Origin: Escherichia phage CMSTMSU | Sequence record: MH494197.1 | Length of the DNA: 64,000 nt | Direction: 5' to 3' (one strand) | Translations under genes and position numbers: made by a program | The notes under the pieces: model-generated | Told to the model about the DNA's origin: nothing | The model's input: the letters and a program-made list of their open reading frames with translations, nothing else | Databases searched by the model: none | In this document: positions 1 through 64,000 of the stretch, one piece after another | Layout of the letters: each line of letters begins with the position of its first letter | Position numbering within the stretch: position 1 is the first letter of the stretch

Positions 1-356
1 ATTTGCACTGTGCATTAAATCACCTTTGTTTAAATTACAAAAGTACTGAAAACTGTTCTTAAAAGAATGTACTGATATTACAAAATCAAATTCCATCACT
101 CTTCCCTAGATTGAAATGATTACTAAAATTAGTTTCACCAGTTTTACACCATTTATCTATACATTCCCTGTGAATGCATTTAATTCTACGCTGGATTTCA
201 ACAATCTCTTCTAATGTACAGATGTACTTTTGTCAAATACTAATGACTCCTGAAATAGTGCAGCATCATCCATTAAGGTATAGTCCAGCATATCGGTTGC
301 TTTACAACTAAATCCAGTACCAAGATCCATTAAATAAAATTGTGAATTCCAGAACT

Positions 357-551
357 TTATAACCTTGCCCTTGTGTAGTTTAAATCACCTTTGTACAAAT
401 TACAACACGTAATCAACTCACCCGTGTACATCCATGTCCCTATACAAAATTCTTTATATTTTATTTCCATCTTAATCTCTACTGTAATTAATAAGGTAAA
501 CTCCAATATAAGGAGCACGTTGGGGCGGGGTATTTTTGTTTCAGGAAACAT
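357..551 (-). CDS. hypothetical small protein (weak)
   Basis: Track ORF on the dominant coding strand; 3' end overlaps a repeated promoter-like motif, so uncertain. Confidence 0.25.
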   Translation of the reverse strand: MFPETKIPRPNVLLILEFTLLITVEIKMEIKYKEFCIGTWMYTGELITCCNLYKGDLNYTRARL

Positions 552-869
552 GAACTGTACTCTGAAAACACATTTTAAAACTTTATATTAAACATATACC
601 TTAACATGTTTTTCAGCGAAAATTTTTTGACCCCAGCGGCCTGTGAAAATGAAACGTCTCTATTTATTCAGCCTAGAAAGCTTGATTTCTTCAATCCTTT
701 TCATCGCACAAAGCCTTCGACTCGTCCTCTCGTACATATTCAATACTCGCTGTAATGCATTATCTGTATTATCTGAACTGCAATCTGAACCAAATATGTA
801 TCCTTCAAAATCGAATCCATCATGAATTCAAAACCTTTCACACTAAAGCAATATACCACTTCCGGCTCT

Positions 870-1070
870 TCAAACGTAATCATAATTCCAATCTGTCCCA
901 TCTAACCTTCTAAGATATCTTGCGTAAATTATTTCGAAATATCTGTGCAACGAAATTACGGATTGCTCATAATCATCATTCCTGTACATTGTGCATGTAA
1001 GAAAATCATTTAAACCGTAATCTAAACTGCACTTGAACTTCTCCTTTGCAACATCTCTAAAATTATCCAT
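870..1070 (-). CDS. hypothetical protein
   Basis: Track ORF in co-directional minus-strand gene block. Confidence 0.4.
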   Translation of the reverse strand: MDNFRDVAKEKFKCSLDYGLNDFLTCTMYRNDDYEQSVISLHRYFEIIYARYLRRLDGTDWNYDYV

Positions 1071-1243
1071 AATATGTCCTCTGCACAGCGTAGGTGTACT
1101 GTGAACTCAGCACCGTTAATAGGTAATCTATATTGTAAGCACGATTTCCTCGTTGACTAGCACGACTAGAATAAAGAATATTATCCACATATGTATTGAA
1201 CTGTTCTTCAAATAACTCTTTCATCAGCACCCTTTAACAACCT

Positions 1244-1600
1244 TTAACAACCTTTAACAACTTTTGAAATGTAATCTTCTAATACACCAATGTTCTTTGT
1301 ATTCGTTCGAACTAAAAGATAACTTAAATTCTCGAACTCCTGAACATAATGCTTAACAGCGTACATGCATCGTAATTCAAAATCTGTATGAACCGTTTTG
1401 TACTGAAATAACATCTCTTCTGATGCATCTAAAAGCTCTGTAGCTTGTTCTGTACTGAACTTAAAGGGATTCTGTACTCCTGAACTAAAACACTTTTGTA
1501 CGTTCGTCTGGACACCCTGTGATAGATATAATCCTGTACTACCATCTTGTGTTGATATCGAATTGAAACCATTACTTGCAACCATTAAATCTGAACTCAA
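1244..1600 (-). CDS. hypothetical protein, FQ-motif family
   Basis: Contains SEEMLFQYKTVHTDFE, matching the ExxFQ-YSLVHD core shared by >15 ORFs. Confidence 0.5.
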   Translation of the reverse strand: MSSDLMVASNGFNSISTQDGSTGLYLSQGVQTNVQKCFSSGVQNPFKFSTEQATELLDASEEMLFQYKTVHTDFELRCMYAVKHYVQEFENLSYLLVRTNTKNIGVLEDYISKVVKGC

Positions 1601-1806
1601 TACAAATAATAATTTATCTTCCTTATGAATTAATAAATCTGACTTCAGGATTTTATTCCTGTACTGGTTATATCACCTATACTAAGATTGTCACTGAACT
1701 TCTCAGCGTTGTTCGCAATGCTCTGGACAAGATTTTTAATCTCTTAATGGCACTTCTGTCTTTTTCTAATGTATCTAATAAACTCATTGAACTCATTGTA
1801 CTTTCC

Positions 1807-2151
1807 TTACATATTTGTACCGAACAAAACGGAACTTTGAATACCATTAATCGACACTTCATGTACATATATATTTTGTCTGAATACCTGAAGCAATTGA
1901 ACTAAACTTTGTTGCATAATAATATGCATCGCTACATTATCAAAGGCCGTTTCGTATTGGAATCGTGCAGCTTCATCTTCTATTAAATTCGGAACTTGGA
2001 CTGGATTCTCAAAATTTGTCCTTGTACTGAACTGTACATCATTGTCCTGTACCTTAATACCATATGAATTATCATTGTTATCAACTACATCAAATTCAAT
2101 TAAACTACCATCTTTACTGACGTTCACTATATACACTGAAAATCTACTCAT
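1807..2151 (-). CDS. hypothetical protein, FQ-motif family
   Basis: EDEAARFQYETAFD motif. Confidence 0.5.
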   Translation of the reverse strand: MSRFSVYIVNVSKDGSLIEFDVVDNNDNSYGIKVQDNDVQFSTRTNFENPVQVPNLIEDEAARFQYETAFDNVAMHIIMQQSLVQLLQVFRQNIYVHEVSINGIQSSVLFGTNM

Positions 2152-2194
2152 AATCCTATTTCCTTTAAATCTTCCAAAAATGTTTCATAATCAC

Positions 2195-2464
2195 TTAAGG
2201 AAAAAAGATATCCGTATCGATGTTCGCATCTAATACATTATACAAATTCTGCATCTGTAACACATCAGGAGCATCAATCAATGATTGCTGGAAATAGGCA
2301 GCTTCATCTTCTAAAATATCCCTGAATGTTCTCTCTCGTACTCTGTGGTGTACTGAATTGAATATTGATTTCTCATCCTTAAGCATTGGTAGGTATCGAA
2401 TGTACATGTGTTCTCTTAGCTCAGGACTGATGGAACCCTGAACTGTAACACGTATTCGAAGCAC
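2195..2464 (-). CDS. hypothetical protein, FQ-motif family (possibly one frame-disrupted gene with 2416..2703)
   Basis: EDEAAYFQQSLIDAPD motif; 49-nt overlap with upstream ORF in another frame. Confidence 0.45.
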   Translation of the reverse strand: MLRIRVTVQGSISPELREHMYIRYLPMLKDEKSIFNSVHHRVRERTFRDILEDEAAYFQQSLIDAPDVLQMQNLYNVLDANIDTDIFFP

Positions 2465-2703
2465 ATAGCAACATCCTGAAGGTAATTGGCACTGTAATTA
2501 TTGCTGTAAACAATCTTATGACTTCTGAACTCATCATCATTTCTGAACCAATTGTCACCTACTTTGGTGTACTTATGACTAAGCAATCCACCCTCTAACG
2601 CTTTGATGATCTTCAAAATGTTGTGTGCAAATGCATATGATGTATTGTACTTGGCCTGATACATGTGTGCCTCATCTGCCTCATTTGGCGTTAAAATATT
2701 CAC
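2416..2703 (-). CDS. hypothetical protein
   Basis: Track ORF, minus-strand block. Confidence 0.4.
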   Translation of the reverse strand: MNILTPNEADEAHMYQAKYNTSYAFAHNILKIIKALEGGLLSHKYTKVGDNWFRNDDEFRSHKIVYSNNYSANYLQDVAMCFEYVLQFRVPSVLS

Positions 2704-2875
2704 TGAAATGATTATAACACAAAAGCACCACTATGTTAAGCACTCTGTTGTCAAAATCATCTTGTGATGCAGGATGCAAGGACGCATTGATGTTAAAATT
2801 CACTATATCATTGTGGAATTGGTATGTGAACAAATCAAACTTCGTATGCCTTTGTTTGATATCATAGGCGGTCAT
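2681..2875 (-). CDS. hypothetical protein
   Basis: Track ORF, abuts next ORF. Confidence 0.35.
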   Translation of the reverse strand: MTAYDIKQRHTKFDLFTYQFHNDIVNFNINASLHPASQDDFDNRVLNIVVLLCYNHFSEYFNAK

Positions 2876-2876
2876 A

Positions 2877-3080
2877 TTATATATTCAACCCTTTAACAAT
2901 GGAAATAAATTCTTTGTATACATTTTCAGGTAAAGCTTTACTACCATAAAGAATACTAAATTCAGGTAACATATCCGAAATCTCTTTCGCTAAATTTATT
3001 TCATCCCTGAACATTTGCACAGGCATGATATCCTGTACCAATGATAACTGAAAGAAAAATGATTCAATATCTTCATGCAC
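2877..3080 (-). CDS. hypothetical protein, FQ-motif family
   Basis: ESFFFQLSLVQD motif. Confidence 0.45.
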   Translation of the reverse strand: MHEDIESFFFQLSLVQDIMPVQMFRDEINLAKEISDMLPEFSILYGSKALPENVYKEFISIVKGLNI

Positions 3081-3236
3081 CTCTGAATTTAAATAAATCT
3101 CTTCTGGAAACTGGGCTGTACTGTAATAATAAAATACATCAATTCTTTTTCATTATTTTGTACAAGAGGTAAATTTCTTTCGTCTCTCTTATTAATATTT
3201 GTTTTCCATGACTCAATGTTATTCGGAATCCAAAAC

Positions 3237-3482
3237 TCATAAGGTGTCTTCTCCTGAAATATTATCCAGCTTCAATCCATAATATTCACCTTCTCCGTAC
3301 TTTTGCTTCAAAACAATACCTGTACTACTAATGTTTACAATGTACGTATCAACAATCCCTTCTGTGCTAAAAGGAATATTTAACTCTGAACCTTCAGGGT
3401 ACTTAGCATTGAATGCATCTAATGCTTTACTTAGCACTGGGATTGCACTGGTACTGTACTTCATTAATTGGTCTATGATCAT
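3237..3482 (-). CDS. hypothetical protein
   Basis: Track ORF; 4-nt overlap with the next gene suggests translational coupling. Confidence 0.45.
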   Translation of the reverse strand: MIIDQLMKYSTSAIPVLSKALDAFNAKYPEGSELNIPFSTEGIVDTYIVNISSTGIVLKQKYGEGEYYGLKLDNISGEDTL

Positions 3483-3853
3483 TTTAATTCTGTAATCACT
3501 GCATTTACTGCACTTGATGCAAATAAACTGATATTTGAACGATACATATCGTACACTGTACTTTCTTTCTTGTGCACAATGAAATCATAAAGATCAACGA
3601 ATGCAGGAATAATAATCTTGAATGATTTATTTGGGTACGTCCCAAAATCAACTGTACTCAATTTTGCAACGAGCATAACAACAAAGATTTCTTCTGGACT
3701 ATGCAATGTACTGTACTGAAAATATTCCTCAGCACTCATGGCACTTATTGCATTTATATCTTGTGTTTGTAATGTAATATTAAGATATTCAAAAATAGAA
3801 TAAAACTCTGATTTTGTTTGTATTTTGTATTTGTCAATTGGGGTATCTCTCAT
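3479..3853 (-). CDS. hypothetical protein, FQ-motif family
   Basis: SAEEYFQYSTLHSPEE motif; start/stop overlaps with neighbours. Confidence 0.5.
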   Translation of the reverse strand: MRDTPIDKYKIQTKSEFYSIFEYLNITLQTQDINAISAMSAEEYFQYSTLHSPEEIFVVMLVAKLSTVDFGTYPNKSFKIIIPAFVDLYDFIVHKKESTVYDMYRSNISLFASSAVNAVITELK

Positions 3854-4104
3854 GAACCATAAACGATCTTGTCCATAAAAGGAATGATTGAATTTGGGGA
3901 AGCCAGAAATACTTCTTCACTATCAATATCCTTTAACTCAATTTGCATACCGGATGAATTGGCAATAATTAATTCATTAAAAATATAATGAACCTTGTGT
4001 ACAATCTCTTGTACTGAATTGAAATCATCTGGTATTTTAAAATTTTCCATAGGTATCTCCTTAAAATGATTACACATTGTACCATGCATTTGTACTCGTG
4101 TCAA
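3850..4104 (-). CDS. hypothetical protein
   Basis: Track ORF with coupled stop/start overlap. Confidence 0.45.
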   Translation of the reverse strand: MTRVQMHGTMCNHFKEIPMENFKIPDDFNSVQEIVHKVHYIFNELIIANSSGMQIELKDIDSEEVFLASPNSIIPFMDKIVYGS

Positions 4105-4120
4105 ACAAAAAGCCCATATC

Positions 4121-4618
4121 TTACGATACAGGCATGTTTATTTGAATTTCATTGTACAAATCATCAATATATAGACATGAAAACGATAAACTTTCTTTAA
4201 CTATATTGTTGTGATAAAGCATTTTAAATGCAATATAGAAAAATAAATCAATATCATCATGTACTAAATTCTGCTGGAACCACCACTCTTCTGTTAAATC
4301 TTGTGCATTAAAATCATCAGGAACTACAATTGACGACATATCAGCATCTTCTTTGTACTCAAACCACATGTCGTCATTTGGATAACGTTCATGCTTCTCT
4401 GGGTAACAATTGCTGGGATTAAATGCTAAAATATAAAATGCCGTCGCAGAATGTTCTTTATTATAAAATGAATTATTCCACACCTGATACCTTTCACCAA
4501 CATCAAACTCTTTTGATACTGATGTTATTGCACATAATGTACGATATATTGTTTCTATTTTGTGAACAAATTTAAAGGCTGCATCTAAACTGAACTCTAA
4601 ATCAGACATGCGGTGCAT
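4121..4618 (-). CDS. hypothetical protein, FQ-motif family
   Basis: EEWWFQQNLVHDD motif. Confidence 0.5.
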   Translation of the reverse strand: MHRMSDLEFSLDAAFKFVHKIETIYRTLCAITSVSKEFDVGERYQVWNNSFYNKEHSATAFYILAFNPSNCYPEKHERYPNDDMWFEYKEDADMSSIVVPDDFNAQDLTEEWWFQQNLVHDDIDLFFYIAFKMLYHNNIVKESLSFSCLYIDDLYNEIQINMPVS

Positions 4619-4938
4619 AAAATTACCTCAACTAAAATAAGAACGGTATTGAATTCGAGGCAACCTTTGATACCTTGATTGTACATGTACTTTGCTACTA
4701 CATATTTCTGTACTAAATTATAATTATTAAATTCCTCAAAATTGTAATTTAGAATGAAATTTGTACTCAAAAATAACTTATGCATCTCTAATGCACTCTG
4801 ATAATATTTGTACAACTCACTGATATCAATACTTTGTAAATCACTTTGTTCATATGTATGATAAGGAATGGCGTCAATATCAATATTATTAAACCATTCT
4901 CTTAACTTATTAATATCAAATGTATTATTCAGCTTCAT
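4597..4938 (-). CDS. hypothetical protein
   Basis: Track ORF, minus-strand block. Confidence 0.45.
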   Translation of the reverse strand: MKLNNTFDINKLREWFNNIDIDAIPYHTYEQSDLQSIDISELYKYYQSALEMHKLFLSTNFILNYNFEEFNNYNLVQKYVVAKYMYNQGIKGCLEFNTVLILVEVILCTACLI

Positions 4939-5071
4939 AACTCAATACCTCCATTAAGCACTCATAAACACCATCAATCGCATAAGCACAAAACTGAAAT
5001 TAATTTTGTTATTCTTGTGTAATGGACTATCGTGTACTGTACTCAACATAACACTATAAAACAAAGAACGT

Positions 5072-5500
5072 TCATGTGTAAATAATGATTCCTGAAAAAT
5101 GCTTCCTCTGATTTAATTTTATTATATTCAATCGATTGATCATTAGAATAAAATGAATCTTGATTTGAATTGTACCATGTGTAATCCAAATCATTCTTTG
5201 ATATAACTGGTGTTGGATTAAACTGTAAAAGACTAATAACACTACGGGCATTTGGGGTATCAGGTGTATTGAATCGTTTATCAAAATGACTCGTGCACGC
5301 AATATGTGAATCAAAATCAGATGGTTTAAACCCCATGAATGCGTTAATGATTCTTGTATATGGTTTTTATTATGTGCTGCTTTCTGTACATTATATAAGG
5401 CTGCAACAATACAAGCTAACTTTTGTCCCATAAGGATTGCATTAGCGTAGGTGTACTGAATTTCATTGTACTCATTGCTTTCATTGTACTTCGAGATCAT
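5072..5500 (-). CDS. hypothetical protein (alternative frame 5043..5336 suggests frame disruption)
   Basis: Two overlapping same-strand ORFs in different frames. Confidence 0.35.
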   Translation of the reverse strand: MISKYNESNEYNEIQYTYANAILMGQKLACIVAALYNVQKAAHNKNHIQESLTHSWGLNHLILIHILRARVILINDSIHLIPQMPVVLLVFYSLIQHQLYQRMIWITHGTIQIKIHFILMINRLNIIKLNQRKHFSGIIIYT

Positions 5501-5690
5501 GGAACAGCCTCACTTTGCCTAACTCGTCATTGGATATTAATTCGTTAACAGCTTTTTGTATATTCTTTAATAATAGCACATCAAATCCTTTTGTGTCAAG
5601 CACACATTGCATTTGGAAGAATTCTTCTTCTGATAATGTATTAAAATCCACAAAATTGTCTAATATTACGTCATTATCCAAATGTGCCAT
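5481..5690 (-). CDS. hypothetical protein, FQ-motif family
   Basis: TLSEEEFFQMQCVLD; close paralog of 5818..6129. Confidence 0.55.
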   Translation of the reverse strand: MAHLDNDVILDNFVDFNTLSEEEFFQMQCVLDTKGFDVLLLKNIQKAVNELISNDELGKVRLFHDLEVQ

Positions 5691-5817
5691 GTGCCATGTA
5701 TTTCTTTCGAGCGTTTAATAAAATTCCATCCATCTGGATAATCGGGTTCTAATTCTACATATATCCCCGATACTGTATAAAGCATTTTATATATCATAAC
5801 TATTGTACTCATTGTTT

Positions 5818-6129
5818 TCACTGTACGTCGATGTCATAATACGCTCCTACCTCATAATCTTTCTTGCTTTGGAATTCATTAACGACTTTCTGTATATTTC
5901 TTAATGTTACCATGTCATGTCCGTACATGTCAACCACCAATTGCATTTGGAAAAATTCTTCTTCAGATAATGTATTAAAATCTATAAAATAATCCGTAAC
6001 AACCTGTGCGTCTAAATTTGCCATGTACCATTGATTGGTATCGACCTCTTTAACCAAATTCCATGCATCTGGATCGGATTCTAATTCTACATATATTAAT
6101 GTTAATGTATAAAGCATTTTATACTTCAT
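5818..6129 (-). CDS. hypothetical protein, FQ-motif family (starts MKYKMLY)
   Basis: TLSEEEFFQMQLVVD; part of a duplicated two-gene cassette. Confidence 0.55.
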   Translation of the reverse strand: MKYKMLYTLTLIYVELESDPDAWNLVKEVDTNQWYMANLDAQVVTDYFIDFNTLSEEEFFQMQLVVDMYGHDMVTLRNIQKVVNEFQSKKDYEVGAYYDIDVQ

Positions 6130-6463
6130 AACTATATCCTTGCATTAATAAATCATAAACGTTTGAAAGGTGCGGAATTTTGATATAAAATTTAAAACCC
6201 TTAATTAAAGGATTCGCGTACAATGAACTGAATAACTTTAGATAATGTATTTGACGAGGACTGTATAATAACGATTTCTGAAATAATTCAGCACTACAAT
6301 CTGAACTAATATCAATTAAATCAATTCGTGCTTCTACTTCATCATCTTGTTTCAAAACATAAAAGAAATAATCGTTTGTGTTGACCCACAAATACCCTTC
6401 ACTATTTTCGTATATAACAGGAGATGCTTGTTCTGGATTGCCTTGGCAAATGCTGCAAAACAA
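6119..6463 (-). CDS. hypothetical protein ending ...LLMQGYSYEV
   Basis: Paralog of 6700..7014 (identical C-terminus), SAELFQKSLLY motif. Confidence 0.5.
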   Translation of the reverse strand: MFCSICQGNPEQASPVIYENSEGYLWVNTNDYFFYVLKQDDEVEARIDLIDISSDCSAELFQKSLLYSPRQIHYLKLFSSLYANPLIKGFKFYIKIPHLSNVYDLLMQGYSYEV

Positions 6464-6699
6464 ACTTTTGCATTACTTTCATCTTTAAACATAAACGATA
6501 ATTTATCATATCTATCTTCTATGCGTAAATCACCTATAAAATGTACTTATGCATAGAATGATTATTCTTGAGCATAAGCATTACTGTACTAATCTTGTGT
6601 GCTAATAATTCTATCTCATTCATATATTATTACCTATTGATTGATACATCGTCATTGTCTTCTAATTCAACATAAATCATATCTTTTGTATAAAGCATT

Positions 6700-7014
6700 T
6701 TATACTTCATAACTATATCCTTGCATTAAAAGATCATAAGCAATATCAACTAATTCTAAACGAATGAAAAATTTTAAATTATCTTTCAATGGATTCAAAT
6801 GCATTGTACTAAACAACATAAGATACTTCATTTGATTTGTATTGTATATTAGGGATGTCTGGAATACTTCTGCTTCATTGTAAGGATCAATGAATTTTAT
6901 ACCTTCTTCACTGTAATCCGTTTTGGAATTCTGATATATAAAATAATCATCACCAGCATTGTACCACAAATAACCTTCAAAACTGGAATCAAATTCTGAA
7001 TTTTCATTTCGCAT
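6700..7014 (-). CDS. hypothetical protein ending ...LLMQGYSYEV
   Basis: Paralog of 6119..6463; followed by a truncated MKYKMLYT copy. Confidence 0.5.
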   Translation of the reverse strand: MRNENSEFDSSFEGYLWYNAGDDYFIYQNSKTDYSEEGIKFIDPYNEAEVFQTSLIYNTNQMKYLMLFSTMHLNPLKDNLKFFIRLELVDIAYDLLMQGYSYEV

Positions 7015-7259
7015 TAAAGGTGATACTGAAATTGGATTTGAACCAACTGTTGCACAAACCTCAATGAAAGCATCTTCATTTCCTTAACTTCTTCTTTGAT
7101 TTTATCATTGTACTGACCTGCAAAACCAGCTTTCACTTCCAAATATAAACTACTCCCAACTTTATTAATTCTTAAAAGGGAACTCTGTACTGTATTCGCA
7201 TTGTTCAGCACTAACGATATTGTGCAAATCTTATGTACCAATAACTCAATATCATTCAT
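7014..7259 (-). CDS. hypothetical protein
   Basis: Track ORF. Confidence 0.4.
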   Translation of the reverse strand: MNDIELLVHKICTISLVLNNANTVQSSLLRINKVGSSLYLEVKAGFAGQYNDKIKEEVKEMKMLSLRFVQQLVQIQFQYHL

Positions 7260-7270
7260 ATTGGTATTCC

Positions 7271-7486
7271 TTAATTTGGTGGATTTGGATGTAATAACTG
7301 ATCTATATAATTTAAATGTTCTATTGTAACTAATGAAAGATAATAATTGTAATTATCTATACCACCCTTTAAATGTATATTGTAATACATCTTGATACTT
7401 ACTAATAAAGAATCATTTAAATCATTTATTGCTTTTGTATTAACGGTTTTCATTAATGTTCTTCTCTTAAAAACGCTTAATGGCAC
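7271..7486 (-). CDS. hypothetical protein
   Basis: Track ORF. Confidence 0.4.
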   Translation of the reverse strand: MPLSVFKRRTLMKTVNTKAINDLNDSLLVSIKMYYNIHLKGGIDNYNYYLSLVTIEHLNYIDQLLHPNPPN

Positions 7487-7626
7487 AATCTAAATAAAAA
7501 TCATAATACATCATATCTCTATTCTTAACCCATACACAATAATCTGCATTAATATTTCTTAATAATATATTCATATTATAATCTTCACACCCTAATCGTG
7601 CCATTTAATAGGATACTCCGTTCCAT

Positions 7627-7839
7627 TTATTGTATAAGATATAATCCATCCGTAATGAATAGGATGATTTTTGTCTGAATCAGGAATAAAATATAAAGAT
7701 GTACTGGGTTATAACTGAATAAATCGTTGTTACCAATTGTAAAATGTGATAACTCAATCTTCCTTGTACCTGTACTTGGACGAAGAACATTCTTAACACC
7801 GAAGACTGTACCTTGATATTTCTCGGAAAATTCAAACAA
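7627..7839 (-). CDS. hypothetical protein
   Basis: Track ORF. Confidence 0.35.
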   Translation of the reverse strand: MFEFSEKYQGTVFGVKNVLRPSTGTRKIELSHFTIGNNDLFSYNPVHLYILFLIQTKIILFITDGLYLIQ

Positions 7840-7964
7840 TGCATCTGCAATTAAATCACGAAACTCCGCATGTATGGTTTCAAAAAATCTATATTACACG
7901 ATGTTTTAATATCCTTGAACTCCTTATATAAAGAGCTTCTTGTATTCAAAAGAAATATTACTTT

Positions 7965-8165
7965 TTAAGATCCTGAACTATTTCTGGATTCATATTCATT
8001 TATCTCATTCTGTAACTTAAGCATCAAAATTTGCATATTAATTTTTTGTACAAGGTGATTGAGAAATTTCTGTACTGTATCTTCTTGTTCTTTTGACCCA
8101 AGATAAAATAACATATTAAATTCCGATAACCTCAGAGCAAAATCTTCCTCTCCCCTCGTAAACAA
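7965..8165 (-). CDS. hypothetical protein, LGT-motif family
   Basis: LFYLGSKEQEDTVQKF resembles the LGTNYQE core. Confidence 0.45.
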   Translation of the reverse strand: MFTRGEEDFALRLSEFNMLFYLGSKEQEDTVQKFLNHLVQKINMQILMLKLQNEINEYESRNSSGS

Positions 8166-8199
8166 AAATCCCTGTACTTTGAAGCGTACAAATATTGGT

Positions 8200-8412
8200 T
8201 TACCTTTTTATACCTTTGGGTCTGCATTGTATCTCCTTTTTCAAACACCTTATTAGATTATCAACGTATTGGTCCTGTACTATTGTCCCTAGATAAAATA
8301 ATACATCGAACTCTGATAATTTTATATTGAAAGGATCTACATATACATCTTTAATAAACTCTTTGTACTTCAAAATATATGCATTAGGTAAATTCTTATA
8401 TATCGATTTCAA
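8200..8412 (-). CDS. hypothetical protein, LGT-motif family
   Basis: LFYLGTIVQDQYVDNLI. Confidence 0.45.
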   Translation of the reverse strand: MKSIYKNLPNAYILKYKEFIKDVYVDPFNIKLSEFDVLFYLGTIVQDQYVDNLIRCLKKEIQCRPKGIKR

Positions 8413-8626
8413 TGATCCTCCCTGACATACCTTGTATTAGCTTATCATACATATCTAGCATTACTTTTTGAATACTAATTAATACTGGCATCGTGCAAAT
8501 ATCAATGTCGTATATTAAGCTGTACTGGAATAATTCCTCTTCCTGCATTTGTACTAAATTAGGTAAAAGATAATTGTCTGCCTCTTCATCCGGTACTTGA
8601 ATGCATAACGCCATCCTTTTGTACAA
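8396..8626 (-). CDS. hypothetical protein, FQ-motif family
   Basis: EEELFQYSLIYD. Confidence 0.5.
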   Translation of the reverse strand: MYKRMALCIQVPDEEADNYLLPNLVQMQEEELFQYSLIYDIDICTMPVLISIQKVMLDMYDKLIQGMSGRIIEIDI

Positions 8627-8712
8627 AAGAATGTCAATATCACCTAACTCTTCTGCATAACCAAAAATACATATACTGATGTTTTTGCTATATTAAATTT
8701 CATATTCTTCTC

Positions 8713-9063
8713 TTATATGTGGAATTCACATACGTGTTGAACAAAATTCTTTGGAAGATGACAATGTGTAATCATCTGCTTTTGTACTTCCTTCATATCT
8801 TCGAATGTAAATCCTAAAGAATCATCATGTACTAACAAGTACTGAAACTCTTCTTCTTCAGAGATAGAACATAAATTCGGTACTGAAATTGTGTTTGTTT
8901 TTCTTGCACCTAATTTCCAATGAAAAGAATTATTGCATTTTCTGTACTCAAATATCTTCAACCCAGAACCTGTATTAAAATCAGCTACTACAATGTAACA
9001 TGAATTCTTACGTACAATACAATTGAACTTACGCATTATCTCCACCTCTCTCCGTCTGTACAA
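8713..9063 (-). CDS. hypothetical protein, FQ-motif family
   Basis: SISEEEEFQYLLVHDD. Confidence 0.5.
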   Translation of the reverse strand: MYRRREVEIMRKFNCIVRKNSCYIVVADFNTGSGLKIFEYRKCNNSFHWKLGARKTNTISVPNLCSISEEEEFQYLLVHDDSLGFTFEDMKEVQKQMITHCHLPKNFVQHVCEFHI

Positions 9064-9340
9064 GAGTACTGGTACGTTGTAGTTAGGGTAGGGACCATGT
9101 TTGTAATGGGCATATTATTAACAATAACGGTAACAGGCATAAGAATCGTCTCTTCTCTACTCTGTCCTGTCCTTGTGCAATTCATCTTTTGCATTTCATC
9201 GGACTCCATGAAATACAATACAAATGGTGCAATCCCAAGAACAATACACAAGACGATAAGGAAATTTAAAAATTCAACATAATTTTCTACCCTATGATTA
9301 ACGTACAGGTACTATATCAGTAATGAAAAGTACTGTCAAG

Positions 9341-9715
9341 CTAGTATTGCACTGTTCTAATGAAAGTACCTTTACTCATGGATTTAAGCTTATGAACCTC
9401 TTCCTGCATACCCTTAATTAACCCTAAAGGTATAGGTAAATCATGTACTAAGCTGTACTGAAAGTATTCTTCTTCAGATAAAGTACTAACATCTGGAATG
9501 CCAATTTTAGTTAGATAATCTTGATGTGTTGACCAATAAATTATATCTTCAGTACTATTGTACTCCCCATATACTGAACAATATTGATGAATATCTTTCC
9601 TGTACCCTTGAGCAATAAAGAACTTATCTACTGCATTACCAGCATTAATAGAATTCACTTCGATTGTCACAGTACTTGAGCTTGTTTTTCCTTTACTATG
9701 CATATTAATCCCCAA
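9341..9715 (-). CDS. hypothetical protein, FQ-motif family
   Basis: STLSEEEYFQYSLVHD. Confidence 0.5.
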   Translation of the reverse strand: MGINMHSKGKTSSSTVTIEVNSINAGNAVDKFFIAQGYRKDIHQYCSVYGEYNSTEDIIYWSTHQDYLTKIGIPDVSTLSEEEYFQYSLVHDLPIPLGLIKGMQEEVHKLKSMSKGTFIRTVQY

Positions 9716-9891
9716 ATTAGATATCGAACACTATCAGCTTGATAGTTAGTTCCTACTGTGTGTTTTAATATTAACTCATCTTTCAGTACTGAACATTCTG
9801 CATTAGATATAGGAAGAGAATTAATTCTTTGAATTTCTGGTCGCAAAATACCGCGAAGCTTGCGGTAATCTTCGTATGATAATATTTTCAT
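9667..9891 (-). CDS. hypothetical protein
   Basis: Track ORF. Confidence 0.4.
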   Translation of the reverse strand: MKILSYEDYRKLRGILRPEIQRINSLPISNAECSVLKDELILKHTVGTNYQADSVRYLIWGLICIVKEKQAQVL

Positions 9892-10238
9892 TGTTTAGTA
9901 CTCAATAATGTGTTCTTCATAATCACCATTAGGCTCTGTTTAGCTTCTTTCATTAGTACTATCATTTTATGTACTAATGGCATAGGAAATTCTAAATCCC
10001 ATACTAATGATTCTTGAAAGTATTCCTCTGGTGATAAAGTACTTAAATCTTTAATATCAACGTGCTTGTATATTTTATTTTCGTAATTAACAAATGATAT
10101 ATATAAATCATTAATATAAGAATCATACGTAATTGTGAATGGCTTACCCTTGTAGTCCATTACATCTCTACATAGACTACTTTTGATATATATATGTTCA
10201 TAGGATTTATATACCTTGAGTTGTATATTAGTTTTCAT
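9888..10238 (-). CDS. hypothetical protein, FQ-motif family
   Basis: STLSPEEYFQESLVWD. Confidence 0.5.
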   Translation of the reverse strand: MKTNIQLKVYKSYEHIYIKSSLCRDVMDYKGKPFTITYDSYINDLYISFVNYENKIYKHVDIKDLSTLSPEEYFQESLVWDLEFPMPLVHKMIVLMKEAKQSLMVIMKNTLLSTKQ

Positions 10239-10503
10239 ATTTCTCTTTATTAGATTGTGTGGTTTTATAGTGAATGAAATCTATTAATGTAATCAAGTAC
10301 AACGTCAAATAGTACTCTTGTTGATCTGTACCTAATGATACAAAGAACTTGTGCTCATAGATTAAAACCTGTTTCTCTTCAAATGGACATTTAATCCTCT
10401 GTATAGGCTTAAGTAAATGATAGTACTTATTAAATCTATGATACATTTCTAGTTCTGTCAGTACTTTCATATTAAACACGTACTCCATTAGCTGTAGCAT
10501 CAC
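10228..10503 (-). CDS. hypothetical protein, LGT-motif family
   Basis: LGTDQQEYYLTLYL. Confidence 0.45.
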   Translation of the reverse strand: MMLQLMEYVFNMKVLTELEMYHRFNKYYHLLKPIQRIKCPFEEKQVLIYEHKFFVSLGTDQQEYYLTLYLITLIDFIHYKTTQSNKEKYEN

Positions 10504-10693
10504 GTAAAGCTGTCAAATACTTCTGTACTGCTTGCTCTTGCTTATTTGTACCTAAAAGTATATACATCCATAATTCACTGTAATGTACATCTTCTGTATA
10601 AGGGTTGTTGTAACTTTTTGATAATATAGCATCAAATTCAGATGCATGAACCCTTGTGAACTTAAGAATATCTTGTTGTGTTATGATTCTCAT
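10472..10693 (-). CDS. hypothetical protein, LGT-motif family
   Basis: LLGTNKQEQAVQKYL. Confidence 0.45.
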   Translation of the reverse strand: MRIITQQDILKFTRVHASEFDAILSKSYNNPYTEDVHYSELWMYILLGTNKQEQAVQKYLTALRDATANGVRV

Positions 10694-10899
10694 ATTTTTC
10701 CTGTACTATCTGTATAAGAATACCTATGTGTGAATTAACAGTTCTCTCTTGATGCTGTGTTCCTAAGAGTGTCAGTACTATCATATCTGAACGCAAAAGA
10801 TTTTTTCAAGTTCACTTATATCAGTTCTTGAATCAAGTGCCATATATTTGTGATTATTCTTCCTGAATAGTGCCAAGTACTCTTGATTTGATATTTCCT

Positions 10900-11430
10900 T
10901 CATAGTTTATCCCTGATGCCATTTAAAAGTGCTCTAATATGTTCCTGTACGAATTTGTACTGACTGTCTGTTCCTAGAGTGAGTAGCAATCTTAAATCTG
11001 AACTTTTGATGTGATATTCTAAATCATTATTTGATTCTTGCATCAGTTTCTTAAAGGATGAGAAGTTTGCAGCCATTAGTTCAATGTATTCTGCTGTTCC
11101 TAGTGGTTTGTGTATTGGCTGTTTGTGCATTTTAATTTTATTACCCTTTGAGTGTATTAATGTAATTATACACATTGGCTTTTGATAGTTAGTTCCCAGT
11201 GTAGCTTGAACATAGATTTCATTTAACTTAATAATTTTATCAGTATCTGGTAGTTTTGATGTGTTAATGGCAAATAACTTCAAAACAGTCCATTTAAGAT
11301 TGTTAGGTATTCTTCGTCGGTAATGATTCGCATTTGCATTGGATAAACCTTTTAGTTCTTTGATGTAATCATTAATATTGCATTCTTGATAGTTAGTCCC
11401 TAGGGTAGCTTGAACATAGATTTCACTCAT
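10900..11430 (-). CDS. hypothetical protein with three LGT modules (fusion or read-through of tandem paralogs)
   Basis: ATLGTNYQ occurs twice plus LTLGTDSQYKFVQEHI. Confidence 0.4.
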   Translation of the reverse strand: MSEIYVQATLGTNYQECNINDYIKELKGLSNANANHYRRRIPNNLKWTVLKLFAINTSKLPDTDKIIKLNEIYVQATLGTNYQKPMCIITLIHSKGNKIKMHKQPIHKPLGTAEYIELMAANFSSFKKLMQESNNDLEYHIKSSDLRLLLTLGTDSQYKFVQEHIRALLNGIRDKL

Positions 11431-11533
11431 TAGAATATTTTTTCTTCATCAGGTAAATCTGTGGTCTTTGCTATATACAATTTTAGAATTAAACTACTTA
11501 ATAGTTCGTGGTATTCACTTGGTGAAAGGATTT

Positions 11534-11749
11534 TCATTTGCATGTTCTCAGTACAGATTCTTTAAGTTCATCGATGTAGTCCTCAACGAATTGCTCTTGG
11601 AAGTTAGTTCCAACATATAAAAGAACTCTTAAATCTGCTCTAAGTAACTCTTTTTCATCCTCATCTATATCAGACAATGTTATGTTTAAGAATTTACTTG
11701 TATTAAAGATTAACAATTCTGTTTGTTCACTGTGGTTTAAAATTTTCAT
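11534..11749 (-). CDS. hypothetical protein, LGT-motif family
   Basis: LLYVGTNFQEQFVEDYI. Confidence 0.5.
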   Translation of the reverse strand: MKILNHSEQTELLIFNTSKFLNITLSDIDEDEKELLRADLRVLLYVGTNFQEQFVEDYIDELKESVLRTCK

Positions 11750-11957
11750 AATCTCTTTTTGCTTTCCTCGACAGTAGGTACAAATACGATTCTTCGTATT
11801 GTGCTTGGAAGTTTGTGTTTAAGAGTCGAAACAACTTCTGTTCTTCTAGAACGAGTTGCTTATCTTCATAACAACGGTAGCGTATCAACTTTTTGTATTC
11901 GATGTTGATTACATCCATTACTATAAGCCCATGTTCATCATCTGTCAAGTGCTTCAT
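11727..11957 (-). CDS. hypothetical protein, LGT-motif family (variant)
   Basis: LLNTNFQAQYEESYL. Confidence 0.45.
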   Translation of the reverse strand: MKHLTDDEHGLIVMDVINIEYKKLIRYRCYEDKQLVLEEQKLFRLLNTNFQAQYEESYLYLLSRKAKRDYENFKPQ

Positions 11958-12162
11958 GCTTTTTTCTTTTCCTGATGTGTTTAGTTAAAAGGTATATTAG
12001 TTTTCTGATGTATTCTTCCTGATAGTTTGTTCCTAGGAGTGCAAGAAGTTTTGCTTCAACTAAAGCTAATTGACGTTCTTCGAATGTGTGTTCCAGTATG
12101 TACTTTGGGTTTGATTTTTAGATATTGCACTATTAGTTTTCATTACAATCTTATGATATTCA

Positions 12163-12420
12163 TTAACTGTTAGGATTTTTAAATTCTTGAGCATGTACCT
12201 TTTCCTTTATAGAGAATTTAAGATATCGAAGCATACTTTCAATGTAATACTCTTGTCTGTCAGTTCCAAGAAAGTACAGGAGTTGAATGTATAAAACTTC
12301 TGCACTCCTTTCGGCATGTGACTTGTTTGTGTCGTTTGGAAGTTGATTTGTAAGTTTTCTGGATTTAATTAATCGTTCTTTTAACTCATCGTCTGTTAAG
12401 TATATCATTTCATTTTGCAT
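12163..12420 (-). CDS. hypothetical protein, LGT-motif family
   Basis: FLGTDRQEYYIESML; N-terminus MQNEMIYLTDDEL shared with 12457..12645. Confidence 0.5.
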   Translation of the reverse strand: MQNEMIYLTDDELKERLIKSRKLTNQLPNDTNKSHAERSAEVLYIQLLYFLGTDRQEYYIESMLRYLKFSIKEKVHAQEFKNPNS

Positions 12421-12456
12421 TTACTTTTTCCATAATAGTAATTTTGAGATATTTAA

Positions 12457-12645
12457 TTATACGTTCAATGTGATACTTTGCCTATCAGTTCCAAGAAGGT
12501 ATGGTAATGACTGGAATAAAACTTCTGCACTCCTTTCTGCTGGGGTTTGGTTTGGGTCATTTGGAAGTTTATTTGTAAGTCTTTTGGATTTATCTAGTCT
12601 TTCTGTTAACTCATCATGTGTTAAGTATATCATTTCATTTTGCAT
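12457..12645 (-). CDS. hypothetical protein, LGT-motif family (C-terminus probably frame-disrupted)
   Basis: Near-identical N-terminus to 12163..12420, ends prematurely after LGTDRQ. Confidence 0.45.
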   Translation of the reverse strand: MQNEMIYLTHDELTERLDKSKRLTNKLPNDPNQTPAERSAEVLFQSLPYLLGTDRQSITLNV

Positions 12646-12881
12646 TTAATGTTCCTTACGTAAATTGTCTGGATTAAAAGTGAAATCCATTTTTCTACAT
12701 ATTGGTTTTGATACTGTGTGCCTAAAAGACTCTGCATTTTAAACTCTTCTTCGAGTGCATATCTCGTTTCTATAGTAAAGCTTAAATGACCATATTCTTT
12801 ATCGTATCTTCTCAGTGCTTCCCCAATTCTATCAAATCTTTCTGCTATTCTGATGTTATTAATTTTATTCATCGCATTCAT
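12630..12881 (-). CDS. hypothetical protein, LGT-motif family
   Basis: LLGTQYQNQYVEKWI. Confidence 0.5.
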   Translation of the reverse strand: MNAMNKINNIRIAERFDRIGEALRRYDKEYGHLSFTIETRYALEEEFKMQSLLGTQYQNQYVEKWISLLIQTIYVRNIKCKMK

Positions 12882-12966
12882 CGATCAGTACACCTTAGTG
12901 GACGGGTCATTTGATAAAAGTACAGCTTACCTTTGATTTCCAATAGTAACTCAGCAATTAATCGAT

Positions 12967-13155
12967 TTACTTCTGGCTCTTGATAGTTTGTCCTAACAAT
13001 GCACCCATCTTTAACTCACGCATCATAATCATTTTCTTACTGTGTTGAATTTCTGGGTTGTGATAGATTGTATTACGTTTGTGTGTAATTTTTGTCATAC
13101 GCTCGGTATATTCATCTTTACTTAAATTGATCATTTGCATGTTCATCAACCTCAC
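12967..13155 (-). CDS. hypothetical protein, LGT-motif family (variant)
   Basis: N-terminus MQMINLSK shared with 13563..13811. Confidence 0.45.
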   Translation of the reverse strand: MRLMNMQMINLSKDEYTERMTKITHKRNTIYHNPEIQHSKKMIMMRELKMGALLGQTIKSQK

Positions 13156-13562
13156 ATTTATTTTCGATACAAATCATTAGTTCTCTAAGATAGTTTTTAT
13201 CTTACCTTCCTGATGGTTCGTCCCGAAAGTTGCATAACTCTGCTTCTATCATTTTGATTCTTCTGGTGTCAGGTTTCAATCTTTTGTTATTGAAGATTTG
13301 AATCCTTATATCCCTTGATGCATTTAAACGTTTTGATATTCATGGAAAGATAAATTAATCATTTACTTTGTATCTCTCTCTTGAGGGCATCAATTAACAA
13401 CAGTACAGCATTCTCTTGATAGTTTGTTCCTAAGACTGAAAGCATCTTAATCTCATTTACTACGATCAACTTCTTTGAGCGTTCAATAATGTTACTATTA
13501 TAAACGGCGTTACGTGCTGGATAAGTTTTGCAAGACGATCATAATATTCATCTTTACTTAAA

Positions 13563-13811
13563 TTAATCATTTGCATTTCTCGTACATTTACTTAGTTTAC
13601 TCCCAATGTATTTCTTAAGTGTAATTATATATTCCTCTACATAATACTCCTGATAGTTAGTTCCTAAGAATGCACATAGCTTTGTCTCACGCTTCATAAT
13701 CATCTTATTTTCGTGTTTGTTTACTTCACCGAAATGGATTTCATTAAGTTTAGGTAAGATTTTTGCTTGGCGTTCTTTATATTCAGATTTACTTAAATTA
13801 ATCATTTGCAT
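13563..13811 (-). CDS. hypothetical protein, LGT-motif family
   Basis: FLGTNYQEYYVEEYI. Confidence 0.5.
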   Translation of the reverse strand: MQMINLSKSEYKERQAKILPKLNEIHFGEVNKHENKMIMKRETKLCAFLGTNYQEYYVEEYIITLKKYIGSKLSKCTRNAND

Positions 13812-14014
13812 TTACTTTGGATCTCCTTGACTAATGCATCAACCCACATGTCTATATACATTTGTTGATAGTTTGTCCCTATGAGTGCCCTGCATAGAGT
13901 TCAGCTATCATTGCATGTTTTAGGTTGGCAGGATGCTCTTATCAGATTGAATCTTTACTCTTCTGTTGGCACATGTTTTCAGGAGTCTGATGTATTCAAA
14001 GCCTTGTAATTTTC

Positions 14015-14230
14015 TCATTCTTTAGATATCACCTTGTTACGTAAGGCACTTAACAATACGTCAGTGTAGATGTTTTGATAGTTTGTTCCTACGAAAGCAC
14101 CCAACTTCATTTCAGCTATTATAACACATTTGTCCTCTTGTGCAATAGACTTGTCTAAAGAAATACTAACAACTTTCCTTCTTATAGCTTGTAATCTCCA
14201 ATGATACTGATACTCATTTAGGGTTATCAT
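14015..14230 (-). CDS. hypothetical protein, LGT-motif family
   Basis: FVGTNYQNIYTDVLL. Confidence 0.5.
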   Translation of the reverse strand: MITLNEYQYHWRLQAIRRKVVSISLDKSIAQEDKCVIIAEMKLGAFVGTNYQNIYTDVLLSALRNKVISKE

Positions 14231-14465
14231 TCTCTCGCCTCCATATCTCGGTTCTAATGTGTTGACATTGTGCTTCGATGAACATATCTATTGATTTGGC
14301 AATTGCGTTTTTATCTGTGCCAGTCATCAGTACAAGCATCTCGGCCTCACAGTGAAGTAAACGCATGATATCATAGGGTAATATTCCAGATACCGTGTCA
14401 TAGTGTTTCTGTGCCAGTGTCTGTAATAGTTTACAATACATTTTGTGATTTAGTCTGTGTCGCAT
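14214..14465 (-). CDS. hypothetical protein, LGT-motif family (variant)
   Basis: LMTGTDKNAIAKSIDMFIE. Confidence 0.45.
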   Translation of the reverse strand: MRHRLNHKMYCKLLQTLAQKHYDTVSGILPYDIMRLLHCEAEMLVLMTGTDKNAIAKSIDMFIEAQCQHIRTEIWRRENDNPK

Positions 14466-15587
14466 TGTTTATTCCATTCTTTTTGGCCCTCTGGGTTTTA
14501 TATTGGATTTGGTTTCTTAATGCTGATAAGTATCGTTGAATGAACAGATCTTGATAGTTTGTTCCAATGAATTTCATAAGATAAAGTTCACCGTTGATAA
14601 CATCCACTTCAGGTGCACCATATAAGGCATTGTTTTTCTAAGGGCATGGATTAAAGAGAATAGGGCAGTTTGATACTCAACTCCTGATAAAGTCTTCATG
14701 TTTTGTGAGCCAATAATCATCTAGTTTATCCTGTATAACATTCATTAATTGTTCGACATATTCTGTGCAAAACTTATCTTGATATTGAGTCCCATAAAGT
14801 ACAGCAACCATAGCTCATTAACTTTAGCTCGCATTTGGTTCCATGTAAGGCTGGGGTCATCGTAGACTATCCTTGCTATAGGGTTAGTTTACGGACTATA
14901 GTTTCATATTCATCTAGTGTTAAGTGTTTCATTTACATTTGTCCCTTATTAGATCAGTGAGGGCAACTATGTGTGCAACAACATACTCTTCCTGAAAGTT
15001 CGTCCCAGTACAGCCATCATGCGTATATCGGTGGTGTTTATCCTGTGTTCCCTTACACATAAACCTTCTGTGTGAGGAAGTGTAAAATATTTGTTTATTG
15101 CAGCAATGATAATTTTATTCTTCTCGGAATTACTTAAATGTTTCATAGTTTGCTCTTAATGTATTTCTGGAGTGCAATTATATACTCATTCAAGAAGTGC
15201 TCTGATAATCTGTGCCGAGGAATGCACCCAATAGTATATCATTTTCCAATACTAATGCTAAGTTCAAATCATCAGTCTCTTCATATACTATGAGAATTTC
15301 AAGTTGTCTGGCAGCGACGCGTTCGGTATATTGATTTGAGTTTGCAATGATATTCATAGTTTACTCTTTATGTAATTCTTGAGTGCAATTAAGTATTCCC
15401 CTACATAATACTCCTGAAAGTCTGTATCCAAAAATGCACCCATAAGTAAATCTTTTTCTAATACCCTTGATAAGTTAAGGTCTGCATTTGAAAGGTATAT
15501 AAGTAAGATTTCACCCTGTGCGGAATTGAAACGTTTCTTATATTCTTCTGGTGTTAAAAAATCATAGTTTACTCTTAATATCTTCTA

Positions 15588-15770
15588 TTAAAAATGAATC
15601 CAATCGTCAACATACTCTTCCTGATGGTTTGTGTTCAGTACAGCCAACATGCGGATCTCTGCTCTTGCAACTTGGATTTCAGTTTTAGAAAGGTCTTTGC
15701 TGATATCAAACATTAAGTCCATGTATTTCAAGATAAGACCGAATGATTGGGTTCGTGTTATAGTTTTCAT
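15588..15770 (-). CDS. hypothetical protein, LGT-motif family
   Basis: VLNTNHQEEYVDDWI. Confidence 0.45.
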   Translation of the reverse strand: MKTITRTQSFGLILKYMDLMFDISKDLSKTEIQVARAEIRMLAVLNTNHQEEYVDDWIHF

Positions 15771-15967
15771 TGTTTCCTCGTGGACAATATTTCATTTTTC
15801 AATGCATCCATATATTGAATCACCCATCTTCCCTGATAGCTTGTTCCCAATGTAATCAAAAGGTATAACTCAATTCGTTCTAAGTTTGTGTCTGTGTTAT
15901 AAATCTTTACCATGTTTTTACGTAACAGTTCTTGATAATCTTCTTTATTTAAAATACGCATTTTCAT
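15767..15967 (-). CDS. hypothetical protein, LGT-motif family
   Basis: TLGTSYQGRWVIQYM; 4-nt overlaps with neighbours. Confidence 0.5.
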   Translation of the reverse strand: MKMRILNKEDYQELLRKNMVKIYNTDTNLERIELYLLITLGTSYQGRWVIQYMDALKNEILSTRKQ

Positions 15968-16161
15968 AGTCTACCTTTTATGTCCCTTCGTAATTCTTGT
16001 AAGTATAGTTCGATATACTTTTCTTGATAGTTAGTTCCTATGAAAAGTTTCATAACCAATTCACGCTTATATGCAATACCACGGATATGTGACATATGTA
16101 GGATATATGCCATGTTGGATATGAGTGTGTGGTTGTGCTCTTCTTCAGTTAAAATACGCAT
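15964..16161 (-). CDS. hypothetical protein, LGT-motif family
   Basis: FIGTNYQEKYIELYL. Confidence 0.5.
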   Translation of the reverse strand: MRILTEEEHNHTLISNMAYILHMSHIRGIAYKRELVMKLFIGTNYQEKYIELYLQELRRDIKGRL

Positions 16162-16205
16162 AGGGACTCCATTAAAAATAATATCAATCCCATAATATAC
16201 GATTC

Positions 16206-16380
16206 ATATAAAAGTCAATAACATTTTATTCGTAATACCCTTTATCGAAGTCGCTAAGGTTACCCGCCCTTTAGCCCCTACGCATTTTGCCATAGTCCAA
16301 TCCTTTTATTCATAAAAGTCAAGGGATTACCTATGCATTTTTTAACGCTGAAGTTTAAAAATGCCTTGACTTTTTATGAT
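16206..16380. repeat. TCATAAAAGTCAA repeats (two direct, one inverted) in ORF-free region
   Basis: Copies at about 16206 and 16312 (direct) and 16365 (inverted TTGACTTTTTATGA). Confidence 0.45.
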
Positions 16381-16877
16381 TCAGTACTAAATCCTTTTAC
16401 GCATTAATCCTTCGTTACGCTTACGATTATCTGTGTATCCCCATAGTCCTGCCATACTTCCACGCCAGCCGTCGCCCGGTTAGTCGTGCTGTCATCTGCT
16501 TAATGGTCTTAGGCTTTAGTGGAACCTGTTGCAGTACTGTACGCATAGTATCATCGACGTTATCGTGTACGCCTGCAATAGTGCCTAGGACGCTGTATAC
16601 GTGTATAGAACATATGTATGCCCTCCTGATATAGTTAAGGCCGCTACAAGGCGGCCTATGATGTTTGGTGATGTGTAACGCTTACAGTCCTAAGATAGTG
16701 CGTGCTTCGTTACGTTCCGTGCACAGCTGCATGATGTGAGCAAGTAAGTCCTTGCTAATGTATCCGGTGTTCATAGCTTCACGAATAGATACATCATAAG
16801 CACCGAACCCGTGCGAACGATACGCACATCATTCAGGTTAGTATTATAGATACCGCCGAGATCAACGGCTTCGAATA

Positions 16878-17498
16878 CTACATCAACAGAATATTCATTG
16901 TTGCCATCGTGGAAGTTTTCCAGTGCAATAGTATTGGATACCGCCCAACGTTTGCAGTTTCAATGATGCGGCACTGTTCCGGTTGGATAGTGCCATTACT
17001 TACAGCGTACTCCAGTGCATCTTTACCAAAAGTCCGAGCCAGTACTAAAACGTCAGCGAAGGAAGTGATTGAGAAGGTCATGATAAAACTCCTTAATTTA
17101 GGAGGGAGAACCATTTCCTCTCTATGTAAAACATTATACATGAATCTAAGTACTATGCAAGTACTTTTACATTTTAATACCGGATTCAGGTAGCGGTGAG
17201 ATCCATATTCTGGATCGGTTTCGGTCCAGTACTGTAAATCGATAGTACCTTTCGCGTTAATCTTGTCTACCAGCTTATTCATCTTAGCGTATACTACGTC
17301 AGCATCGATGCGTTTAAAGCCAGTAGCTTTAGTGAAGTAGTAGTGATTTGCTTCACTATCATTAAGGATATACCGAGCACCGTTTGCCGTTTGTGCGATA
17401 ATGATTGAGTATTCTACGTTACGGTCGAGGCCGTCGATGAATACAGAGGAAACATTAGTACGGATGAAAGCTTTAACGATAGCGATTGAAGTAGTCAT
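16878..17498 (-). CDS. composite ORF: probably two frame-disrupted genes read through an embedded promoter/stem-loop cassette
   Basis: Conserved intergenic cassette (…ggagggagaaccatttcctctctatgtaaaacattatac…) lies inside the ORF at about 17090-17170. Confidence 0.3.
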   Translation of the reverse strand: MTTSIAIVKAFIRTNVSSVFIDGLDRNVEYSIIIAQTANGARYILNDSEANHYYFTKATGFKRIDADVVYAKMNKLVDKINAKGTIDLQYWTETDPEYGSHRYLNPVLKCKSTCIVLRFMYNVLHREEMVLPPKLRSFIMTFSITSFADVLVLARTFGKDALEYAVSNGTIQPEQCRIIETANVGRYPILLHWKTSTMATMNILLM

Positions 17499-18022
17499 TT
17501 TGAATCTCCTAACTTTGTGGGCCGTCGCACCATTGCCGCCCTACGAGATACATTATTGCAGTACTGATATACTTTGTCAATACTTTTTATTAATAGTTTT
17601 AGTTCCACCAGCAGATAGTTACTCACCGTTATTAACTATATATTTTGGATACACCTATGCACCCTGTGGGCTAGTTTTTGTCTATGCGTATATATAGCAG
17701 GACTGACCGAGTCAATCCCTTTTTATTCTTTTTGTTAGATGATTCTCCAATCATCAACGATCATGGTAAGATACCGAACCAGTGATTCGAGTGATTCGTG
17801 TTCTCGATAGTCTGCCGCTCCACCAGCGGTACAAGTACAGCCGATTAAGCCGTTTTGTAGTTCCGGATCTTTACGTCGATCTGGTTGGCTTTAGCTTCTT
17901 TCAGTACTTCAACCGGGCGAGAGCGATAGACATAATGTTTTACTCCAAACTATTGGCGGGAGAACTATTCCCCGCTCTATGTAAAACATTATACATTACT
18001 GGTTAGTACTGTCAAATAGTTT

Positions 18023-18280
18023 TTATGAAATATCTTCGATGTAGTCGGCCCATTTCATTTTTTCAGTACTGTCAATGGCTACCGGATTATTTGGATCAAA
18101 CCATTCACCATTACCGCAGTACATACCCACGGCTACGGTTTTATAGCCATCCCGGGCCGCACACCACGACATTGCACGATAGATATGGCCTTTAACTGGT
18201 TGCAGTACTGGTAACGTTTTATGGTCTTCTACGTAGGCCATAGCTTGTGGATTTACCCGATATTGTGTGAACTGTTCCAT
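18023..18280 (-). CDS. hypothetical protein (85 aa)
   Basis: Track ORF; TTGACA-N17 promoter-like motif just upstream at about 18300-18350. Confidence 0.5.
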   Translation of the reverse strand: MEQFTQYRVNPQAMAYVEDHKTLPVLQPVKGHIYRAMSWCAARDGYKTVAVGMYCGNGEWFDPNNPVAIDSTEKMKWADYIEDIS

Positions 18281-18716
18281 TATGTTTCCCCTTGTAGTTA
18301 GTAAAGTTATTACATCAGTACTATCAAGCTATGTCAATAGTACTGAAATAAAACTTTTAGATTAGATTATTGAGGCCGTCAATGGTAGACTCACTTTCTT
18401 CTTTCTCCCATTGTCGGTAGTACTTCCATGCTTCATGATAGGTGGCGATCAGTTCATCTTTTGATCCGGTTACATGCCAGTACTGAATCACGGTGAGCGG
18501 TGTTATAGATAGAATCGAATGATTTCTTCTCTTCTGCCGTTAGCTACTTCCCGCATCAGTTCATCAAAGTTAGCCATTTTATTACTCCTTTTAGTGGGGA
18601 GGATATCTCCCTATGCAAAACATTATACTTTGTTTTAGTTATTATGCAAGTACTTTTTCATATAAACATTAAATTCTACACCGCCGTAACCTTCCACGAT
18701 GATATGTTTTGCGTTA

Positions 18717-18902
18717 TCACGTTTGCACATAGTGAAACCATCGTTTACGTGTTTTGCATTTTCGGGCGACATCACCGATAGCGGCACATACGGCACTAAT
18801 AACAGTATTCCGCAAAGTACTGGTATCATTGGCGGTCATAGTAGTTTGCAGTACTACGTTGTCGTATACGTGTGCATTGATAGTGATTTCGATAGTGTTC
18901 AT
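18717..18902 (-). CDS. hypothetical protein
   Basis: Track ORF immediately downstream of a promoter cassette; overlapping frame 18635..18829 suggests a frameshift. Confidence 0.4.
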   Translation of the reverse strand: MNTIEITINAHVYDNVVLQTTMTANDTSTLRNTVISAVCAAIGDVARKCKTRKRWFHYVQT

Positions 18903-19233
18903 GGTGTATCTCGACTGGCGGGAGAACTATTCCCCGCTCTATGTAAAACATTATACGTTAATCTAACTACAATGCAAGTACTTTTAAATTTTATTTCCGA
19001 TATAGTCCGGTCTATTCTTTTCGGTCATACGCTTTGCTAATGTTTGCATATGGCTTATTGCTTGTAGTGTATCCTCTTCCGGGATGAATCGAGATAATCA
19101 GGATCATTCTTCACCTTGCAATGATTATGATAGCGTAGTACTGCCAGTACTTTTTAACTTCTTCTACTGTCATAATAAGTACCCACTTCGTTAGCTTTCA
19201 GGTTAGTATCAATCATCAGTGGATTTTTGTAGT

Positions 19234-19440
19234 TCACAAAACGAGTAGTTTTCTCGATAGCGAATCCCATATAATCCAGCTTACTAACAGTACATTCATT
19301 CTTAAAACTTCTTTCGCTGCATCGATGGCTGATTGCATGGATAACCGACCATCTAAATTAATGTTTCCAAATGATCCACCAGCAGAAGTAGGATTACCGT
19401 TCATATCTTTAATGATCATAGTAGCGGAGTAGCTGGACAT
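19234..19440 (-). CDS. hypothetical protein (C-terminus probably frame-disrupted)
   Basis: Starts right after cassette at about 19455-19530. Confidence 0.4.
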   Translation of the reverse strand: MSSYSATMIIKDMNGNPTSAGGSFGNINLDGRLSMQSAIDAAKEVLRMNVLLVSWIIWDSLSRKLLVL

Positions 19441-19454
19441 AATTTTGTTTCCTT

Positions 19455-19530
19455 TTATTGGTGTGGGAGAACTATTCTCCCTTGATGTAAACTATTATAC
19501 AGTACTGATATACTTTGTCAAATACTTTTA
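19455..19530 (-). promoter_or_regulatory. promoter + stem-loop cassette (copy)
   Basis: ttgacaaagtatatcagtactgtataatagtttacatcaaGGGAGAAtagTTCTCCC on the minus strand. Confidence 0.55.
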
Positions 19531-19621
19531 TTCGCCCATATAGATTAGATTATCATCGCCTACATAGGATCGCAAACGTTGATTTCTTCGCAGTACTTCG
19601 TGAATACATCGCCATAGTGAC

Positions 19622-19858
19622 CTAAACCACGATCCCAAAACCAGTTCCGTGACCTTCGCGGGTAAGGAACAGATCATGACCAGCTTGCTCATAACCGTAA
19701 TCAATAAACATACCGCGAACTACTTCCAGATCATTACCGTGTTTCTCAATGAAGCGAGAACATGCAATCACTGCCGCTTGATGGGCTTGCTCTGATAATT
19801 CATAATCTTCCGTAATCGCCGTTCTCATTGTGTACAGTACTGAATTGCATAGCTTCAA
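19622..19858 (-). CDS. hypothetical protein (fragment of a longer frame-disrupted gene, about 19560..19935)
   Basis: An upstream ATG with MSTTTNLARN… and a downstream extension …GFWDRGLGHYGD lie in other frames. Confidence 0.45.
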   Translation of the reverse strand: MKLCNSVLYTMRTAITEDYELSEQAHQAAVIACSRFIEKHGNDLEVVRGMFIDYGYEQAGHDLFLTREGHGTGFGIVV

Positions 19859-20339
19859 TGTAAGCTACAACCATTGCAGCATGATTTTTATCGTTAGTGA
19901 TGTTCCGAGCGAGATTAGTAGTAGTAGACATGATTTTATTCCTTTTAGTATCGGGGAGAACTATTCTCCCTTGATGTAAACTATTATACAGTACTAATAT
20001 ACTTTGTCAATACTTAATTACGTTTAAAATGATATGTGCCTTTATCATCCTGTACGCCCCATACTGATTTACCATCAACACCAGTGAAGCCGGATTGTAA
20101 TTCAATATGGAAACCATTATTATCAACTACAAAAACTTTTTATTTTCATCCCGATAACATTGATATTCTGAATCAACATTAAAGGCCGCATCATTCAGAA
20201 GATTAGAAGCGTAAATGCAAGTCATTGTAGTCATGATTTTATTCCTTATTGCCGTGGAACCGTTCCTCTCGATATAAAACATTATACTTGATTCTAAGTA
20301 TAATGCAAGTACTTTTTAAAATAGTTTTCAGTACTGAAT

Positions 20340-20440
20340 ACTTATATAATAGATACACTTCCGCACCCTATGGGTCAGTGAGTTATCTCTCAATGGATAT
20401 ATATAGCAAAGGACTGACCGAGTCAATCCCTTTTTAATCT
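20340..20440. repeat. ~90-bp repeated intergenic element (core GCACCCTATGGG…ending in hairpin + T-run)
   Basis: Near-identical copies at about 17642-17730, 23585-23665, 28068-28165; partial copies at 25866, 34322 and inverted at 32715. Confidence 0.55.
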
Positions 20441-20507
20441 TTTTATCGTGTTACCTTACTTGCTGCCACATCACGCTTTTTATAGTACTGATTCCAGATA
20501 TTGCTGG

Positions 20508-20825
20508 TTAAACCGTAATCAAGTACTTTAATAAGTCCATTACGATCCCGCCGATATTCTGTTTTCTGATATCTCTTATCGTTAGTGTTGATAATGTATC
20601 ATCGACGTGTTGTAGTGCATCAGCAAAGCGGTGCTGGCGTTCAATGGCATTACGTTTAATATTGTACTTTAATTCATTGCACGCGTTTACGTGCTTTACA
20701 CTGCCTTTACTTGCAGTACTCAACCGATCCATAACGATAAACATATTATCAGGATCGCATAAATGCATATGCACCTTTGCAAAGTACTGTTTCAACTGAG
20801 GGCGGTCATAGTCTAAAAATTCCAT
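20508..20825 (-). CDS. hypothetical protein (105 aa)
   Basis: Track ORF, minus-strand block. Confidence 0.5.
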   Translation of the reverse strand: MEFLDYDRPQLKQYFAKVHMHLCDPDNMFIVMDRLSTASKGSVKHVNACNELKYNIKRNAIERQHRFADALQHVDDTLSTLTIRDIRKQNIGGIVMDLLKYLITV

Positions 20826-20891
20826 ACCTTACATTCAGTTTCATTTTGTTCGACACCCGCATCACAATTCGCGACCTTAATCACTAACCGA

Positions 20892-21080
20892 TCATTTAAA
20901 GCGAAAACTATACGGGAAGATCCGCCCGATGATCTCCAGTCCAGCTAACCGACAAGCTGAAAGGATCTCTTTGTTGGTTTCCATTTCTGACAGTGTACGG
21001 ATGAATTTAGTATAATTACGCATTGCATGTTCTCCTTGAGTTAATGAAACTATATTACAGTACTTTACTATCAATGGCAA
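20892..21080 (-). CDS. hypothetical protein
   Basis: Track ORF. Confidence 0.4.
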   Translation of the reverse strand: MPLIVKYCNIVSLTQGEHAMRNYTKFIRTLSEMETNKEILSACRLAGLEIIGRIFPYSFRFK

Positions 21081-21296
21081 CTACTTTTTAACATTAACGG
21101 CGTGAATCACTTCCTTAGTGTTTTTAGTACTGAATACTTTCGCCGCTCCTTGTTCGACCGTGATACGATAGCGACCATTAACATCAACCATATTAATAAA
21201 GTCCGGCGTGCTGAATGGTGTTGTTTTGCATTTGAGTACTGTTAACAGTTCCACCAGCGATGTAGTTTCTTTGATACGTTTTTCTAAAGTAATCAT
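21081..21296 (-). CDS. hypothetical protein (71 aa)
   Basis: Track ORF, tightly abutting the neighbouring gene. Confidence 0.5.
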   Translation of the reverse strand: MITLEKRIKETTSLVELLTVLKCKTTPFSTPDFINMVDVNGRYRITVEQGAAKVFSTKNTKEVIHAVNVKK

Positions 21297-21434
21297 TTTG
21301 TTTCTCCCCGTGTTGGTATGTACATATAGTACTAAAACATTTGAGTACTGTCAATTAGATAATATTATATTTCTTAAAATAAAATGCGTCTTGTGTTGGT
21401 TGATACTCGATACCGTTACCGTTATTGACTTCAA

Positions 21435-21629
21435 CTAATAAACCTTTGTCAATAAGTTTTTAATAGTACGATACCCTTGTTGAAAATTGGTAAAATGTGA
21501 ATCATTACGAAAGGTATAACCGTGCTTAACTGCTTCATCAATAGTTTTCTTTTCGATTTTAGATAATTTCATTTTGTTTCTCCCGTGTTGGTATATGTAC
21601 ATAGTACTAAAACATTTGAGTACTGTCAA
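21435..21629 (-). CDS. hypothetical protein
   Basis: Track ORF; the likely start is the internal MKLSKIEKK. Confidence 0.4.
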   Translation of the reverse strand: MTVLKCFSTMYIYQHGRNKMKLSKIEKKTIDEAVKHGYTFRNDSHFTNFQQGYRTIKNLLTKVY

Positions 21630-22423
21630 CGTGATATTAGTTTTATTTTCTTATTGTATTGTTGATGCTCATAAAGGTTTATCTTTCCTGTGTTCTCGAT
21701 TACTATCCTGTTGTTAGTGTCCACATCGATTACACGCAGTTTCCGTTGCTTAACTTCCGGGTAATAGGTTACCATTAATAAACTCATTAGCAAGCTGTAC
21801 GGCCTTTGTGATGATTCTCTTCGGTGCTTTATAGTGTACCCGTAAGATGTTATCTTTATATAGTTGAACCTTAATCATTTTGTTTGTCCTATAAAAAGGC
21901 GGGAACTGATCCCGCCGTGTTGTTAGTACTGCAAGTTATTAGATAACCGGCGGCGTTTACTGTATACTGTTACACGATTACCCTTACGGTCGTGTCGGAT
22001 CTCTTTCTGGTTGCGAATCAGTTCACTTGGACGCTTAAGGTTTGCCGTGATCCGCGTGAGTCCATGCATTGGCATTTACCTGTACTTTGATATCAGAACC
22101 AGCGATAAACTCATCTTGTGCGTCAGTATTGCCGCCAGCATATCCGCTCGTTTTAGTTCTGCTGCTGTTAGTACTGGCTCAGGTGAATTCACAATATCAG
22201 AGATCTTTGAACTGTACGGCCCAGCGTTGGCCTTTCGGTGCATCTTTGCCCATGTCTTTAAATGCTGCTCCTTCCTCGCGTGCAACAATACGGGCAGCTT
22301 CACGGGTAGCGTAGAATTTAGTAATCATGGTATACATCCTATTAGTTAAGTTAGTACTACAAGTTAGAGTCTATTATAAAGTACTATCTGGGCAATGTCA
22401 AATAGTACTTTAAATGGATTCTA

Positions 22424-22624
22424 TTACATGTCTTTCTTACGTTTTACATCGTGGTAGCGAACTGTTATTTCTTTGTTGATCTCTTCCTCGATGCGGTGAA
22501 TAACTTTTTCTTTCGGGTTGAAACCTATAACGGTTTCTTTAATGATCTCAAGCCCGTGTATTCGCCTTGTGTACCGTAACCGTATGTAAAGGTTTCGTGT
22601 CCCGTGTCTTCCAGCGGTCGCCAA
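22424..22624 (-). CDS. C-terminal fragment of the preceding gene
   Basis: Overlapping same-strand ORF in a different frame. Confidence 0.35.
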   Translation of the reverse strand: MATAGRHGTRNLYIRLRYTRRIHGLEIIKETVIGFNPKEKVIHRIEEEINKEITVRYHDVKRKKDM

Positions 22625-22745
22625 TTAACGCAGACACGTAGCAAGAGTGGTAAGTATTGCCGTGTGAATCAGTCCACCGATTAACGTTAATGTCAAAGGA
22701 GGTTACAATTTTCAATTCTACTTTCTGGGCAAGGATCATAGCCAT
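22548..22745 (-). CDS. hypothetical protein with RWTDSHGNTYHSC motif (frame-disrupted; continues in 22424..22624)
   Basis: Motif shared with the gene at about 29.7-30.0 kb; starts after cassette 22765-22826. Confidence 0.4.
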   Translation of the reverse strand: MAMILAQKVELKIVTSFDINVNRWTDSHGNTYHSCYVSALIGDRWKTRDTKPLHTVTVHKANTRA

Positions 22746-22764
22746 TTTATTTCTCTCTTTTAGT

Positions 22765-22826
22765 TAGGAGGAACCATTCCCTCACTTGATGTAAACTATT
22801 ATACAGTACTAAGATACTTTGTCAAT
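22765..22826 (-). promoter_or_regulatory. sigma70-type promoter (TTGACA-N16-TATAAT) plus 5' stem-loop cassette
   Basis: Minus strand: TTGACA 22820-22825, TATAAT 22798-22803, then inverted repeat GGAGGAACC/GGTTCCTCC before the ATG. Confidence 0.6.
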
Positions 22827-22843
22827 ACTTATTTTTGGAAAGT

Positions 22844-23008
22844 TTACGCATTAATTCTACGCTTTCTTGTGAACGTTTTGCTACCGGCAAGCTGCATGGG
22901 TAGTAAACATTTTGTATAGTCTGACGCTTTGCCACCGAACCGAGCGGCACGTTCACGGGCACTTGGAACTAATACTATTTCTTTCTTGCAGATAGTGCAC
23001 TTAGCCAT
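22844..23008 (-). CDS. hypothetical small protein (54 aa, MAKCTICKKE…)
   Basis: Hand-translated; below the track cut-off; ATG directly after a promoter cassette. Confidence 0.4.
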   Translation of the reverse strand: MAKCTICKKEIVLVPSARERAARFGGKASDYTKCLLPMQLAGSKTFTRKRRINA

Positions 23009-23666
23009 TTTATTTCTCTCTCTTTGTTAGAGGGGAACCGTTTCCTCACTCGATGTAAACTATTATACAGTACTAAGATACTTTGTCAATACTTAATTAT
23101 TGTAAATGTCGTGAATAGTGATAAAGTTTTTACGACCGTAAACCTGCAAATCAATATCAATGTAGTGCTTATCTAGTACATCCTCGACGCTTAACGCGGT
23201 GTCGTGGATATCTTCGTAGAATTGAGTATCTACAATCTTGCTTAAGTCATCCGGCGTTAACTCATCGTTAAGCAGTTGAACCGCCGGATATCTGCTTCAC
23301 GTTTCCAGTCTTCCAGTTAGTAGTCAGTACTTGTTCGATTTCGTTAGCTGTCAGTAGAATCCGCATTTTTATGTTTCCTTATCAGTGGTTGATGTAAGTA
23401 TTATACTCGTTTACTTTCTATTGTCAAACTATTTTATCAGGGAGTTTTTCGTATGTCTTACTCGACTACTTAACGGGGTTACTTGTTTCGTTCCCCGTCC
23501 TGATGTAAAACATTATACTTGATTCTAAGTACAATGCAAGTACTTTTTAAAAATAGTTTTCAGTACTAGCCACCAGCAAACAATAGATACATTTATGCAC
23601 CCTGTGGGCTGATTTGTTTCTATGCGTATATAATAGCAAAGGACTGAATCCCTTATTCAATTATTT

Positions 23667-23816
23667 TTAAACTTCTTTCGGGTTGCGATAGGTGATAGCG
23701 TTCGGGTACATTTGTTTAATGTTATTCCATGCCCGGTTGACATTGTAACCACTTGATCGAATCAGTTGGTTACTACCGACACCTTGAAACACTACTTCGA
23801 ATAAGAATTCTTTCAT
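23667..23816 (-). CDS. hypothetical small protein (49 aa)
   Basis: Hand-translated; SD GAGGTGA 6 nt upstream of ATG. Confidence 0.45.
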   Translation of the reverse strand: MKEFLFEVVFQGVGSNQLIRSSGYNVNRAWNNIKQMYPNAITYRNPKEV

Positions 23817-24351
23817 GCTTTCACCTCGCGATCTGCTTTACCTTTACGCCGACATTACTAATTGTTCGCGTTGCCATAAGTCGAGTGATACAAAAGTTTT
23901 GCGGTATCACTTTTAGGATACTCGCCATTAGTACCTAACCGATAAAACAGATCTTTCAGTACTGATAATTCTACTTGGATCATTATACTTTCTCTTTGTT
24001 GGGAGGGAACTATTCTTCCGATATAAAACATTATACACTTTATTCAGTACAAGTACTTTTAATCTTTCAGCCAATGATCCTGAATGAATTTTTCACCGGA
24101 ACCTTGCTGCATTGATTGTAACAGACGTTCACGATGAGCGGCGGCGAATTGCTCAGTACTATGCGTTACACCGGTTGATATCTGGATTCACCATTGGGGC
24201 TGATGTATTGTACATCCCACGGTTTTTCGTTAGTATCAGACCATTTACGAACGATTAGTTGACCTTGCATTTTTCTTTCTCTTAGTGGGGAGAATCATTT
24301 CTCCCCTTCATGTAACTTATTATACAGTACTAGATTATCTTGTCAATAGTT

Positions 24352-24636
24352 TTATTCACCTTGTTTGAATTTAGTTTTCTCCATTGATTCCATGATTGCA
24401 ACCAATACGCCGTGGATCTCGCTTAACGCGGAATCACTAAAAGCATTAATGAATAGTCGATCATTCTCGCGAATATTTTTAATGTACTTTTCAGCAGTAG
24501 TTGCGAATTCATTCAACGGTAGATCAAATGCTTTATCCCATGATGGATGGCGTAATTGTAACAGTACTGGATTATCACGATCACGGGAAAACGTACCAGT
24601 GATGAAACATACGCCCGAATACTTTCGAACTGGCAA
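24352..24636 (-). CDS. hypothetical protein (94 aa)
   Basis: Track ORF. Confidence 0.45.
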   Translation of the reverse strand: MPVRKYSGVCFITGTFSRDRDNPVLLQLRHPSWDKAFDLPLNEFATTAEKYIKNIRENDRLFINAFSDSALSEIHGVLVAIMESMEKTKFKQGE

Positions 24637-24994
24637 CGGACTTCCTTTGTGATAGTAGTATGAATGTACATTTATTGTTATCCTCTATTAAATTAATATT
24701 ACAGTTTATGAATCAATTCTTTATCTAAGCGATAGCGTACATTATTAATAGTAACGGCATTGTTTTAATGCTACGCTGTACAGGTCCACCAGCAATAACA
24801 AATGTTGCTTTATTACCCCGAACAATGATAGCACTTCCGTGATTACCGAAATCATCTTGTACTAAAATACTTGATAAGTTTTCCATTTTATTTCTCTTAG
24901 TAGGGAAGATGTTTCCTTGATGTAAGTACTATAACAGTACTGAAAACTAATTGCAAGTACTATGATAAAATCATGATAGGATATTCACTATCGA

Positions 24995-25279
24995 TCAGTA
25001 CCTCGAATCCGAACCCTTCGTACCATTCTTTAAGATTAAAGGCGTTATCTTCTCCGTATCGCATTCTAAGATGATACAATCTGAATCATCAGCGGCATCG
25101 ATAAAGGCATTCATTAATTCGTTACCTTCACCATTGCCCCGACTATCAGGATCAACATAAAGAGAATCAATGAAAGCAACACGGTCATAATCAAGATCCG
25201 GTGCAATGATTCCACGTTTAACAAACCAGTACTGCAATTGTGCTACTTTGCTGTACCTGATAACCAGTGATCTCGCCAT
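24995..25279 (-). CDS. GNAT-family N-acetyltransferase, central fragment (full frame-disrupted gene about 24971..25313)
   Basis: VAFIDSLYVDPDSRGNGEGNELMNAF resembles the GNAT acetyl-CoA-binding motif A; …LKEWYEGFGFEV continues in another frame. Confidence 0.55.
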   Translation of the reverse strand: MARSLVIRYSKVAQLQYWFVKRGIIAPDLDYDRVAFIDSLYVDPDSRGNGEGNELMNAFIDAADDSDCIILECDTEKITPLILKNGTKGSDSRY

Positions 25280-25462
25280 TGTCAGTAGTACGCGTGATAT
25301 GTTGTATTCCCATGATTTCTATCCTCAGTTAAGATATAAAACATTATACACTATCTTTCAGTACTGTCAATTACTTTTATCTCATAGATCTATGCCAACA
25401 ATTACGCGGATCTCTTTAAAAGTACTATCATGATCCTCCGGCAAGTAATACAATACATGCAC

Positions 25463-25630
25463 CTATAACGGCCCGGCGTCGATTCTCAGGGATTTTACCG
25501 CCGCAGTCGAGGCAATGTACAGTGATTCTCTTTGTGCGTTAATTTGCTTTCTAGCGTGGTTAACGGCGGCCTGAATCACTGCGTTAATCTCGTCTTGTTC
25601 GGCCCCGTCTTTCGCGAATCCTACAGCCAT
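25463..25630 (-). CDS. hypothetical small protein (55 aa)
   Basis: Hand-translated; MAVGFAKDGAEQDEINAVIQAAVNHARKQINAQRESLYIASTAAVKSLRIDAGPL. Confidence 0.4.
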   Translation of the reverse strand: MAVGFAKDGAEQDEINAVIQAAVNHARKQINAQRESLYIASTAAVKSLRIDAGPL

Positions 25631-25962
25631 TATTTTAACCTCATTATAAAAATACTATAGTACTGTAATGCTACAATAATACTACTAGTGCTAATCTTAT
25701 TCAAACCACATGATACTACATATCCACCAGCATTACCACGGATAGTAACGCCTTTGTACTGTCTATATAAATTCAACTGCGTATATTGCCTTTGATCAAG
25801 AATTGATCAGAATTATACGCCTTATGCTAAATTGATCCAGTACTTTTGATCATTTATTGATCGATGTTATATAGTTACATTTGTGCACCCTATGGGTTAG
25901 TGACGTTCTCGTCTTGATGTAAGTATTATGCCAGTACTGGAGGATATTGTCAATAGATTATT

Positions 25963-26160
25963 TTAATTTTTTCTATCATTAATTAATGCTTTCAGTACTA
26001 TACTAATAACTTGCAATGATTCATCAATGACAATGAAATTATTCTCTTTCATTAGATGATAGTTACCATTGATTGTATATTCTAACGAGTACTGTTTACG
26101 TTTAATTTTTGATAATGTTTCTATTTGTTTTTGTACTGATTTCATGCTAATCATTGTCAA
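25963..26160 (-). CDS. hypothetical protein
   Basis: Track ORF. Confidence 0.4.
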   Translation of the reverse strand: MTMISMKSVQKQIETLSKIKRKQYSLEYTINGNYHLMKENNFIVIDESLQVISIVLKALINDRKN

Positions 26161-26258
26161 ACGTCCTGTAACGCATTCTAACGAGATAAACGGTTGAGTA
26201 CTGGCATTGTATAGGGTAATGATTAAAGCCCACCAGCGTTAACCAGTGGGCTATAATC

Positions 26259-26402
26259 TTACATCTTGCGGATAATCTTAACAGTATCTTTCACCGATTT
26301 ACCGTTTTGCTGACATTGCTCGATCATCGCGTATTGTTCTGCGGTCAGATCCTCGCCAGTTTTTGCCAGTACTGCGTCGATGAATGAATCCAGTGCGATC
26401 AT
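26259..26402 (-). CDS. hypothetical small protein (47 aa)
   Basis: Hand-translated; followed by hairpin AGCCCAC…GTGGGCT. Confidence 0.4.
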   Translation of the reverse strand: MIALDSFIDAVLAKTGEDLTAEQYAMIEQCQQNGKSVKDTVKIIRKM

Positions 26403-28067
26403 TTTGTTTCTCTCTTAGGTTAAGTTAACTACTGTTTATAAAACTTATTATACAGTACTATCAAACTATGTCAATAGTACTGGTAATATATTTTAGCGGT
26501 AGTCGTCGTATGCTTTATTCACGGCGAATATAACTTTCAAAGGCTTCGTCTACCGTTTCATACTCCCGAACATAATCACCATATGAAACTACATACATAC
26601 CTTTTGATCTTCAAACGTCATGATGATAGAATCCAGACCAACGATTTCAGTTTTTGCGATGATAGCCATTTTTAATTCCTTAGTAGTGTAGTTGATAAAA
26701 GTTATTATGTCAGTACTATCAAACTATGTCAATAGTACTGTGATAATATTTTAGTTAATGATAGTCAGTGTAAAATTGTAATCCCCTGCCCGTATAGTAC
26801 TTTATCGCCGAACGTTCCAACACGTTTCATATTGCAATAGATACCCATAACACTTTTACATCTTTGATATTCCGAACGCCAGTAATATCCTTGTTTAAAT
26901 GATCGTGATCAGAAAATAAAACTTGTTTTGCATTTTTCAGTACAGTGCAGATATTAGCCATTTTGTTTTCTCTTCTGTTAGTGGGGAGAAGTTTTTCTCC
27001 CTTGATGTAAACTATTATACAGTACTATAATCTATTGTCAAACTATTTTTTATATTATTCGAAATCTTCTGGACCGGACTGATAATCATCTTCACCGTAT
27101 GCACTTTCTAACCGCTCGCCAGTGCAATCATCAGTTAGTGAGTCATCCTCATAGTTCACGTCTACGCCAGTGATGTAAAACTGGCTATCGTCTGGATCAT
27201 TGAAATTAATTTTCTGGATGTTTACAATAACTGTATTGATGCCGTGACACCGCCATCAGCCGTTACAAAGTACTGATATTTTTCACAACCGCCTGAATTG
27301 AAACCGTAATTAATTTCGGCCCGACCATCACTTAAACGCAGTGTCTGAGCGATGATTTCATTTTCAAAGTTAGATTGAGCAATTGCAATAGTCATGATTT
27401 GTTTCTTATTATCAGGGAAACCGTTTCCCTTTCGATGTAAAACATTATACGCTTATCAGGAAGTAATGCAAGTACTATTTCACGTTAATTTCAAAGTACT
27501 GCTCTTTGATGTTTTCCTGTTGGTAAATCTCGTTTAATGCTTTAAGATCTAAAACCTGTTTACCTGCTGCCTGAATATACTTTTAAGAGTCGCTAACAGC
27601 TTCTCAGGCGTGTTTGTAGTCTTACGTGTTGGGATCTTATCGTGCCCCATAGCGTAGTACTGCTTACGTGCTATAGTACTGATAACACTGCGGTACGGTT
27701 CCATGATCAGCTTGTCTGTATTCGTCGCTATCCCCAAACTTCATACCGTGGATCGCAAAGGTCATCATCATGCGGTCGTTATCGCGGATATTGTGGGGCA
27801 GTCGGCAAGCTCGCGAGTCAGTGACATAGTGATCCCCACGTCGCCACCCAGCGGTAAAGGTCGGGCGATAAAGAAACCGTTAGGGAATACTTTCAGGAAG
27901 TTTTCTTGAACTGCTGCGACGAATTCGATGCTATTCATAATTCATTTCCTTAATTAGTGGGGAAGTTGTTTCCTCTTGATGTAAAACATTATACGCCTAT
28001 TGAGATAGTTTGCAAGTACTTTCTACAAATACTTTTAAAATAGTTTTCAGTACTCAATACTCATATA

Positions 28068-28165
28068 ATAGATACACTTATGCACCCTGTGGGCTAGTGA
28101 GCTATCTCTCAATGAATATATAATAGCAAAATGGCTGACCGAGTCAACCACTTTTTCATTTATTT
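28068..28165. repeat. ~90-bp repeated intergenic element (copy)
   Basis: atagatacacttatgcaccctgtgggctagtgagctatctctcaatgaatatataatagcaaaatggctgaccgagtcaacc. Confidence 0.55.
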
Positions 28166-28271
28166 TAGCTTTTAGAATCGCCGCCTTTCGCGTCATGCCT
28201 TGCTTGATGTATTCTGTACTTTCGCTTTACGTGCATTCGCTTTATTTGCTTTCGTAAACGCCGAACAACTT

Positions 28272-28529
28272 TTATAGTTTAAACCTGTTGGATTCATTTA
28301 AATCACCATAAAGAATAGATAGGTTACTAACAACGCCGCGATCAATGCACCGACCGAACTGTAATAAGCTAATGATCTCATTTTTAGCCTGAAAATAATG
28401 TTTAATTTGAGCGGCGGTCAGTGCACAATTACGCAGGAAGTTTTCTGTATAACTTTTGCGAGTACTGAAAGAGAATTGACCTTTGCTGCTGCCGATAGTA
28501 ACATCAAACCGAGCGTTGTATTGTTTCAT
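28272..28529 (-). CDS. hypothetical protein (85 aa, start MKQYNARF)
   Basis: Track ORF trimmed to the ATG that follows the promoter cassette (ggagaaacaaaATG). Confidence 0.45.
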   Translation of the reverse strand: MKQYNARFDVTIGSSKGQFSFSTRKSYTENFLRNCALTAAQIKHYFQAKNEIISLLQFGRCIDRGVVSNLSILYGDLNESNRFKL

Positions 28530-28544
28530 TTTGTTTCTCCTGTT

Positions 28545-28625
28545 ATTGGGGAGAATCATTTCTCCCTTCATGTAAAACATTATACAGTACTAAAACTAAT
28601 TGCAAGTACTATTTTTAGATTTACG
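28545..28625 (-). promoter_or_regulatory. promoter + stem-loop cassette (copy)
   Basis: …ttgcaattagttttagtactgtataatgttttacatgaaGGGAGAAatgaTTCTCCCC… followed by ATG 28529. Confidence 0.55.
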
Positions 28626-29691
28626 CAAACTTTCTACCATCTCAGGAGTAAGGTCTGCGGGTAGGAAACTACTTCATCAACGAAACGTAAAGGAATACCC
28701 CAGCGAAAGGTGAACGTGCTTTCTTAGTATTACTCTTTTTGATGCTTTCATTTCATATTCTTAATTAGTGGGGAGAATCATTTCTCCCTTCATGTAAAAC
28801 ATTATACGCGTTTAAAACTAATTGCAAGTACTATTTGAAAGTAAATGCTCATACGCTACATTAACTACGTTTTCAATAACCGACTGTACAGAAAGATCCC
28901 CACTTCCGGCTATAGTAGAAATCGCTTACAGTAGTGTCATCGTATGCAAATACTTTACCGTGACTGCATCAATCACATACATATTAACCTTTAAGATGTC
29001 GATCTTATCCTGTACAGTAAGCATATTAATTAACCTTTTAAGTACTGACTTAAGTAATCTTGTTGATCTTCGGTGATTGCAGCCATCTTCCCTAGTACTG
29101 GATTAATGATATAATCCCTGTAACGTCCTGTAACGCATTCTCAGGCGGTTTAACGGCTGGGGTAGCCATAGCCATTGCCGACTTGTTCGACGCTGTAACG
29201 CTCATAAAGGCGGCATTCTTCCGGTGTTAACATAGCATCAATGCGTTTCATTGGTTTAATGATGCTTTCGATCTCATTCAGTACTTGATTAACGTTCATG
29301 GTATAATCCCAATATAAGCGGCCTAAATCGACCGCTAACGATGTTTTGATTAATAGGTGTATGGTTGACGTTCAAACAATGATTGCACGTTGTACGCCCC
29401 GCTTATGGGCTTTGCTGGTAAATCAATTTTATATTGTTCACGCTTAAAGATAATAAAACGGCAATTGTTTTAACATCAAAATTGATTGAACGTTCCGAGT
29501 TTACCATCGTGCACAAATACAAGATAACCGCTCGCTACTTGTTTTGTAGTACTGGTTGCAACCATAGACCGCCGAACATGTGTACCTGCGTCGATTAAAG
29601 TACTGATATTTTTCATTTTACTATCCTCTTAAGTTGATTTAATTTCTTTCCCTATGCAGACACTGTACCAAAGTATCTGCATAAAGTAAAG

Positions 29692-29973
29692 CTAATTAAA
29701 GATCTTTTTACGTTTTACATCCTGTACAGTACAATGCAACGGGATAGACAAATCATTGCACAAACGATAGAGGGAGGTTTCATCAGTATTAAGCCCGTCT
29801 ACTGATTCCTTTAAGAGAGATAACGCCGTTTGTTGGTATGCATCTTCATAGCCATAAGTAAATGATTCAACCGCCAGATCATTCAAGCCGTTATCCAGTT
29901 CGACGCTTACATGACAAGAATGATGTATTGCCATATGAATCAGACCAACGTTTACCGTCAACATTGATTGCAC
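29692..29973 (-). CDS. hypothetical protein (fragment; paralog of 22548..22745)
   Basis: An upstream frame encodes …VDGKRWSDSYGNTS…, the same motif as the 22.6-kb gene. Confidence 0.4.
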   Translation of the reverse strand: MQSMLTVNVGLIHMAIHHSCHVSVELDNGLNDLAVESFTYGYEDAYQQTALSLLKESVDGLNTDETSLYRLCNDLSIPLHCTVQDVKRKKIFN

Positions 29974-30338
29974 GGATTGCAGCCGAAACGGTGTTAATGA
30001 TAGTTTTAGCCATTTTAGTATTCCTTAAATTAATATGTGTCGTCTTGATAAAATCTATTATGCCAGTACTATCAAACTATGTCAATAGTACTGTGATAAT
30101 ATTTTTACTTACTTTTTGCTTTCTTTATTGCTTCCACCGGTCGGCCCATTCTTTACCCCATACTTGTAAATTATAATGGTACTGGCAAAGTGCAACGCCC
30201 CGCTTTAAACCAGTAATAGATTTTTACCACATTGACAAGTTTTCATTTTAGTTTCCTTGTAGTGGGAGAACCATTTTCCCCTTGATGTAATGTATTATAC
30301 TTTATTCGATTTACTTTGCAAGTACTTTTTAATTTAAT

Positions 30339-30551
30339 TCATCCGTAAAGGATACGCTCAACGCCCAAATCAGTTAAACTAATCGACGGCACTTGATAGG
30401 TTTCAATGTATGCTACACTTGCCCACTGACCGAACTCATTAACGGCCGTATTCATTGCATTTTGCAATTCCACACCTTCCTTGTTGGTAATGACTGCAAC
30501 TACTTGTTCGTTGCCAGTAGTACCAGATACGCGAGTAATGATAATAGCCAT
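30339..30551 (-). CDS. hypothetical protein (70 aa)
   Basis: Track ORF directly downstream of a promoter cassette. Confidence 0.5.
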   Translation of the reverse strand: MAIIITRVSGTTGNEQVVAVITNKEGVELQNAMNTAVNEFGQWASVAYIETYQVPSISLTDLGVERILYG

Positions 30552-30619
30552 TTTTTAATTCCTATTCAGTAGTTGATGTATGTATTATGCCAGTACTTAA
30601 AACTATTGTCAAACTATTT

Positions 30620-30772
30620 TTAAAGTTTATCAATGATTGATGCCGTTTCATTGATAGTCTTGCCGTGTTTTGCACACGCGATAACTGCTTTAAATTCCTT
30701 TGATGACCAATCTTTCTTACTGCATACTGACATTACTTGTAAAGTAAAACAATCCAGTTCATAAGTATTCAT
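30620..30772 (-). CDS. hypothetical small protein (50 aa)
   Basis: Hand-translated; MNTYELDCFTLQVMSVCSKKDW…. Confidence 0.4.
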   Translation of the reverse strand: MNTYELDCFTLQVMSVCSKKDWSSKEFKAVIACAKHGKTINETASIIDKL

Positions 30773-30985
30773 CTTTATATCCTCAGTTAGTTAAGGTGTC
30801 TGCCTTGATGTAATTAATTATACGCTAATCTCTTAATCGTGCAAGTACTTTTATTACTTTTTGCAAAATACTTTAAACGCTCTCAATCGCATTACAACGA
30901 CCTTAACGCCACCAGCTAGGCAATGCATCAGATAATCAGTTTAAAGCGTTAGAATCGTTTCTAGGCGGTGCTGGTGGCGTAAACG

Positions 30986-31015
30986 ATAAAAAAAGCCCAC
31001 CGTTTAAGGTGGGCT
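30986..31015 (-). terminator. rho-independent terminator (minus strand)
   Basis: Minus-strand AGCCCACCttaaacGGTGGGCT followed by TTTTTTTAT; 13 nt after the stop of 31028..31261. Confidence 0.6.
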
Positions 31016-31027
31016 AGTGATTCAGTT

Positions 31028-31261
31028 TTATGCTTCAACTTTGCGATGAGCTTCGATCCATTCCTCGCGAGTCATACCACTGGAGTTAATCGCGTCCAGT
31101 ACTACCGCAATGCAGTTACCACGCACCGGAATCAGATATTCTTCCCGTTGTACTACCGCTACGCGTTCCTGAATCCATTTTTGGCTTTTACTTCTGGCTT
31201 GTCTTCCCATACTTAACCGCCGTGGCTTTTGTGCCATCTCTGTAACTACTTCCAGATCCAA
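31028..31261 (-). CDS. C-terminal part of the preceding gene
   Basis: Overlapping frame; ends 13 nt before terminator hairpin. Confidence 0.4.
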   Translation of the reverse strand: MDLEVVTEMAQKPRRLSMGRQARSKSQKWIQERVAVVQREEYLIPVRGNCIAVVLDAINSSGMTREEWIEAHRKVEA

Positions 31262-31406
31262 CTACTGCCGCCTGAATACTTTCGATTGTTGCTTGTAGTT
31301 CTGCTTCACGGGCCGCCTTTGCCGCTTCAATTTCTGCCGCTTTATTTGCTTGTAGTTCTTTCGCAGTACTGTAAGCGATGTTAAAATTATTGCGTACCGC
31401 TTTCAT
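31188..31406 (-). CDS. hypothetical protein, Ala/Glu-rich N-part (frame-disrupted; continues in 31028..31261)
   Basis: Overlapping same-strand ORFs; gene followed by a terminator. Confidence 0.4.
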   Translation of the reverse strand: MKAVRNNFNIAYSTAKELQANKAAEIEAAKAAREAELQATIESIQAAVVGSGSSYRDGTKATAVKYGKTSQK

Positions 31407-31691
31407 GGTATCGTTATCCAGTTCAGCCGGATCTCAGCCGCGACGTTAGTTTCATTTGCACCAGTGCTTTGATGAATGATTTTACATTAGCCATTTTATA
31501 AATCCTCAATTAAAGTTTAGTTTACGTTTATTAGTGTATCAAAGTTTTCTGACGTGTCCAGTTTTTCGTTCGACTTACTGGCGGTCTACTTAGTGCTCCC
31601 CGTCTTGATGTAATACATTCTACGCCTTTTTGCGGTAATGTCAACTACTTTCTTAAAACTATTTTCAAAGTATCTCAGTACTACGATACTA

Positions 31692-31717
31692 CAAAACAAA
31701 AAGCCCACCCGTGGGCT
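31692..31717 (-). terminator. rho-independent terminator (minus strand)
   Basis: Minus-strand AGCCCAC-GGGTGGGCT hairpin followed by TTTTTGTTTT. Confidence 0.5.
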
Positions 31718-31979
31718 GTATTAATCAGTAAGTAAAATATTAAACACTTTACCATTTAACGTTATTGGTGCACTGCTACCGTGCTCAAGATCCGTTAGTA
31801 TACCTGCAATCGCTTTATCATTGGCGACCTTTCCAGTGTCCAACAGTACGACAGTACTGATAAGATTAACGCTCGTTTCAATATCATAATGCACGGCGTT
31901 AAGGAGTTGTGTATACTGCTTTCGTTAAGTAAAACTATTCGTGCTGTCATGATGTACCCGTAGTATCTATCAACGGCAA

Positions 31980-32267
31980 TTAATAACGCCGGAATGCGTT
32001 ACTTTCAGTATCCATAACAGTGACCGAACCGCGTTTAGTACTTGCATCGTAATAAATTGTCGTGCTACCTTTTTCGTCTTCTTCATGGAACGGCCCGTTT
32101 TTAAATGCTTCTGGCTGGATCTCTAAATCCTTTAAAACAATCTCGCCAGTACTTTCATTGGTCATCGCTACAGTGCACTGAATGAATTTTTCACTACTTA
32201 CATCTAACGACGCATTAACAGCGAAAGAGGAAACAGATAAAGCCGTGGCGATGATTGCAATTTTCAT
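31980..32267 (-). CDS. small secreted/periplasmic protein with N-terminal signal peptide
   Basis: MKIAIIATALSVSSFAVNA-SLD: hydrophobic core plus AxA cleavage-like site. Confidence 0.55.
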   Translation of the reverse strand: MKIAIIATALSVSSFAVNASLDVSSEKFIQCTVAMTNESTGEIVLKDLEIQPEAFKNGPFHEEDEKGSTTIYYDASTKRGSVTVMDTESNAFRRY

Positions 32268-32677
32268 TTGATTATCCTTAGTTACGGGAACCGCTCTTGC
32301 GATGTAAAATATTATACAGTACTAAAAACTATTATCAAGTACTTTATGATTTTTATAAAACATTTCAGCAGTGATATTTTACCCGTTGGCTGTACTTTAT
32401 CCAGAATTTTTGATGTCCGGCCGTCCAAATGAATATGATCCGTAAACCGTAAACCAGTAGTTACCCTCAGTGTTTACATGTACAGCATAATAGGGAACGC
32501 CCGCGATTCATCACTAGTAAAGTGTGCTACCGTTCCGTTACATTCGCAGACGTTGATTTGATTTGTTCAAGCATTTTATTATTCCTTAGTTACCGTGGGA
32601 ACTGCTCCTATGCAAAACATTATACGCGTTTAAAACTAATTGCAAGTATTTTAATAAAAGTATTTGAAAAATAGTTG

Positions 32678-32706
32678 TTGACAAGTGCATCCAGTACTGG
32701 CATAAT
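32678..32706 (+). promoter_or_regulatory. plus-strand consensus promoter (TTGACA-N17-CATAAT)
   Basis: TTGACA 32678-32683, CATAAT 32701-32706; faces a terminator about 100 nt downstream. Confidence 0.4.
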
Positions 32707-32712
32707 TACTAC

Positions 32713-32815
32713 ATCAAGACGAAACAGTCACTAACCCACCGGGTGCATAGATCCGTCTATTAAATGATTCAGTACTGAAAAGTAACGGGAGTTATTATCT
32801 CCCCGTTGTTATTTT
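32713..32815 (+). ncRNA. candidate small RNA (promoter to terminator, about 100 nt)
   Basis: No ORF; ends with hairpin AACGGGAG-ttattat-CTCCCCGTT + T-run; contains the repeated GCACCCxxTGGG element in inverted orientation. Confidence 0.25.
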
Positions 32816-33029
32816 GTGGTATAAACAGAAGTCGCCTTTATTTGCTACGCCGCCAGTGTAACGCGAGGAATAGTCACCCGACTTCTGCTATTACCAGTGT
32901 ATCATCATTCAATTCGCGCAAACGGCTGGATCTTGTACGCCGATTTTGTCGGCATGTTCCCGCATAGATTTAACCAGTGCTTCCAGTTGGGAAAGAGTAG
33001 TGATATTAGCCATTGTATTTTCTCATTAC

Positions 33030-33100
33030 CGTGGAGAACCATTTCTCCCTTTGATGTAAAACATTATACAGTACTGAAAACTAATTGCAAGTACTTTTTA
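33030..33100 (-). promoter_or_regulatory. promoter + stem-loop cassette (copy)
   Basis: Same conserved TATAATGTTTTACATCaa + GGGAGAA/TTCTCC module. Confidence 0.5.
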
Positions 33101-34750
33101 ATATTGTTTGTCGTCGTCTTCCTCGATGAATTGACCGACGAAATGATCTACTTTCGCTTTGAGGCTTTTATAATCTTCTTCTACTTCCTTTAAACGTTCC
33201 GTAGTATTCCAGTGCCTCAACATATGCGGCCTCAGCCGTTTTCTCACGCATAGCTAAATTCATTCCACGCGTTTCATCAAATAGCCAAAACCATCGGTGC
33301 ATTCACTGATAGACAATGATTTGTTTAACACATTGTACTTTATTACTTTACTCATTAGATAACCTCAGTAAAGGCGGGAACTATTACCCGCCTCGATGTA
33401 AAGTATTATACGCTTTTAAACTTAGTTTGCAAGTACTTTTAAATTAATATTCGATTGATTCTACTACGCCATCAATAACATTGAATTGATACTCGTTTCA
33501 ATCAGTGCCGTAATGTTTTCCAGTAGTGAATTGATCCTCATATGCATTCTCTAAATCACGGTACAACTTGCGGGACAATTCACGAATAGTGTCAGTGAGT
33601 AGTTCCTCAAGCTCATTAACTAACGTTTTTGTTTTGCGGTTAAATCCAGTGTAAGCCGATTCAATGTACCCGCTTACAGTATTCTTGAGTAGTGGGAGTG
33701 CGAACGCTTTACACTCATCGCCAAACCATCTTCATTCAGCAAGTGACGGATTGAGCGATTAGTTAATGCTTTACCTTGCGTAAAACTTCACTGCGTCAAC
33801 GTGGTCAGTACTGATTGATGCACCGTCCCCGGGACCAAAAGCCACTGAATCGTAAATCAGCGTCATTAATGCCATATTCCGGTAGTACTGTTTCAGTATT
33901 CATTTCACTTTCAGAAAAATAATCATCGTTTAAGTTTTTTCACGTTCCCGAACCAGTTCGATAGCTGACGTTTGTTGTTCTGCGTTCAATTCAGAAAAAT
34001 CCATAACGAAAGTAGTAGTAGTGATAGTTTTCATTTTGTAACCCTCATTCAGTAGTTGATGTAAGTATTATACGCTTTAAAAACGTCAAACTATTTTATC
34101 AGGGAGTTTTGTGCCTATTCCTCGGCTACTTAACGGAAGTTACTTATTTGTTCCCCGTCCTGATGTAAAACATTATACGCCTTTAAACATAGTTTGCAAG
34201 TACTTTTAAAAATAGTTTTCAGTACTGAATATTAAAAAGTATTGACAGCATTATCAGTACTAATATAATTCCCATGACAACAGCTAACCCACGGTGCAAT
34301 TGTAACTGTAATAAACTTTTTCTAGATACACTTCCGCACCCTATGGGCTACGGCTTATCTGCCAATGAATACATTATGCCAGTACTGACAAAATAAGTCA
34401 ATACCGGCAATTGTAAAGATTTGTAAACTGCTTATACTGCAATCGCGTCCGTGCTATAATAATAATAAGTGCTATGGTGTGACTTACCTTTTATTTCAGT
34501 ACTGAATGAATCCGAACGATTTGCATATGATGTTAATTTAAAGTACTTTGATTTGTTGATACGTTACACCACAGATCCGCGTAAGTAGTTTTATTAGTGG
34601 TAGTATCTTTACGGTTTTAACTTCAGTCATATACATATTAGTCATTTTTATTACTCCGAGTTATAGGGGAACTATTCCCGCTCTCGATGTAAAACATTAT
34701 ACGCTTTTAAACTTAGTTTGCAAGTACTTTTATTCAAGTACTGCAATCTT

Positions 34751-34975
34751 TTAGTACGGTACACGGTCACGCGGTTGCTTTCGGTCGAGCTTTATTTCTA
34801 CCACTCGACGCGATACACTATCAGGACTTTTCAACGCCGCTAACCAGTACTGTAATGATCTGGCTGTACTACGCTTTACAATGGCCCAACGTTTACCACG
34901 TTCCGATTGTACGCCCATATCTTTAAACGTTGCCCGTCCGGCGTGCTGCGATCCGAGCTTGTTCACGCGTCGCAA
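34751..34975 (-). CDS. hypothetical basic protein
   Basis: Track ORF. Confidence 0.4.
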   Translation of the reverse strand: MRRVNKLGSQHAGRATFKDMGVQSERGKRWAIVKRSTARSLQYWLAALKSPDSVSRRVVEIKLDRKQPRDRVPY

Positions 34976-35348
34976 AATACTTAATATTCATGTTGTTCTT
35001 ATCGTTGGTGTATGAATAAACACTATTATAAAGTACTATCATCGTGCAATAGTACTTTAAATCTATTCTATTACATTCCAACCATTGCAGCACGGATCGA
35101 TAGTGCTATATTTGAATCCGTCCGGTGTTTTTCTTGTCCAGTCTGTTCTAAAAAATAACATCATATGACGGGCCGCATCATTGCGATTAGTGCTATCGTT
35201 AATAAAGTCCCAACTGGTATAATGATTCATCGTTATTAATCCAAAGGCTTACATTCCAATGAGTTTTGTTTTTGTGACCTAAGAACATTTTGATTTAGCC
35301 ATTTTTAATCTTATATAGTGGGGAACTATTTCACCCTGATGTAAAACA

Positions 35349-35576
35349 TTATACGCTTTTAAACTTAGTTTGCAACTTTATTAAACTTATTTGTAATTTT
35401 GCACTGTCAGCCCATACTGTGAAACGATGCATATTATCCCATGCATCTTGTTTTAAATTTAAACTGTGCAATTCCTCAGTAGTTGCTATCCCCATTGGCT
35501 TACTACACACCGCGAAATTTTTCTCCATGTACTGATAAACCATCGTTAAATCATTTGAGATCATTACATGGATCAT
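35349..35576 (-). CDS. hypothetical protein
   Basis: Track ORF. Confidence 0.4.
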   Translation of the reverse strand: MIHVMISNDLTMVYQYMEKNFAVCSKPMGIATTEELHSLNLKQDAWDNMHRFTVWADSAKLQISLIKLQTKFKSV

Positions 35577-36130
35577 TGAATCAGCTATGAAGTAGCGTAT
35601 TGTTCACGCACGGCAACGGTTCCCGATAAGCTGTAAATGTGAATTTTACAGTTTCAGCCGGAAGACCTTTCATTTCACGGAAGTTAACCGTGTTAAGCAT
35701 GATTTTATTGATTTGAGTCGCCATCGTTTTAATCTCTTAATGTAGCGGGAAGTGTTCCTGCCTCGATGTAAAACATTATACGCTTTTATCAGTATGCAAG
35801 TACTTTCTACAAATACTTTTAAAATAGTTTTCTCTATATAGGGAACTATTATTCAGTACTGCAACCATCCGTGGGAACTATCTTTCTATAGTAGTACTAT
35901 TATTCAGTACTGAATCAATCCACCAAATCATCCTGATACCCGTAAAACGGCCTCAGACGCATTCTAACGCATTAATACACCTAAGCTATACATTTGCACC
36001 ATTCCAATCTTGGCTGGGCCGTTTAAACGCGTTAAATTATTTTCAATTATTTTGTTTTAGCTATTGACTCAGTACTAAAAAGCGTATAATTACACATAGA
36101 CGCGAGAAAGGAAACCAGAGGGTGCGGAAT

Positions 36131-36644
36131 TACGCCCAAAATTCAAGATATAAAAAAAGGATACACCGCACCCTAGCAGGTTAACGCACTTTCTAGTACT
36201 GAAATATAGTAACATAGTCCGCTGATAGCAAGCAATTAAAACTTTTTCATCCGGTATTGCTTTATTTTTCCAGTACTGTATAATAGTTCCATCGTCGAGA
36301 AAGACTCAGCCCACCGTATAGTTACGCCCAAAATTCAGTACTGAAAATTTTAAAAATATCCGTCCGTGCGCGTTGTTCCCCCAGTTTATAAGATAATGAT
36401 TCCAGACTCCAGAACGGTTCATCCCACGCGGTAGGGGAACTATTGGAAAACAAAATAAAATTTTGATTTAGCCGTCTATACTTCCAGACGTGTAACCATC
36501 TAGCCGTTTAGCTGTCCAAACGTCAGCCATCCAGCCATCCAGAAATCTAGCCGTTTAGCCGTCCAGATGGATAGCCATTTCCAGACTTCTGAGGGCTAGA
36601 CATATCTACGTCCAAAATCCATCCGTGGTAACTACGCCCAAAAT
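36131..36644. repeat. dispersed 12-bp motif TACGCCCAAAAT (3 exact copies + 1 variant)
   Basis: Exact at 36131, 36323, 36633; variant TACGTCCAAAAT at 36607. Confidence 0.5.
36500..36566. repeat. direct repeats CTAGCCGTTTAGC(T/C)GTCCA x2
   Basis: Copies at about 36500 and 36548, with AGCCATCCAGCCATCCAG between them. Confidence 0.5.
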
Positions 36645-37380
36645 CCGTCAGTACTATACCATAGATCATCTTTGGAGTATTCAGTACTGCCATCAGCCCC
36701 TCACATGTTACCCTAGGAGGATGAAGATCACCGCGGTACTGAATACTGTTAGAGGGAATCCACCAGCTTGGTGGTATAATCGTTTAGATTAAAATCAGTA
36801 CTGACACCATTCTGTTAATATCAGTACTGTTATTGATTTTCATATGAGGTTCAAAAAGATGTACCCACCACAGGAGGAACTATCTTTTCTGTACTGTCTC
36901 ACAGGAGGTAGAGTAAATGAATCGTTCGCAACTCATCTCTATGTAGAACATTATACAGTACTGAATCATAATGTCAATAGCTTTCTTTCATTATTCAGTA
37001 CTGATATTCTTGAGAACTACCCGACTACAAACATCATTATATCCCACAAATCATAAACGTCCCAACGTAAATTTCAACTTTCGAAGATCCAACTTTATTT
37101 CATAGGTACTCCAAAATTTTAGGATCGAGATTTAGGATGGAGTACTAACCAACTTTTGCTGAGCTCTGGATATTAAGGTGAAAGTAATAATTCAGTAATT
37201 AATCATTGGTGATTACTTTTGATTACATTTGATGTAATTTGCAAAATGGAAAAGGAGCTTGAAACTAGTACGGCAGACTTCCTCTGCCTACTAGGTGCTG
37301 GTTTCATCTATCGGAGGGAAATGGATTAACCTTAGCAATACGTAACTGAATACGTTCTTGATTAAACGTGCACATTCCTG

Positions 37381-37410
37381 TACTCTATTACACTCTAGTA
37401 CACTCTAGTA
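37381..37410. repeat. tandem 10-bp direct repeats (TACTCTATTA / CACTCTAGTA x2)
   Basis: Three adjacent 10-bp units in an ORF-free region. Confidence 0.6.
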
Positions 37411-37429
37411 CTCAATACTGATCACTACA

Positions 37430-37488
37430 ATGATTATAAATGATTACTTAAATGTTTATATATGATTACTTATGACTACATATGATTA
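37430..37488. repeat. iteron array: six ATGATTA-like boxes at 10-12 bp spacing
   Basis: Boxes begin at 37430, 37440, 37452, 37462, 37472, 37482. Confidence 0.6.
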
Positions 37489-37816
37489 GGGTTTACTGGG
37501 AGAATCTAGTGATCGCATTTGTCCAGCTGAATTTTAACATATATAACATATGTTAAAGCCTGTCCAATGCTTCTGCGGAGCTTCTGTCTATATGTTGAAT
37601 TACTTCCTATATATAAGCATTAACATATAGTAGTACTGATTATGCTGTACATTCTCTTTAATATTATAAGGGTCTATAGCAATCTCGGTACATCTGTTAA
37701 ATGCATATCTATTAAATGCCAGTACTATTATAGATCTAATCCATGCTTGGTCAGTCGGTGGTAGTTTACTTATATAGTACTCTTTATAGTTTTTATGTTC
37801 TGCATAGTATACCTTA

Positions 37817-37996
37817 TTATTTCAAAGTACCATATAGTACTCTTAATAGGAAGTAGTACGTATTAGAGATATCATTACTAGTTAAAACAATCTTTGTACA
37901 CATATTAAATTCGTATTGAGTCATTGCTGGGATTAAATTGTTAACCCATGCTTGTTCGTTTTCTTTGAGTTTACTTATATAGAAGTCTTTATACAT
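37817..37996 (-). CDS. hypothetical protein, MYKEFY family (59 aa)
   Basis: Hand-translated MYKDFYISKLKENEQ…; below the track cut-off. Confidence 0.45.
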   Translation of the reverse strand: MYKDFYISKLKENEQAWVNNLIPAMTQYEFNMCTKIVLTSNDISNTYYFLLRVLYGTLK

Positions 37997-38228
37997 AGTA
38001 TTATCTCTATTAATATGATAGTACTAGTGTTAGTACTGAGCACAATTGTTCTTTATAGTTCTTAGGGTATATAGAATCTTTTATGCACTCATTGAAGTGC
38101 CATAGGTATAATCTTGGGTCGCATTCTTTATATATTTTACGCCATAGGTATATATCTTGGGTCGCATTCTTTATATATTTTTTACGGGGACGAATGTTAG
38201 TTTTCTTATATAGAAGTCTTTGTGTTCT

Positions 38229-38438
38229 TTATTCATATAGGAATAGTATACCTATGATGCCTGAGTACATGTTAGTACTGTTATTATTGGCGTTTGCGTT
38301 TAAAGTCATTTGAATACAATTGTTGTAGCATAATCTGCCGAAATATGTATCAGTACTTAAAGGTGCAGTAGTCCTTAGAAACATTTGTTCTGTGGGGCTG
38401 AGGTGTTTGGAGTAGAATTCTTTATGTTCATTATTCAT
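38229..38438 (-). CDS. hypothetical protein, MYKEFY family
   Basis: MNNEHKEFYSKHLSPTEQMFL…. Confidence 0.5.
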   Translation of the reverse strand: MNNEHKEFYSKHLSPTEQMFLRTTAPLSTDTYFGRLCYNNCIQMTLNANANNNSTNMYSGIIGILFLYE

Positions 38439-38634
38439 AGATATATAGGAGTGCCATTATGTTGGAGTATAGTTTATTGTTGTCATTTTCTTGCAGTGCT
38501 TGTATAGTACTACGTATACAGTTATTATAGCATATTTTTGTGAAATTATTTTGTAATTTCATTTTCATTGGTTTTGCTTTATAGAATGATTGTTTTGTGG
38601 GACTAAGATGATTTATGTAGAACTCTTTATACAT
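38431..38634 (-). CDS. hypothetical protein, MYKEFY family
   Basis: MYKEFYINHLSPTKQ…. Confidence 0.5.
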   Translation of the reverse strand: MYKEFYINHLSPTKQSFYKAKPMKMKLQNNFTKICYNNCIRSTIQALQENDNNKLYSNIMALLYIYE

Positions 38635-38651
38635 GTTAGTACCTTAGTGCT

Positions 38652-38837
38652 TTAGTGTCTGTATATAAGTAATAGTAAGAATACGTACTGCACCTGTTCA
38701 TCTTTAGTATTGAGTACTGTACGTATTGCGTCATTAAACAAAAATATAGTACTTGGGTCATTAGAATTTAAGGGGTTTACGGGGACGGCGTGTTTGTAGT
38801 TCCCTTTAACAAATTGTATATAGTATTCTCTATGCAT
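38652..38837 (-). CDS. hypothetical protein, MYKEFY family
   Basis: MHREYYIQF…. Confidence 0.5.
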   Translation of the reverse strand: MHREYYIQFVKGNYKHAVPVNPLNSNDPSTIFLFNDAIRTVLNTKDEQVQYVFLLLLIYRH

Positions 38838-38838
38838 A

Positions 38839-39027
38839 TCAGTACCTATATATTAGGGCGAGAATGTAGTACAGTTCATATGGAATGTAATTTGGGGTGA
38901 TAGCACACTGTGTATGGTAAATGAATTGTTGGGTATTTTTCTTATCCTTGATATCTATTGGGTTTAGTGGTATAAGCATTTGGGAGTTTAGTTCCAGATG
39001 GTTTAAGTAGAATTCTTTGTTATTCAT
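38839..39027 (-). CDS. hypothetical protein, MYKEFY family
   Basis: MNNKEFYLNHL…. Confidence 0.5.
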   Translation of the reverse strand: MNNKEFYLNHLELNSQMLIPLNPIDIKDKKNTQQFIYHTQCAITPNYIPYELYYILALIYRY

Positions 39028-39226
39028 AGAAGAATATTAGTCCCATTACGCCTGAGTACTGAATATTTTTGTTATTGTTTTCTAAAGCTTCTAGAGTAAT
39101 ACGTATACAATTATTAAAGCAATCTCTGGCGTGTGGTGTATCTAAACGTAAAGGTGATACACTCCTTAGAAACATTTGTTCTGATGCACTGAGGTGTTTG
39201 GTGTAGAATTCTTTCTGTTCGTTCAT
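39020..39226 (-). CDS. hypothetical protein, MYKEFY family
   Basis: MNEQKEFYTKHLSASEQMFL…. Confidence 0.5.
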   Translation of the reverse strand: MNEQKEFYTKHLSASEQMFLRSVSPLRLDTPHARDCFNNCIRITLEALENNNKNIQYSGVMGLIFFYE

Positions 39227-39236
39227 ATTGGCCTCT

Positions 39237-39425
39237 TTAGTACACGAAAGCTAGGTACAGTGTATGATACAGTACTCGATGATAGCTATCAAAATCTAGT
39301 ATACATGCTTTAGTGCACATAGTAAAGTACACTTTATCGTTTTGAGCATTGATACCGCGAGGTTTATCTAATAGATTAGTACTGAGGTACATTGGGAAAT
39401 ATTTTGTGTAGTATTCTTTATGCAT
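39237..39425 (-). CDS. hypothetical protein, MYKEFY family
   Basis: Track ORF 39237..39470 trimmed to the family-typical start MHKEYYTKYF. Confidence 0.45.
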   Translation of the reverse strand: MHKEYYTKYFPMYLSTNLLDKPRGINAQNDKVYFTMCTKACILDFDSYHRVLYHTLYLAFVY

Positions 39426-39807
39426 ATTAGTACCTGAATATAAGTAGGATAGTGTTATATAATTGGTCATAGCTACTACTATTTTCTATACTGCGTTCTA
39501 TGCAATTATTGAATCCCAGTACTGCCAAATCGTTATCCGGGGGACTTTATATCTGGCGTAGTGTTCAAATATACTGGGAGAAATTGTGTGTAGTATTCTT
39601 TGTGCATATTAGTACCTATATATTAGTAAAAGGATGTGATACAGTACTCGATTATAGTCTTCAATATATATCGAGGATTTAGTGCACTGAATGAAGTAGT
39701 CTTTTTCGTAGTTTTTTCTATACCCAATGGTTCTGTTGGTAGAAGGTGTTGGAGATACATTGGGAGTTTCTCTATGTAGTATTCTTTGTGGTTATTCATA
39801 TTATGTG

Positions 39808-39981
39808 TTATTTCGTGAAAACAAGGGTTAGTACTGCATAGTACAAGTCATACGTATCTTTAGGGTTAATAGCACCTTTAATACATTCTTTCATTACTTC
39901 ATTATAGATAATTTTAGTACTGAATGTATTGGATGTTACTATATCGGAATTAAGGTACGAGAGGTAGAATTCTTTATACAT
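39808..39981 (-). CDS. hypothetical protein, MYKEFY family
   Basis: Track ORF 39808..40044 trimmed to the internal MYKEFYLSYL start. Confidence 0.45.
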   Translation of the reverse strand: MYKEFYLSYLNSDIVTSNTFSTKIIYNEVMKECIKGAINPKDTYDLYYAVLTLVFTK

Positions 39982-41019
39982 AGTTTGAAATATACGTAAT
40001 GAGGTGATGAAATTTCTTATCAGTACTGATAAGTTCCTGTACATGTTTTGTTAGTTTGTACGCGTTTTATAGAGTCCGGATTATCGATTACAGTACTGTA
40101 CATGAATAGATCTTCTTCTGATAATTCTTTGCCGGTAATTCTTTGAGGAATTGCAGTACTGTATCAGTTTCGTTAGTACGTTGCTTTTGGAAGAAGTGCA
40201 TGTTATCGTGTATTTTTCTGAACCCATGCAGTACATATCTCCGATTTGGAATTGTGCAGTACTGATATCATGGGTGCTATTACAATTCCCGAAGAAGTAT
40301 ACATTCCCGAAAGATAGAATTATAGTGCACGGGATATTATCCATGTGTATATAGATAGATGCATTCTTTAGTGCTTTTGTGCTGGTATTAGTACTCAATA
40401 CTTTTAAATCAGTATTATAGATATTAATAAAAGCAAGAGCTATATTATTTTTCTTCAAGTACGATTTGAGGTTCTTAGATACGAGAACATTTCTGGATTT
40501 TTCTTTTTATTTCGTTTCTTTAGTATATTCGGGTGATACGTATAAGATGATGTAACTGATTCTGCTTGAATACTGTTGAGGTATTTAAAGTGCTTAAGGT
40601 ATTGTTTGCTGTGTGCATTAAGTTTCATTTGGTTTCCTTTATACAGATGCGAGTGCGAGGATTTCCCTGAAGGGATTATCTTTTGTTAGTGCGTGATGAA
40701 TGCAGCTATTGAGATTAATATTTTTAGTACTGTTAGTTGCCGTTGTAGTACTTCACGAAGGTGTCGTACATGAAACGGTCTTTAATGCTTATGTGTTCTA
40801 TATAGTATTCTTGCATATTATTCCTTACATAGAGATGAGTTTCAGTACATCAATATACATATAACGTTCAGATGACTGTACACGGGTAGTGATAATCTCA
40901 ATCGATATATTTTAATTCCATGTGCAGATGATTGATGGTGCTGAATAAATGAGTTGTGCATACTTTGTTCTATGTGGTTTAGTTTATTGAAGTAGTACTC
41001 AAAAGTGTTCATGTCTACC

Positions 41020-41199
41020 TTAGATTGAGATTAGTTTAAGTACTTCTCTGTATGTGTACTTTTCGTTTTGTGCTTCTACTGTACATGATAGTAGGTATCG
41101 TTTTTTATCTCTTTTGTTCCCGACTGTGTAGTACCTTTGGAATTTATTATAGTTGTATCTATCTTTGTGCTGGAGTTTATAGATATAGAATTCTTGCAT
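41020..41199 (-). CDS. hypothetical protein, MYKEFY-related family (59 aa)
   Basis: Hand-translated MQEFYIYKLQHKDRY…YREVLKLISI, paralog of 41208..41393. Confidence 0.45.
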   Translation of the reverse strand: MQEFYIYKLQHKDRYNYNKFQRYYTVGNKRDKKRYLLSCTVEAQNEKYTYREVLKLISI

Positions 41200-41207
41200 A
41201 GAGTACC

Positions 41208-41393
41208 TTAGATTGCTATCAGTTTCAGTACTTCAATATATGTGCGGTACTCTGCTTTAATTAAATTTGTACACACTGTAAGGGAATTTCTTTGTATAAG
41301 TTTATTGCCGCTTTTATACGCATTTCTCCACACATAGAGATGAGATCTTTCAGGCATAGATAGTTTATTTGTATAGTACTCAAATGTATTCAT
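41208..41393 (-). CDS. hypothetical protein, MYKEFY-related family
   Basis: MNTFEYYTNKLSMPERSH…YIEVLKLIAI. Confidence 0.5.
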   Translation of the reverse strand: MNTFEYYTNKLSMPERSHLYVWRNAYKSGNKLIQRNSLTVCTNLIKAEYRTYIEVLKLIAI

Positions 41394-41995
41394 ATATTAC
41401 CTCAAATAGAGATTAGTTTAAGTACTTCTCTGTATGTGTACTTTTCGTTTTGTGCATCTCTTGTGCTTGTATATAGGTATCCTCGACGATATTTGTTGCT
41501 CCCGTTCTTGTAGTTGAATTCGAACTTATTGTAGATGAATCTATCGCCGCTGTAATTTACTTAAGTACAATTCAATGCTCATAGTATTCTCTTTACATAT
41601 CAATAAGTTTCAGTACTGCTCTGTACGTGTACTTAGTTGTTAGTGCTTCTTTATAGCAATACAGAAGTAATGTTGTTTGTCTCTTATACTACCGCGTTTG
41701 TAGTACCATACATTGGAGTTGTGGGTGTACTTGTCCCTGTCGGATAGATTTTGGTAATAGTATAATATATGATTCATGGTAATGTAATTAGCCTTATTAT
41801 GTTAAAGTACTCGGTCCCCGTACACCTTGTAGAATATTATCAACTACATTTTCTTGGTGCAGGATTAATACATTCGGTGCGGTTCTTTTAAGGTTTTTAA
41901 AGTACTGTATTCTTGTTTAAGGATGAACTGTACATCTTTAGGGAGAATATCTAAGTAGTACTGGTGTATGTTCATAGTTTTCATATAGTACTCTT

Positions 41996-42181
41996 TTAGA
42001 ACTTAAAGATGAGGTTCATGATAGATAAGTACTTAGTTTCAGGAAATTGATGTTCTATTGCATAACGTGTCTCCAGTCTGAAGTCAAATTTATAAAAGGG
42101 ACTATTCATATCCATAGGTTCATTGGGAAATGAATCTCTGTATTGTTTGTGCAGCTTACTACAGTAGAATTCTTTATACAT
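41996..42181 (-). CDS. hypothetical protein, MYKEFY family
   Basis: MYKEFYCSKLHKQYRD…. Confidence 0.5.
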   Translation of the reverse strand: MYKEFYCSKLHKQYRDSFPNEPMDMNSPFYKFDFRLETRYAIEHQFPETKYLSIMNLIFKF

Positions 42182-42182
42182 A

Positions 42183-42395
42183 TTAGTGCTCGATTAAAAG
42201 GGTTAGGATGTAATAGTATTGCATACTTTCTACCCCTTGTACAGCATTTCTTATTTTATTATTCCTGTACGAGTTCAAGAGTTTAGGACAATGTTTGAAG
42301 TTTATATAATTATTTTGTGTATACAGTAGGCTTTCTCGTAGACCTTTTGTTGGTAGTGCATCGATGTAGTACTGTTCAATGTTCATAGTGTTCAT
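42183..42395 (-). CDS. hypothetical protein, MYKEFY-related family
   Basis: MNTMNIEQYYIDALPTKG…. Confidence 0.45.
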   Translation of the reverse strand: MNTMNIEQYYIDALPTKGLRESLLYTQNNYINFKHCPKLLNSYRNNKIRNAVQGVESMQYYYILTLLIEH

Positions 42396-42690
42396 AGAGC
42401 TACCAGTACTAAGATTTTTGATAATTGTTTGTTTCTATCCCGCAGATGTTGTTGTGTAAAATGCTCACTACAAGGGTATCAAGTGCATTGTTCAGCATAA
42501 GGTTACATCCAGTACTGTTATATTTTTTAGCTCAATTAGCCACGAACAATCCGCGAGAAATTTCCCGTACTCTAGTTCATTTAGCGTATTAATGTAGTAC
42601 TTAAGTGCATTTGTCATGTACAGTTCTCCTTATATTCCTTCTATAGTACATCAGTACTGAAAGGTTGTCAAGGGTTTTCTTTTTGGGGTA

Positions 42691-42719
42691 AATATGATAT
42701 AATGAATAAAGGAGGAAAT
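42691..42719 (+). promoter_or_regulatory. conserved 5' cassette of RCC1 array unit 1: extended -10 (TGATATAAT) + AAGGAGG
   Basis: TATAAT 42698-42703, AAGGAGG 42709-42715, ATG 42720. Confidence 0.5.
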
Positions 42720-42958
42720 ATGTTACCTTTTGTAAGAATGGTTAAGTACGGGAATATTGCACCAGTACCGAAAAAATAAAGAAAGTTATAGCAGGATATG
42801 ATAATTTATATGTACTATATGGTGATGGTTCGCTATATGGTTGTGGAATCAATAACTATCAACAGTTAAATATTGATGGAACTGCTACACAAAATAATTG
42901 GGTACTAATTACCAATGGTGTTAGTAATGCATGGGCTGGTGGATACAATATTTTATAT

Positions 42959-43645
42959 TTGAAAGAAGATAAATTTATAATGCACGGAACTAATGTCTCA
43001 TTAGGTTTAGGAAATACTACAATTCCATTAGGTGGAGTAGATGTAACTTCTTCATTCCCAGATATCTCTAATATTAAAATGATATCCATTGGTTTTGATT
43101 CAATGCACTATGTTAGTGCTGATGGTACAACTGTATATGGAAGAGGTATGAACACAAATGGTTCTGTTGGTTCAGGTAGTACTTACTCACAGAGTACTTT
43201 CACTTCAGTACTGAATAATGGAACTAATCAGGTTATTGATATATTTGGTAACGTTAATAATACAGTGCTTCTAACATCGAATGGTGAGCTTCGAGCATGT
43301 GGGACAAGTGCTTATGGTTCTATAGGAAATGAAACTGGTAAGTGGACATCGTTTGGTTTAAAATTATCTGGCACTAAAATAATGGGTGGTAATGGGTATA
43401 GTACGCTTGCATATACAAATTCGGGAATGTACCACTCAGGGTGGCAGTTAAATGGGGAACTAGGAAATGGTTTAGATACTAACGTACAGGTATATCCATT
43501 TCAATTTAACTCTAAAACGATAGATAGCAAGATAGATAAAATTGCCAAATCATCATCTGGGTCATATGTTAACATGTACTCAACAACAGAAGGAAAGATA
43601 TATACGACAGGTTCGTTTGGTAAAACGGGTCAACTACTGCATTGA
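42959..43645 (+). CDS. RCC1-like repeat protein, unit 1 body (leader ATG at 42720 in another frame)
   Basis: Leader MLPFVRMVKYGNIAPVPKK stops at an A6 homopolymer; body has GxNxxGxLGxG-type repeats. Confidence 0.5.
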   Translation: MKEDKFIMHGTNVSLGLGNTTIPLGGVDVTSSFPDISNIKMISIGFDSMHYVSADGTTVYGRGMNTNGSVGSGSTYSQSTFTSVLNNGTNQVIDIFGNVNNTVLLTSNGELRACGTSAYGSIGNETGKWTSFGLKLSGTKIMGGNGYSTLAYTNSGMYHSGWQLNGELGNGLDTNVQVYPFQFNSKTIDSKIDKIAKSSSGSYVNMYSTTEGKIYTTGSFGKTGQLLH

Positions 43646-43866
43646 ATTTGTTCACCAATACATTAACACTTATAAATTACAATCCAGATACCGCCTCGTT
43701 GTATACGTGCACAAACTTCAGTGTTGTGTATGATGGTAATGAAACTATTGCTGTAAGTGGTAGTCCTACATATGTACCGAGGGCGTTGCCGCTAATAGAT
43801 GGACTACAATTCCATTACCCAAGTAATACTATGCCAGTACTTGATGCTGGCTTTTCTTTTGATTAA
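43642..43866 (+). CDS. RCC1-like unit 1 C-terminal fragment
   Basis: Frame continues through the terminator hairpin, so probably frame-disrupted. Confidence 0.35.
   Translation: MNLFTNTLTLINYNPDTASLYTCTNFSVVYDGNETIAVSGSPTYVPRALPLIDGLQFHYPSNTMPVLDAGFSFD
43833..43860 (+). terminator. rho-independent terminator
   Basis: GCCAGTActtgaTGCTGGC hairpin + TTTTCTTTT. Confidence 0.6.
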
Positions 43867-43893
43867 ATATAGTATAATGAATAAGGAGGAATT

Positions 43894-44286
43894 ATGTTAC
43901 CTTTTGTTAGAATGTTTGATTATGGGAATATAATCGAAGTTAATAATATAAAGAAAAGTGTTGTTAGTTACACTCTTGAAATGTTTCTAATGCAAGATGG
44001 CACTGTATATGCACACGGTGAAGATTCAAACTATAATGCGGGTTTAAGTACACAGTTTGTATCGTTAGGAGCAGTTCAACAAATCACAACTGAAGTTGAT
44101 GACTTATGGTTAGGATCGTTTTCCGTTGTTATTAAAGGTGATAAAATATATGGTTCAGGTTCAACATATGCATTCACGAATTCTAATACTTTCCAACAAG
44201 GATATACTGACTGGGCTGTGTATTTCACTGGTATAGATGTTACCCAAATTAAAAAATGTTATGTGGTTATACAGCATTTATATTAA
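43894..44286 (+). CDS. RCC1-like repeat protein, unit 2 N-part with conserved leader
   Basis: TATAAT-AAGGAGG-ATG cassette; MLPFVRMFDYGN. Confidence 0.5.
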   Translation: MLPFVRMFDYGNIIEVNNIKKSVVSYTLEMFLMQDGTVYAHGEDSNYNAGLSTQFVSLGAVQQITTEVDDLWLGSFSVVIKGDKIYGSGSTYAFTNSNTFQQGYTDWAVYFTGIDVTQIKKCYVVIQHLY

Positions 44287-44795
44287 TGAAAGACGGAACA
44301 CTTTATGGAAGAGGATGGAATCGAAGTGGTACATTAGGTTTAGGACATAAAAATTATGTTTCAGCGTGGACTGTACTTGACACTAATGTGGATAATATAT
44401 TTGGCGGTTACCTTGGCGATACATTGTTTAAGATTAAAAACGATGGAACTGTATATGGTTCAGGTTCAAATAACAGCTTTCAAGTTAAAGCAACATCGGG
44501 TGATGCAACCACATTTGTTCCGTTGTTTGATGATATATCTTATGATATAAAATGCAGTTTTGTTTCTGGTGTTGGTTTTGTAATGATAACATCTGATAAT
44601 AAAATATATGCAACTGGAACTACTTTTGCTGGTAGTGGTGCACATAGTAAAGTTTTTGATGTTGGTTTTACTATAGGTGATATGAGTAATATATATCATC
44701 CTGATTCGTTGGACTATTCGACTAGTGTTGTATTTTTAATTAATGCAGATACAAACAAACTAATAGCAACTGGGCATACCCATTTACGGAAGTAG
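44256..44795 (+). CDS. RCC1-like repeat protein, unit 2 body
   Basis: YGRGWNRSGTLGLG and similar repeats. Confidence 0.5.
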   Translation: MLCGYTAFILMKDGTLYGRGWNRSGTLGLGHKNYVSAWTVLDTNVDNIFGGYLGDTLFKIKNDGTVYGSGSNNSFQVKATSGDATTFVPLFDDISYDIKCSFVSGVGFVMITSDNKIYATGTTFAGSGAHSKVFDVGFTIGDMSNIYHPDSLDYSTSVVFLINADTNKLIATGHTHLRK

Positions 44796-45024
44796 TTCAA
44801 GTTCCTTCCATATTTTACAGCATTTCAAGAATTCAATTTTACATCGTTCAATTCGAATACACGATATAGTGGGTCTTTATACTGGAATACATTTTACGAA
44901 GGTAATAATGTATGGATGAATGGATATAATCCTGAAAATACGGGTGGAAAGAATTTCTCATTGTGTTCAATACCGTTAGATACTATTATTACTAAGCAAA
45001 TTGATTTACCTTTTTGAATACTAT

Positions 45025-45053
45025 GCCAGTACTCAAGTACTGGCTTTTATTTT
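45025..45053 (+). terminator. rho-independent terminator
   Basis: GCCAGTACtcaaGTACTGGC + TTTTATTTT. Confidence 0.6.
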
Positions 45054-45087
45054 ATTAAATATAGTATAATGAATAAAGGAGGGAAAT

Positions 45088-45606
45088 ATGTTACCTTTTG
45101 CAAGAATGGTTAAGTACGGGAATAAACAGCCTATTCCTGAACCAGTTGAGTTCACTGATGTTTTACAGCAACATTATACTAATGCTATGTATCTACATAA
45201 GCCCACGAATACACTATACGGTTATGGTGGTAATAACTTGAGCCAATTAGGTCTAGGGAATCAATCGACAGTTTCTACTTTTACAGTACTGGCAACGCAC
45301 TGTGCAGCCTTTTGGTTAGGCGTTCATGGCTCATTGATGATTGACTTGGATAATAGAATATATTTCACAGGGAATACAGTAGCATTCCCCGATTATGGAG
45401 ATGCAACTCCAGTTAATGGTTATTTTAGAACATGGACTGATGTTACTGCCGCATTTGACAAAATAAATGTACACGCTAATTTAATCAAGAGTGTACATAT
45501 AGGTGAAAGTACTAGAATATTACTACACGATGGAAGAGTAGTTGTTTGTGGTAAAATGCAAATGCCGAATGTGGAACAGGTAACCAAAATCCCATACCAG
45601 TACTAA
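45088..45606 (+). CDS. RCC1-like repeat protein, unit 3 N-part with leader
   Basis: MLPFARMVKYGN; YGYGGNNLSQLGLGN. Confidence 0.5.
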   Translation: MLPFARMVKYGNKQPIPEPVEFTDVLQQHYTNAMYLHKPTNTLYGYGGNNLSQLGLGNQSTVSTFTVLATHCAAFWLGVHGSLMIDLDNRIYFTGNTVAFPDYGDATPVNGYFRTWTDVTAAFDKINVHANLIKSVHIGESTRILLHDGRVVVCGKMQMPNVEQVTKIPYQY

Positions 45607-45784
45607 CAGTTGTTACTGGTATGGGTGAAGTTCTCAATTGGCGTGTTCATTACAGGGTACGCACTATCTCAAAACAAATAAAGAAGCATGGTTTTGTGGT
45701 AAGGATAACTTTGGTGAAAGTGGTGCTGGGACTAGCTCATACGTTTTACTAATAAGTTAATACGATCCAACGTCGATTATATAA

Positions 45785-46273
45785 GTGCTACTTATGATGT
45801 TACGGTGGTTCACTGCCGGTAGGGTGTACTGGAGTGGTAGAAACAATTCTGGACAAGCTGGGAATGGTACTACTTCAACCACAAACCAATTAACTACAGT
45901 TCAGAATTCACAGGTTATAGTGAATATTAGTGATGGTTTCCTGTGTCCTAGTAATATGGGTAACTCAACAATTGGTGCACCTATGGCTCAATACCCATCA
46001 TATGTCAGAGTGCAGGCATCAATACATATGGTCAAGAAGGGACGGAAATACAACAGTAATTACTTCGTGGGGGCGTTTTCTTTAAGTGCGATACAGGGTG
46101 GATATGACAATGTTCTTATGGCATCCAAAGACTGGTCCAGAACAATAATTATAACTAAAGATTATAAATTATATGCATGTGGGGGCTTTAACGGTTCAGG
46201 TGGTAACTTACCGGATGGTACTTCCGTAATTAAAACATTAACATTAATGCCAACGCAGTTATGGCAATCATAG
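45785..46273 (+). CDS. RCC1-like repeat protein, unit 3 C-part
   Basis: WSGRNNSGQAGNG repeat. Confidence 0.45.
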   Translation: MLLMMLRWFTAGRVYWSGRNNSGQAGNGTTSTTNQLTTVQNSQVIVNISDGFLCPSNMGNSTIGAPMAQYPSYVRVQASIHMVKKGRKYNSNYFVGAFSLSAIQGGYDNVLMASKDWSRTIIITKDYKLYACGGFNGSGGNLPDGTSVIKTLTLMPTQLWQS

Positions 46274-46282
46274 GAGAAAATC

Positions 46283-47404
46283 ATGTTACCTTTTGTTAGA
46301 ATGTTTGATTATGGAAATGAAGCACCTGATCCTAGTTCGGGATTTCGAATAATAAGTACAGGAGACGCATTACTATTAATTACTAAGAGTGGTGATTTGT
46401 GGGTGCGTGGTTATAACCGTTATGGCAAGTTAGGTATAGGTAATAACACCACTACCTATGTACTTGATTGGACGAAGGTTAGAAGTGATGTAAAGTTTGC
46501 GTGTGGTAGTGGATTGGTAACAGTTATCTTTACTAAGGGTAATCGCATATTGTACTGTGGTGACAAATGGTTTGAAACGGGTGGTGTTGGTAGTGCACAG
46601 ATTTTCACATGGACAGATGTTACGCACCAATTTGGGGCAGTAGATTTGAGTACAGTAAGGGATATGAAAATGTCTTATTACACGATTGGATTATTGACTA
46701 CTAATAATCAATTATACGCTAAGGGATATGATAATAACCTATCATTTGGTGGGGTTAGTAATAAGGCGACTGCTGTGTTTATTGCGAATAATGTACAAGA
46801 GTTGTATACGAGTTTAGTTAGTACAATCTACGTTGATACAAGTGGTATATTACATCGTTGTGGCATGAGTGATAACGGTTCGTTGGGTAATAATGTTAAT
46901 TTAACTTCGTATCTAAGTTATTCACAGACTGGTATGACGATTAAGGACATTGGAATGATGACTACGAACACTGGGTTATTATATACTGATTCTAGTGCAC
47001 GCACGAGATATTTTATTGCTGGACAGAACTTGAATAAACAGATGGGTAATGCGGCGGCTGCGAGTGCCATTACGAGTACTTACACAGAGCTTTCTGGTAG
47101 TGTTGATAAGTTTTCTTCTTTATGGGCGAATGATGGGATATTGATGACATTTGCTGTGGGTAAGAACACTAATCAGTTATTTTATGCTGGGATGAATACT
47201 TTTCATGCGAGTGGTGGTGTATCTTCATATGCGGATACATATGAGTTAGTCCCGATGGTGTTTAATGACATACAGGAAGTGTTATGTGCACAGCGTTTAT
47301 CGGTGGTACATGATTCTACGAAGTGGTATTACTGTGGTGATGCTAATTCAATGTATGGTTTACCGGACGTAAGTACTTTTACTGAGTTACCGTTGCCCTT
47401 TTAA
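46283..47404 (+). CDS. RCC1-like beta-propeller repeat protein (intact, 373 aa)
   Basis: Leader MLPFVRMFDYGN; about seven ~50-aa repeats (e.g. WVRGYNRYGKLGIGN); stop immediately before a hairpin terminator. Confidence 0.7.
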   Translation: MLPFVRMFDYGNEAPDPSSGFRIISTGDALLLITKSGDLWVRGYNRYGKLGIGNNTTTYVLDWTKVRSDVKFACGSGLVTVIFTKGNRILYCGDKWFETGGVGSAQIFTWTDVTHQFGAVDLSTVRDMKMSYYTIGLLTTNNQLYAKGYDNNLSFGGVSNKATAVFIANNVQELYTSLVSTIYVDTSGILHRCGMSDNGSLGNNVNLTSYLSYSQTGMTIKDIGMMTTNTGLLYTDSSARTRYFIAGQNLNKQMGNAAAASAITSTYTELSGSVDKFSSLWANDGILMTFAVGKNTNQLFYAGMNTFHASGGVSSYADTYELVPMVFNDIQEVLCAQRLSVVHDSTKWYYCGDANSMYGLPDVSTFTELPLPF

Positions 47405-47411
47405 TAATAGG

Positions 47412-47440
47412 TCAGTACTGAAATATGTACTGGTATTTTT
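47412..47440 (+). terminator. rho-independent terminator
   Basis: CAGTACTGaaatatGTACTGG + TATTTTT. Confidence 0.5.
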
Positions 47441-47476
47441 GTAAATACTATATAATTTAATTACGGAGATTTTATT

Positions 47477-48049
47477 ATGTTACCTTTTGTTAGAATGTTT
47501 GATTATGGGAACGTCGTTGAGCGACCTGTGGGTACACGTTATACCTGTAGTGACTATAGTGCGACTTATAGTTTAATAAAGGATGGTGTGTTATATGTAT
47601 CTGGGATGAATAACTATTATCAGTTAGGTAATAACACTAACGTAACACGTTACAACGAGTGGTTAAAAGTTCCAGAGACTGATAGTGTTAAGTTTTGTAG
47701 TACTGGTTATAGTCAGACAATGTATATTACTAACAATGGGAGGATAATGATAGCTGGTGAAGATCCTACTTCCAGTGCGACGGCGGTAAGTGTTAAGGTA
47801 TGGACTGATATAACTTCTAGATTTAGTGCAGTTGATACAAAGAAGATTGTTTATATTTCAATAGAACGCTTTGGTGTAATGATGATCATGCAAGATGGTT
47901 CAGTATGGGCGTGTGGAGTTGATAATACTGGTTGGAGTGGGCAGGAAGTAAAACTGTTGGTTTCTTTACTTTCAGACAAATATACACCGGAAGTGCAGGA
48001 AGTGCAGTTGCTGGTACTGCTGGTACTGGTACTGCGAGAATTCTGTTAG
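47477..48049 (+). CDS. RCC1-like repeat protein, unit 5 N-part with leader
   Basis: MLPFVRMFDYGN; YVSGMNNYYQLGNN. Confidence 0.5.
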   Translation: MLPFVRMFDYGNVVERPVGTRYTCSDYSATYSLIKDGVLYVSGMNNYYQLGNNTNVTRYNEWLKVPETDSVKFCSTGYSQTMYITNNGRIMIAGEDPTSSATAVSVKVWTDITSRFSAVDTKKIVYISIERFGVMMIMQDGSVWACGVDNTGWSGQEVKLLVSLLSDKYTPEVQEVQLLVLLVLVLREFC

Positions 48050-48320
48050 CTAATGGAACAATCTTGTCCGCTGGTACTAATACATATCATCAATGTAATG
48101 CTAGTACTGATCCGGCTGTTCTAACATTCACTGAATCATTCCACGGGTTGATCCTTCATTGATATATCAAATCAAGATGTGTAATAACAACTGTATTATA
48201 TTTTGAGTGATAAGAGATATTACGGTACTGGCTGGGAAGTTTTGGTGCATTGGGTGATGGTGATATTACGGGTTCGAATAATAAATTCTATGCAGGTACA
48301 TTGTCAGTTGCTCCTAAAAC

Positions 48321-48653
48321 ATGCGTGCTTATATGTCGTATCTATGTAGTTCTTCTGGGGATTCTAGTATGTACATAGGCGATGATAATTTCATATACAC
48401 CTGCGGTTATCGTGGGAGGAACTTAATAAATGCCACTACAGATATTGGTACGTTCACGAAATGCATTCAAAGTGCACAAGGATACAAGAATGGACTTATA
48501 TATAGTGGGAATTATTGTGCTGTAGTTTTTGATCCAGATTTGGGTTCAGGAATGTCATATGCGGTTTCATCACCAAAATTGAATGCACCAGCACCACAGG
48601 CGAGTGTTCCAACATTGGGTATGAGTTCGTTACAAGCTATTATTTTACCATAA
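48321..48653 (+). CDS. RCC1-like unit 5 C-terminal fragment
   Basis: Ends just before terminator 48661-48690. Confidence 0.4.
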   Translation: MRAYMSYLCSSSGDSSMYIGDDNFIYTCGYRGRNLINATTDIGTFTKCIQSAQGYKNGLIYSGNYCAVVFDPDLGSGMSYAVSSPKLNAPAPQASVPTLGMSSLQAIILP

Positions 48654-48660
48654 CATTATA

Positions 48661-48690
48661 CCAGTACTGAAATATGTGCTGGTATTTTTT
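48661..48690 (+). terminator. rho-independent terminator
   Basis: CCAGTACtgaaatatGTGCTGG + TATTTTTTT. Confidence 0.5.
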
Positions 48691-48815
48691 TAAATACATT
48701 ATAATTATTATATGGAGATTTTAGTTATGTTACCTTTTGTAAGAATGTTTGATTATGGGAATACAGTGGCTGCTCCCACTGGTATAAAGGATTTCAAGCA
48801 AATGGAAGCCACTGT

Positions 48816-49211
48816 ATGGCACTAACATATAGTGGTGAGATGTGGGCTTATGGTACAAGTACAAGTGGATCAATGGGAACCGGATTCACGGTGGGTGCTG
48901 CTGATAAGGGTTGGTACAAGTCTAACATTAGTAATGTTAAATCATTCAGTTCTAATATGCAGACTAGCACAGTGGCTTTGACAAATGATGATAGAGTGCT
49001 AGTTTGTGGCTCAACTAGATTTGACAAATTCAGTACTCCAGATATTGCATCATCTAACCTTGATTGGTTGGATGTTACTGATCATATTCCACAGGAAGTT
49101 ATTGATGCTGGGATGAAGCAAGTTATTAACCACGTATATTATGTTGCCATTTTACTGAAAACAATCTATTATATAGTGTGGCATTATCTTTGGGTAATAC
49201 TAGTACTATAA
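48816..49211 (+). CDS. RCC1-like repeat protein, unit 6 fragment (leader ATG at 48726)
   Basis: Leader MLPFVRMFDYGNTVAAPTG… terminates early in a different frame. Confidence 0.45.
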   Translation: MALTYSGEMWAYGTSTSGSMGTGFTVGAADKGWYKSNISNVKSFSSNMQTSTVALTNDDRVLVCGSTRFDKFSTPDIASSNLDWLDVTDHIPQEVIDAGMKQVINHVYYVAILLKTIYYIVWHYLWVILVL

Positions 49212-49310
49212 TAGATAGAACATGGAGAAGAAATACATTTGGTGATATACAAGTTGAACGTGTTGTTTCGTTGACACAAACCCCAAGTGGTCCTTTGTGT
49301 ATAGTTCAAG

Positions 49311-50324
49311 ATGCAGACGGATACCAGTATGGTATTGGATATAATGGTAATAAGATTATTGATAATACTTCCACTAATTCATATTCTGTATATACCAAAA
49401 TGGGTACACTTCCTTACAATGAATTTGCCATATCGAATAGCGGGAAATTCAGTTCAGCGGTATTATCAGATGGGAGAAGTGTTTATAGTGGTACATTTCC
49501 AAAGTCATTCAATAATAGTTTTGGTTCATTTTGAAAGTTGGTGCGGTATCAGATACTGTGTTTGGTTTAGATGCAAAAATATGCGTGGTCAATATGGTCA
49601 AAATCAATTACCAATTGCGTCGGCTGATAACAATGCAAGTAATGGCGTTGTGAACCTTCGTAATGTTCCAGCGGGAACACAAACGAAAGACATTCGATTT
49701 ATATGCGGAAATGATGTAAAGAACGTTTATATCATATACACAAATGAAGACGGCATTAGCTCATTTTATGGATTGGGACCAAACTTTGATCAAAATTCCT
49801 CAACATATGCACAATTCGTCAAAGTGGATTTGCGGGGCATTATCAAATTAAGGAGAGAAATATGTTACCTTTTGTTAGATTGTTTGATTATGGGAATATC
49901 ACACGGTCCTAAAAATATAATTAAAGTTGGTGCTTCTACACAGGGTCAATTCTTATTGACAGATTCACATGATTTATATTACATAGGTAGAAATCAAGGT
50001 GGTGAATCTGGAAATGGAAATACCAACACAGTATCCTCATGGATATTAGTAAGTACAGATGTTTCTAATTTTTTCGTGGGTGATCGTACACTTGTTATTA
50101 TTAAAAATGATAATACGATATGGTCATCAGGTCAAACGTACTGGTTCACATCTTCCACAACTACTTCTTACAGTACTGTATTAGTTGATAGAACCAGTTG
50201 GTTTACCAATGCCATACCAGTAAGTGAAATTGCTGATATAGTATGTTCGTATGGTTTAATATTTGTACTTAGCACTAGTTCAGTACTCTATGGTGCAGGG
50301 CTAATGGATATCGTGGTGCTTTAG
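49311..50324 (+). CDS. composite ORF spanning units 6/7 (RCC1-like, frame-disrupted; internal leader ATG at 49862)
   Basis: Internal aaggagagaaatATGttaccttttgttaga leader in another frame. Confidence 0.4.
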   Translation: MQTDTSMVLDIMVIRLLIILPLIHILYIPKWVHFLTMNLPYRIAGNSVQRYYQMGEVFIVVHFQSHSIIVLVHFESWCGIRYCVWFRCKNMRGQYGQNQLPIASADNNASNGVVNLRNVPAGTQTKDIRFICGNDVKNVYIIYTNEDGISSFYGLGPNFDQNSSTYAQFVKVDLRGIIKLRREICYLLLDCLIMGISHGPKNIIKVGASTQGQFLLTDSHDLYYIGRNQGGESGNGNTNTVSSWILVSTDVSNFFVGDRTLVIIKNDNTIWSSGQTYWFTSSTTTSYSTVLVDRTSWFTNAIPVSEIADIVCSYGLIFVLSTSSVLYGAGLMDIVVL

Positions 50325-50966
50325 GTATTGGTTCATCATCAATTTACACATTAACTCAATGTGCTACTAATGTGCGTAAAGTAATGACGAATGCAAATGA
50401 CAGTATGTATATTACATTAGATAATAAGTTATATAGTTCTGGGTGGAATGACCGTGGATTACATGGCACAGGAACAGAACACAAGTTAACATTTGGGGAC
50501 TGCGTAGTTCTGGTGTAATAGATGCAGCTATTGGTGGACATACACTCAATTACTATAATGGTACATCATATTTCACATGTGGTACAACTCCAAACTTTCT
50601 TAGTTCAGATTCAACTACATTCAAAGCAGTTCCTGTAAGTACTTTACCTAATAATTCACCTTTGTTTATGACAAATTCAGAGGCAACAAGCACGGCTACG
50701 CAAATTATATTAACTAGTGCATATCAGAAAGGTATTGGAAACCGTGGTTTGGGATTAAACAATTCTCAAACGGTGCTATCTATAGTGCTGCTAATTTACA
50801 ATTACCTGTAGAAGTTAGTGAGATTAGTGATGTTGCTTTTAGTGACGGATTAACATCATTATTAACCAAAGACGGAATGTATATAGTACTGGATCGTATT
50901 ACGCCATTCCGTGCAAGTGCAGATGTTGCAGTCTTTACTAAAATTGATTTACCAAAATAACATAAT

Positions 50967-50993
50967 GCCAGTACTTGATACTGGCTTTTCTTT
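50967..50993 (+). terminator. rho-independent terminator
   Basis: GCCAGTActtgaTACTGGC + TTTTCTTT. Confidence 0.6.
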
Positions 50994-51028
50994 GGTTAAA
51001 TATAGTATAATGAATAAAGGAGGGAATT
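50994..51028 (+). promoter_or_regulatory. conserved 5' cassette (TAAATATAGTATAATGAATAAAGGAGG) of RCC1 unit 8
   Basis: Identical module upstream of at least 11 units, always between hairpin terminator and ATG. Confidence 0.5.
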
Positions 51029-52198
51029 ATGTTACCTTTTGCAAGAATGGTTAAGTACGGGAATATTGCACCTGTTCGCCCTGAAATAAAGAAATTGGAT
51101 GGTAGTCAATTACATGTCGGATTACTATATAGTACTGGTAATATGTATATGCGTGGTTCTGGTTCGAACTACAAGTTAGGTACAGGTGATGCTAGTGATG
51201 TATTAGATGGTTGGGTACATGTACCCTATGAAGTTGATGATTTTTGGGCGTGTGTGTCCGGTACATTAATAAAGACTAAAGACAATAAGTTATATTGTGC
51301 AGGACTATACATGGGTGGATATTTTGGTGCTAGTGGTTCATATGTTAACTGGACTGAAGTAACTTCATTATTTGTGGGTATTAACGTCTCACAAATAAAG
51401 AATATAGAATTTACATCAGCGAGTACTTCCGGTAGTACACTAATATTGATGTTAGATGGTAGTTTATATGGGTTCGGTATGAACAGTAGGTCGGAGTTAG
51501 GTGTTAATAACAAAGTCGTATCTCCTATTCTTATAGATACTGGGGTAAGTTCAATAGGAGCACATAAATTAGGTGGTTCATCGTTCCATTATATAAAAGA
51601 CGGTAAGTACTACAGATGTGGGACCGCGATTGGTAGTAATATAGGAAGTTCTTCTTTAACTACATTTACTGAATTGAGTATTGCTGATAATGTTATATCT
51701 ATGCAAATATTATTTGACAACGTACAGTTATTATGTTTTGGTAGTACTGGATATAGTATCTATATGGCTGGTTCTAATGATTATGGTGGAAGAGGTGTTG
51801 GTGGTAGTACTGTTTACACTACATTCAGGAAAATAGATCTTACTGGATTTGGTGTTGTTCCCAGTGAAATACTATTTGAAAATGCAGGGAATGGTTATGT
51901 TAATATATCAACTGATAGTACTGGCATATATACATGTGGTGGTGGTGCTGGTGTTAATGGTTTAGGTAGACCGAGTAATGTTATATCAAGTTCACAGTTG
52001 GGTTTGATTGAGTTCAGTACAGGATTATACCCAGCAAATATAAGTCGTGTATTTTCACAGAGTTCATCTTCTGTTATATATTGTATAGTTAATAATGAAT
52101 TGTACTGGGCTGGGAGTAATTCATATTTTACTGATCAAACTACAAATACTGGTACACAATTTTCATTTATTAAGATGAAGGATATGCCTTCTGCTTAG
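51029..52198 (+). CDS. RCC1-like beta-propeller repeat protein (intact, 389 aa)
   Basis: Leader MLPFARMVKYGN; preceded by terminator + TATAAT + AAGGAGG; stop directly before hairpin terminator. Confidence 0.7.
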   Translation: MLPFARMVKYGNIAPVRPEIKKLDGSQLHVGLLYSTGNMYMRGSGSNYKLGTGDASDVLDGWVHVPYEVDDFWACVSGTLIKTKDNKLYCAGLYMGGYFGASGSYVNWTEVTSLFVGINVSQIKNIEFTSASTSGSTLILMLDGSLYGFGMNSRSELGVNNKVVSPILIDTGVSSIGAHKLGGSSFHYIKDGKYYRCGTAIGSNIGSSSLTTFTELSIADNVISMQILFDNVQLLCFGSTGYSIYMAGSNDYGGRGVGGSTVYTTFRKIDLTGFGVVPSEILFENAGNGYVNISTDSTGIYTCGGGAGVNGLGRPSNVISSSQLGLIEFSTGLYPANISRVFSQSSSSVIYCIVNNELYWAGSNSYFTDQTTNTGTQFSFIKMKDMPSA

Positions 52199-52205
52199 AT
52201 TTTAT

Positions 52206-52233
52206 GCCAGTACTCTGTACTGGCATTTCTTTA
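52206..52233 (+). terminator. rho-independent terminator
   Basis: GCCAGTACtctGTACTGGC + ATTTCTTT. Confidence 0.6.
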
Positions 52234-52265
52234 TTAAATATAGTATAATGAATAAAGGAGGAAAT

Positions 52266-52760
52266 ATGTTACCTTTTGTAAGAATGTTTGATTATGGGAA
52301 TGAAGCACCTGTGCCAGTTGGTATAAAGATGGTAAAAGTTTTACAGAATAATGTGTTTATTTTATTAGAAGACGGAAGATTATATGGCAGAGGGCATAAT
52401 TTTTACTATCAATTAGGTACTGGTAGTAGTTCTCCTACTATAGTTGAAGAGTGGGTTTTATGTTTAACTGATGTAAAGGAATTTTGGACTACTGGTGATA
52501 CACAAGGAATATTAGTACGTAAAAATGATGGCACATGGTGGAGTACTGGTACTCAAATCTATCGTGGTGTTAATACTACTTATCGTGTATGGACAGAAAT
52601 ACTTGGTATTTTTAATGATGTGAATGACACATATAGTAAAATAGTTATAGGAAGCGGCGTTACATTATTATTAACAATAGATAATAAATTATATAAGATG
52701 GGTGACAATAACAACGGTGAAGTTTTACTGGGGCTGTTGGTCAAAGAGTATCAGTACTGA
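52266..52760 (+). CDS. RCC1-like repeat protein, unit 9 N-part
   Basis: Track ORF 52248 trimmed to the SD-supported ATG; YGRGHNFYYQLGTG. Confidence 0.5.
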   Translation: MLPFVRMFDYGNEAPVPVGIKMVKVLQNNVFILLEDGRLYGRGHNFYYQLGTGSSSPTIVEEWVLCLTDVKEFWTTGDTQGILVRKNDGTWWSTGTQIYRGVNTTYRVWTEILGIFNDVNDTYSKIVIGSGVTLLLTIDNKLYKMGDNNNGEVLLGLLVKEYQY

Positions 52761-52762
52761 CA

Positions 52763-53470
52763 TTGACACCAGAAGTTAATGTTAAAGATATTGGTGTAAC
52801 CGCGAATAATGCTTCATTTGTATTATACAATGATGGAACATTAAAGTACAGTGGGAATAAATCTAGTATTGGTTCGACTGGTACGACTAGTACAACTCCC
52901 ACATTGACTACTGTTACTACTGGAGTATTACAGATAAATTCGGAAAATGCATATAGTGCTAATTACGTATTAAAGAGTGATGGGCTATATGTATTCGGTT
53001 CACAAATAGATGGACAGTTGGGTGATGGCACTGATGGCACTATTAACAGTCTTAGAACAATCACAAAGATACCAGCTTCTAGTATTCCTAGTACTGCTAT
53101 TGATTACATAGGTGGTTCTAATTTTGAAGCACACGTTAGAGCAGGTGGTATATGGTATTTCGCTGGGCGTGGAAACGCTTCTGGAGATGGAATAACGAAC
53201 TCTAATGTTATTAAAACATGGCGTGCATGTACTAATATAACTGAACCAGTTCCATATGATAAAATGACACATGGTTATATGATAACATTCATGTTAAAAA
53301 CGGTGAATTATATGGTTCAGGGAATGGTGGTAGAACTGCTGGTATGGGTACAATTCCGTATGAAGAAGAAAATGCCGGAAATACAGGATTATTTAAAAAA
53401 TAGTTACACCGAGTTAAAATTAAAAGCCAGTACTCTGTACTGGCATTTCTTTGTATTAAATATAGTATAA
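52763..53470 (+). CDS. RCC1-like repeat protein, unit 9 C-part
   Basis: Separated from the N-part by a single stop; 3' end runs through the terminator. Confidence 0.45.
   Translation: MTPEVNVKDIGVTANNASFVLYNDGTLKYSGNKSSIGSTGTTSTTPTLTTVTTGVLQINSENAYSANYVLKSDGLYVFGSQIDGQLGDGTDGTINSLRTITKIPASSIPSTAIDYIGGSNFEAHVRAGGIWYFAGRGNASGDGITNSNVIKTWRACTNITEPVPYDKMTHGYMITFMLKTVNYMVQGMVVELLVWVQFRMKKKMPEIQDYLKNSYTELKLKASTLYWHFFVLNIV
53426..53453 (+). terminator. rho-independent terminator
   Basis: GCCAGTACtctGTACTGGC + ATTTCTTT. Confidence 0.6.
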
Positions 53471-53488
53471 TGAATAAAGGAGGGAATT

Positions 53489-53674
53489 ATGTTACCTTTT
53501 GCAAGAATGGTTAAGTACGGGAATATTGCACCAGTTCCGGTAGTTCCTACAATAAAAGATTTTAAGATTGGATTTTCACATGAAGTGTTATTGGACAGTG
53601 CAGGTGATGTATGGGGTATTGGATACAATACAGATGGGCAGTTGGCTTTTTGGATGCAAACACCAATTCATTAG
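53489..53674 (+). CDS. RCC1-like unit 10 leader fragment
   Basis: MLPFARMVKYGNIAPVPVV…GIGYNTDGQL. Confidence 0.4.
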   Translation: MLPFARMVKYGNIAPVPVVPTIKDFKIGFSHEVLLDSAGDVWGIGYNTDGQLAFWMQTPIH

Positions 53675-54306
53675 GTGCGTGGTCTAAGATATATACTGAT
53701 GTTCGATTAATTGGAGTTACTGCTAGATATACAGTGGTAGTTACTAATAATAATAGAATACTATACGCAGGAAATAACTTAATTTCTAGTACTACCACTC
53801 TTGGGTGGACCGATATAACTACCAGTATGGGTCCGGTTGCGGTGGATAGCATCGATGCATTATATTGTACAGAGGGTATGATGCATATTAAAACTTCAGA
53901 TGGTTCTTTATATGCATATGGTCGTAACATGAACGCAAACAGTGGTGTTACTGGTGGTGTTATTAGTGTTGCAACTAAGGTTAATTTGCCTTCTGCTGTA
54001 AATGACATGCGATATACGTTTAGTTATGGTTCAGTACTATGTAGATTGGATACGACTTCTATATACGCATGGGGACGAAACATAAATGGTGAATTAGGTC
54101 AGGGTAATGCAACAGCCATTGTTACTCCAAAACTATTGTCTGGTTCTTCTATTGCAATGGGTACTTCGTATAATGCTACTGCAATTGTTTCTGGTTCTGC
54201 ATTGTTGCTTACATGTGGTGGACAAAACAGTGGGCAGTTAGGTAATGGTATTACAACTGATGGTAATGTATACACCTTTGGTGTCAGGACATACCAGCGA
54301 TCTTAA
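53611..54306 (+). CDS. RCC1-like repeat protein, unit 10 body
   Basis: WGRNINGELGQGN, GGQNSGQLGNG repeats. Confidence 0.5.
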   Translation: MGYWIQYRWAVGFLDANTNSLGAWSKIYTDVRLIGVTARYTVVVTNNNRILYAGNNLISSTTTLGWTDITTSMGPVAVDSIDALYCTEGMMHIKTSDGSLYAYGRNMNANSGVTGGVISVATKVNLPSAVNDMRYTFSYGSVLCRLDTTSIYAWGRNINGELGQGNATAIVTPKLLSGSSIAMGTSYNATAIVSGSALLLTCGGQNSGQLGNGITTDGNVYTFGVRTYQRS

Positions 54307-54595
54307 TACAATAAGAAGTCCAGTGGATTGCAGTACAACGTACACCTCTGCATTTATGAGTCCAGATGGTATATATTACACTGGTGCTAACCGAAGTATG
54401 TTTGGTGGTATTAGTGGTGGTGCTACCGTTGGAATATATACTAAATGTAGTGATTTACCAATAACATATTCTAATATAATTCAGTGGAGTAGTGGTACTA
54501 TTGGTGGTGCTATATGTAGTAGTACAGAGTTATACCAATGTGGTATAGGTAGATACATTGCTGGTGATGGTGCGAGCACAACCGTATGGATTTAG
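54245..54595 (+). CDS. RCC1-like unit 10 C-terminal fragment
   Basis: Overlapping frame of the same unit. Confidence 0.4.
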   Translation: MVLQLMVMYTPLVSGHTSDLNTIRSPVDCSTTYTSAFMSPDGIYYTGANRSMFGGISGGATVGIYTKCSDLPITYSNIIQWSSGTIGGAICSSTELYQCGIGRYIAGDGASTTVWI

Positions 54596-54632
54596 GAAGA
54601 CACCATTACCTTGGGATACTTATTGACATTAC

Positions 54633-54660
54633 GCCAGTACTTGATACTGGCTTTTCTTTT
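54633..54660 (+). terminator. rho-independent terminator
   Basis: GCCAGTActtgaTACTGGC + TTTTCTTTT. Confidence 0.6.
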
Positions 54661-54695
54661 GATTAAATATAGTATAATGAATAAAGGAGGGAATT

Positions 54696-55604
54696 ATGTT
54701 ACCTTTTGTTAGAATGTTTGATTATGGGAATATCACACCTGAACCTCTTCAAATTAAGAAAATAATACCAACTGATACTGAGGTTGTTGTACTTTATACC
54801 GACGGTCAACTATACGCACGAGGCAGTAATAGTTATGGGAAGTTTGGTAGAGGAAATAATAATGCAGTAAGGTCGTGGACATTAATTAGAGAAAATGTCA
54901 AAGATTGCTGGATGACACAAGGAACTTTGTTAGTTCAAGATAAGGACTTAAATTATTTTTATTGTGGATATGGTAGTCATATTGGTTTAGAAACTAGTAC
55001 TACATCATTTTTAAGTTATAACCAATATATTGAAAATTTGTACACACAAAGTTCAGGTACTTCAATTAAACAGATGTATGCAGGTACTACTTGGTTTACT
55101 TTCTTAATGGATAATAATACAATATGGAGTACTGGTTGGAGTGGGGCTAGACAATTCGCTGATGGTACTGGTAGTACTCAACAAATAACAGATGGATCAT
55201 TTGTAAAAGCTGTCACGCCTAATGTTGATATTGCACGAATACAGTCAACAAATAGCTGTGTAATGTTTTATGATACACAAAATAATTTATATATTGGTGG
55301 TAGTACATCAGGTATAAGTACTACTGATACATGGACTCCATACAATCAATATACTTTATATCAGCCAAGTACAACATATACAAAAACATTACAATATGTT
55401 GTATGTACAATTGGTGCAGTCAGTGCTTTAGTGGAGAATCCAAGTACAGGAGCACGTCAGTTCCTAGTGGGTGGGAACGCCAATAATGGGGCATGGGGTA
55501 ATAACACTACGTCTAGTACAGCACGAGCAGTATTAGGAAATAATAGTACAACCTTACCACCGTACTTTGTATTCAATTCATACTGGATACCCAGCACAAT
55601 CTAG
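54696..55604 (+). CDS. RCC1-like repeat protein, unit 11 (302 aa fragment)
   Basis: Leader MLPFVRMFDYGN; YARGSNSYGKFGRGN. Confidence 0.55.
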   Translation: MLPFVRMFDYGNITPEPLQIKKIIPTDTEVVVLYTDGQLYARGSNSYGKFGRGNNNAVRSWTLIRENVKDCWMTQGTLLVQDKDLNYFYCGYGSHIGLETSTTSFLSYNQYIENLYTQSSGTSIKQMYAGTTWFTFLMDNNTIWSTGWSGARQFADGTGSTQQITDGSFVKAVTPNVDIARIQSTNSCVMFYDTQNNLYIGGSTSGISTTDTWTPYNQYTLYQPSTTYTKTLQYVVCTIGAVSALVENPSTGARQFLVGGNANNGAWGNNTTSSTARAVLGNNSTTLPPYFVFNSYWIPSTI

Positions 55605-55884
55605 TATACTAGTTACGAGTTCTGGTGTATATGCAACAGGTTTAAATGCGAGTAGTTATGCTGGTTCATTGGGTGTTGGTTCTAATGTTACCATTGGTAA
55701 ATTTACTGCATGTCCATTGCCGTCAGAAATAACATATTCTATGTATGATAAAATAAAAATATATCGAGGGTCGTTACGTACTTTCCTAACTGCTGATATG
55801 AAAAATATATATTCAACCGGAACTTATGATGATGGTGGTCCTAGTACAAATAGATATGTACTGGATACACCTAGACAATTGTAA
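55567..55884 (+). CDS. RCC1-like unit 11 C-terminal fragment
   Basis: Ends before terminator 55889-55916. Confidence 0.45.
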   Translation: MYSIHTGYPAQSSILVTSSGVYATGLNASSYAGSLGVGSNVTIGKFTACPLPSEITYSMYDKIKIYRGSLRTFLTADMKNIYSTGTYDDGGPSTNRYVLDTPRQL

Positions 55885-55888
55885 AAAA

Positions 55889-55916
55889 GCCAGTATCAAG
55901 TACTGGCTTTTCTTTG
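55889..55916 (+). terminator. rho-independent terminator
   Basis: GCCAGTAtcaaGTACTGGC + TTTTCTTT. Confidence 0.6.
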
Positions 55917-55948
55917 TTAAATATAGTATAATGAATAAAGGAGGAATT

Positions 55949-56164
55949 ATGTTACCTTTTGCTAGAATGGTTAAGTACGGGAATAAAATTGAATATAAGC
56001 CACATGGTGAACAATTAATCACGACAATAGGAACAACACAATTTACAGTTCCTGCTGGCGTTACCGAAATATCAGTATGTGTTATTTCGCCGGTGGTCAA
56101 CGTGGTGCTGGCGGCGGCTTATCGTGGCGTAATAATATTCCGGTTTCTGGTGGTGAGTACTTAA
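55949..56164 (+). CDS. leader-bearing N-part of unit 12 (same MLPFARMVKYGN leader, non-RCC1 body)
   Basis: Track ORF 55826 trimmed to the SD-supported ATG; …TTIGTTQFTVPAGVTEISVCVIS. Confidence 0.45.
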   Translation: MLPFARMVKYGNKIEYKPHGEQLITTIGTTQFTVPAGVTEISVCVISPVVNVVLAAAYRGVIIFRFLVVST

Positions 56165-56683
56165 GTGTTTCTCTTACATCCCAACACTACTACAGCAGTT
56201 GAAAACGGTTTATATCGTGGAACTGAAAAACTATGTGTTAGCTTCACTGGTGCATATACGGTTGGTGGACTAGGTGGAAAAGCTGCTAACGCTATTAATG
56301 ATGGTGGTGGTAATGGTGGCAACACTGGTTTAAGTGGTGGTGCAGTCATTGGTGGTGGTGCTGGTGGCTACACTGGTAAAGGTGGTAACGGAAATGCAAT
56401 CACTGGTGAAAATGGTGCTGGGGGCGGCGGTGGTGGTGGTGCATTCTATAATACCTCGTTCATTGGTACGGGTGGTGGTACTGGTATCATTGTTCAAGGT
56501 GCTAATGGTATTGGTGGTAGCTACGATGGTTCATATAATGGTGGTGCTGGTAGTGGTGGTGCTGGTAATAGGTATGGTGGTGGTGGTAGTATATGGGATA
56601 ATTCTTCTTATACGGCGGCTGGTGGTGGTGCTGTGCGAATAATATGGGGACGTGGGAGATATTATCCTAATAATTCAGTCTAA
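56165..56683 (+). CDS. glycine-rich domain protein (C-part of unit 12)
   Basis: Long GGxGGxG tracts (GGGAGGYTGKGGNGNAITGENGAGGGGGGG…); ends at the terminator. Confidence 0.5.
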   Translation: MFLLHPNTTTAVENGLYRGTEKLCVSFTGAYTVGGLGGKAANAINDGGGNGGNTGLSGGAVIGGGAGGYTGKGGNGNAITGENGAGGGGGGGAFYNTSFIGTGGGTGIIVQGANGIGGSYDGSYNGGAGSGGAGNRYGGGGSIWDNSSYTAAGGGAVRIIWGRGRYYPNNSV

Positions 56684-56690
56684 AATATAG

Positions 56691-56716
56691 GCCAGTACTT
56701 GATACTGGCTTTTCTT
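56691..56716 (+). terminator. rho-independent terminator
   Basis: GCCAGTActtgaTACTGGC + TTTTCTTT. Confidence 0.6.
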
Positions 56717-56752
56717 TGAATTAAATATAGTATAATGAATAAAGGAGGAAAT

Positions 56753-57907
56753 ATGTTACCTTTTGTTAGAATGTTTGATTACGGGAATATTGCACCTGAA
56801 GCTCCAAAGATAAAGAAAGTACTGTGCGGTCTTGATAATTTGTACGTCCTCTATGACGATGGCTCACTTTATGGTTGTGGGGTTAATTCGTATTTTCAGT
56901 TAAACGTTACAAATACAGCAACAAGAAATACTTGGATATTAATTTCAGAAGGTGTTACTGATGCATGGGCTGGGGCGTACAATATTCTTTATATCAAGGG
57001 TGAAGAATTCATAATGCATGGAGTTACCACACAATTAGGCACAGGAAATACTATGATTCCGTTGGGTGGTTTGAATGTTACTTCTTCATTTCCACATATA
57101 TCTAATATTAAAATGATATCAATCGGTGCAGATACAATGCACTACGTTGATGCTAGTGGTTCGATTGTTTATGGTAGAGGCATGAATGGTAACTATTCAC
57201 TCGGTGGTGGGTATTCCACGGCTCAGAGTACTTTTGTTTCAGTTATTAATACCGGAGCTAATACAGTCCTTGATATATTGGGTACACAGAATAACACATT
57301 AATATTAACATCAAATGGTGAACTTCTCGGTTGTGGGAGTAGTGAGTATGGCTCACTTGGCGTAAGTCAAGGACAGTATACTACACTAGTAAGCAGGTTA
57401 ACCAGTGTTAAACTGTTTGGTGGTAACAGTACTGGTACTCTTGCTTATTCAGCCAGCAATATATACAACGCAGGTTGGCAGTATGTTGGTCAACTTGGTA
57501 ACGGTATTACAACGAACACACTAGTATATCCATTTGCATTTAACTCCACTACTATTGATAGTAACATACATAAAATATCAAAATCAAGTACATCTTCACG
57601 TGTTAATATGTACGCAACAACCGAAGGAAAGATATATAGTACTGGTGAATTTGGTAGAAATGGTTCTGGTGGTAGTTTGAGTAGATTCACCAATACACTA
57701 ACTTTAGATAATTACAACCCAGAAAAATCAGCATTATACACATGTGCACATTTTAGTATAGTATTTGATGGTAATAATCAAATTTATGCTTGTGGTTCTT
57801 TTTGTATGTGCGTTCTATTACCACGAACTCATGGTCTGCAATTACAATGCCGAAATGATACTATAAAACTATGCCAGTACTTGATGCTGGCATTTCTTTT
57901 GTATTAA
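56753..57907 (+). CDS. RCC1-like beta-propeller repeat protein, unit 13 (near-intact; extreme C-terminus probably frame-disrupted)
   Basis: Track ORF 56735 trimmed to the SD-supported ATG; close paralog of unit 1; ORF reads through the terminator hairpin. Confidence 0.6.
   Translation: MLPFVRMFDYGNIAPEAPKIKKVLCGLDNLYVLYDDGSLYGCGVNSYFQLNVTNTATRNTWILISEGVTDAWAGAYNILYIKGEEFIMHGVTTQLGTGNTMIPLGGLNVTSSFPHISNIKMISIGADTMHYVDASGSIVYGRGMNGNYSLGGGYSTAQSTFVSVINTGANTVLDILGTQNNTLILTSNGELLGCGSSEYGSLGVSQGQYTTLVSRLTSVKLFGGNSTGTLAYSASNIYNAGWQYVGQLGNGITTNTLVYPFAFNSTTIDSNIHKISKSSTSSRVNMYATTEGKIYSTGEFGRNGSGGSLSRFTNTLTLDNYNPEKSALYTCAHFSIVFDGNNQIYACGSFCMCVLLPRTHGLQLQCRNDTIKLCQYLMLAFLLY
57873..57900 (+). terminator. 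rho-independent terminator
   Basis: GCCAGTActtgaTGCTGGC + ATTTCTTTT. Confidence 0.55.
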
Positions 57908-58305
57908 ATATAGTATAATGAATAAAGGAGGAAAATATGTTACCTTTTGCAAGAATGGTTAAGTACGGAAATAAAAGACCATCTAATAATATCAAAAGAT
58001 TTCATGTACAACCAATAACAGTGTTTTGGTGCTCACCGAAAGTGGAGATTTGTATGGTTTTGGATTCAATTCAGGTGGTGAACTTGGCACTGGTGCAAAA
58101 CTAGTGTTACTTCAGTTATTCAAATTGACACTGGAGTTGATGATGTATGGGGTGGTAGTCTATGTGCAATGTACAGAAAAGGCGATGAATTCTTTGGCAG
58201 CGGGACGGTTCTTATTATGGTTCAAGTGCTGTTAACTCAACCACATTTGTAAATGTAACACACATATTCCAAGATATAGATATTCTTAATATTAAGAAAA
58301 TTAAA

Positions 58306-59070
58306 ATGACAACAGGTTTGTTTATATTAATGCAAAACGGCAACTTATATGGATGTGGGGTAAACACCAATTGTCAATTTGGTACTGGTGAGGCAGTGAA
58401 TTTTCGTTATCCTATAGCTACATTAACACAAACGGATGTTGTTGATTTTGATATTTTAGGAAACTCTAGTATAATATTAAAGACCGATGGGTACATGTAC
58501 AGTGCGGGTGATAATGGTCGTGGACAACTTGGTAGTTCTACTGCAACCACACTTCTGGTATATACACAAATTAGTAAATTTCCAAACGTAACCAATTTGG
58601 ATCTGTTCGGACACTCACAAGTTACTTCATTATTCAAAGATAGTGATGGTAAAACGTGGTTGAGTGGTAATAGTTATGGTATTGATTACCCAGTAGTAGC
58701 TACAACATTATTCAGTAAAGAAGCACCAGTACCTGAAGGTACATTTCGTTTTATCAACACAAGGGCAGGGTCAAATACACCAATAATATGTACACCCACT
58801 GGGTATTATGTTGCTGGTACTAACCCTTATGGTGCATATGGTATAGGTACGAATGTAACTCTGACAACATTCACAAGAATGGATTCTATGGATAGATACA
58901 TATCTGATTATAATAATGTTCCTGTTTTCGATGGATGTTTCTATGGGACATATTTTGCAGTTGGGGAACGTCTGTTTGGTGCAGGTAATGGTAATACTGG
59001 TAATGTTCCGGATATACTGGATCACAGCGTAACTATGTGGAAATTAATTATAAAAATAATTAAACCTTAA
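58306..59070 (+). CDS. RCC1-like repeat protein, unit 14 body (leader ATG at 57937)
   Basis: YGCGVNTNCQFGTG, GDNGRGQLGSS repeats. Confidence 0.5.
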   Translation: MTTGLFILMQNGNLYGCGVNTNCQFGTGEAVNFRYPIATLTQTDVVDFDILGNSSIILKTDGYMYSAGDNGRGQLGSSTATTLLVYTQISKFPNVTNLDLFGHSQVTSLFKDSDGKTWLSGNSYGIDYPVVATTLFSKEAPVPEGTFRFINTRAGSNTPIICTPTGYYVAGTNPYGAYGIGTNVTLTTFTRMDSMDRYISDYNNVPVFDGCFYGTYFAVGERLFGAGNGNTGNVPDILDHSVTMWKLIIKIIKP

Positions 59071-59076
59071 TACTAT

Positions 59077-59103
59077 GCCAGTACTTGATACTGGCTTTTC
59101 TTT
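59077..59103 (+). terminator. rho-independent terminator
   Basis: GCCAGTActtgaTACTGGC + TTTTCTTT. Confidence 0.6.
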
Positions 59104-59435
59104 GGTTAAATATAGTATAAAGAATAAAGGAGGGAATTATGTTACCTTTTGCTAGAATGGTTAAGTACGGGAATACTATACCCAAACCCGCTGGTGTGAA
59201 GAAAATTAGTACTTCCATTAATCACGTTGGGATGTTATTCGATAATGGAAATTTATATCTACGTGGGGTGGTGGTGAGTATAAGTTAGGAAATGACAGTA
59301 CTGGATTCGTACAGAATGGTTGGGTTAAGTGTCCATATAGCGTTGCTGATGTTTGGTGCTTCACTTACGCGACAATTATACTTACTACAAGTGGTGAATT
59401 ATACTTAGCTGGACAATTGGGTTATGTTGGTGTAG

Positions 59436-59849
59436 TTGCAGCGAGCGTACGGATGGACTAATATTACATCTAATTTATCCTCAATACCTGCACTTAGTAC
59501 TATACAAAACATAGCTTATACTGAGACTACAATTTACAATGGTGCTATATTAATTTTGTTAAGCAACGGGGACTTATATGGTATAGGTCGTAATGGTGGT
59601 GGTGTATTAGGCGTTTCTGGAATCCAATCAACTGCACTTAAGATTGACACAGGTGTTACTTTAATTGCTGGCACAGACCGTTCAGCGGCGTTACATTATG
59701 TGAAAAATGGTCAATACTACAGATGTGGGAATAATTCTCGCTACAACCTAGGAACAAGCTCTTCTGTTTTATCTACATTTACGGTAAGTACAGATATCAC
59801 AGGAACCGTACTGGGATTGCATGTACTACAAATGCGACTTCAGTACTGA
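59436..59849 (+). CDS. RCC1-like repeat protein, unit 15 fragment (leader ATG at 59139)
   Basis: YGIGRNGGGVLGVSG. Confidence 0.45.
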   Translation: MQRAYGWTNITSNLSSIPALSTIQNIAYTETTIYNGAILILLSNGDLYGIGRNGGGVLGVSGIQSTALKIDTGVTLIAGTDRSAALHYVKNGQYYRCGNNSRYNLGTSSSVLSTFTVSTDITGTVLGLHVLQMRLQY

Positions 59850-59872
59850 CATCATATAATGGTACTATTAGA

Positions 59873-60205
59873 GTGTATAGTGCTGGGACGAATACCGATT
59901 ATACGTTAGGTATTGGTTATGGAGATACCAGTATAATAATGAGTCCATTTAGTGCTACACCTCCAATTTATGGTATTGTACCAGATGCGGCATCACTGAA
60001 TAATTCTTGTATTAATTCTAATATGATTGCGATGACACAGGGTGGTAAATTGTATACATGTGGTAATGGTGTTGCTCTTGGTAGAGAAATCACTGCATCG
60101 ACACCTAGAACGGCGTACTATCCAGTACTATTTGAGGATTCAAATACTGCACTTGATGTTAATGCTTTTGCAGTGCAGGGGGTTCCGGTGTGTTATACGC
60201 ATTAG
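59873..60205 (+). CDS. RCC1-like unit 15 C-terminal fragment
   Basis: Same unit, different frame. Confidence 0.4.
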   Translation: MYSAGTNTDYTLGIGYGDTSIIMSPFSATPPIYGIVPDAASLNNSCINSNMIAMTQGGKLYTCGNGVALGREITASTPRTAYYPVLFEDSNTALDVNAFAVQGVPVCYTH

Positions 60206-60317
60206 TGGGGGCAAATGAGGTTTACTGGTGTGGTAGTGGTTCTATGTTCCGGAACAGAGTGCAGGTACACAACAAGTTAAAATGAAGAAAATGATTTTAC
60301 CAGAATAGGAGGAAAAT

Positions 60318-60773
60318 ATGTTACCTTTTGCAAGAATGGTTAAGTACGGGAATATAAAAGTAAAGAGTACTATCCAAAAAGTTATCCTTGGTGGTGGTGG
60401 TCAATGTGTGGTAACATTACTCAGTGATGGTAGAGTGTATGGACGTGGATACAATACAACATATGGGTTGGGTACTGGTACAACAACATTCGTAAGTGAT
60501 TGGGTATTAATGGGCGATAATATTGTTGATATCCATTCAAATGGTGTTACTGGCACATTCCTTATTACCAAAGAAAATAGAATTTTGTATTCTGGTTTTG
60601 CGACACCAATCAATGGCACAACATCACATTATACACGTTTCACTGATTTAACATCAACTGTATTTGCTGCGGTGGATGTTAGTAATATTAAAACAATTAC
60701 GGGAAATGGTAATGTTACAATGGTTCTTTTGAATGATGGTTCACTTTATGGGAGTGCAAATACAGGGTTATAG
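60318..60773 (+). CDS. RCC1-like repeat protein, unit 16 N-part with leader
   Basis: MLPFARMVKYGN; YGRGYNTTYGLGTG. Confidence 0.5.
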   Translation: MLPFARMVKYGNIKVKSTIQKVILGGGGQCVVTLLSDGRVYGRGYNTTYGLGTGTTTFVSDWVLMGDNIVDIHSNGVTGTFLITKENRILYSGFATPINGTTSHYTRFTDLTSTVFAAVDVSNIKTITGNGNVTMVLLNDGSLYGSANTGL

Positions 60774-60882
60774 GTAATGGTAGTAACGTTGCATTATCAA
60801 CACAAACATATGTGACTAATGATGTGCGTGATGTGAAAACATATCCATCAATGAACACTATAACAAAAATAATAATCAAATA

Positions 60883-61449
60883 TTGGCTAGTGGTATTTTA
60901 TACCAAGGCGTGAACGGTACAAATTCATCAATAAACACGTCTTCATATACATTACTGTACACATTACCGAGTTCTGATTGTTTTCAATTTGCATTTGATA
61001 CATATACATTTGGATATGTTGACCCTAGTACTAACACTTCTTATATAAGAGGTATACCAATAAATGGTTCATTAGGTAATGGCGTTACTAATAATACAGC
61101 AGTTACAACATGGGTTACTAAAGTTTGGAATACACCAATTGATAGTTCTATACCTAATAAATCATATACAACTAACCATGTCTCCTTGTTCAATGATGGA
61201 AACTTATGGACAACTGGTGCATCTAGTGTCGGCTATTCCAATGGTACAAATAGCACAACAGCTAATACATGGACCAGTTCATCTAATTTACCATTCAACA
61301 CTAATAACATAACAGACTATGCTTTTGGTGGTAGTATTACTGTGGTGGTAATCGACTATAGGACTATGTACATACTAGCTAACAACGCCATTGCTGGTAC
61401 TGCTACGACAACTTATAAATTTGAGCCATATAATTCTCCACCAGTTTAA
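60883..61449 (+). CDS. RCC1-like unit 16 C-part
   Basis: Ends right before the bidirectional hairpin at 61456-61474. Confidence 0.45.
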   Translation: MASGILYQGVNGTNSSINTSSYTLLYTLPSSDCFQFAFDTYTFGYVDPSTNTSYIRGIPINGSLGNGVTNNTAVTTWVTKVWNTPIDSSIPNKSYTTNHVSLFNDGNLWTTGASSVGYSNGTNSTTANTWTSSSNLPFNTNNITDYAFGGSITVVVIDYRTMYILANNAIAGTATTTYKFEPYNSPPV

Positions 61450-61455
61450 TATAAT

Positions 61456-61481
61456 GCCAGTACTATGTACTGGCTTTCTTT
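61456..61481 (+). terminator. terminator hairpin between convergent genes
   Basis: GCCAGTACtatGTACTGGC + TTTCTTT; minus gene 61480..61857 ends on the other side. Confidence 0.55.
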
Positions 61482-61857
61482 ACATATTATATAATGTGAA
61501 TGCTGTCACTTTACCAGTTGTTGTTAGTTCATTATAAAGATACTCCAATATTCTCGCACACTCTAAGTATATCTCGATATCATCATGAATAAGTGAGTAC
61601 TGAAATAGCTGTTCTTCAGATAATTTGTATTGACTTCCTTTTAATGAATTGAGAATATCTTTCACATCATCAAGTACTGGGTAAAGTACGAAATCTTCAT
61701 CATATTTTGAAGCAATAAATTCAAATCCACCACCATCAGTACTAGATATACCAATCAGTACTTTATCAACCAAGTTAATGTTTATATAACGGTTGTGATT
61801 TGGGTGAATTGAAATCTCAAACATACGAGTACTGTTACAATCAACATCAATATACAA
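61480..61857 (-). CDS. hypothetical protein, FQ-motif family
   Basis: LSEEQLFQYSLIHDDIEIYL; isolated family member inside the RCC1 array. Confidence 0.5.
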   Translation of the reverse strand: MYIDVDCNSTRMFEISIHPNHNRYININLVDKVLIGISSTDGGGFEFIASKYDEDFVLYPVLDDVKDILNSLKGSQYKLSEEQLFQYSLIHDDIEIYLECARILEYLYNELTTTGKVTAFTLYNM

Positions 61858-61903
61858 ATATACATCGTTGAATTTATAAGTTAAGCAACCGTACTCAAGA
61901 AAA

Positions 61904-62128
61904 TCAGAGCAAATAATTGATGAGTTTTTCTCGTCTCTGCGTAATGCATCTTGATATTCTTTTCACGCATAAGTAATTCGAACTTTGCACTAAACTTGCC
62001 ACCAGTAAGATAATTAGTATTAGGACGTTTGTAACTTGCAACTGGTCGGTGGGATGATGTAAAGTATTTTTTGTGAATCGTTTCTGTTTAGTGAAATATT
62101 CTTGATAGAACTTACTTCTTTTATTCAT
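61904..62128 (-). CDS. hypothetical protein (possibly frame-disrupted)
   Basis: Track ORF co-directional with 61480..61857. Confidence 0.35.
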   Translation of the reverse strand: MNKRSKFYQEYFTKQKRFTKNTLHHPTDQLQVTNVLILIILLVASLVQSSNYLCVKRISRCITQRREKLINYLL

Positions 62129-62342
62129 GAGTACCTCAATTAAATCGCTGTAAAATTGTACATTATAAAATGATTAAATAAAGTATAACACAAGGAGATT
62201 TTATCATGTTACCTTTCGTATTGTTATTTGATTATGGGAACGAAAAACAAGAAAGTTCTTATGATGTTAGTGTATATGGAAACAATAACTACATTTTAAA
62301 TAAACAAACTGGAAACCTTTTTGCATCCGGTGCTGCGCATTC

Positions 62343-62945
62343 ATGGGTGATAACACAGTTAAGTATTATATTACCCAAATAGAATCAAATGTTCATAGCT
62401 GTGAGATAGGTTTCCTATCATCATGGATAATTAAGAAGGACAAAACTGTTTTCATTTTAGGAAACAAAAGCAGTATTGGATTAACTGATTCGACAACATC
62501 ATGGTTCGAAATTACAAACTTATTTTCTGCTGTTCCTGAAATATGGGACAACCTATTTGAATGTAAAGTTCAATTGGGATATAACTGCATACGTGTTATG
62601 ACACCACTAGGATCAATATATGCGATTGGTACAAACACTTATGGTGCATTGGGTACTGGTACTACATCCTCATCCACTTCGTTCGTTAAAAGTGGTGCTG
62701 TGGATGCTGTACGCATGGAATCAACAGAACGTTCAGTGTTCTATCAAAACAGTTCTGGACAATGGTTTGGATGTGGTGATAACACATATGGTATACTAGG
62801 TCTAGGAACTACCGCTAGTCGTGTAAACTCATACACCGCACCAGTATGGACTAATGCAGAAGCTGTTAGCTTCTCTAACCGTGGATCATATACAGCCTCA
62901 ATGGTACTCTATACTCATGTGGTGACAAAGTTAATGGTCAGCTAG
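62343..62945 (+). CDS. RCC1-like repeat protein, unit 17 body (leader ATG at 62208, MLPFVLLFDYGN)
   Basis: YGALGTGTTSS, YGILGLGTTAS repeats. Confidence 0.45.
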   Translation: MGDNTVKYYITQIESNVHSCEIGFLSSWIIKKDKTVFILGNKSSIGLTDSTTSWFEITNLFSAVPEIWDNLFECKVQLGYNCIRVMTPLGSIYAIGTNTYGALGTGTTSSSTSFVKSGAVDAVRMESTERSVFYQNSSGQWFGCGDNTYGILGLGTTASRVNSYTAPVWTNAEAVSFSNRGSYTASMVLYTHVVTKLMVS

Positions 62946-63312
62946 GGATGGATATACACAAAGCATAGACGCTGCCGAGCACACCATACACCATAGGAAC
63001 CGCATTCCAAATTGGTAAGGCAATAACATCAGCTACACAAGCATCAGCCAACGTATTCATTGGTAAAGATAATAAGTTCTATGGTACTGGTAGTATTGCT
63101 GCTGGTATAAATGGTAGTACTAGTGCTGCATTAAGTAAAGTTACTGCGTTATCAGCATCACTACCACCTGACATTACATACAATGATATTATATCATTTA
63201 ATACAGGGACCGTAACTTTTATTCAAGCAAAGGACAACTATATTATGTTGGTAGAAGAACTTACATAGATAATAGTTCAGACGTTACCACACAGTTCAGT
63301 GTAATTGGTGGA

Positions 63313-63729
63313 TTAGATAATTAAAATTAATCCAGTACTATTATAGTACTGGATTTTTATTATAACATACGTTTTTACGAATAGTATTGTGGATATTTTT
63401 AAGTAGTTCACACCTTTACACAACCCATAAAATACACCAGCACATACACCAAATGCAGGTATCATACATGCAAACATCGTTATCAATTCCCACATCTCCA
63501 TACCATCTTGATTCGGTCCAAGGTCAAAGATAACAACCAAAACCAAACCTGTGATACTTAGCATATAATATGCCATGAAGATAATAAAAGAAACAATACC
63601 AACATCAGAGCGAACTGAATTTAGCATATTATATACTGGGGTTACACAGAAGTAATACAATAACCAAATCAAAGAACCTAAACTAAACACAATAATAGTA
63701 ATGATTGAAAATATTTCACGATAACTCAT
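63313..63729 (-). CDS. multi-pass membrane protein
   Basis: Several ~20-aa hydrophobic segments. Confidence 0.5.
   Translation of the reverse strand: MSYREIFSIITIIVFSLGSLIWLLYYFCVTPVYNMLNSVRSDVGIVSFIIFMAYYMLSITGLVLVVIFDLGPNQDGMEMWELITMFACMIPAFGVCAGVFYGLCKGVNYLKISTILFVKTYVIIKIQYYNSTGLILII
63331..63358 (+). terminator. terminator hairpin at end of RCC1 array
   Basis: TCCAGTACTattatAGTACTGGA + TTTTTAT. Confidence 0.5.
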
Positions 63730-63730
63730 T

Positions 63731-63931
63731 TTAGTCCCTCGTACCTAAACGATCATGGATTTCGGAAATCTTATGATACAACCACGCCATCAACTCAACT
63801 GATGCACAGAGAATAACCACACACAGTGTTAGTGAACATATCATAATACCAAATGTTATAAAATTCAAACTCGATGTTAATAATGCAACCAGCATTAGAA
63901 TAAAACCAAAATTGAATGCTATACTCAACAC
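63731..63931 (-). CDS. small membrane protein
   Basis: Two hydrophobic helices in 66 aa; abuts the next gene. Confidence 0.45.
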   Translation of the reverse strand: MLSIAFNFGFILMLVALLTSSLNFITFGIMICSLTLCVVILCASVELMAWLYHKISEIHDRLGTRD

Positions 63932-64000
63932 AGTATATGCTGGACTATATCTCCTTTGTATTACATCATATATATTTGATAATGGTCGCTTATGGAAGTA

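What the first reader, a model, noticed from the sequence alone, without database searches (positions are those of the whole stretch)
42683..63360. Tandem array of about 17 RCC1-like beta-propeller genes sharing a near-identical 5' cassette and 12-codon leader
Each ~1.1-1.2 kb unit begins with a TATAAT element, AAGGAGG and an ATG encoding MLPF[V/A]RM[F/V][D/K]YGN, usually followed by an x-A/T-P-x-P linker. Downstream the proteins diverge into roughly seven ~50-aa repeats with GxNxxGxLGxG signatures typical of RCC1-type propellers. Units end in GCCAGTA…TACTGGC hairpins plus a T-run. Two leader alleles (VRMFDYGN and ARMVKYGN) alternate along the array with correlated upstream changes (aggaggaaat vs aggagggaatt), and unit 1 is a hybrid. 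This suggests the 5' cassette is kept uniform by recombination or gene conversion while the propeller bodies diversify. The leader could also be a functional tag, for example a virion-packaging or export signal, as with capsid-targeting peptides of T4 internal proteins. Candidate roles are host-range, adsorption or anti-defence diversification.
Basis: partly seen in the sequence, partly recalled or inferred. Interest (0 to 1): 0.9.

Follow-up and report, generated by a model that had tools for sequence, protein, structure and literature searches.

The report
Leader-tagged binding-module gene array in jumbo phage
A giant E. coli phage carries 17 back-to-back genes for very different binding-type proteins that all start with the same 12 amino acids, which most likely act as a shared tag for mounting them on the virus particle, while the repeated DNA around that tag lets phages swap these genes.

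Summary
Window 42720-63324 holds 17 tandem plus-strand genes of an Asteriusvirus-type E. coli jumbo phage. Sixteen are RCC1-like seven-bladed propellers and one is a glycine-rich fibre-tip-like protein.

All begin with MLPF[V/A]R[M/L][F/V][D/K]YGN. Nucleotide identity is 0.99-0.82 over nt 1-36 and about 0.3 beyond. Thirteen junctions carry a hairpin, a T-run, TAAATAnnnTATAAT and an RBS.

Most units look broken only because the window has nanopore-type errors: no CCWGG site in 64 kb and shortened homopolymers. All 17 are full length.

New findings:
- Homology blocks between related phages break exactly at the leader, and the same body carries different leader alleles. The cassette is therefore a recombination joint, like T4 PeSLs.
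- The leader peptide is conserved in other jumbo-phage genera (GAP32, Yersinia, Xanthomonas, Salmonella Munch) with free synonymous drift and no regulatory cassette. There it also sits on ConA-like lectin and glycine-rich bodies.
- AlphaFold leaves it unplaced.
- Published proteomes of three phages find array proteins in virions.

Best reading: a short N-terminal docking tag on interchangeable virion-displayed binding modules. This is inferred; its position in the virion is unknown. It is a new variant of known kinds.

The parts
42720..43826 (+). Unit 1, RCC1-like propeller gene, leader MLPFVRMVKYGN (hybrid allele); full length through 3 frame switches
   Evidence: ortholog fEgEco12 g594, 99% over most of its length; frame breaks at homopolymer deletions
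43894..45017 (+). Unit 2, RCC1-like gene, leader MLPFVRMFDYGN; no close ortholog in fEgEco12
   Evidence: best reference L003 unit 15, 59-67% aa
45088..46273 (+). Unit 3, RCC1-like gene, leader MLPFARMVKYGN
   Evidence: ortholog fEgEco12 g591
46283..47404 (+). Unit 4, RCC1-like gene, uninterrupted ORF (373 aa); starts 9 nt after unit 3 with no promoter or hairpin
   Evidence: AlphaFold2 pLDDT 90; residues 1-19 below 50; UVR8/RCC1 fold
47477..48653 (+). Unit 5, RCC1-like gene, preceded by the type-B cassette
48727..49853 (+). Unit 6, RCC1-like gene, type-B cassette; body 98.9% identical to a unit of the divergent phage contig L003
49862..50960 (+). Unit 7, RCC1-like gene, leader MLPFVRLFDYGN; abuts unit 6
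51029..52198 (+). Unit 8, RCC1-like gene, uninterrupted ORF (389 aa); ortholog of virion-detected phAPEC6 gp010
52266..53418 (+). Unit 9, RCC1-like gene
53489..54626 (+). Unit 10, RCC1-like gene; ortholog of virion-detected phAPEC6 gp005
54696..55884 (+). Unit 11, RCC1-like gene
55949..56683 (+). Unit 12, not RCC1: 245-aa TNF-like plus glycine-rich protein with the same leader
56753..57858 (+). Unit 13, RCC1-like gene; ortholog of virion-detected phAPEC6 gp009 but with a different leader allele
57937..59063 (+). Unit 14, RCC1-like gene
59139..60308 (+). Unit 15, RCC1-like gene; no close ortholog in fEgEco12
60318..61449 (+). Unit 16, RCC1-like gene; abuts unit 15
61480..62128 (-). Minus-strand gene inserted between units 16 and 17 (fEgEco12 g581; unknown function; split by errors in the window)
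   Evidence: phrog_34359
62206..63324 (+). Unit 17, RCC1-like gene with degenerate leader MLPFVLLFDYGN, conserved as such in fEgEco12
42689..42719 (+). Promoter-like motif TAAATATGATATAAT plus RBS ahead of unit 1
43833..43893 (+). Junction cassette: hairpin, T-run, TAAATATAGTATAAT, RBS
45025..45087 (+). Junction cassette (type A)
   Evidence: dG -13.2 kcal/mol
47411..47476 (+). Junction cassette (type B: GTCAGTACT..GTACTGGT hairpin (ACCAGTACT.. in unit 6 and L003), TAAATACTATATAAT, GGAGATTTTATT)
   Evidence: same type throughout L003
48658..48726 (+). Junction cassette (type B)
50967..51028 (+). Junction cassette (type A)
52204..52265 (+). Junction cassette (type A)
53426..53488 (+). Junction cassette (type A)
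54633..54695 (+). Junction cassette (type A)
55885..55948 (+). Junction cassette (type A)
56689..56752 (+). Junction cassette (type A)
57871..57936 (+). Junction cassette (type A)
59077..59138 (+). Junction cassette (type A; -10-like element TATAAA)
61456..61474 (.). Bidirectional hairpin after unit 16 and the minus-strand gene
62175..62205 (+). Degenerate promoter-like motif (TAAATAAAGTATAAC) plus RBS ahead of unit 17

Best explanation
The array is a repertoire of interchangeable virion-associated binding modules.

Each gene encodes three parts: a 12-residue N-terminal tag (consensus across the clade M-[LIF]-P-[FI]-x-[RKI]-[IML]-hydrophobic-x-Y-[GA]-N), a short and usually proline-containing linker, and a globular ligand-binding body. 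In this window the bodies are sixteen RCC1-like seven-bladed propellers and one TNF-like/glycine-rich module of the kind found at phage fibre tips. In related genera they also include ConA-like lectin domains.

The tag is a free tail. It most likely docks all these proteins to one common acceptor on the particle, as the short 'conserved peptides' of branched receptor-binding-protein systems do. The virion would then carry a mixed set of adhesin-like modules.

In Asteriusviruses nearly every gene has become an autonomous cassette: intrinsic terminator hairpin, TAAATAnnnTATAAT promoter-like element, RBS and leader. This shared stretch of about 100 nt serves as the homology for recombination that inserts, deletes, reorders and exchanges whole modules between co-infecting phages, as PeSL cassettes do in T4-type phages.

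Shown: the anatomy, the folds, selection at the peptide level, the recombination joints, and virion association (the last from published proteomics).

Inferred: that the tag is the docking element, that the modules are external, and that they bind host-surface or environmental ligands.
For: Anatomy and the identity step.

The tag is not part of the fold. Two AlphaFold2 models (pLDDT 90 and 91.6) leave residues 1-19 and 1-10 below pLDDT 50.

Selection on the peptide:
- In 69 leaders from 5 genomes, M1, L2, P3, F4, Y10, G11 and N12 never change, while R6, Y10, G11 and N12 vary synonymously. Variable positions 7 and 8 stay hydrophobic.
- The tag is conserved in GAP32 (2 genes), Yersinia fHe-Yen9-04 (5), Xanthomonas XaC1 (3) and Salmonella Munch (15 or more). 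In fHe-Yen9-04, XaC1 and Munch most of these genes overlap or lie 8-10 nt apart without the cassette. In Munch synonymous sites are free: P3 is CCA 11, CCG 3, CCT 1, and G11 uses all four codons.

Modularity. The same tag sits on four body types:
- RCC1 propellers.
- phrog_6011 'virion structural protein'.
- Laminin_G_3/ConA-like lectin (36.7 bits against a cutoff of 27.6).

Homologs of the glycine-rich protein in unrelated phages carry a different N-terminus.

Virion association:
- phAPEC6 proteomics found gp003, 005, 006, 007, 009, 010, 549 and 551, all leader-bearing. The enrichment has P = 6e-5 to 2e-6.
- JP4 virion LC-MS/MS lists three leader proteins.
- GAP32_001 was identified by MS, as reported in PMC5259590.

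Precedent: 7-11-residue N-terminal docking peptides are described in PMC6872550, and a docking peptide of this kind was validated experimentally in PMC13352976.

Recombination joint. Between one genome pair, dS ranges from 0.03 to 0.89 across units, and 8 of 15 units have no ortholog. Leader synonymous sites are homogenised beyond codon bias: P3 is CCT in 69 of 69 against 28% in bodies, and G11 is never GGT against 61% in bodies.

The bodies are functional: dN/dS is 0.13-0.26.
Against: - No acceptor protein was identified. The giant virion protein gp245 has no repeats or Pfam domains.
- No T4gp10-like partner was looked for successfully.
- The array lies far from the head and tail modules. Its promoter-like motif is neither the T4-type late promoter TATAAATA used by phAPEC6 head and baseplate genes nor the sigma70 early type.
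- Each paralog gave only 1-5 peptides in virion MS, so copy numbers are low or the association is loose.
- The obvious candidate structure, the 'hairy' fibres, is not explained. Phage CBB has whiskers but lacks any RCC1 homolog.
- No peptide-level MS shows that the leader is retained.
- RCC1 propellers have not been shown to be adhesins in any phage.
Confidence: 0.55

Rival explanations
1. Capsid-targeting sequence, T4 internal-protein style. The leader directs the proteins into the prohead core. They are packaged with the DNA and injected as a diversified set of effectors, for example against host defences.
For: T-even internal proteins are a highly diverse set sharing only a conserved N-terminal capsid-targeting sequence (PMC3012670). 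Array proteins are virion-associated at low abundance. phAPEC6 has an inner body of unknown composition and a gp21-like prohead protease. In one ~150 kb phage the glycine-rich homolog lies just upstream of the terminase, portal and capsid genes.
Against: No conserved Glu or other cleavage motif follows the leader. The products are 40 kDa and acidic to neutral (pI 4.9-8.2, K+R 5.9%), unlike small basic internal proteins. The non-propeller cargo folds match distal tail-fibre, brush and spike modules and lectins, which are external structures. A Pro-rich tether suits display better than a cleaved signal.
Confidence: 0.15
2. The leader has no virion-address role. It is kept for expression or biogenesis: a translation-initiation region, a binding site for a regulator or chaperone, or simply the homology that recombination requires. 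Virion detection would then reflect co-purification.
For: In Asteriusviruses the first 13 nt are nearly invariant, even at synonymous sites, well beyond codon bias. The cassette is demonstrably a recombination joint. MS peptide counts are low.
Against: Outside Asteriusvirus the nucleotides drift freely while the peptide is kept, including Y10-G11-N12, which are 30 nt from the start codon. The tag persists in GAP32, which has only two tagged genes, and across the tandem sets of fHe-Yen9-04 and Munch where genes overlap or lie 8-10 nt apart, without the promoter/terminator cassette. Array proteins are detected in three independent virion proteomes, with strong enrichment in phAPEC6. A role in chaperone recognition is not excluded.
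Confidence: 0.17
3. DNA condensation or chromosome-organising proteins, as the database names ('regulator of chromosome condensation', 'DNA condensation protein') and the phAPEC6 paper suggest.
For: The fold is truly RCC1-like. The authors of PMC7247149 proposed a role in ordering packaged DNA.
Against: The name is carried over from eukaryotic RCC1. The profile matches cover only the propeller, which is a generic binding scaffold found in over 140,000 proteins. The proteins are not basic. The same leader serves lectin-like and fibre-tip-like bodies that have no link to DNA.
Confidence: 0.05
4. Plain recent tandem duplication: the shared 5' end only reflects young copies.
For: The genes are in tandem, and the literature cites duplication as a route to jumbo genomes.
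Against: Identity is not uniform. Bodies are 17-24% identical in protein and about 30% in nucleotides, while the leader is 81-99% identical. Orthologs are shared across genera.
Confidence: 0.02

Closest known systems
Short N-terminal 'conserved peptide' that docks secondary receptor-binding proteins in branched RBP systems (K1-5/K1E/SP6, KP32, KP34, Menlow and PhiK64-1 groups; PMC6872550, PMC13352976)
   Same: A 7-11-residue (here 12-residue) N-terminal peptide is conserved within a phage group. It sits on otherwise unrelated binding proteins and differs between phage groups. Several tagged proteins occur per virion, and the modules are exchanged horizontally.
   Different: The cargo here is monomer-sized propellers, lectin-like and glycine-rich modules, not trimeric beta-helix tailspikes. 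There are up to 17 tagged genes. The array lies outside the tail module. No T4gp10-like acceptor was identified. Docking has not been shown.
PeSL cassettes of T4-type phages (promoter-early stem-loops; PMC2839356, PMC4122927)
   Same: Small composite terminator/promoter/RBS cassettes are repeated between non-essential genes, and insertions, deletions and replacements between related phages have their joints in them.
   Different: The promoter element is not a sigma70 -35/-10 early promoter. The shared homology extends 36 nt into the coding sequence as a selected peptide. Neither activity nor mini-circles were tested. True PeSL-like early cassettes occur elsewhere in the same window (17-37 kb, minus strand).
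T-even internal-protein loci with the capsid-targeting sequence (PMC3012670)
   Same: Diverse proteins share only a ~10-residue N-terminal sequence and are found in virions. The locus is highly plastic.
   Different: The leader sequence is unrelated. There is no L/I-x-E protease site. The products are large and non-basic with external-type folds. Location in the virion is unknown.
RCC1-like domain superfamily (RCC1, UVR8, HERC2 RLD, RPGR)
   Same: Seven-bladed propeller (TM about 0.75) and RCC1 repeat signatures.
   Different: About 14-17% identity, a phage virion context, and no evidence of Ran-GEF or chromatin function.
Cyanophage Pam3 tail fibre gp24 and T-even/S16 gp38-type glycine-rich adhesin tips (PMC9608196)
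   Different: The helical baseplate-docking domain of gp24 is replaced by the 12-residue leader. Trimerisation and receptor binding were not tested.

Membership tests
RCC1-like domain (beta-propeller) superfamily | Seven-bladed propeller fold | tested here: met
   AlphaFold2 pLDDT 90. Foldseek top hits are UVR8, HERC2 RLD2, RCC1 and RPGR, with E down to 6.5e-21 and TM 0.65-0.78.
RCC1-like domain (beta-propeller) superfamily | RCC1 repeat sequence signature passing curated thresholds | tested here: inconclusive
   PF13540 or PF00415 pass the gathering score in some paralogs (38.3 and 50.2 bits). PF25390 is significant (E 1e-12 to 1e-24) but below its 150-bit cutoff. phrog_4219 gives E 1e-40 to 1e-63.
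RCC1-like domain (beta-propeller) superfamily | Ran-GEF or chromatin-binding activity (RCC1 proper) | not testable with these tools
The non-basic composition argues against DNA binding.
Conserved N-terminal docking peptide of multi-RBP phages | Short N-terminal peptide conserved among otherwise unrelated proteins of a phage group | tested here: met
   12 residues, four body types, at least five genera.
Conserved N-terminal docking peptide of multi-RBP phages | Tagged proteins are virion components | tested here: met
   Published MS: phAPEC6, 8 proteins; JP4, 3 proteins; GAP32_001. Enrichment P is at most 6e-5.
Conserved N-terminal docking peptide of multi-RBP phages | Cargo is a receptor-binding or depolymerase domain | tested here: inconclusive
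Conserved N-terminal docking peptide of multi-RBP phages | Acceptor with a T4gp10-like branching domain; the peptide is required for incorporation | not tested
   No acceptor was found. gp244 and gp245 have no Pfam hits. This needs interaction screens or genetics.
Conserved N-terminal docking peptide of multi-RBP phages | Genes sit in the tail/RBP module | tested here: not met
   The array is flanked by small genes of unknown function. The phAPEC6 head and baseplate modules lie about 140-180 kb away and hold no leader.
PeSL (promoter-early stem-loop) cassettes | Repeated intergenic composite of stem-loop terminator, promoter and RBS | tested here: met
   13 junctions.
PeSL (promoter-early stem-loop) cassettes | Strong sigma70 consensus promoter (-35 and -10) | tested here: not met
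   TATAAT is present but there is no -35. The sigma70 scan is not enriched (80 found against 97 expected). The motif also differs from the sigma70-like cassettes at 17-37 kb.
PeSL (promoter-early stem-loop) cassettes | Indel and replacement joints between related genomes fall in the cassettes | tested here: met
PeSL (promoter-early stem-loop) cassettes | Demonstrated promoter/terminator activity; mini-circle formation | not testable with these tools
   Needs reporter assays and PCR across junctions.
T4-type capsid-targeting sequence (internal proteins) | Conserved ~10-residue N-terminus on diverse virion proteins | tested here: met
T4-type capsid-targeting sequence (internal proteins) | Cleavage by the prohead protease at a conserved L/I-x-E site | tested here: not met
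   There is no conserved Glu in or after the leader. Position 9 is D/K/E/N/T and position 13 varies. The actual processing is unknown.
T4-type capsid-targeting sequence (internal proteins) | Internal location and injection | not testable with these tools
   Needs protease-protection, bubblegram or cryo-EM experiments.

The most novel reading that the evidence does not exclude
A 12-residue N-terminal 'address tag' shared across several genera of giant enterobacterial and Xanthomonas phages acts as a universal plug. It mounts any binding domain (propeller, lectin, fibre tip) on one socket of the virion. Asteriusvirus particles would then carry a mixed, rapidly reshuffled coat of up to 17 different adhesin-like modules. 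Proteins long annotated as 'DNA condensation proteins' would in fact be a polyvalent adsorption system, and a natural display platform that could be engineered.
Probability: 0.35. Interest if true: 0.8.

Novelty: new variant of a known kind. Interest (0 to 1): 0.62.

Why it matters
These genes make up about 5% of a 350-kb phage genome and are annotated throughout GenBank as 'regulators of chromosome condensation' or 'DNA condensation proteins'. That label has shaped speculation about DNA packaging and protection.

The evidence here points to a different role. The genes form a tagged, modular set of virion-associated binding proteins, and their junction cassette drives module exchange between phages.

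If the tag is a docking peptide, three things follow:
- It gives a simple handle for finding the acceptor and locating these proteins on the particle.
- It allows a test of whether they extend adsorption or host range in therapeutic jumbo coliphages.
- It could be used to display foreign domains on such phages.

The case also shows how a PeSL-like shuffling mechanism can reach into a coding sequence.

Tried and rejected
- Velcro-strand idea (the leader closes the propeller): rejected. Both AlphaFold2 models leave the leader unplaced at pLDDT below 50 while the bodies are confident.
- Real pseudogenes or programmed frameshifts: rejected. The indels are homopolymer or CCWGG deletions, and the window has no CCWGG site at all.
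- Allele alternation and correlated RBS changes: not significant, or an artefact of the errors.
- Leader elsewhere in the genome: none outside the array in the window, in 170 kb of phAPEC6, or in the 121Q contig scan.
- phAPEC6 gp077, a plus-strand virion protein of similar size: no leader, although it shares the promoter-like motif.
- Giant virion protein gp245 as a repeated acceptor: no internal repeats and no Pfam hit.
- Searching the large protein database with the leader alone: the query minimum is 40 aa, and a 40-aa profile returned only four fragments.
- Profile search of 1.8 billion proteins: found only generic RCC1-like giants, with best-scoring matches mostly starting after the leader (profile position 12 or later; two at position 6).
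- IMG/VR scan: only 121Q itself.
- Link to the 'hairy' fibres: weakened, because CBB is hairy but has no RCC1 homolog.
- Promoter class: could not be assigned. It is not TATAAATA late and not the sigma70 early type. A possible MotA-box-like GCTTT at about -30 was noted but not tested.

Full report
**Origin of the window.** The window comes from an Asteriusvirus-type jumbo coliphage of the PBECO4/121Q/phAPEC6 group. Megablast finds 36 related E. coli and Salmonella phage records. The closest is fEgEco12, at about 97% identity over half of the region. In fEgEco12 the matching locus is a run of 15 intact plus-strand genes of 245-397 codons, annotated 'chromosome condensation regulator' or 'putative DNA condensation protein'.

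- Seventeen copies of a 36-nt leader lie between 42720 and 62241, where shuffles give none.
- Across units, nucleotide identity is 0.99 for nt 1-12, about 0.82 for nt 13-36, 0.42 for the next four codons and 0.17-0.39 thereafter.
- In a 30-paralog protein alignment the bodies are 17-24% identical, while M1, P3, F4, Y10, G11 and N12 are invariant.
- Thirteen junctions carry a GCCAGTACT..GTACTGGC hairpin with a T-run (dG -8 to -13 kcal/mol). Each is followed by TAAATAnnnTATAAT, a motif found nowhere else in the window, and then an AAGGAGG-type RBS.
- Three units (46283, 49862, 60318) simply abut the previous gene.
- The bodies are RCC1-like seven-bladed propellers.

**Sequence quality.** Only about four units are open in the window, but this is an artefact. 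Against fEgEco12, 97 of 111 indels are 1-2 nt deletions in the window, in A/T/G runs or at CCWGG. The window has no CCWGG in 64 kb, whereas relatives have 0.44-1.7 per kb, and long A/T runs are several-fold depleted (roughly 1.5- to 4-fold across relatives). This is the signature of uncorrected nanopore basecalling at Dcm sites and homopolymers. Every unit covers its reference protein end to end through 0-4 frame switches. Alternation of the two alleles is not significant (P=0.16).

**The cassette is a recombination joint.**
- Homology blocks between the window and fEgEco12 begin or end between ATG-62 and ATG+51 (most between ATG-11 and ATG+51). The units are reordered, and some occur in one phage only.
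- Unit 46283 is 98.2% identical in its body to a unit of a divergent 236-kb phage contig (L003), yet 8 of 36 leader positions differ. The identity step falls exactly after codon 12/13.
- Unit 56753 shows the same pattern against phAPEC6 gp009.
- Between fEgEco12 and L003, dS of orthologous bodies ranges from 0.03 to 0.89, and 8 of 15 units have no ortholog.
- In Asteriusviruses, leader synonymous sites are more uniform than codon usage allows. P3 is CCT in 69 of 69 leaders against 28% in bodies, and G11 is never GGT against 61% in bodies.
- This matches the behaviour of PeSL cassettes in T4-type phages. The promoter element here, however, is neither the sigma70 type seen in the window's own early region nor the TATAAATA late type upstream of phAPEC6 head and baseplate genes.

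**The leader is also a selected peptide.** tblastn shows matches starting at residue 1 in other jumbo-phage genera.
- GAP32 has MLPFSRIIQYGN on its single RCC1 protein. It has MLPFARIFRYGD on a 210-aa 'virion structural protein'.
- Yersinia fHe-Yen9-04 has five tandem genes, for example MLPFPVIVKYGN.
- Xanthomonas XaC1 has three, for example MFPIPIISKYGN.
- Salmonella phage Munch has at least 15 genes starting MIPF[TAPS][RK][IML]xxY[GA]N.

In fHe-Yen9-04, XaC1 and Munch most tagged genes overlap or sit 8-10 nt apart without the cassette. In Munch synonymous codons vary freely. Conservation therefore does not depend on gene conversion or on the regulatory cassette.

**The tag is modular.** It heads four body types:
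- RCC1 propellers.
- phrog_6011 virion structural proteins.
- A ConA-like lectin domain (PF13385, above its cutoff).

Homologs of the glycine-rich protein in unrelated ~150-kb phages carry a different conserved N-terminus. AlphaFold2 leaves the leader and linker unplaced in both models, so the leader is a free tail and not a propeller strand.

**Virion association is published.**
- phAPEC6 virion MS lists eight array proteins, all with the leader. That enrichment has P between 6e-5 and 2e-6.
- JP4 virion LC-MS/MS lists three.
- GAP32_001 was found by MS.

The proteins are acidic to neutral and rich in G/T/S/N, which does not suit a DNA-condensing role. The bodies are under purifying selection (dN/dS 0.13-0.26).

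**Interpretation.** The best-supported reading is a common N-terminal docking tag on interchangeable virion-displayed binding modules. This follows the short 'conserved peptides' (7-11 residues in K1-5/K1E/SP6) that dock secondary receptor-binding proteins, a role shown experimentally for KP32, K11 and KP34. A PeSL-like cassette drives turnover of the repertoire.

The main rival is a T4-style capsid-targeting sequence. It fits less well, because there is no conserved cleavage site and the cargo has external-type folds.

Weak points remain:
- The acceptor is unknown.
- The array lies away from the structural modules.
- The promoter class is unassigned.
- The 'hairy' fibres are probably not the explanation, because CBB has them without any RCC1 gene.

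**Novelty.** The array and its virion association are in the literature, but there the proteins are read as DNA-condensation factors. None of the papers I searched and read describes the leader, its clade-wide conservation on several folds, or the cassette as a recombination joint. All paper-search calls were used, so this is not proof of absence. I rate the finding a new variant of known kinds.

Noticed in passing
window 1-64000: Systematic sequencing-type errors. There is no CCWGG (Dcm) site in 64 kb, against 0.44-1.7 per kb in relatives. Reference CCWGG sites appear as 1-2 nt deletions, and A/T runs of 6 or more are several-fold depleted (about 1.5- to 4-fold across relatives). Any ORF call in this window is suspect.
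   Followed up: yes
window 17100-37000, minus strand: At least 30 copies of a ~70-nt intergenic cassette. Read on the minus strand it is TTGCAA/TTGACA, about 17 nt, TATAAT, then a GGGGAGAAnnnTTCTCCC hairpin that overlaps the RBS and start. These look like PeSL-type early promoter cassettes ahead of many small genes. This may be the 'array of more than 30 similar genes' mentioned for 121Q in PMC5646251.
   Followed up: partly
window 13086-15967, minus strand: Four small genes share a conserved 5' end (reverse complement ATGCAAATGATTAATTTAAGTAAAGATGAATAT, i.e. MQMINLSKDEY). This would be a second paralog family with a conserved N-terminus. A further shared element, TGATAGTT(A/T)GTTCC, occurs 7 times between 11183 and 14594.
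   Followed up: no
window 40821-41629 and 38094-39796: Repeats with a period of about 190 nt (5 copies), and related 45-83-nt repeats, lie among small minus-strand ORFs just upstream of the array.
   Followed up: no
window 38000-42700: GC skew turns positive at about 38 kb. That is about 4.7 kb before the plus-strand array begins, although the ORFs listed there are on the minus strand.
   Followed up: no
L002/L009 (phAPEC6 MK817115.1 348957-352535 and 1-14189): phAPEC6 has 15 leader starts, but several units (at 3, 2434, 6063 and 7325) have no CDS annotated at their leader start and one more (3614) lies inside an N-terminally extended CDS (gp002). The paper counts eleven RCC1-like proteins. 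The deposited sequence seems to have frame problems of its own.
   Followed up: partly
L008 26429-26466 (phAPEC6 gp077): The only copy of TAAATAnnnTATAAT outside the array in 170 kb of phAPEC6 lies 22 nt upstream of gp077. This is an isolated plus-strand gene whose 43-kDa product is a well-detected virion protein (10 peptides) with no leader.
   Followed up: partly
P0164-P0207, L010: Homologs of the glycine-rich protein in unrelated ~150-kb phages share their own short N-terminal motif, M[LI]E[LMT][LM]. In one contig the gene sits three genes upstream of the terminase, portal, protease and capsid genes. P0175 starts MLPFPIMIHREN, resembling the Yersinia-phage form of the leader.
   Followed up: partly
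window 47411-47476, 48658-48726; L003 throughout: There are two cassette types. Type B has ACCAGTACT..GTACTGGT (unit 5 in the window reads GTCAGTACT..), which differs from type A GCCAGTACT..GTACTGGC by a compensatory G-C to A-T change at the outer pair. It accompanies the two units whose bodies are closest to the divergent phage L003, suggesting whole cassettes were imported.
   Followed up: partly
window 61480-62128 (minus strand): A gene of unknown function (phrog_34359) sits inside the array between units 16 and 17. It is conserved at that position in fEgEco12, and a similar-sized minus-strand gene (gp011c) follows the last annotated array gene in phAPEC6 (homology not checked).
   Followed up: no

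Follow-up and report, generated by a model that had tools for sequence, protein, structure and literature searches.

Frame breaks across a jumbo coliphage sequence very probably reflect consensus errors of an unpolished long-read assembly

The window analysed here, a stretch of 64,000 nt from the Escherichia phage CMSTMSU record MH494197.1, carries frame breaks in most units of a tandem array of RCC1-like genes and in most of its other genes. With a probability of about 0.96, these breaks are consensus errors in a long-read assembly of the Oxford Nanopore type that had not been polished; we infer the platform only from the pattern of the errors. What was observed directly is the spectrum of the errors and their specificity for certain motifs, together with the absence of the breaks from relatives and the full restoration of open reading frames (ORFs) by indel-only repair. 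Judged by its sequence, the phage is an Asteriusvirus jumbo coliphage (121Q/PBECO4/phAPEC6 group), and its true genome most likely carries an intact 17-gene RCC1-like array, as its relatives do.

The errors would have arisen in two modes, in an assembly presumably polished neither with accurate reads nor with a methylation-aware model. In the first, homopolymers would be under-called, with A/T runs of 5–7 bases and G/C runs of 4–5 bases shortened, mostly by one base. In the second, the basecaller would misread 5-methylcytosine at CCAGG/CCTGG, resulting in the deletion of 1–5 bases or in stereotyped miscalls (CCAGG to CCGTG). At roughly 3–8 missing-base events per kb, a gene of 1.1 kb is almost surely hit, which explains why all but two of the 17 genes in the array and 75% of the ORFs in the window look broken.

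Taken at face value, the record would give a false picture of mass pseudogenisation or phase variation in the largest paralogue family of a jumbo phage, and databases would take up about 100 truncated proteins from it. This assembly should be polished before genes are called, proteins clustered or evolutionary conclusions drawn from it. The coordinates of the relevant features are collected in Table 1.

Table 1. Coordinates of the array, its units and other features of the window.
Feature	Position	Strand	Remarks
Whole window	1..64000	.	Same signature throughout: 0 CCWGG, few long runs, deletion excess
Terminal-repeat-equivalent block	16257..37330	.	Matches the relatives' roughly 21-kb direct terminal repeat; single copy in the window
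GNAT acetyltransferase gene	24963..25313	-	Three frame segments (tblastn, frames -3/-1/-3)
Tandem paralogue array (n=17 genes)	42720..63329	+	15/17 frame-broken through missing bases
Starts of units 1–9	42720, 43894, 45088, 46283, 47477, 48727, 49862, 51029, 52266		
Starts of units 10–17	53489, 54696, 55949, 56753, 57937, 59139, 60318, 62206		
Unit 1 break	42768..42779	+	CCG-A6-TAA in the window; A7 and an open frame of 369 aa in relatives
Unit 4	46283..47404	+	Truly uninterrupted (373 aa); CDS without runs of at least 5 bases and without Dcm sites
Unit 8	51029..52198	+	Truly uninterrupted (389 aa); one 5-base run, no run of at least 6, no Dcm site
Unit 12	55949..56683	+	Broken by deletions at 56093 and 56178
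Unit 13	56753..57907	+	Apparently intact (390 aa, read-through 56735-57907); final ~35 residues out of frame; 369 aa when corrected
Minus-strand gene inside the array span	about 61480-61857	-	

Private indels and Dcm sites

For comparison, we used four Asteriusvirus relatives that had each been sequenced independently (94–99% identity to the window), one of them by Illumina, and an indel was considered private when all the relatives covering the site agreed against the window and at least two of the four covered it. In about 53 kb, 257 private deletions were found in the window against only 2 private insertions; the relatives are 1–12% diverged, and some of these indels, above all the intergenic ones, may be genuine differences. 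When the same test was applied to the relatives, Turkey3 gave 12 deletions and 15 insertions, fEgEco12 gave 1 and 3, and WPEC3 gave 17 and 27, which corresponds to 4–44 private indels per relative with a roughly symmetric distribution. By construction, the 257 deletions are missing from each relative that covers the site. The fEgEco12 genome, in which all the array genes are intact, was obtained by Illumina HiSeq and checked by restriction digestion (PMC13070987).

The fraction of runs that were shortened increased steeply with their length, from 0.13%, 0.28%, 1.1% and 3.9% for runs of 1, 2, 3 and 4 bases, to 20%, 68% and 85% for those of 5, 6 and 7 bases. G/C runs were hit harder than A/T runs, and per-site shortening rates were alike in all three regions of the window. 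Runs of at least 6 bases were present at 0.44 per kb, compared to 1.6–2.1 per kb in long (30–50 kb) loci of the relatives.

The effect on Dcm sites was complete. None of the 72 CCWGG sites present in the relatives was intact in the window (53 deleted, 19 substituted), whereas control pentamers were about 80–90% intact. The window as a whole contained no CCWGG, compared to 44.9 +/- 7 in shuffled sequences, and its density in long loci of the relatives was 0.6–2.4 per kb. Deletions at such sites lie, for instance, at 45803 (CCTGG) and 57811 (CCAGG). Among the sites listed, 8 separate ones showed the identical miscall CCAGG to CCGTG. The error map implies that the packaged DNA bore ordinary Dcm 5-methylcytosine; the virion DNA was presumably Dcm methylated.

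An unbiased ranking of 4-mer and 5-mer error contexts placed CCAGG, G/C runs and A5 on top. The same ranking revealed no extra motif hinting at a phage-encoded modification, as it returned CCWGG-derived k-mers and G/C or A homopolymers only. The Dam motif (GATC) was considered as a second error motif and rejected, with 102 of 120 sites intact, a background-like level without enrichment. Contexts containing CCGG were mildly raised (7/42), in numbers too small to call. Outside Dcm sites and runs of at least 3 bases lay 62 of the 257 private deletions, many of them the loss of one C from T-rich surroundings. They match known context-dependent long-read errors, but no single one is diagnostic, and a small number may be genuine.

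Assembly indel error on the one hand, and pseudogenes or phase variation on the other, had been left as two unranked alternatives by the first-pass annotation. The 257:2 ratio, the dependence on homopolymer length and the corruption of Dcm sites strongly support the first and not the second. Two of the checks proposed there, the tabulation of breaks against homopolymers of at least 5 bases and the comparison with orthologous regions, were run and favour assembly error.

A similar pattern has been described for Nanopore consensus errors in Enterobacteriaceae, in which Dcm motifs (CCAGG/CCTGG) dominate, followed by homopolymer-length errors (Wick, Judd & Holt 2019, Genome Biol 20:129, PMC6591954). 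The window shares with that signature the errors at CCAGG/CCTGG and at homopolymers of at least 3 bases, the dominance of deletions, a Dcm-positive enterobacterial host and an assembly that is otherwise correct but has frameshifted ORFs throughout. It differs in standing at the high end, with about 0.5–0.8% indels and 100% of the Dcm sites affected, and in that the platform is undocumented. Such a high error rate together with the loss of all the Dcm sites suggests that the basecaller or its model was old and that polishing was omitted. For assemblies of enterobacterial phages and plasmids, the absence of CCWGG, a deficit of runs of at least 6 bases and a large excess of deletions over insertions against relatives would allow a triage without reads.

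The tandem array and the unit 1 break

The array consists of 16 genes of the RCC1-like beta-propeller type and one glycine-rich gene. Its units begin with the N-terminus MLPF[AV]RM..YGN, and their starts were located with the pattern M[LI]PF[AV][RL][ML][FV][DK]YGN. Start motifs and ORFs confirmed the earlier count of about 17 units, of which three can be read through in the sequence as given (units 4, 8 and 13). In the third of them, three deletions scramble the C-terminus, one in a T6 run at 57799, one that removes CAG from CCAGG at 57811 and one in a T5 run at 57896, so only units 4 and 8 are truly clean. Unit 12 shares the 5' cassette and the first 12 codons with other units, has a glycine-rich body and gave no match in a Pfam profile search. 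Corrected unit 1 matched RCC1_2 (PF13540) with 36.6 bits (cut-off 22), whereas the matches of units 4 and 8 to the RCC1-like domain PF25390 (E 1e-15 and 1e-12) were both under its 150-bit cut-off, and that of unit 8 to RCC1 (PF00415) reached 21.3 against a cut-off of 21.7. In the relatives, the array genes are annotated as 'regulator of chromosome condensation'.

An intact RCC1-like array is already known for this phage group. Such arrays, also annotated as 'DNA condensation protein', are found in phAPEC6, 121Q, PBECO4, G17, fEgEco12, Turkey3 and WPEC3, with 17–18 units in the last three; for phAPEC6, eleven such genes were reported, two of them detected in the virion proteome (PMC7247149). 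Like these, the array of the window adjoins the terminal-repeat region, has genes of about 370–400 aa and gives RCC1-like Pfam matches, some of them below the cut-offs, and its units are 88–99% identical in nucleotides to their Asteriusvirus orthologues. It differs from them in that 15 of its 17 units are frame-broken; with the lost bases put back, no difference in kind remains.

In unit 1, the frame ends after 19 codons, at CCGAAAAAATAA. The proposal that a single extra A would restore its frame was exactly right, as an A7 run is found at this site within the intact 1110-nt orthologues of WPEC3 and fEgEco12. The A6 allele was absent from every relative locus compared. An exact search of IMG/VR with the unit 1 sequence, once with the A6 allele and once with A7, gave no match in either case and was uninformative.

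As several breaks, that of unit 1 included, lie in A/T runs of 5–7 bases where a one-base change restores the frame, the homopolymer tracts could be regarded as contingency loci that toggle the RCC1-like paralogues by slipped-strand mispairing. The diversity of the family, with 21–40% amino-acid identity between paralogues of the array, and the association of some members with the virion in phAPEC6 (PMC7247149) would fit such a role, and one-base homopolymer changes do toggle the frame in phase-variable loci of bacteria and some phages. However, runs were shortened at an equal per-site rate in every region and gene, nearly all the changes were losses, with almost no gains, roughly one in three breaks of the array lay outside runs of at least 4 bases, and 11 breaks of the array were at Dcm sites. 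In addition, the arrays of four relatives are intact and uniform for the longer allele, and the tracts are short and scattered along the genes instead of being placed 5' as in a typical switch. Unlike those of phase-variable loci, the changes in the window occur genome-wide and in one direction, as losses; they are limited neither to 5' tracts nor to one family of genes, go together with a methylation motif and are absent from relatives. Phase variation is therefore an extremely improbable source of the breaks. There is a slim chance that a few of the frameshifts at homopolymers of the array represent real heterogeneity in tract length, with on/off switching of virion-associated paralogues by slippage hidden under the technical noise.

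Frame repair and selection on the array genes

When the missing bases were added and the window's own substitutions kept, all 17 units became open, with lengths of 245–397 aa (378 aa for unit 16), and no nonsense codon was found in the about 6,300 codons of the repaired units. A stop that appeared in unit 12 in a codon-wise calculation was discarded as an artefact of an alignment-tile junction, as direct translation of the corrected sequence gave 245 aa without a stop. The pooled dN/dS was 0.29. Units 1 and 2 showed 1 and 0 substitutions with respect to their orthologues, and 3 and 4 deletions within the CDS, respectively. Window-wide per-site rates, estimated in part from the array itself, predicted 57 events in the array CDS, and 61 were observed. 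Among the full-size units, it is the two clean ones that have the fewest susceptible sites.

These data bear on the proposal of genuine pseudogene accumulation, according to which the lineage would have lost most RCC1-like paralogues and many early genes by frameshift. In its favour, the sequence as given does physically contain the breaks, redundancy and decay are plausible in families of tandem paralogues, and shortened units do exist in some relatives (948 and 891 nt in Turkey3, 795 nt in WPEC3). However, the array was not singled out, as 75% of the ORFs of the window were affected, deletions were in large excess, compared to the symmetric relatives, and all 72 Dcm sites were destroyed, chiefly through frame-breaking deletions. 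The lack of nonsense substitutions and the low dN/dS argue against relaxed selection, and units 1 and 2 accumulated deletions with practically no substitutions. The disruptions are not shared with close relatives either, the arrays of WPEC3, Turkey3, fEgEco12 and vB_Ec-M-J being intact, and frameshifts in three quarters of the genes would probably leave a phage non-viable. Pseudogene accumulation is thus very improbable. The earlier suggestion of pseudogenes or phase variation in hypervariable families was not supported, because the breaks are not specific to RCC1-like genes, are shared by no relative, come without nonsense codons and are as numerous in the array as the window-wide rates predict.

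Frame breaks in the rest of the window

Consensus error very probably also accounts for the breaks outside the array. At least one frameshifting indel was found in the window for 106 of the 141 ORFs of at least 55 aa defined on the indel-corrected sequence (about 75%), in agreement with the previous observation that breaks occur window-wide. The GNAT gene named in that observation is indeed split, and its counterpart in the relatives, a GNAT / PaiA acetyltransferase gene of 357 nt, is intact. On the minus strand of the first 42.4 kb, repair increased the total length contained in ORFs of at least 60 aa from 6,919 to 10,864 aa.

Stop-codon recoding occurs in some large phages, and few long ORFs are found at 10–40 kb of the window. 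Both facts could be accommodated by a non-standard decoding, through stop reassignment or programmed frameshifting, in which the genes would only seem broken under code 11. However, dropping TAA, TAG or TGA singly from the stop set reopened no genes, the same proteins are encoded in single standard frames in close relatives, and the frame changes coincide with bases missing with respect to them. The probability of such a decoding is practically negligible.

Among the regions of the window, the terminal-repeat-equivalent block had the highest density of indels (8.5 per kb, compared to about 3.2), because it is richer in G+C, in Dcm sites and in G/C runs. Poorer data quality at 16–36 kb was considered as the cause of this density and rejected, as the per-site rates were similar to those found elsewhere. 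The '19.6-kb gene' described in the first-pass annotation is not a gene, since the region contains about 70 small minus-strand ORFs, as in every annotated relative. The first position of the block aligns to the last base of fEgEco12, and the terminal repeat has a size of 20,993 bp (PMC13070987).

The RCC1-like array and its breaks

Megablast against a phage collection assigned the whole window to the E. coli jumbo phages of the Asteriusvirus group (121Q, PBECO4, phAPEC6, G17), with Turkey3, WPEC3, WPEC5, fEgEco12 and vB_Ec-M-J as the best relatives, 94-99% identical over long collinear stretches; no record identical to the window was found in that collection. Small minus-strand genes occupy the window from position 1 to about 42.4 kb, and the tandem array lies on the plus strand from 42.7 to 63.3 kb. 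The minus-strand segment immediately upstream of the array corresponds in the relatives to about 15 tiny paralogous genes of around 180-210 nt each, arranged head to tail (for example, WPEC3 locus 14352-18754).

A motif scan detected 17 array units, each starting with MLPF[AV]RM[FV][DK]YGN and spaced by about 1.13-1.25 kb, except at the short glycine-rich unit 12 and at a gap holding a minus-strand gene. In Pfam searches, the RCC1-like domain was hit with E-values of 1e-12 to 1e-23, below its curated cut-off for units 4 and 8, and unit 1 matched RCC1_2 above the cut-off. Beneath the errors lies the RCC1-like gene array already known from Asteriusvirus. Phage phAPEC6 is reported to encode eleven such proteins, and a pair of roughly 40-kDa 'DNA condensation proteins' was detected in its virion proteome, for which a role in DNA organisation within the capsid was speculated (PMC7247149).

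The first-pass annotation had counted three uninterrupted units out of 17 and described a stop in unit 1 after 19 codons, at CCG-A6-TAA; motif and ORF scans reproduced the count, and the description of unit 1 was also correct. Unit 13 carries three deletions close to its 3' end that leave a junk C-terminus, and only two of the 17 units are truly clean. In WPEC3, Turkey3 and fEgEco12, the same array comprises 17-18 uninterrupted genes, each 1.1-1.35 kb long, and one gene of about 740 nt. Unit 1 lacks the seventh A of a run (A7) that the intact WPEC3 and fEgEco12 genes have, and A6 was absent at this run from every relative locus fetched.

Features of the window discussed in the text
Feature	Window position	Strand	Remark
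Terminal-repeat block	16,257 to ~37,330		G+C-richer
GNAT gene	24963-25313		Frame-broken
Counterpart of tiny paralogous genes	39200-42400	-	Upstream of array
5' cassette	42640-62256 (17 unit starts; e.g. 52186-52316)		Hairpin GCCAGTACTTGATACTGGC, T-run, ATTAAATATAGTATAATGAATAAAGGAGG, then 12 codons
Recurrent T-run loss	43860, 45053, 48690, 52232, 53454, 55915		Intergenic
Unit 4	46283-47404	+	Read-through in ORF scan; truly clean
Unit 8	51029-52198	+	Read-through in ORF scan; truly clean
Unit 12	55949-56683	+	Glycine-rich
Unit 13	56735-57907	+	Read-through in ORF scan; apparently intact only

Private indels and their sequence context

The window was aligned with loci of four independent phages, and indels were counted only where all covering relatives (at least two) agreed against it. 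In about 53 kb, 257 private deletions were found, 201 of them single-base events, versus 2 insertions. The same test returned 12 deletions and 15 insertions with Turkey3 as the query, 1 and 3 with fEgEco12, and 17 and 27 with WPEC3, so that the window has 6-65 times more private indels, essentially unidirectional.

The share of the relatives' homopolymer runs that were one base shorter in the window was 0.13, 0.28, 1.1, 3.9, 20, 68 and 85% for run lengths of one to seven, respectively. At equal length, G/C runs lost bases more than A/T runs, and per-site rates of shortening were similar across the window. Runs of at least six bases occurred at 0.44 per kb, versus 1.6-2.1 per kb in long (30-50 kb) relative loci. 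The checks proposed earlier, tabulating the breaks against homopolymers and comparing orthologous regions, favoured the error explanation.

Most multi-base deletions, when filled in, restored CCAGG or CCTGG, and this brought the Dcm motif (CCWGG) to attention. None of the 72 CCWGG sites of the aligned relatives was intact in the window (53 with deletions, 19 with substitutions), compared to about 80-90% of control pentamers of similar composition; among the sites listed, the miscall CCAGG to CCGTG was repeated at 8 separate ones. CCWGG is entirely absent from the window, versus 44.9 ± 7 occurrences in dinucleotide-preserving shuffles, and long relative loci contain 0.6-2.4 per kb. Restriction avoidance was excluded as the cause, because the sites were mostly lost through frame-breaking deletions and the relatives retain them. 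When k-mers in the sequence hit by deletions were ranked without bias, CCAGG, G/C runs and A5 came first, and no further error motif emerged. Dam sites (GATC) were not error-prone, 102 of 120 being intact. On this error pattern, the packaged DNA would have carried 5-methylcytosine at CCWGG; GATC was either unmethylated or a context with which the basecaller coped.

Frame breaks also occurred outside the array. Once missing bases were restored, the sequence held 141 ORFs of 55 aa or more; 106 of these are hit in the window by one or more frameshifting indels, including the GNAT gene and 47 of the 48 ORFs in 16-36 kb. Indel density in that region was 8.5 per kb versus about 3.2 elsewhere, owing to more Dcm sites and G/C runs and not to raised per-site rates. 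The terminal-repeat block is the counterpart of the direct terminal repeat (about 21 kb) of fEgEco12, and its first position aligns to the final base of the fEgEco12 record. The window has a single copy of the repeat, implying that the assembly was collapsed or circularised. A '19.6-kb gene' annotated at first is no gene; this block, with about 70 small minus-strand ORFs, is probably behind it.

Repair of the units and origin of the breaks

Each array break was traced to a specific missing base by alignment to orthologues. The repair inserted only those bases that the best orthologue has and the window lacks, with every substitution of the window retained; units 2 and 15 required additional orthologues, from vB_Ec-M-J and JP4. 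After repair, all 17 units were open (245-397 aa), and no nonsense codons were found in them. Over about 1.1 kb each, unit 1 differed from its orthologue by 1 substitution and 3 in-CDS deletions, and unit 2 by 0 and 4, a ratio that is the opposite of what sequence evolution yields. For the array coding sequences, 57 events were predicted from window-wide per-site rates, against 61 observed. Units 4 and 8 have no Dcm site and no run of at least six bases, which gave them the highest escape chance among full-size units.

Indel error in the assembly had been posed as the alternative to pseudogene accumulation or phase variation, and under explicit tests only the former held. Genuine pseudogenisation was rejected on the lack of nonsense codons, a dN/dS of 0.29 pooled over the array and the window-wide spread of breaks, and phase variation on the similar per-site rates throughout the window and the one-way losses. 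Recoding was also rejected, as reassigning TAA, TAG or TGA rescued no frames.

The Oxford Nanopore consensus-error profile in Enterobacteriaceae combines Dcm-motif errors with length-dependent homopolymer deletions; with default models, about 70% of consensus errors fall in CCAGG/CCTGG motifs, homopolymer-length errors coming next (Wick et al. 2019, PMC6591954). The window matches this profile in both components, from which we infer that this platform was probably used. In fEgEco12, which was sequenced by Illumina HiSeq and validated via restriction digests (PMC13070987), the array is intact. Therefore, from the error profile and the intact fEgEco12 array, the frame disruptions are almost certainly assembly or basecalling artefacts (probability of about 0.96), and they are no real biological feature.

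Unit number and order vary among phages, and high-quality relatives show some real array variation: Turkey3 has two shortened units of 948 and 891 nt (locus 12256-14167), and WPEC3 has one 795-nt gene and one 294-nt gene (locus 33495-34648). The array is thus genuinely dynamic, the breaks in the window being nonetheless artefacts.

The shared 5' cassette and unit 12

Amino-acid identity among the array paralogues is just 21-40% (62% between units 1 and 13), yet a nearly identical cassette heads the units, in which a terminator hairpin is followed by a TATAAT-like box, a ribosome-binding site and the first 12 codons. The box and the ribosome-binding site lie in ATTAAATATAGTATAATGAATAAAGGAGG, and the 12 codons after it encode MLPF[AV]RM[FV][DK]YGN. 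This combination suggests a shared promoter and terminator and an N-terminal module in common, which may serve as a virion-docking or targeting peptide, and further suggests that selection or gene conversion maintains the cassette. Unit 12 opens with this cassette and shares its first 12 residues with the RCC1-like units, but continues into an unrelated glycine-rich body with GGxGG repeats. Its corrected protein (245 aa) had no Pfam match, and the gene is conserved in fEgEco12 and Turkey3 at about 738 nt.

The T-run of the cassette (TTTTTTGATTAAA) showed a recurrent loss of 2-5 bases (TG or TTTTG) just upstream of unit starts, these paralogous sites all bearing one and the same context-specific error.

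What the first reader, a model, noticed from the sequence alone, without database searches (positions are those of the whole stretch)
55949..56683. Same leader cassette fused to a glycine-rich, non-RCC1 cargo
Unit 12 carries the identical promoter/SD/MLPFARMVKYGN leader, but its body is …TTIGTTQFTVPAGVTEISV… followed by a long GGxGGxG tract rather than propeller repeats. A shared leader on unrelated cargo argues that the leader is a portable module (targeting tag or recombination handle), not just the N-terminus of one protein family.
Basis: partly seen in the sequence, partly recalled or inferred. Interest (0 to 1): 0.7.

Follow-up and report, generated by a model that had tools for sequence, protein, structure and literature searches.

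The report
Shared virion tag on glycine-rich adhesin
A jumbo E. coli phage gene joins the 12-residue N-terminal tag of its RCC1-propeller gene array to an unrelated tail-fibre-tip-like glycine-rich domain. The same tag sits on at least four other protein folds, most of them found in virions, across this phage group, so it is probably a portable virion-attachment tag.

Summary
Unit 12 (55949-56683) has the same terminator/promoter/SD cassette and MLPFARMVKYGN leader as the RCC1-like units, but a glycine-rich body.

The two frame breaks are a 1-nt deletion (G-run, about 56092) and a 2-nt deletion (ACAC, about 56178). All 17 related Asteriusvirus records carry one intact ORF of 244-245 aa. The window has about one short deletion per 90-250 bp and no CCWGG site, so these breaks are almost certainly sequencing errors.

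The leader (MLPFx[RI][MLI]xxYGN or MLPFPIISNTN) occurs on about 130 proteins, almost all from 350-380 kb Rak2-like jumbo phages or metagenome fragments resembling them. Bodies include RCC1, Kelch, Laminin_G_3 and Gly_rich_2 domains and several unknown types. Its codons vary synonymously, and it also occurs without the cassette. Published virion proteomes detect 9 of 11 tagged proteins in phage CBB, including the glycine-rich homologue, and 8 of 11 in phAPEC6.

The leader is therefore a protein-level virion-association tag. In Asteriusvirus, cassette plus leader also marks recombination breakpoints. I found no prior description.

The parts
55885..55911 (+). Terminator-like stem-loop with T-run that closes unit 11. 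It is the first element of the repeated regulatory cassette.
   Evidence: 12-pair stem, 3-nt loop, T tail; repeated before 12 of 17 units
55917..55932 (+). Promoter-like element TTAAATATAGTATAAT. It has no -35 hexamer and resembles the T4-type late promoter motif (ATAAATA) reported upstream of structural genes in CBB and GAP32.
   Evidence: read from the sequence; no full sigma-70 site found by the scan; late-promoter consensus from PMC5259590; assignment is inferred
55937..55944 (+). Shine-Dalgarno sequence AAAGGAGG, 4 nt before the ATG.
55949..55984 (+). Leader codons 1-12, MLPFARMVKYGN. This is the conserved N-terminal tag.
   Evidence: disordered in the AF2 model
55949..56683 (+). Whole gene for the glycine-rich protein. 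It is 735 nt as given and 738 nt / 245 aa after repair.
   Evidence: orthologues G17_00077, WPEC5_CDS0100, 121Q gp243, fEgEco12 g586
56090..56093 (+). Site of the 1-nt deletion. The window has CCGG where relatives have CCGGG. Reading shifts from frame A to frame B.
56174..56179 (+). Site of the 2-nt deletion. The window has TTACAT where relatives have TTACACAT. Reading returns to frame A.
56006..56250 (+). Approximate TNF-like beta-sandwich part of the body (about residues 20-100), containing the motifs FTVPAGVTEISV and GGGLSWRNNIPV.
56260..56680 (+). Approximate polyglycine 'brush' part (about residues 105-245), ending in the conserved AVRIIWG...YP motif.
56689..56711 (+). Terminator-like stem-loop closing unit 12. 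It starts the cassette of unit 13, whose ATG is at 56753.

Best explanation
Unit 12 is a real gene, probably expressed late, of an Asteriusvirus-type jumbo coliphage. It encodes a 245-aa protein with two parts. The first is a flexible N-terminal tail of about 19 residues, whose first 12 residues (MLPFARMVKYGN) form a conserved tag. The second is a TNF-like plus polyglycine 'brush' head of the kind that forms receptor-binding tips of phage tail fibres.

The tag works at the protein level as a common virion-association signal. The phage puts it on many interchangeable lectin-like bodies: RCC1 and Kelch propellers, Laminin-G/ConA-like domains, and this glycine-rich head. All of them are thereby recruited to the particle. 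I think the most likely mechanism is that the free hydrophobic N-terminus (Met-Leu-Pro-Phe) docks into a shared site on the outside of the virion, such as the bases of the hair or whisker fibres or the protein at the centre of each capsid hexamer. Targeting to the capsid interior is not excluded.

In Asteriusvirus the terminator, promoter, SD and leader together form a DNA block of about 110 bp, repeated 12 times. This block also serves as the homology at which cargo units are exchanged, gained or lost.

Shown here: the gene structure, the fold, the distribution of the tag, conservation at the peptide level, the link to virion proteomes and the recombination breakpoints. Inferred: late expression, the docking mechanism, the docking site and the adhesin function. 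The two frame breaks in the window are sequencing artefacts.
For: - Intact orthologues: 16 records give a single full-length tblastn alignment. The phAPEC6 copy is also intact, with only a 3-nt in-frame change.
- Error signature of the window: 57/57, 62/65 and 116/119 indels against three relatives are 1-3 nt deletions in the window, and about half lie in homopolymers. The window has 0 CCWGG sites in 64 kb, against 0.7-2.6 per kb in relatives. A control comparison of two finished genomes gives a balanced 5/6.
- Homologues carry PF21722.
- The tag occurs on unrelated bodies.
- The RCC1 unit 8 model also has an unstructured tail at residues 1-19 ahead of a UVR8/RCC1-like propeller.
- The tag is restricted to this phage group. 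In IMG/VR all 16 loci lie in contigs of 348-378 kb. In metagenomes, 38 of 40 loci carry the tag and 2 are chance hits.
- Selection acts on the peptide: synonymous codon variation and unconserved upstream DNA. Five to six of the 17 window units have the leader without the standard cassette.
- The tag tracks the genome more than the cargo: identity at positions 5-12 is 0.47 for same genome with different cargo, against 0.36 for different genome with same cargo.
- Virion proteomes: CBB_144 (5 peptides, 34% coverage) and 8 other tagged CBB proteins were detected, 9 of 11 against 46 of 543 others, Fisher p = 2e-8. In phAPEC6, 8 of 11 RCC1-like proteins were detected, p = 2e-6. All six CBB-specific structural proteins carry the tag.
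- Recombination breakpoints fall just after the leader. The glycine-rich unit is present in only 17 of 40 matching records.
Against: - No experiment shows that the tag is necessary or sufficient for incorporation into virions.
- No binding partner has been identified.
- The published mass-spectrometry data do not say whether the N-terminus is retained, or whether the proteins are outside or inside the capsid.
- Twelve residues is short for a stable anchor.
- The hairs are about 119 nm long in CBB and cannot be built from single 25-40 kDa globular proteins, so at most these proteins decorate or tip another structure.
- 121Q and phAPEC6 have an inner body whose components are unknown, and the phAPEC6 authors suggested the RCC1-like proteins for it.
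- This protein itself gives no Pfam hit.
- pN/pS among orthologues is only moderately below 1 (0.1-0.8, based on few substitutions).
- Enrichment in virion proteomes could partly reflect shared late, high expression.
Confidence: 0.6

Rival explanations
1. The leader is a capsid-targeting sequence in the style of the T4 internal proteins. It would recruit the tagged proteins into the prohead core or inner body. They would then be packaged with the DNA and perhaps injected into the host, and the variable array would be an arsenal of internal or ejected proteins.
For: - These phages are distant T4 relatives with a T4-type prohead protease (phAPEC6 gp227c).
- 121Q and phAPEC6 have an inner body of unknown composition, and the phAPEC6 authors proposed the RCC1-like proteins for it.
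- From my own knowledge: T4 internal-protein genes share a 10-residue N-terminal tag on unrelated, highly variable cargo.
- Some leaders read [LIM]-x-E at positions 7-9, which resembles a T4 gp21 protease site.
Against: - Position 9 is Glu in only 10 of 66 leaders. It is K or D in this window, so there is no conserved protease site.
- The cargo folds are typical surface adhesin or lectin modules. The glycine-rich head matches external fibre tips.
- Ejection of rigid 40-75 kDa propellers would require them to unfold.
Confidence: 0.25
2. The leader has no protein function. It is kept only because it is part of a DNA/RNA element (a translation-initiation region and recombination cassette) that gene conversion homogenises within the array.
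For: - Within the window the leader DNA is nearly identical among units, and it travels with the cassette in 12 of 17 units.
- Mosaic breakpoints fall at its end.
Against: - Across genera the codons differ synonymously while the peptide is kept, and the upstream DNA is unrelated.
- The leader occurs on translationally coupled units without a cassette and on isolated genes more than 100 kb from any array.
- M1 and P3 are invariant, while the bodies are about 25% identical.
Confidence: 0.07
3. The frame breaks are biological. Unit 12 would then be a decaying pseudogene in this phage, or would be expressed through two programmed frameshifts.
For: - The sequence as given contains the two shifts.
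- Their net length is -3 nt, which restores the frame.
Against: - The same kind of deletion occurs about every 90-250 bp across the whole window.
- Nearly all indels are deletions in the window.
- They concentrate at homopolymers and remove every CCWGG site.
- Seventeen orthologues are uninterrupted.
- No slippery heptamer is evident at either site.
Confidence: 0.05
4. The glycine-rich ORF is an out-of-frame artefact of a degraded RCC1 unit.
For: Glycine-rich frames can arise from GGT-rich DNA. An overlapping spurious ORF exists at 56334-56642 and was even annotated as gp004 in phAPEC6.
Against: - The repaired frame has homologues down to 30-40% identity in many unrelated phages, with conserved motifs.
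- It gives a confident fold.
- The CBB homologue was detected by mass spectrometry.
- It has no similarity to RCC1 units beyond residue 13.
Confidence: 0.01

Closest known systems
Cyanophage Pam3 tail fibre gp24 (PDB 7YPX), with related 'brush'/polyglycine adhesin heads: Bxb1 gp33 and gp29, S16 gp38, and the ALK/LTK glycine-rich domain
   Different: Pam3 gp24 docks through an N-terminal trimeric alpha-helical bundle. Here that domain is replaced by a disordered tail of about 19 residues carrying the MLPF tag. Sequence identity is only 17%. There is no sequence-level PDB hit and no adjacent chaperone gene.
PeSL composite terminator/promoter cassettes of T4-type phages (Arbiol et al. 2010, PMC2839356; Comeau et al. 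2014, PMC4122927)
   Same: Both are short stem-loop-plus-promoter blocks repeated between variable genes of a hyperplastic region, and both coincide with the exchange points between related phages.
   Different: PeSLs carry early sigma-70 promoters and are non-coding. This cassette has a late-type TAAATA/TATAAT element with no -35, and its homology continues through the SD into 12-15 codons that encode a conserved peptide.
Capsid targeting sequence (CTS) of T4 internal proteins IPI, IPII and IPIII (my own knowledge; Mullaney and Black 1996)
   Same: Both are N-terminal peptides of about 10 residues shared by unrelated, fast-evolving virion proteins in a T4-related lineage. Both are encoded in variable loci.
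   Different: There is no sequence similarity. No conserved L/I-x-E protease site follows the tag. Interior localisation and cleavage are unknown here. The cargo here is lectin- or adhesin-like.
Conserved N-terminal anchor domains of multi-RBP phages (T7 gp17, CBA120 TSPs, phiK64-1/RaK2 branched spikes; my own knowledge)
   Same: The logic is the same: a constant N-terminus matched to the particle with a swappable receptor-binding C-terminus. The tag tracks the genome more than the cargo.
   Different: Those anchors are folded domains of about 100 residues or more that trimerise. This one is 12-19 residues long and is predicted to be unstructured on its own.

Membership tests
Gly_rich_2 (PF21722) / TNF-like + polyglycine 'brush' adhesin domain | Match to the Pfam PF21722 model at its gathering score | tested here: inconclusive
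   The protein itself gives no Pfam hit at E<=1. phmmer relatives at E 1e-17 to 1e-6 carry precomputed PF21722. The tagged paralogue BF_0541 scores 20.2 bits against a cut-off of 24.3.
Gly_rich_2 (PF21722) / TNF-like + polyglycine 'brush' adhesin domain | Fold: TNF-like beta-sandwich followed by stacked glycine-rich strands | tested here: met
Gly_rich_2 (PF21722) / TNF-like + polyglycine 'brush' adhesin domain | Family motifs: (F/W)xVPxGV, GGGLS(W/Y)RNNIPVxPGE, GGGAGGYxGxGG, VRIIWGxxRxYP | tested here: met
   Alignment of 33 homologues; the invariant and near-invariant columns fall in these motifs.
Gly_rich_2 (PF21722) / TNF-like + polyglycine 'brush' adhesin domain | Binds a host surface receptor | not testable with these tools
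   Inferred only from the role assigned to these domains in Pam3 gp24.
RCC1-like propeller paralogues of the array | RCC1 repeats / seven-bladed propeller body | tested here: not met
   No RCC1 Pfam hit, whereas neighbours hit PF25390 and PF13540. No BLAST link between the bodies beyond residue 18. The fold is different.
RCC1-like propeller paralogues of the array | Shared cassette and N-terminal leader | tested here: met
PeSL mobile regulatory cassette | Stem-loop terminator directly followed by a promoter, repeated between variable genes | tested here: met
PeSL mobile regulatory cassette | The promoter is an early sigma-70 type (-35 and -10) | tested here: not met
   The scan finds no two-hexamer site upstream of the ATG. 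The element resembles the late ATAAATA motif.
PeSL mobile regulatory cassette | Lies at indel or exchange boundaries between related phages | tested here: met
   Homology between the window, 121Q and G17 ends just after the leader of the next unit. The array is mosaic. The unit is present in 17 of 40 records.
T4-type capsid targeting sequence | Short N-terminal peptide shared by unrelated virion proteins | tested here: met
T4-type capsid targeting sequence | Followed by a conserved prohead-protease site (L/I-x-E) | tested here: not met
   Position 9 is E in 10 of 66 leaders. It is K in this unit.
T4-type capsid targeting sequence | Directs cargo into the capsid interior and is removed | not testable with these tools
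   Published mass-spectrometry tables give no N-terminal or topological information.
RBP N-terminal anchor domain | Folded, oligomerising anchor domain of about 100 residues or more | tested here: not met
   The folded body starts at residue 20 in both cargo types, and residues 1-19 have low pLDDT.

The most novel reading that the evidence does not exclude
Rak2-like jumbo phages (Asteriusvirus, Mimasvirus, Eneladusvirus and relatives) have a general 'plug-in' display system. A 12-residue N-terminal peptide, MLPFx[RI][MLI]xxYGN, with a second class MLPFPIISNTN, is sufficient to dock any cargo onto a common site of the virion, perhaps the enigmatic hair or whisker fibres or the protein at the centre of each capsid hexamer. 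Each particle would then carry a mixed, rapidly reshuffled repertoire of lectin-like heads: RCC1, Kelch, Laminin-G and polyglycine brush. The tandem array with its cassette would be the diversity generator for this repertoire.
Probability: 0.35. Interest if true: 0.8.

Novelty: new variant of a known kind. Interest (0 to 1): 0.6.

Why it matters
The 'regulator of chromosome condensation' arrays are the most conspicuous unexplained feature of these 350-380 kb phages, and the proteins that make or decorate their hairs are unknown.

A shared 12-residue tag links the RCC1 array with Kelch, Laminin-G and glycine-rich proteins scattered around the genomes. It defines one functional class of about 10-17 virion proteins per phage. 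That class includes all six CBB-specific structural proteins, the set in which the CBB authors expected to find the whisker genes.

This has three consequences:
- The 'DNA condensation' annotation is probably misleading.
- The question becomes directly testable with tag-reporter fusions, tag mutants, N-terminal proteomics and a peptide-partner screen.
- If the tag is sufficient for incorporation, it offers a very short handle for displaying foreign proteins on jumbo phages.

The analysis also flags the window as an error-laden assembly, so the many 'broken' units should not be read as pseudogenes.

Tried and rejected
- Alternative genetic codes as the cause of the fragmented ORFs: no stop-codon reassignment restores long ORFs.
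- Pfam on the protein itself: no hit. PHROGs gives only an unknown-function family, phrog_4474.
- Sequence search of the PDB with a 33-sequence profile: no hit.
- Literature searches for the motif (MLPF), PF21722, Asteriusvirus/RCC1 and cryo-EM of this group: no description of the tag and no identification of the hair proteins. The library lacks most subscription journals. The PVP-SE1 proteome paper is not held.
- A T4-type L/I-x-E cleavage site in the leader: present only in a minority of leaders.
- Absence of the protein from the phAPEC6 virion list: rejected as evidence, because that record annotates only a spurious out-of-frame 100-aa ORF over the gene.
- Two metagenome loci (L053, L064) matching the DNA pattern are internal parts of FAD-oxidoreductase genes, so they are chance hits.
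- A possible analogous tag (M-x-E-[LM]-[LM]) on glycine-rich homologues, and on one weak Laminin-G-like neighbour, in phages of about 150 kb: noted but not established.
- I could not run a peptide-partner (multimer) prediction with the tools available.

Full report
**What the window is.** The region matches Asteriusvirus-type jumbo coliphages (121Q, G17, phAPEC6, fEgEco12, BF17, WPEC5) at 95-98% identity. The + strand from 42.7 to 62.2 kb holds 17 tandem units that start with the leader ATGTTACCTTTTG..AGAATG. There are 16 matches within 3 mismatches, where 0.02 are expected by chance, plus a divergent copy at 62206. Most units encode RCC1-like propellers (PF25390, PF13540, phrog_4219).

**Checking the observation.** Unit 12 runs from the ATG at 55949 to the stop ending at 56683. 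It is preceded by a terminator-like stem-loop (55885-55911), TTAAATA/TATAAT (55917-55932) and AAAGGAGG (55937-55944). Eleven other units share this layout. Its first 36 nt are identical to unit 15 and one synonymous base away from five other units. After codon 13 the sequence is unrelated to the RCC1 units and is glycine-rich.

**The frame problem.** As given, the reading goes from frame A to frame B to frame A, with stops at 56162 (frame A) and 56200 (frame B). Alignment with G17 and WPEC5 shows exactly two differences that matter. One G is missing from CCGGGTGG at about 56092, and one CA is missing from TTACACATCC at about 56178. Restoring them yields a 245-aa ORF. Sixteen related records give one uninterrupted full-length alignment. 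The seventeenth, phAPEC6, is also intact apart from a 3-nt in-frame change. Its record annotates only a spurious out-of-frame 100-aa ORF there.

**The window is systematically damaged.** Against fEgEco12, BF17 and WPEC3, 57/57, 62/65 and 116/119 indels are 1-3 nt deletions in the window. That is roughly one per 90-250 bp, and about half lie in homopolymers. Two finished relatives compared with each other give 11 balanced indels. The window contains no CCWGG at all in 64 kb, although composition predicts about 41 (my own estimate from base frequencies) and relatives have 0.7-2.6 per kb. Several of the relatives' CCWGG sites coincide with window deletions. This is the signature of systematic base-calling error at methylated sites and homopolymers, not of gene decay. 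Alternative genetic codes do not help. I therefore treat the two breaks, and most other 'broken' units, as artefacts.

**What the cargo is.**
- The protein has no Pfam hit of its own and no sequence-level PDB relative.
- phmmer finds 189 relatives. Many carry PF21722 (Gly_rich_2), and they include Salmonella phage PVP-SE1 gp19 and many metagenomic phage proteins of about 250 aa.
- The alignment shows sharp family motifs: FTVPxGV, GGGLSWRNNIPVxPGE, GGGAGGYxGxGG and VRIIWGxxRxYP.
- The AlphaFold model is confident from residue 20 onward (pLDDT 91.8, pTM 0.88), while residues 1-19 are not.
- Unit 12 is therefore an adhesin-type head whose docking domain is replaced by the short leader.

**How far the leader travels.**
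- The homologue in Pectobacterium phage CBB, a different genus, is CBB_144. It begins MLPFSPLIVYGNKI and sits alone between nrdD and nrdG.
- CBB has ten more proteins with the tag: CBB_247, 536, 537 and 548-554. Their bodies are Kelch, Laminin_G_3 or unassigned.
- GAP32, Serratia phage BF, Yersinia phage fHe-Yen9-04 and Xanthomonas phage XaC1 show the same pattern. BF has two glycine-rich tagged proteins inside its RCC1 array.
- A degenerate DNA pattern for the leader hit IMG/VR only in nine contigs of 348-378 kb.
- The same pattern hit 40 metagenome loci. Two of these are chance hits inside oxidoreductase genes.
- In total there are about 130 distinct tagged proteins in at least a dozen body clusters. 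These include RCC1+Kelch double propellers of 667-690 aa.

**Peptide or DNA element?**
- Across 66 proteins, M1 and P3 are invariant, L2 and F4 are present in 63, Y10 in 49, G11 in 46 and N12 in 48. RCC1-type bodies are only about 25% identical to one another.
- Outside Asteriusvirus the leader codons vary synonymously (CCA/CCG/CCT/CCC, TTT/TTC, TAT/TAC, GGA/GGT/GGG), and the upstream DNA is unrelated and often translationally coupled.
- In the window itself, units 4, 7 and 16 lack the cassette, and units 5, 6 and 17 have a different one, yet all keep the leader.
- The RCC1 unit 8 model also begins its fold at residue 20 after an unstructured tail. That fold is a UVR8/RCC1-type propeller.
- The tag is thus a structurally autonomous feature selected at the protein level.
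- Its variable positions follow the genome more than the cargo (0.47 against 0.36 identity). This is expected if it co-evolves with a phage-specific partner. Intragenomic conversion may contribute.
- Two classes exist, ...R[MLI]xxYGN and ...PIISNTN, sometimes within one genome.

**Link to the virion.**
- Published ESI-MS/MS of CBB virions lists CBB_144 (5 peptides, 34% coverage) and CBB_247, 536, 537, 548, 549, 551, 552 and 553 (PMC5259590). That is 9 of 11 tagged proteins against 46 of 543 others (p = 2e-8).
- The six structural proteins the CBB authors singled out as absent from GAP32 all carry the tag. They expected the whisker genes to lie in that set.
- phAPEC6 virions contain eight of the eleven RCC1-like proteins (PMC7247149).
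- GAP32 gp001 was also reported as structural.
- None of these papers, nor the jumbo-phage survey PMC7824862, mentions the shared N-terminus.

**The cassette as a recombination handle.** Downstream of unit 12, the window and fEgEco12 continue into the same unit. 121Q and G17 share the gene end, terminator, promoter, SD and about the first 15 codons, then diverge completely into different cargo. The array is mosaic between phages, and only 17 of 40 matching records contain the glycine-rich unit. This parallels the PeSL terminator/promoter cassettes of T4-type phages (PMC2839356, PMC4122927). It differs in having a late-type promoter element without a -35 and in extending into coding sequence.

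**Mechanism and uncertainty.** I conclude with about 0.6 confidence that the leader is a virion-association tag on interchangeable cargo, and that cassette plus leader doubles as the exchange point of the array. Within that conclusion I favour external docking, for three reasons:
- The cargo consists of adhesin and lectin folds.
- The best structural match is a fibre tip.
- These phages carry unexplained hairs and a protein at the centre of each hexon.

Interior targeting in the manner of the T4 capsid targeting sequence remains a serious rival at about 0.25. 121Q and phAPEC6 have an inner body of unknown composition. Against this rival, there is no conserved protease site after the tag. A purely nucleic-acid or gene-conversion explanation is largely excluded. 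The pseudogene, programmed-frameshift and 'RCC1 artefact' readings are very unlikely.

**Novelty.** The gene is already deposited as a 'hypothetical protein' in 17 phage records, and its fold belongs to a known adhesin type. What appears to be undescribed is the 12-residue tag as a unifying feature of a large class of virion proteins with several different folds in Rak2-like jumbo phages, together with its coupling to a PeSL-like cassette. I rate this a new variant of a known kind: constant N-terminal targeting or anchor modules on swappable cargo.

Noticed in passing
window 1-64000: The whole window carries about one 1-3 nt deletion per 90-250 bp relative to three relatives. Nearly all of these are deletions, about half lie in homopolymers, and the window contains zero CCWGG sites (relatives have 0.7-2.6 per kb). 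This looks like systematic base-calling error at Dcm-type methylated sites and homopolymers. Most fragmented RCC1 units (for example units 1, 2, 3, 5, 6, 7, 9, 10, 11, 14, 15, 16) are probably artefacts.
   Followed up: yes
L003 7325-8059 (phAPEC6, MK817115.1): The phAPEC6 record annotates only a spurious out-of-frame 100-aa ORF (gp004, 7716-8018) over the glycine-rich gene. The true 244-aa ORF is intact. Its absence from the phAPEC6 virion proteome is therefore uninformative.
   Followed up: yes
L004 8001-8765; L006 15969-27065 (minus strand); L033 5026-5760 (phage CBB): All six CBB structural proteins reported as absent from GAP32 (CBB_144, 247, 536, 537, 551, 552) begin with the MLPF tag. 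The CBB authors expected the whisker genes to lie in that set.
   Followed up: partly
L012, L010, L023-L025 and other loci: There are two leader classes, MLPFx[RQ][MLI]xxYGN and MLPFPIISNTN. They can coexist in one genome, which may mean two docking sites.
   Followed up: partly
L023 1903-3930; L025 (minus strand, ATG at 8416); L028 140-2158; L063 (minus strand, ATG at 13824): Tagged double-propeller proteins of 667-690 aa join an RCC1-like domain to a Kelch domain.
   Followed up: partly
L029 8134-8799 and 10001-10744; L005 5998-6840: Glycine-rich homologues in phages of about 150 kb start with M[LI]E[LM]L. In L029 a neighbouring 221-aa protein starts MNEMMIV. It has only a weak Laminin_G_3 hit, below the Pfam cut-off. 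This may be an analogous short tag outside the jumbo clade.
   Followed up: partly
window 47400-47476 and 48650-48726 (units 5 and 6); 62130-62205 (unit 17): Variant regulatory cassettes with a different stem-loop and GTAAATAC-type element precede units that keep the same leader. Units 4, 7 and 16 have no cassette and follow the previous gene directly.
   Followed up: partly
window 1-42000: This region is dense with small minus-strand ORFs of unknown function, as in WPEC3 (38 annotated genes in 11 kb). No tRNA genes were found. GC skew changes sign at about 36-40 kb, where the coding strand switches to the + strand array.
   Followed up: no
window 56334-56642: A 102-aa valine-rich ORF (MVVQSLVVVL...) overlaps the glycine-rich gene in another frame. 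It is a by-product of the GGT-rich sequence, and its phAPEC6 counterpart was mis-annotated as gp004.
   Followed up: yes

Follow-up and report, generated by a model that had tools for sequence, protein, structure and literature searches.

The window analysed here, a stretch of 64,000 nucleotides from Escherichia phage CMSTMSU (MH494197.1), holds an array of plus-strand RCC1 genes, whose 17 units were defined by a leader that starts ATG TTA CCT TT. (MLPF...). Between units 16 and 17 lies a minus-strand coding segment that converges on unit 16. This raises the question of what has moved at this locus: the minus-strand segment or one of its neighbours. A sequence-only reading of the window had taken the segment for a cassette of two small early-type genes inserted in a continuous array. 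The segment and its convergence with unit 16 are confirmed, but its status as an insert is not borne out by related phages. The locus is an ordinary mosaic junction seen through error-prone sequence. The best overall explanation, to which we give a probability of about 0.65, is that a resident gene, g114, looks split because of errors in the sequence, and that what varies is the module formed by RCC1 unit 17, most likely inserted.

Relatives of the phage and loss of bases in homopolymers

The window stems from a jumbo phage of Escherichia coli that is of the Asteriusvirus type, and its identity to WPEC3 and fEgEco12 is about 99%. Positions 60800-63000 are 95-99% identical to nine E. coli jumbo phages (WPEC3, EC.P1, fEgEco12, WPEC5, Ecwhy_1, Turkey3, BF17, vB_Ec-M-J and TH47; hereafter the nine close relatives); elsewhere in the window, the matches come from the Asteriusvirus group at large, PBECO4 and 121Q among them. 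Compared with every close relative, the window systematically lacks bases in homopolymers, and most of its open reading frames (ORFs) are fragmented. All 16 indels that separate positions 60302-64000 from WPEC3 are deletions in the window, nearly all of them within base runs, and no gene in this interval is spared: unit 16, g114, unit 17 and g116 are all broken. Similarly, 55 of the 66 indels relative to WPEC5 in positions 1-12506 are deletions in the window. This is the pattern of a sequence that under-calls homopolymers, and we read the deletions as errors of the sequencing type. Since such losses fragment most ORFs, any reading of the window that is based on ORFs is unreliable. Unit 16 itself (60318..61449, plus strand), the orthologue of WPEC3_CDS113 and of the 378-aa g582 of fEgEco12, is split by homopolymer deletions and appears as two ORFs.

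One gene in place of two

The minus-strand segment appears in the window as two ORFs, of 125 aa (61480-61857, with a TTG start) and 74 aa (61904-62128), which had been counted as two genes. The annotations of WPEC3 and fEgEco12 have a single 651-nt CDS of 216 aa in this interval, and this gene, g114 (61480..62128 in the window, minus strand), is intact at that length in 9/9 close relatives. A three-way alignment shows the window to be about 99% identical to its relatives apart from missing T's, two of which lie at frameshift sites: T5 at 61925..61929, where the aligned relatives have T6, and T6 at 62067..62072, where they have T7. The 74-aa ORF is in the true frame for its first ~20 residues only. 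Furthermore, tblastn with the 216-aa protein finds three frame-shifted pieces in the window and one full-length piece in each of the nine relatives. With g114 intact in these phages and run deletions spread across the whole window, the two ORFs are best understood as pieces of one resident gene which, unlike its orthologues, is split by two one-base deletions of the sequencing-error type. The dN/dS ratio of g114, 0.08 against fEgEco12 and 0.195 against a 73%-identical lineage, indicates purifying selection.

The frameshifts are present in the sequence as given, and they might be real, as in a gene that is decaying in this phage after the loss of its operon promoter. The existence of a 125-aa UniProt/BFVD entry identical to the C-terminal fragment would agree with such a history. 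We nevertheless consider it very improbable, because every gene in 60.3-64 kb, including the RCC1 units and g116, carries the same homopolymer deletions. The deletion bias is window-wide, and a phage with all its genes broken is implausible; moreover, relatives that are 99% identical have the gene intact, and selection on it is purifying. Programmed frameshifting or transcriptional slippage at A-runs was rejected because the longer runs of the relatives keep their reading frame open, and deletions in the window occur genome-wide. A gene split by sequencing errors is thus the preferred reading, and it corrects a likely mis-annotation, in which, through frameshifts in the sequence, a single conserved gene has come to look like two and like an insert. 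The database entry in question (A0A2Z5HHK4, 125 aa) is 100% identical to the C-terminal fragment of g114, so the truncated form already stands in at least one deposited annotation.

The FQ domain of g114

An FQ motif in g114 resembles one that recurs in many small proteins, whose genes lie at 0-10 kb and just upstream of the window, and the segment had been assigned to this FQ family, otherwise found only at 0-10 kb. The assignment withstands profile searches. A hidden Markov model (HMM) trained on 26 FQ segments, all taken from the 0-10 kb paralogs and none from g114, scores all nine g114 orthologues at 11-22 bits (22.0 for the window type, 11-19 for the others), whereas none of 1000 composition-matched shuffles exceeds 7.6 bits. 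When the window was scanned in six frames, the significant matches of the model were restricted to 89-10280 and 61483-61962, both on the minus strand, the latter being g114 (E = 5e-6). Additionally, g114 gives weak cross-hits to phrog_34516, 13866 and 17453, which are families of FQ proteins. Taken together, these scores and matches mean that FQ-family membership holds at the level of the domain.

The domain occupies the C-terminal residues ~165-216 of g114 (LSEEQLFQYSLIHDDIEIYLECARILEYLYNEL...TAFTLYNM; 61483..61638, minus strand), with FQYSL encoded at 61591-61605 on the minus strand as TTT CAG TAC TCA CTT; FQYSL..DI..Y is the most conserved stretch among g114 orthologues. It is common to ~25 small acidic paralogs clustered at 0-10 kb (phrog_13866, 34516, 17453, 12674, 22855 and others) and comprises, over ~50 aa, the pattern [ST]EE-x2-FQ-x-SL-[IV]-x-D, then a helix and a terminal hydrophobic strand. 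The likeness is established for this C-terminal domain only. The typical member of the family is a small acidic protein of 100-200 aa in a tandem cluster, mostly with a pI of 4-5, whereas g114 has 216 aa, lies ~50 kb from the 0-10 kb cluster and carries an extra basic N-terminus (residues 1-70, pI 10.4). The two also differ in their content of AGTACT, with 7.7 sites per kb in g114 and almost none in the FQ cluster at 1-8837. A search of a large database with the FQ-domain profile returned three weak matches only, all on Asteriusvirus-sized contigs.

In an AlphaFold2 model of g114 (pLDDT 68.8), an N-terminal helix leads through a basic, disordered linker to an antiparallel sheet, and the FQ motif sits in helices at the C-terminus; the core between the basic N-terminus and the FQ domain is an acidic beta-sheet. 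A fold search with g114 gave no convincing match. Our best guess, held with low confidence, is that g114 is an accessory or host-takeover factor. With equally low confidence, the FQ helix may be a shared interaction module, to which the basic tail would add affinity for nucleic acids or membranes. The domain assignment links an isolated genus-wide gene to a large family of FQ paralogs and marks the FQ domain as its conserved functional core.

Orthologues and position of g114

Orthologues of g114 (WPEC3_CDS114, PBECO4 gp297, 121Q gp233, phAPEC6 gp011c) correspond to phrog_34359 (hypothetical protein), which g114 matches over its full length (E = 1.3e-56; residues 3-216 against profile positions 5-214 of 220). 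Identity to g114 is 96-100% within the WPEC3 type, 73% in a sister lineage, 46% in the PBECO4 type and 30-31% in the JNE01 type. Searches of Pfam and NCBIfam with g114 gave no family match, a word-indexed search of 5.8 billion proteins returned g114 orthologues only, and an exhaustive profile search of 1.84 billion representatives found three g114 orthologue clusters only, none outside the genus. As far as these searches reach, g114 is a conserved gene restricted to Asteriusvirus. A literature search turned up no description of g114, the FQ family or AGTACT enrichment.

The gene is single-copy in 34/34 phage records, and its orthologues adjoin the RCC1 array at a convergent junction (context inspected in nine or more genomes). 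Seven genomes without unit 17 were inspected, namely PBECO4, 121Q, phAPEC6, SD-15_S21, ph0011, JNE01 and Turkey5. In all seven, the g114 orthologue comes directly after a co-directional 372-nt gp298 orthologue and a block of small membrane-protein genes, and converges on the last RCC1 unit, while its upstream side is free of RCC1 genes. PBECO4 gp297, 121Q gp233 and phAPEC6 gp011c are thus like g114 in copy number and in place. In contrast to the context of PBECO4 gp297, an RCC1 gene separates g114 from the upstream block in the window clade. Beyond this RCC1 gene, unit 17, the block resumes: g116 (63361..63729, approximate, minus strand; 3' end frameshifted in the window) is the orthologue of PBECO4 gp298 and 121Q gp232 and corresponds to the gene directly upstream of g114 in genomes without unit 17. 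Likewise, WPEC3 CDS116-123 have the same lengths as, and sequence matches to, the PBECO4 and 121Q block upstream of gp297 and gp233. At 63361-64000 and beyond (WPEC3 CDS116-122), seven tightly packed genes for hydrophobic membrane-like proteins of 104-123 aa lie immediately upstream of g114 and unit 17; their number and lengths are conserved genus-wide.

The view that a cassette was inserted between units 16 and 17 of a continuous array draws on the layout of the window, which does look like an interruption, and on the FQ motif in one of the two ORFs, whose other copies lie ~50 kb away. We regard it as close to untenable. Not only is there one gene instead of two, but this gene is single-copy in all 34 genomes, it always adjoins the array end, and in seven genomes it is contiguous with the small-gene block on a side that has no RCC1 gene; the block past unit 17 is syntenic with the one directly upstream of the gene in PBECO4 and 121Q. 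No evidence for movement of the FQ gene was found in the genomes compared. All this is consistent with g114 being the resident terminal gene of a leftward small-gene block, situated where the block meets the rightward RCC1 array. An arrangement that proved ancestral and invariant in relatives had been named as evidence against an insert, and half of this is found, since the position of g114 at the array end is conserved genus-wide and the order unit 16-g114-unit 17 is invariant within the window clade.

Unit 17 as a module that is present or absent

What varies instead is unit 17 (62206..63324, plus strand; 374 aa in relatives), a clade-specific module that is either present or absent, and the mobile element at the junction is, to judge from the genomes compared, this RCC1 module and not the FQ gene. 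The unit is a clear RCC1 gene (PF00415, 50.2 bits against a Pfam gathering cut-off of 21.7; RCC1-like PF25390, E = 5e-18), and its window copy differs from WPEC3 by indels at five sites, each of them a deletion. Beyond the nine relatives, whose copies are 98-100% identical, unit 17 occurs only in L006 and L007, metagenomic contigs of the sister lineage, in the same position and with 88% identity. Identity to any other array unit is ~25%, and no donor copy was found in database searches. Its G+C content is 36.9%, against 31-33% in its neighbours. Between the two lineages that have unit 17, dS is 0.757 for g114 and 0.793 for unit 17, and this near-equality implies that the two genes have been neighbours since the lineages split.

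The boundaries of the module can be read from the junctions. In PBECO4 and 121Q, the junction consists of the gp298 stop, TAAAAA(A)TCCAGTACT-loop-AGTACTGGAT, a ribosome-binding site and the gp297 ATG, and ph0011 has the empty site AGTACTGGATTATTTGAGGTAGAGCAatg. When occupied, as in the window clade, the site reads AGTACTGGATTAATTT/unit 17/GCGATTTAATTGAGGTACTCatg, and the unit 17 stop codon, in reverse complement, comes directly after the hairpin (AGTACTGGATTAATTT/TAATTATC...). This hairpin (AATCCAGTACT-loop-AGTACTGGATT, 63329..63355, with a 12-bp stem) forms the left junction of the module; genomes that have unit 17 and genomes that lack it alike conserve this hairpin at the 3' end of their g116/gp298 orthologue. 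Comparison of empty and occupied junctions therefore shows that they differ by a precise module of ~1.2 kb, which extends from the conserved hairpin to the g114 ribosome-binding site. The insert contains the RCC1 ORF only, with no transposase or homing endonuclease and no significant target-site duplication. Short AT-rich repeats flank unit 17 (AATTAAATC at 62138-62146 and AAATTAATC at 63324-63332), and their 7/9 match as a direct repeat is not significant as a target-site duplication (P ~0.27). Inversion between palindromic hairpins was also considered and rejected, because the orientations of g114 and unit 17 would flip, which is not observed.

Morons in lambdoid phages such as HK97, as reportedly described by Hendrix and Juhala, are autonomous promoter-gene-terminator units between adjacent genes. 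Unit 17 is like them in being a single-gene module with a predicted promoter-like leader and a predicted terminator hairpin, placed exactly between genes that are adjacent in relatives, in opposite orientation and with a higher G+C content. Unlike morons, which are foreign, it is a paralog of a resident 17-unit array and would use a resident hairpin as its terminator, and the direction of the event is inferred. The occupied and empty sites make a clean pair, whose junctions can be read base by base, and provide an example of the gain or loss of an RCC1 array unit; the current understanding of phage genome mosaicism is unchanged by these results.

Gain or loss of unit 17

In the most likely history, unit 17 would have arrived as a moron-like insertion in the common ancestor of the window clade and the sister lineage. 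Insertion is the more parsimonious reading, and we lean towards it, because, as judged by g114, each of the two unit-17 lineages is the nearest relative of the other (73% identity, against 46% and 31%), so that one gain would stand against two losses or a special root. Alternatively, unit 17 may be ancestral, precisely deleted in the PBECO4/121Q type and absent or lost in the JNE01 type, with the hairpin left behind as a relic terminator. In PBECO4 and 121Q, the T-tract of the gp298/gp297 hairpin indeed lies on the array-sense strand, even though this is not the end of any gene in the array sense; a deletion between the flanking short AT-rich repeats would leave exactly the observed empty site, and unit 17 is as divergent from the other units as any old paralog. 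Yet no genome outside the two unit-17 lineages has a unit 17 orthologue. In addition, the last array unit of the PBECO4 type overlaps gp297 with no hairpin between them, and the gp298/gp297 hairpin can therefore be the final terminator of the array, with no need for a relic. We consider a deletion unlikely, if still a serious competitor of the insertion.

Weak rooting adds to the case for a deletion, and rooting is weak because the region is mosaic. The ATP-binding gene past the right end of the window (L001 13080-13853, WPEC3_CDS123) is 98.8% identical between WPEC3 and JNE01 and ~59% identical to its counterparts in PBECO4, 121Q and L006, whereas its neighbours g116 and g118 have the opposite pattern. 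On such a footing, the polarity of the event is at best likely.

Hairpins and putative transcription units at the junction

The promoters and terminators described here are predictions at the level of consensus. Between the stop codons of unit 16 (61447-61449) and g114 (61480-61482, minus strand), which converge, lies a hairpin with a perfect 8-bp stem, GCCAGTAC-TAT-GTACTGGC (61456..61474), of the same type as found after most array units. Its folding energies are -12.4 (plus strand) and -12.7 kcal/mol (minus strand), with z-scores of -3.6 and -2.7. Positions 61300-63500 contain four terminator-like sites against 0.9 expected; Rfam gave nothing above threshold in 60-64 kb of the window. The hairpin had been described as bidirectional and shared with unit 16. 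It is real and lies between convergent stops, but a T-tract follows on the plus strand only (TTTCTTT at 61475-61481; TTTTCTTTT in relatives, the window lacking two T's), and the tail on the minus strand is AUUAUAUUAA. Like bidirectional intrinsic terminators, it has a stable G+C-containing stem between convergent stops and a T-tract on the plus strand; unlike them, it offers no U-tract to the minus-strand transcript, for which it is a predicted terminator only. A further difference is that this AGTACT-based hairpin belongs to a family with members behind most array units.

Successive array units have a near-identical cassette between them, which consists of a hairpin (GCCAGTACT-nnn-GTACTGGC), a T-tract, ATTAAATATAGTATAATGAATAAAGGAGG and conserved leader codons. 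The leader of unit 17 (62173..62197, plus strand) is a degenerate form of it, with ATTAAATAAAGTATAAC and then an AAGGAG ribosome-binding site (ATTAAATAAAGTATAAC...AAGGAGATTTTATC ATG) and no upstream hairpin; for termination, unit 17 would borrow the resident hairpin at 63329-63355. On the minus strand, a predicted promoter-like element, TTAATCATTTTATAATG (62161..62177), lies 33 nt upstream of the g114 ATG and is the only exact minus-strand match to the cassette-like pattern; GAGG at 62137-62134 (minus strand) is the ribosome-binding site of g114. The 77-nt spacer between the divergent g114 and unit 17 differs by ~10% between lineages with a dS of ~0.76, which suggests that it is under constraint. 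Given a putative minus-strand promoter, a conserved spacer and a shared hairpin, g114 of the window clade is probably a monocistronic unit bounded by the spacer and the hairpin. It would be read leftward from the promoter-like element, and its transcript would end at the hairpin shared with unit 16. A candidate cassette remnant with one mismatch, TTACATATTATATAATG at 61480-61496, directly after the unit 16 hairpin, was set aside; it coincides in part with the conserved LYNM codons, and chance alone would give ~5 matches with one mismatch.

Shuffling of RCC1 units

RCC1-like gene arrays have been noted in phAPEC6 (PMC7247149), and variable condensation-regulator genes in fEgEco12 (PMC13070987). 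Array paralogs within one genome are 24-44% identical, compared with 82-97% for orthologues in WPEC3 and PBECO4. The units orthologous to those of PBECO4 occur in WPEC3 in the order 289, 286, 287, 291, 290, 294, 292 (PBECO4 numbering), and relatives that are ~97-99% identical still differ in the units just upstream of unit 16. Judged by these differences in order, RCC1 array units have been shuffled between lineages. The earlier proposal that early-type genes and array units are shuffled as modules is thus upheld for the array units, and fails for the FQ gene.

One array slot of the window (55949-56683) is occupied by a glycine-rich protein without a Pfam match, the orthologue of fEgEco12 g586 (245 aa), which shares its upstream cassette and its MLPFARMVKYGN leader with the RCC1 units; this cassette and the 12-residue leader are therefore portable, independently of the RCC1 body. 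Elsewhere, five minus-strand copies of a TTTAAA[ACG]GCGTATAATG motif in 28800-35363 (at 28816, 32634, 34187, 34711 and 35363) look like a promoter-type element for tiny leftward genes.

The AGTACT palindrome and a probable terminal repeat

AGTACT occurs 257 times in the window, 12-fold more often than the expected 21.5, and among hexamers the strongest enrichment is that of CAGTAC and GTACTG. The palindrome is dense at 16383-43000, whereas 43-8837 and 10877-16382 have hardly any copies. In the WPEC3 locus as annotated, it is found in all three codon frames, at 3.5 per kb of coding sequence, and in WPEC3 intergenic sequence at 11.5 per kb, where it makes terminator hairpins. Enrichment also extends to the PBECO4, 121Q, JNE01 and L006 loci. 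Within g114, AGTACT sites turn over between lineages (5, 2, 1 and 3 sites), and only the site in the FQY codons is common to them. Where the palindrome is missing, an asymmetric variant stands in for it, and this variant has a polarity: window positions 1-8837 contain TGTACT 49 times on the plus strand and AGTACA not once, the interval 8.8-10.9 kb is dense in palindromic AGTACT (15 copies), and at 10.9-16.4 kb AGTACA outnumbers TGTACT by 9 to 2, so that the variant polarity flips while the genes are still on the minus strand. WPEC5 has the same pattern of variants, which is thus not a sequencing artefact.

It is conceivable, if doubtful, that RCC1 units are autonomous cassettes, each made of a promoter-like leader, the MLPF...YGN leader and an ORF, that are moved by recombination at AGTACT hairpins, and that unit 17 joined the locus in this way and brought an outward promoter that made g114, until then the last gene of an operon, its own transcription unit. 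If so, module shuffling in these jumbo phages would have the AGTACT palindrome, with its 12-fold enrichment, as its substrate throughout the genome.

The linear records of fEgEco12 and vB_Ec-M-J have right ends that map to position 16257 of the window, and the AGTACT-dense zone starts 126 bp further on, at 16383. The ends of fEgEco12 are direct terminal repeats of 20,993 bp, as determined by PhageTerm and restriction digests (PMC13070987). From the mapped record ends and this repeat length, the interval ~16.3-37.2 kb of the window probably corresponds to the terminal repeat.
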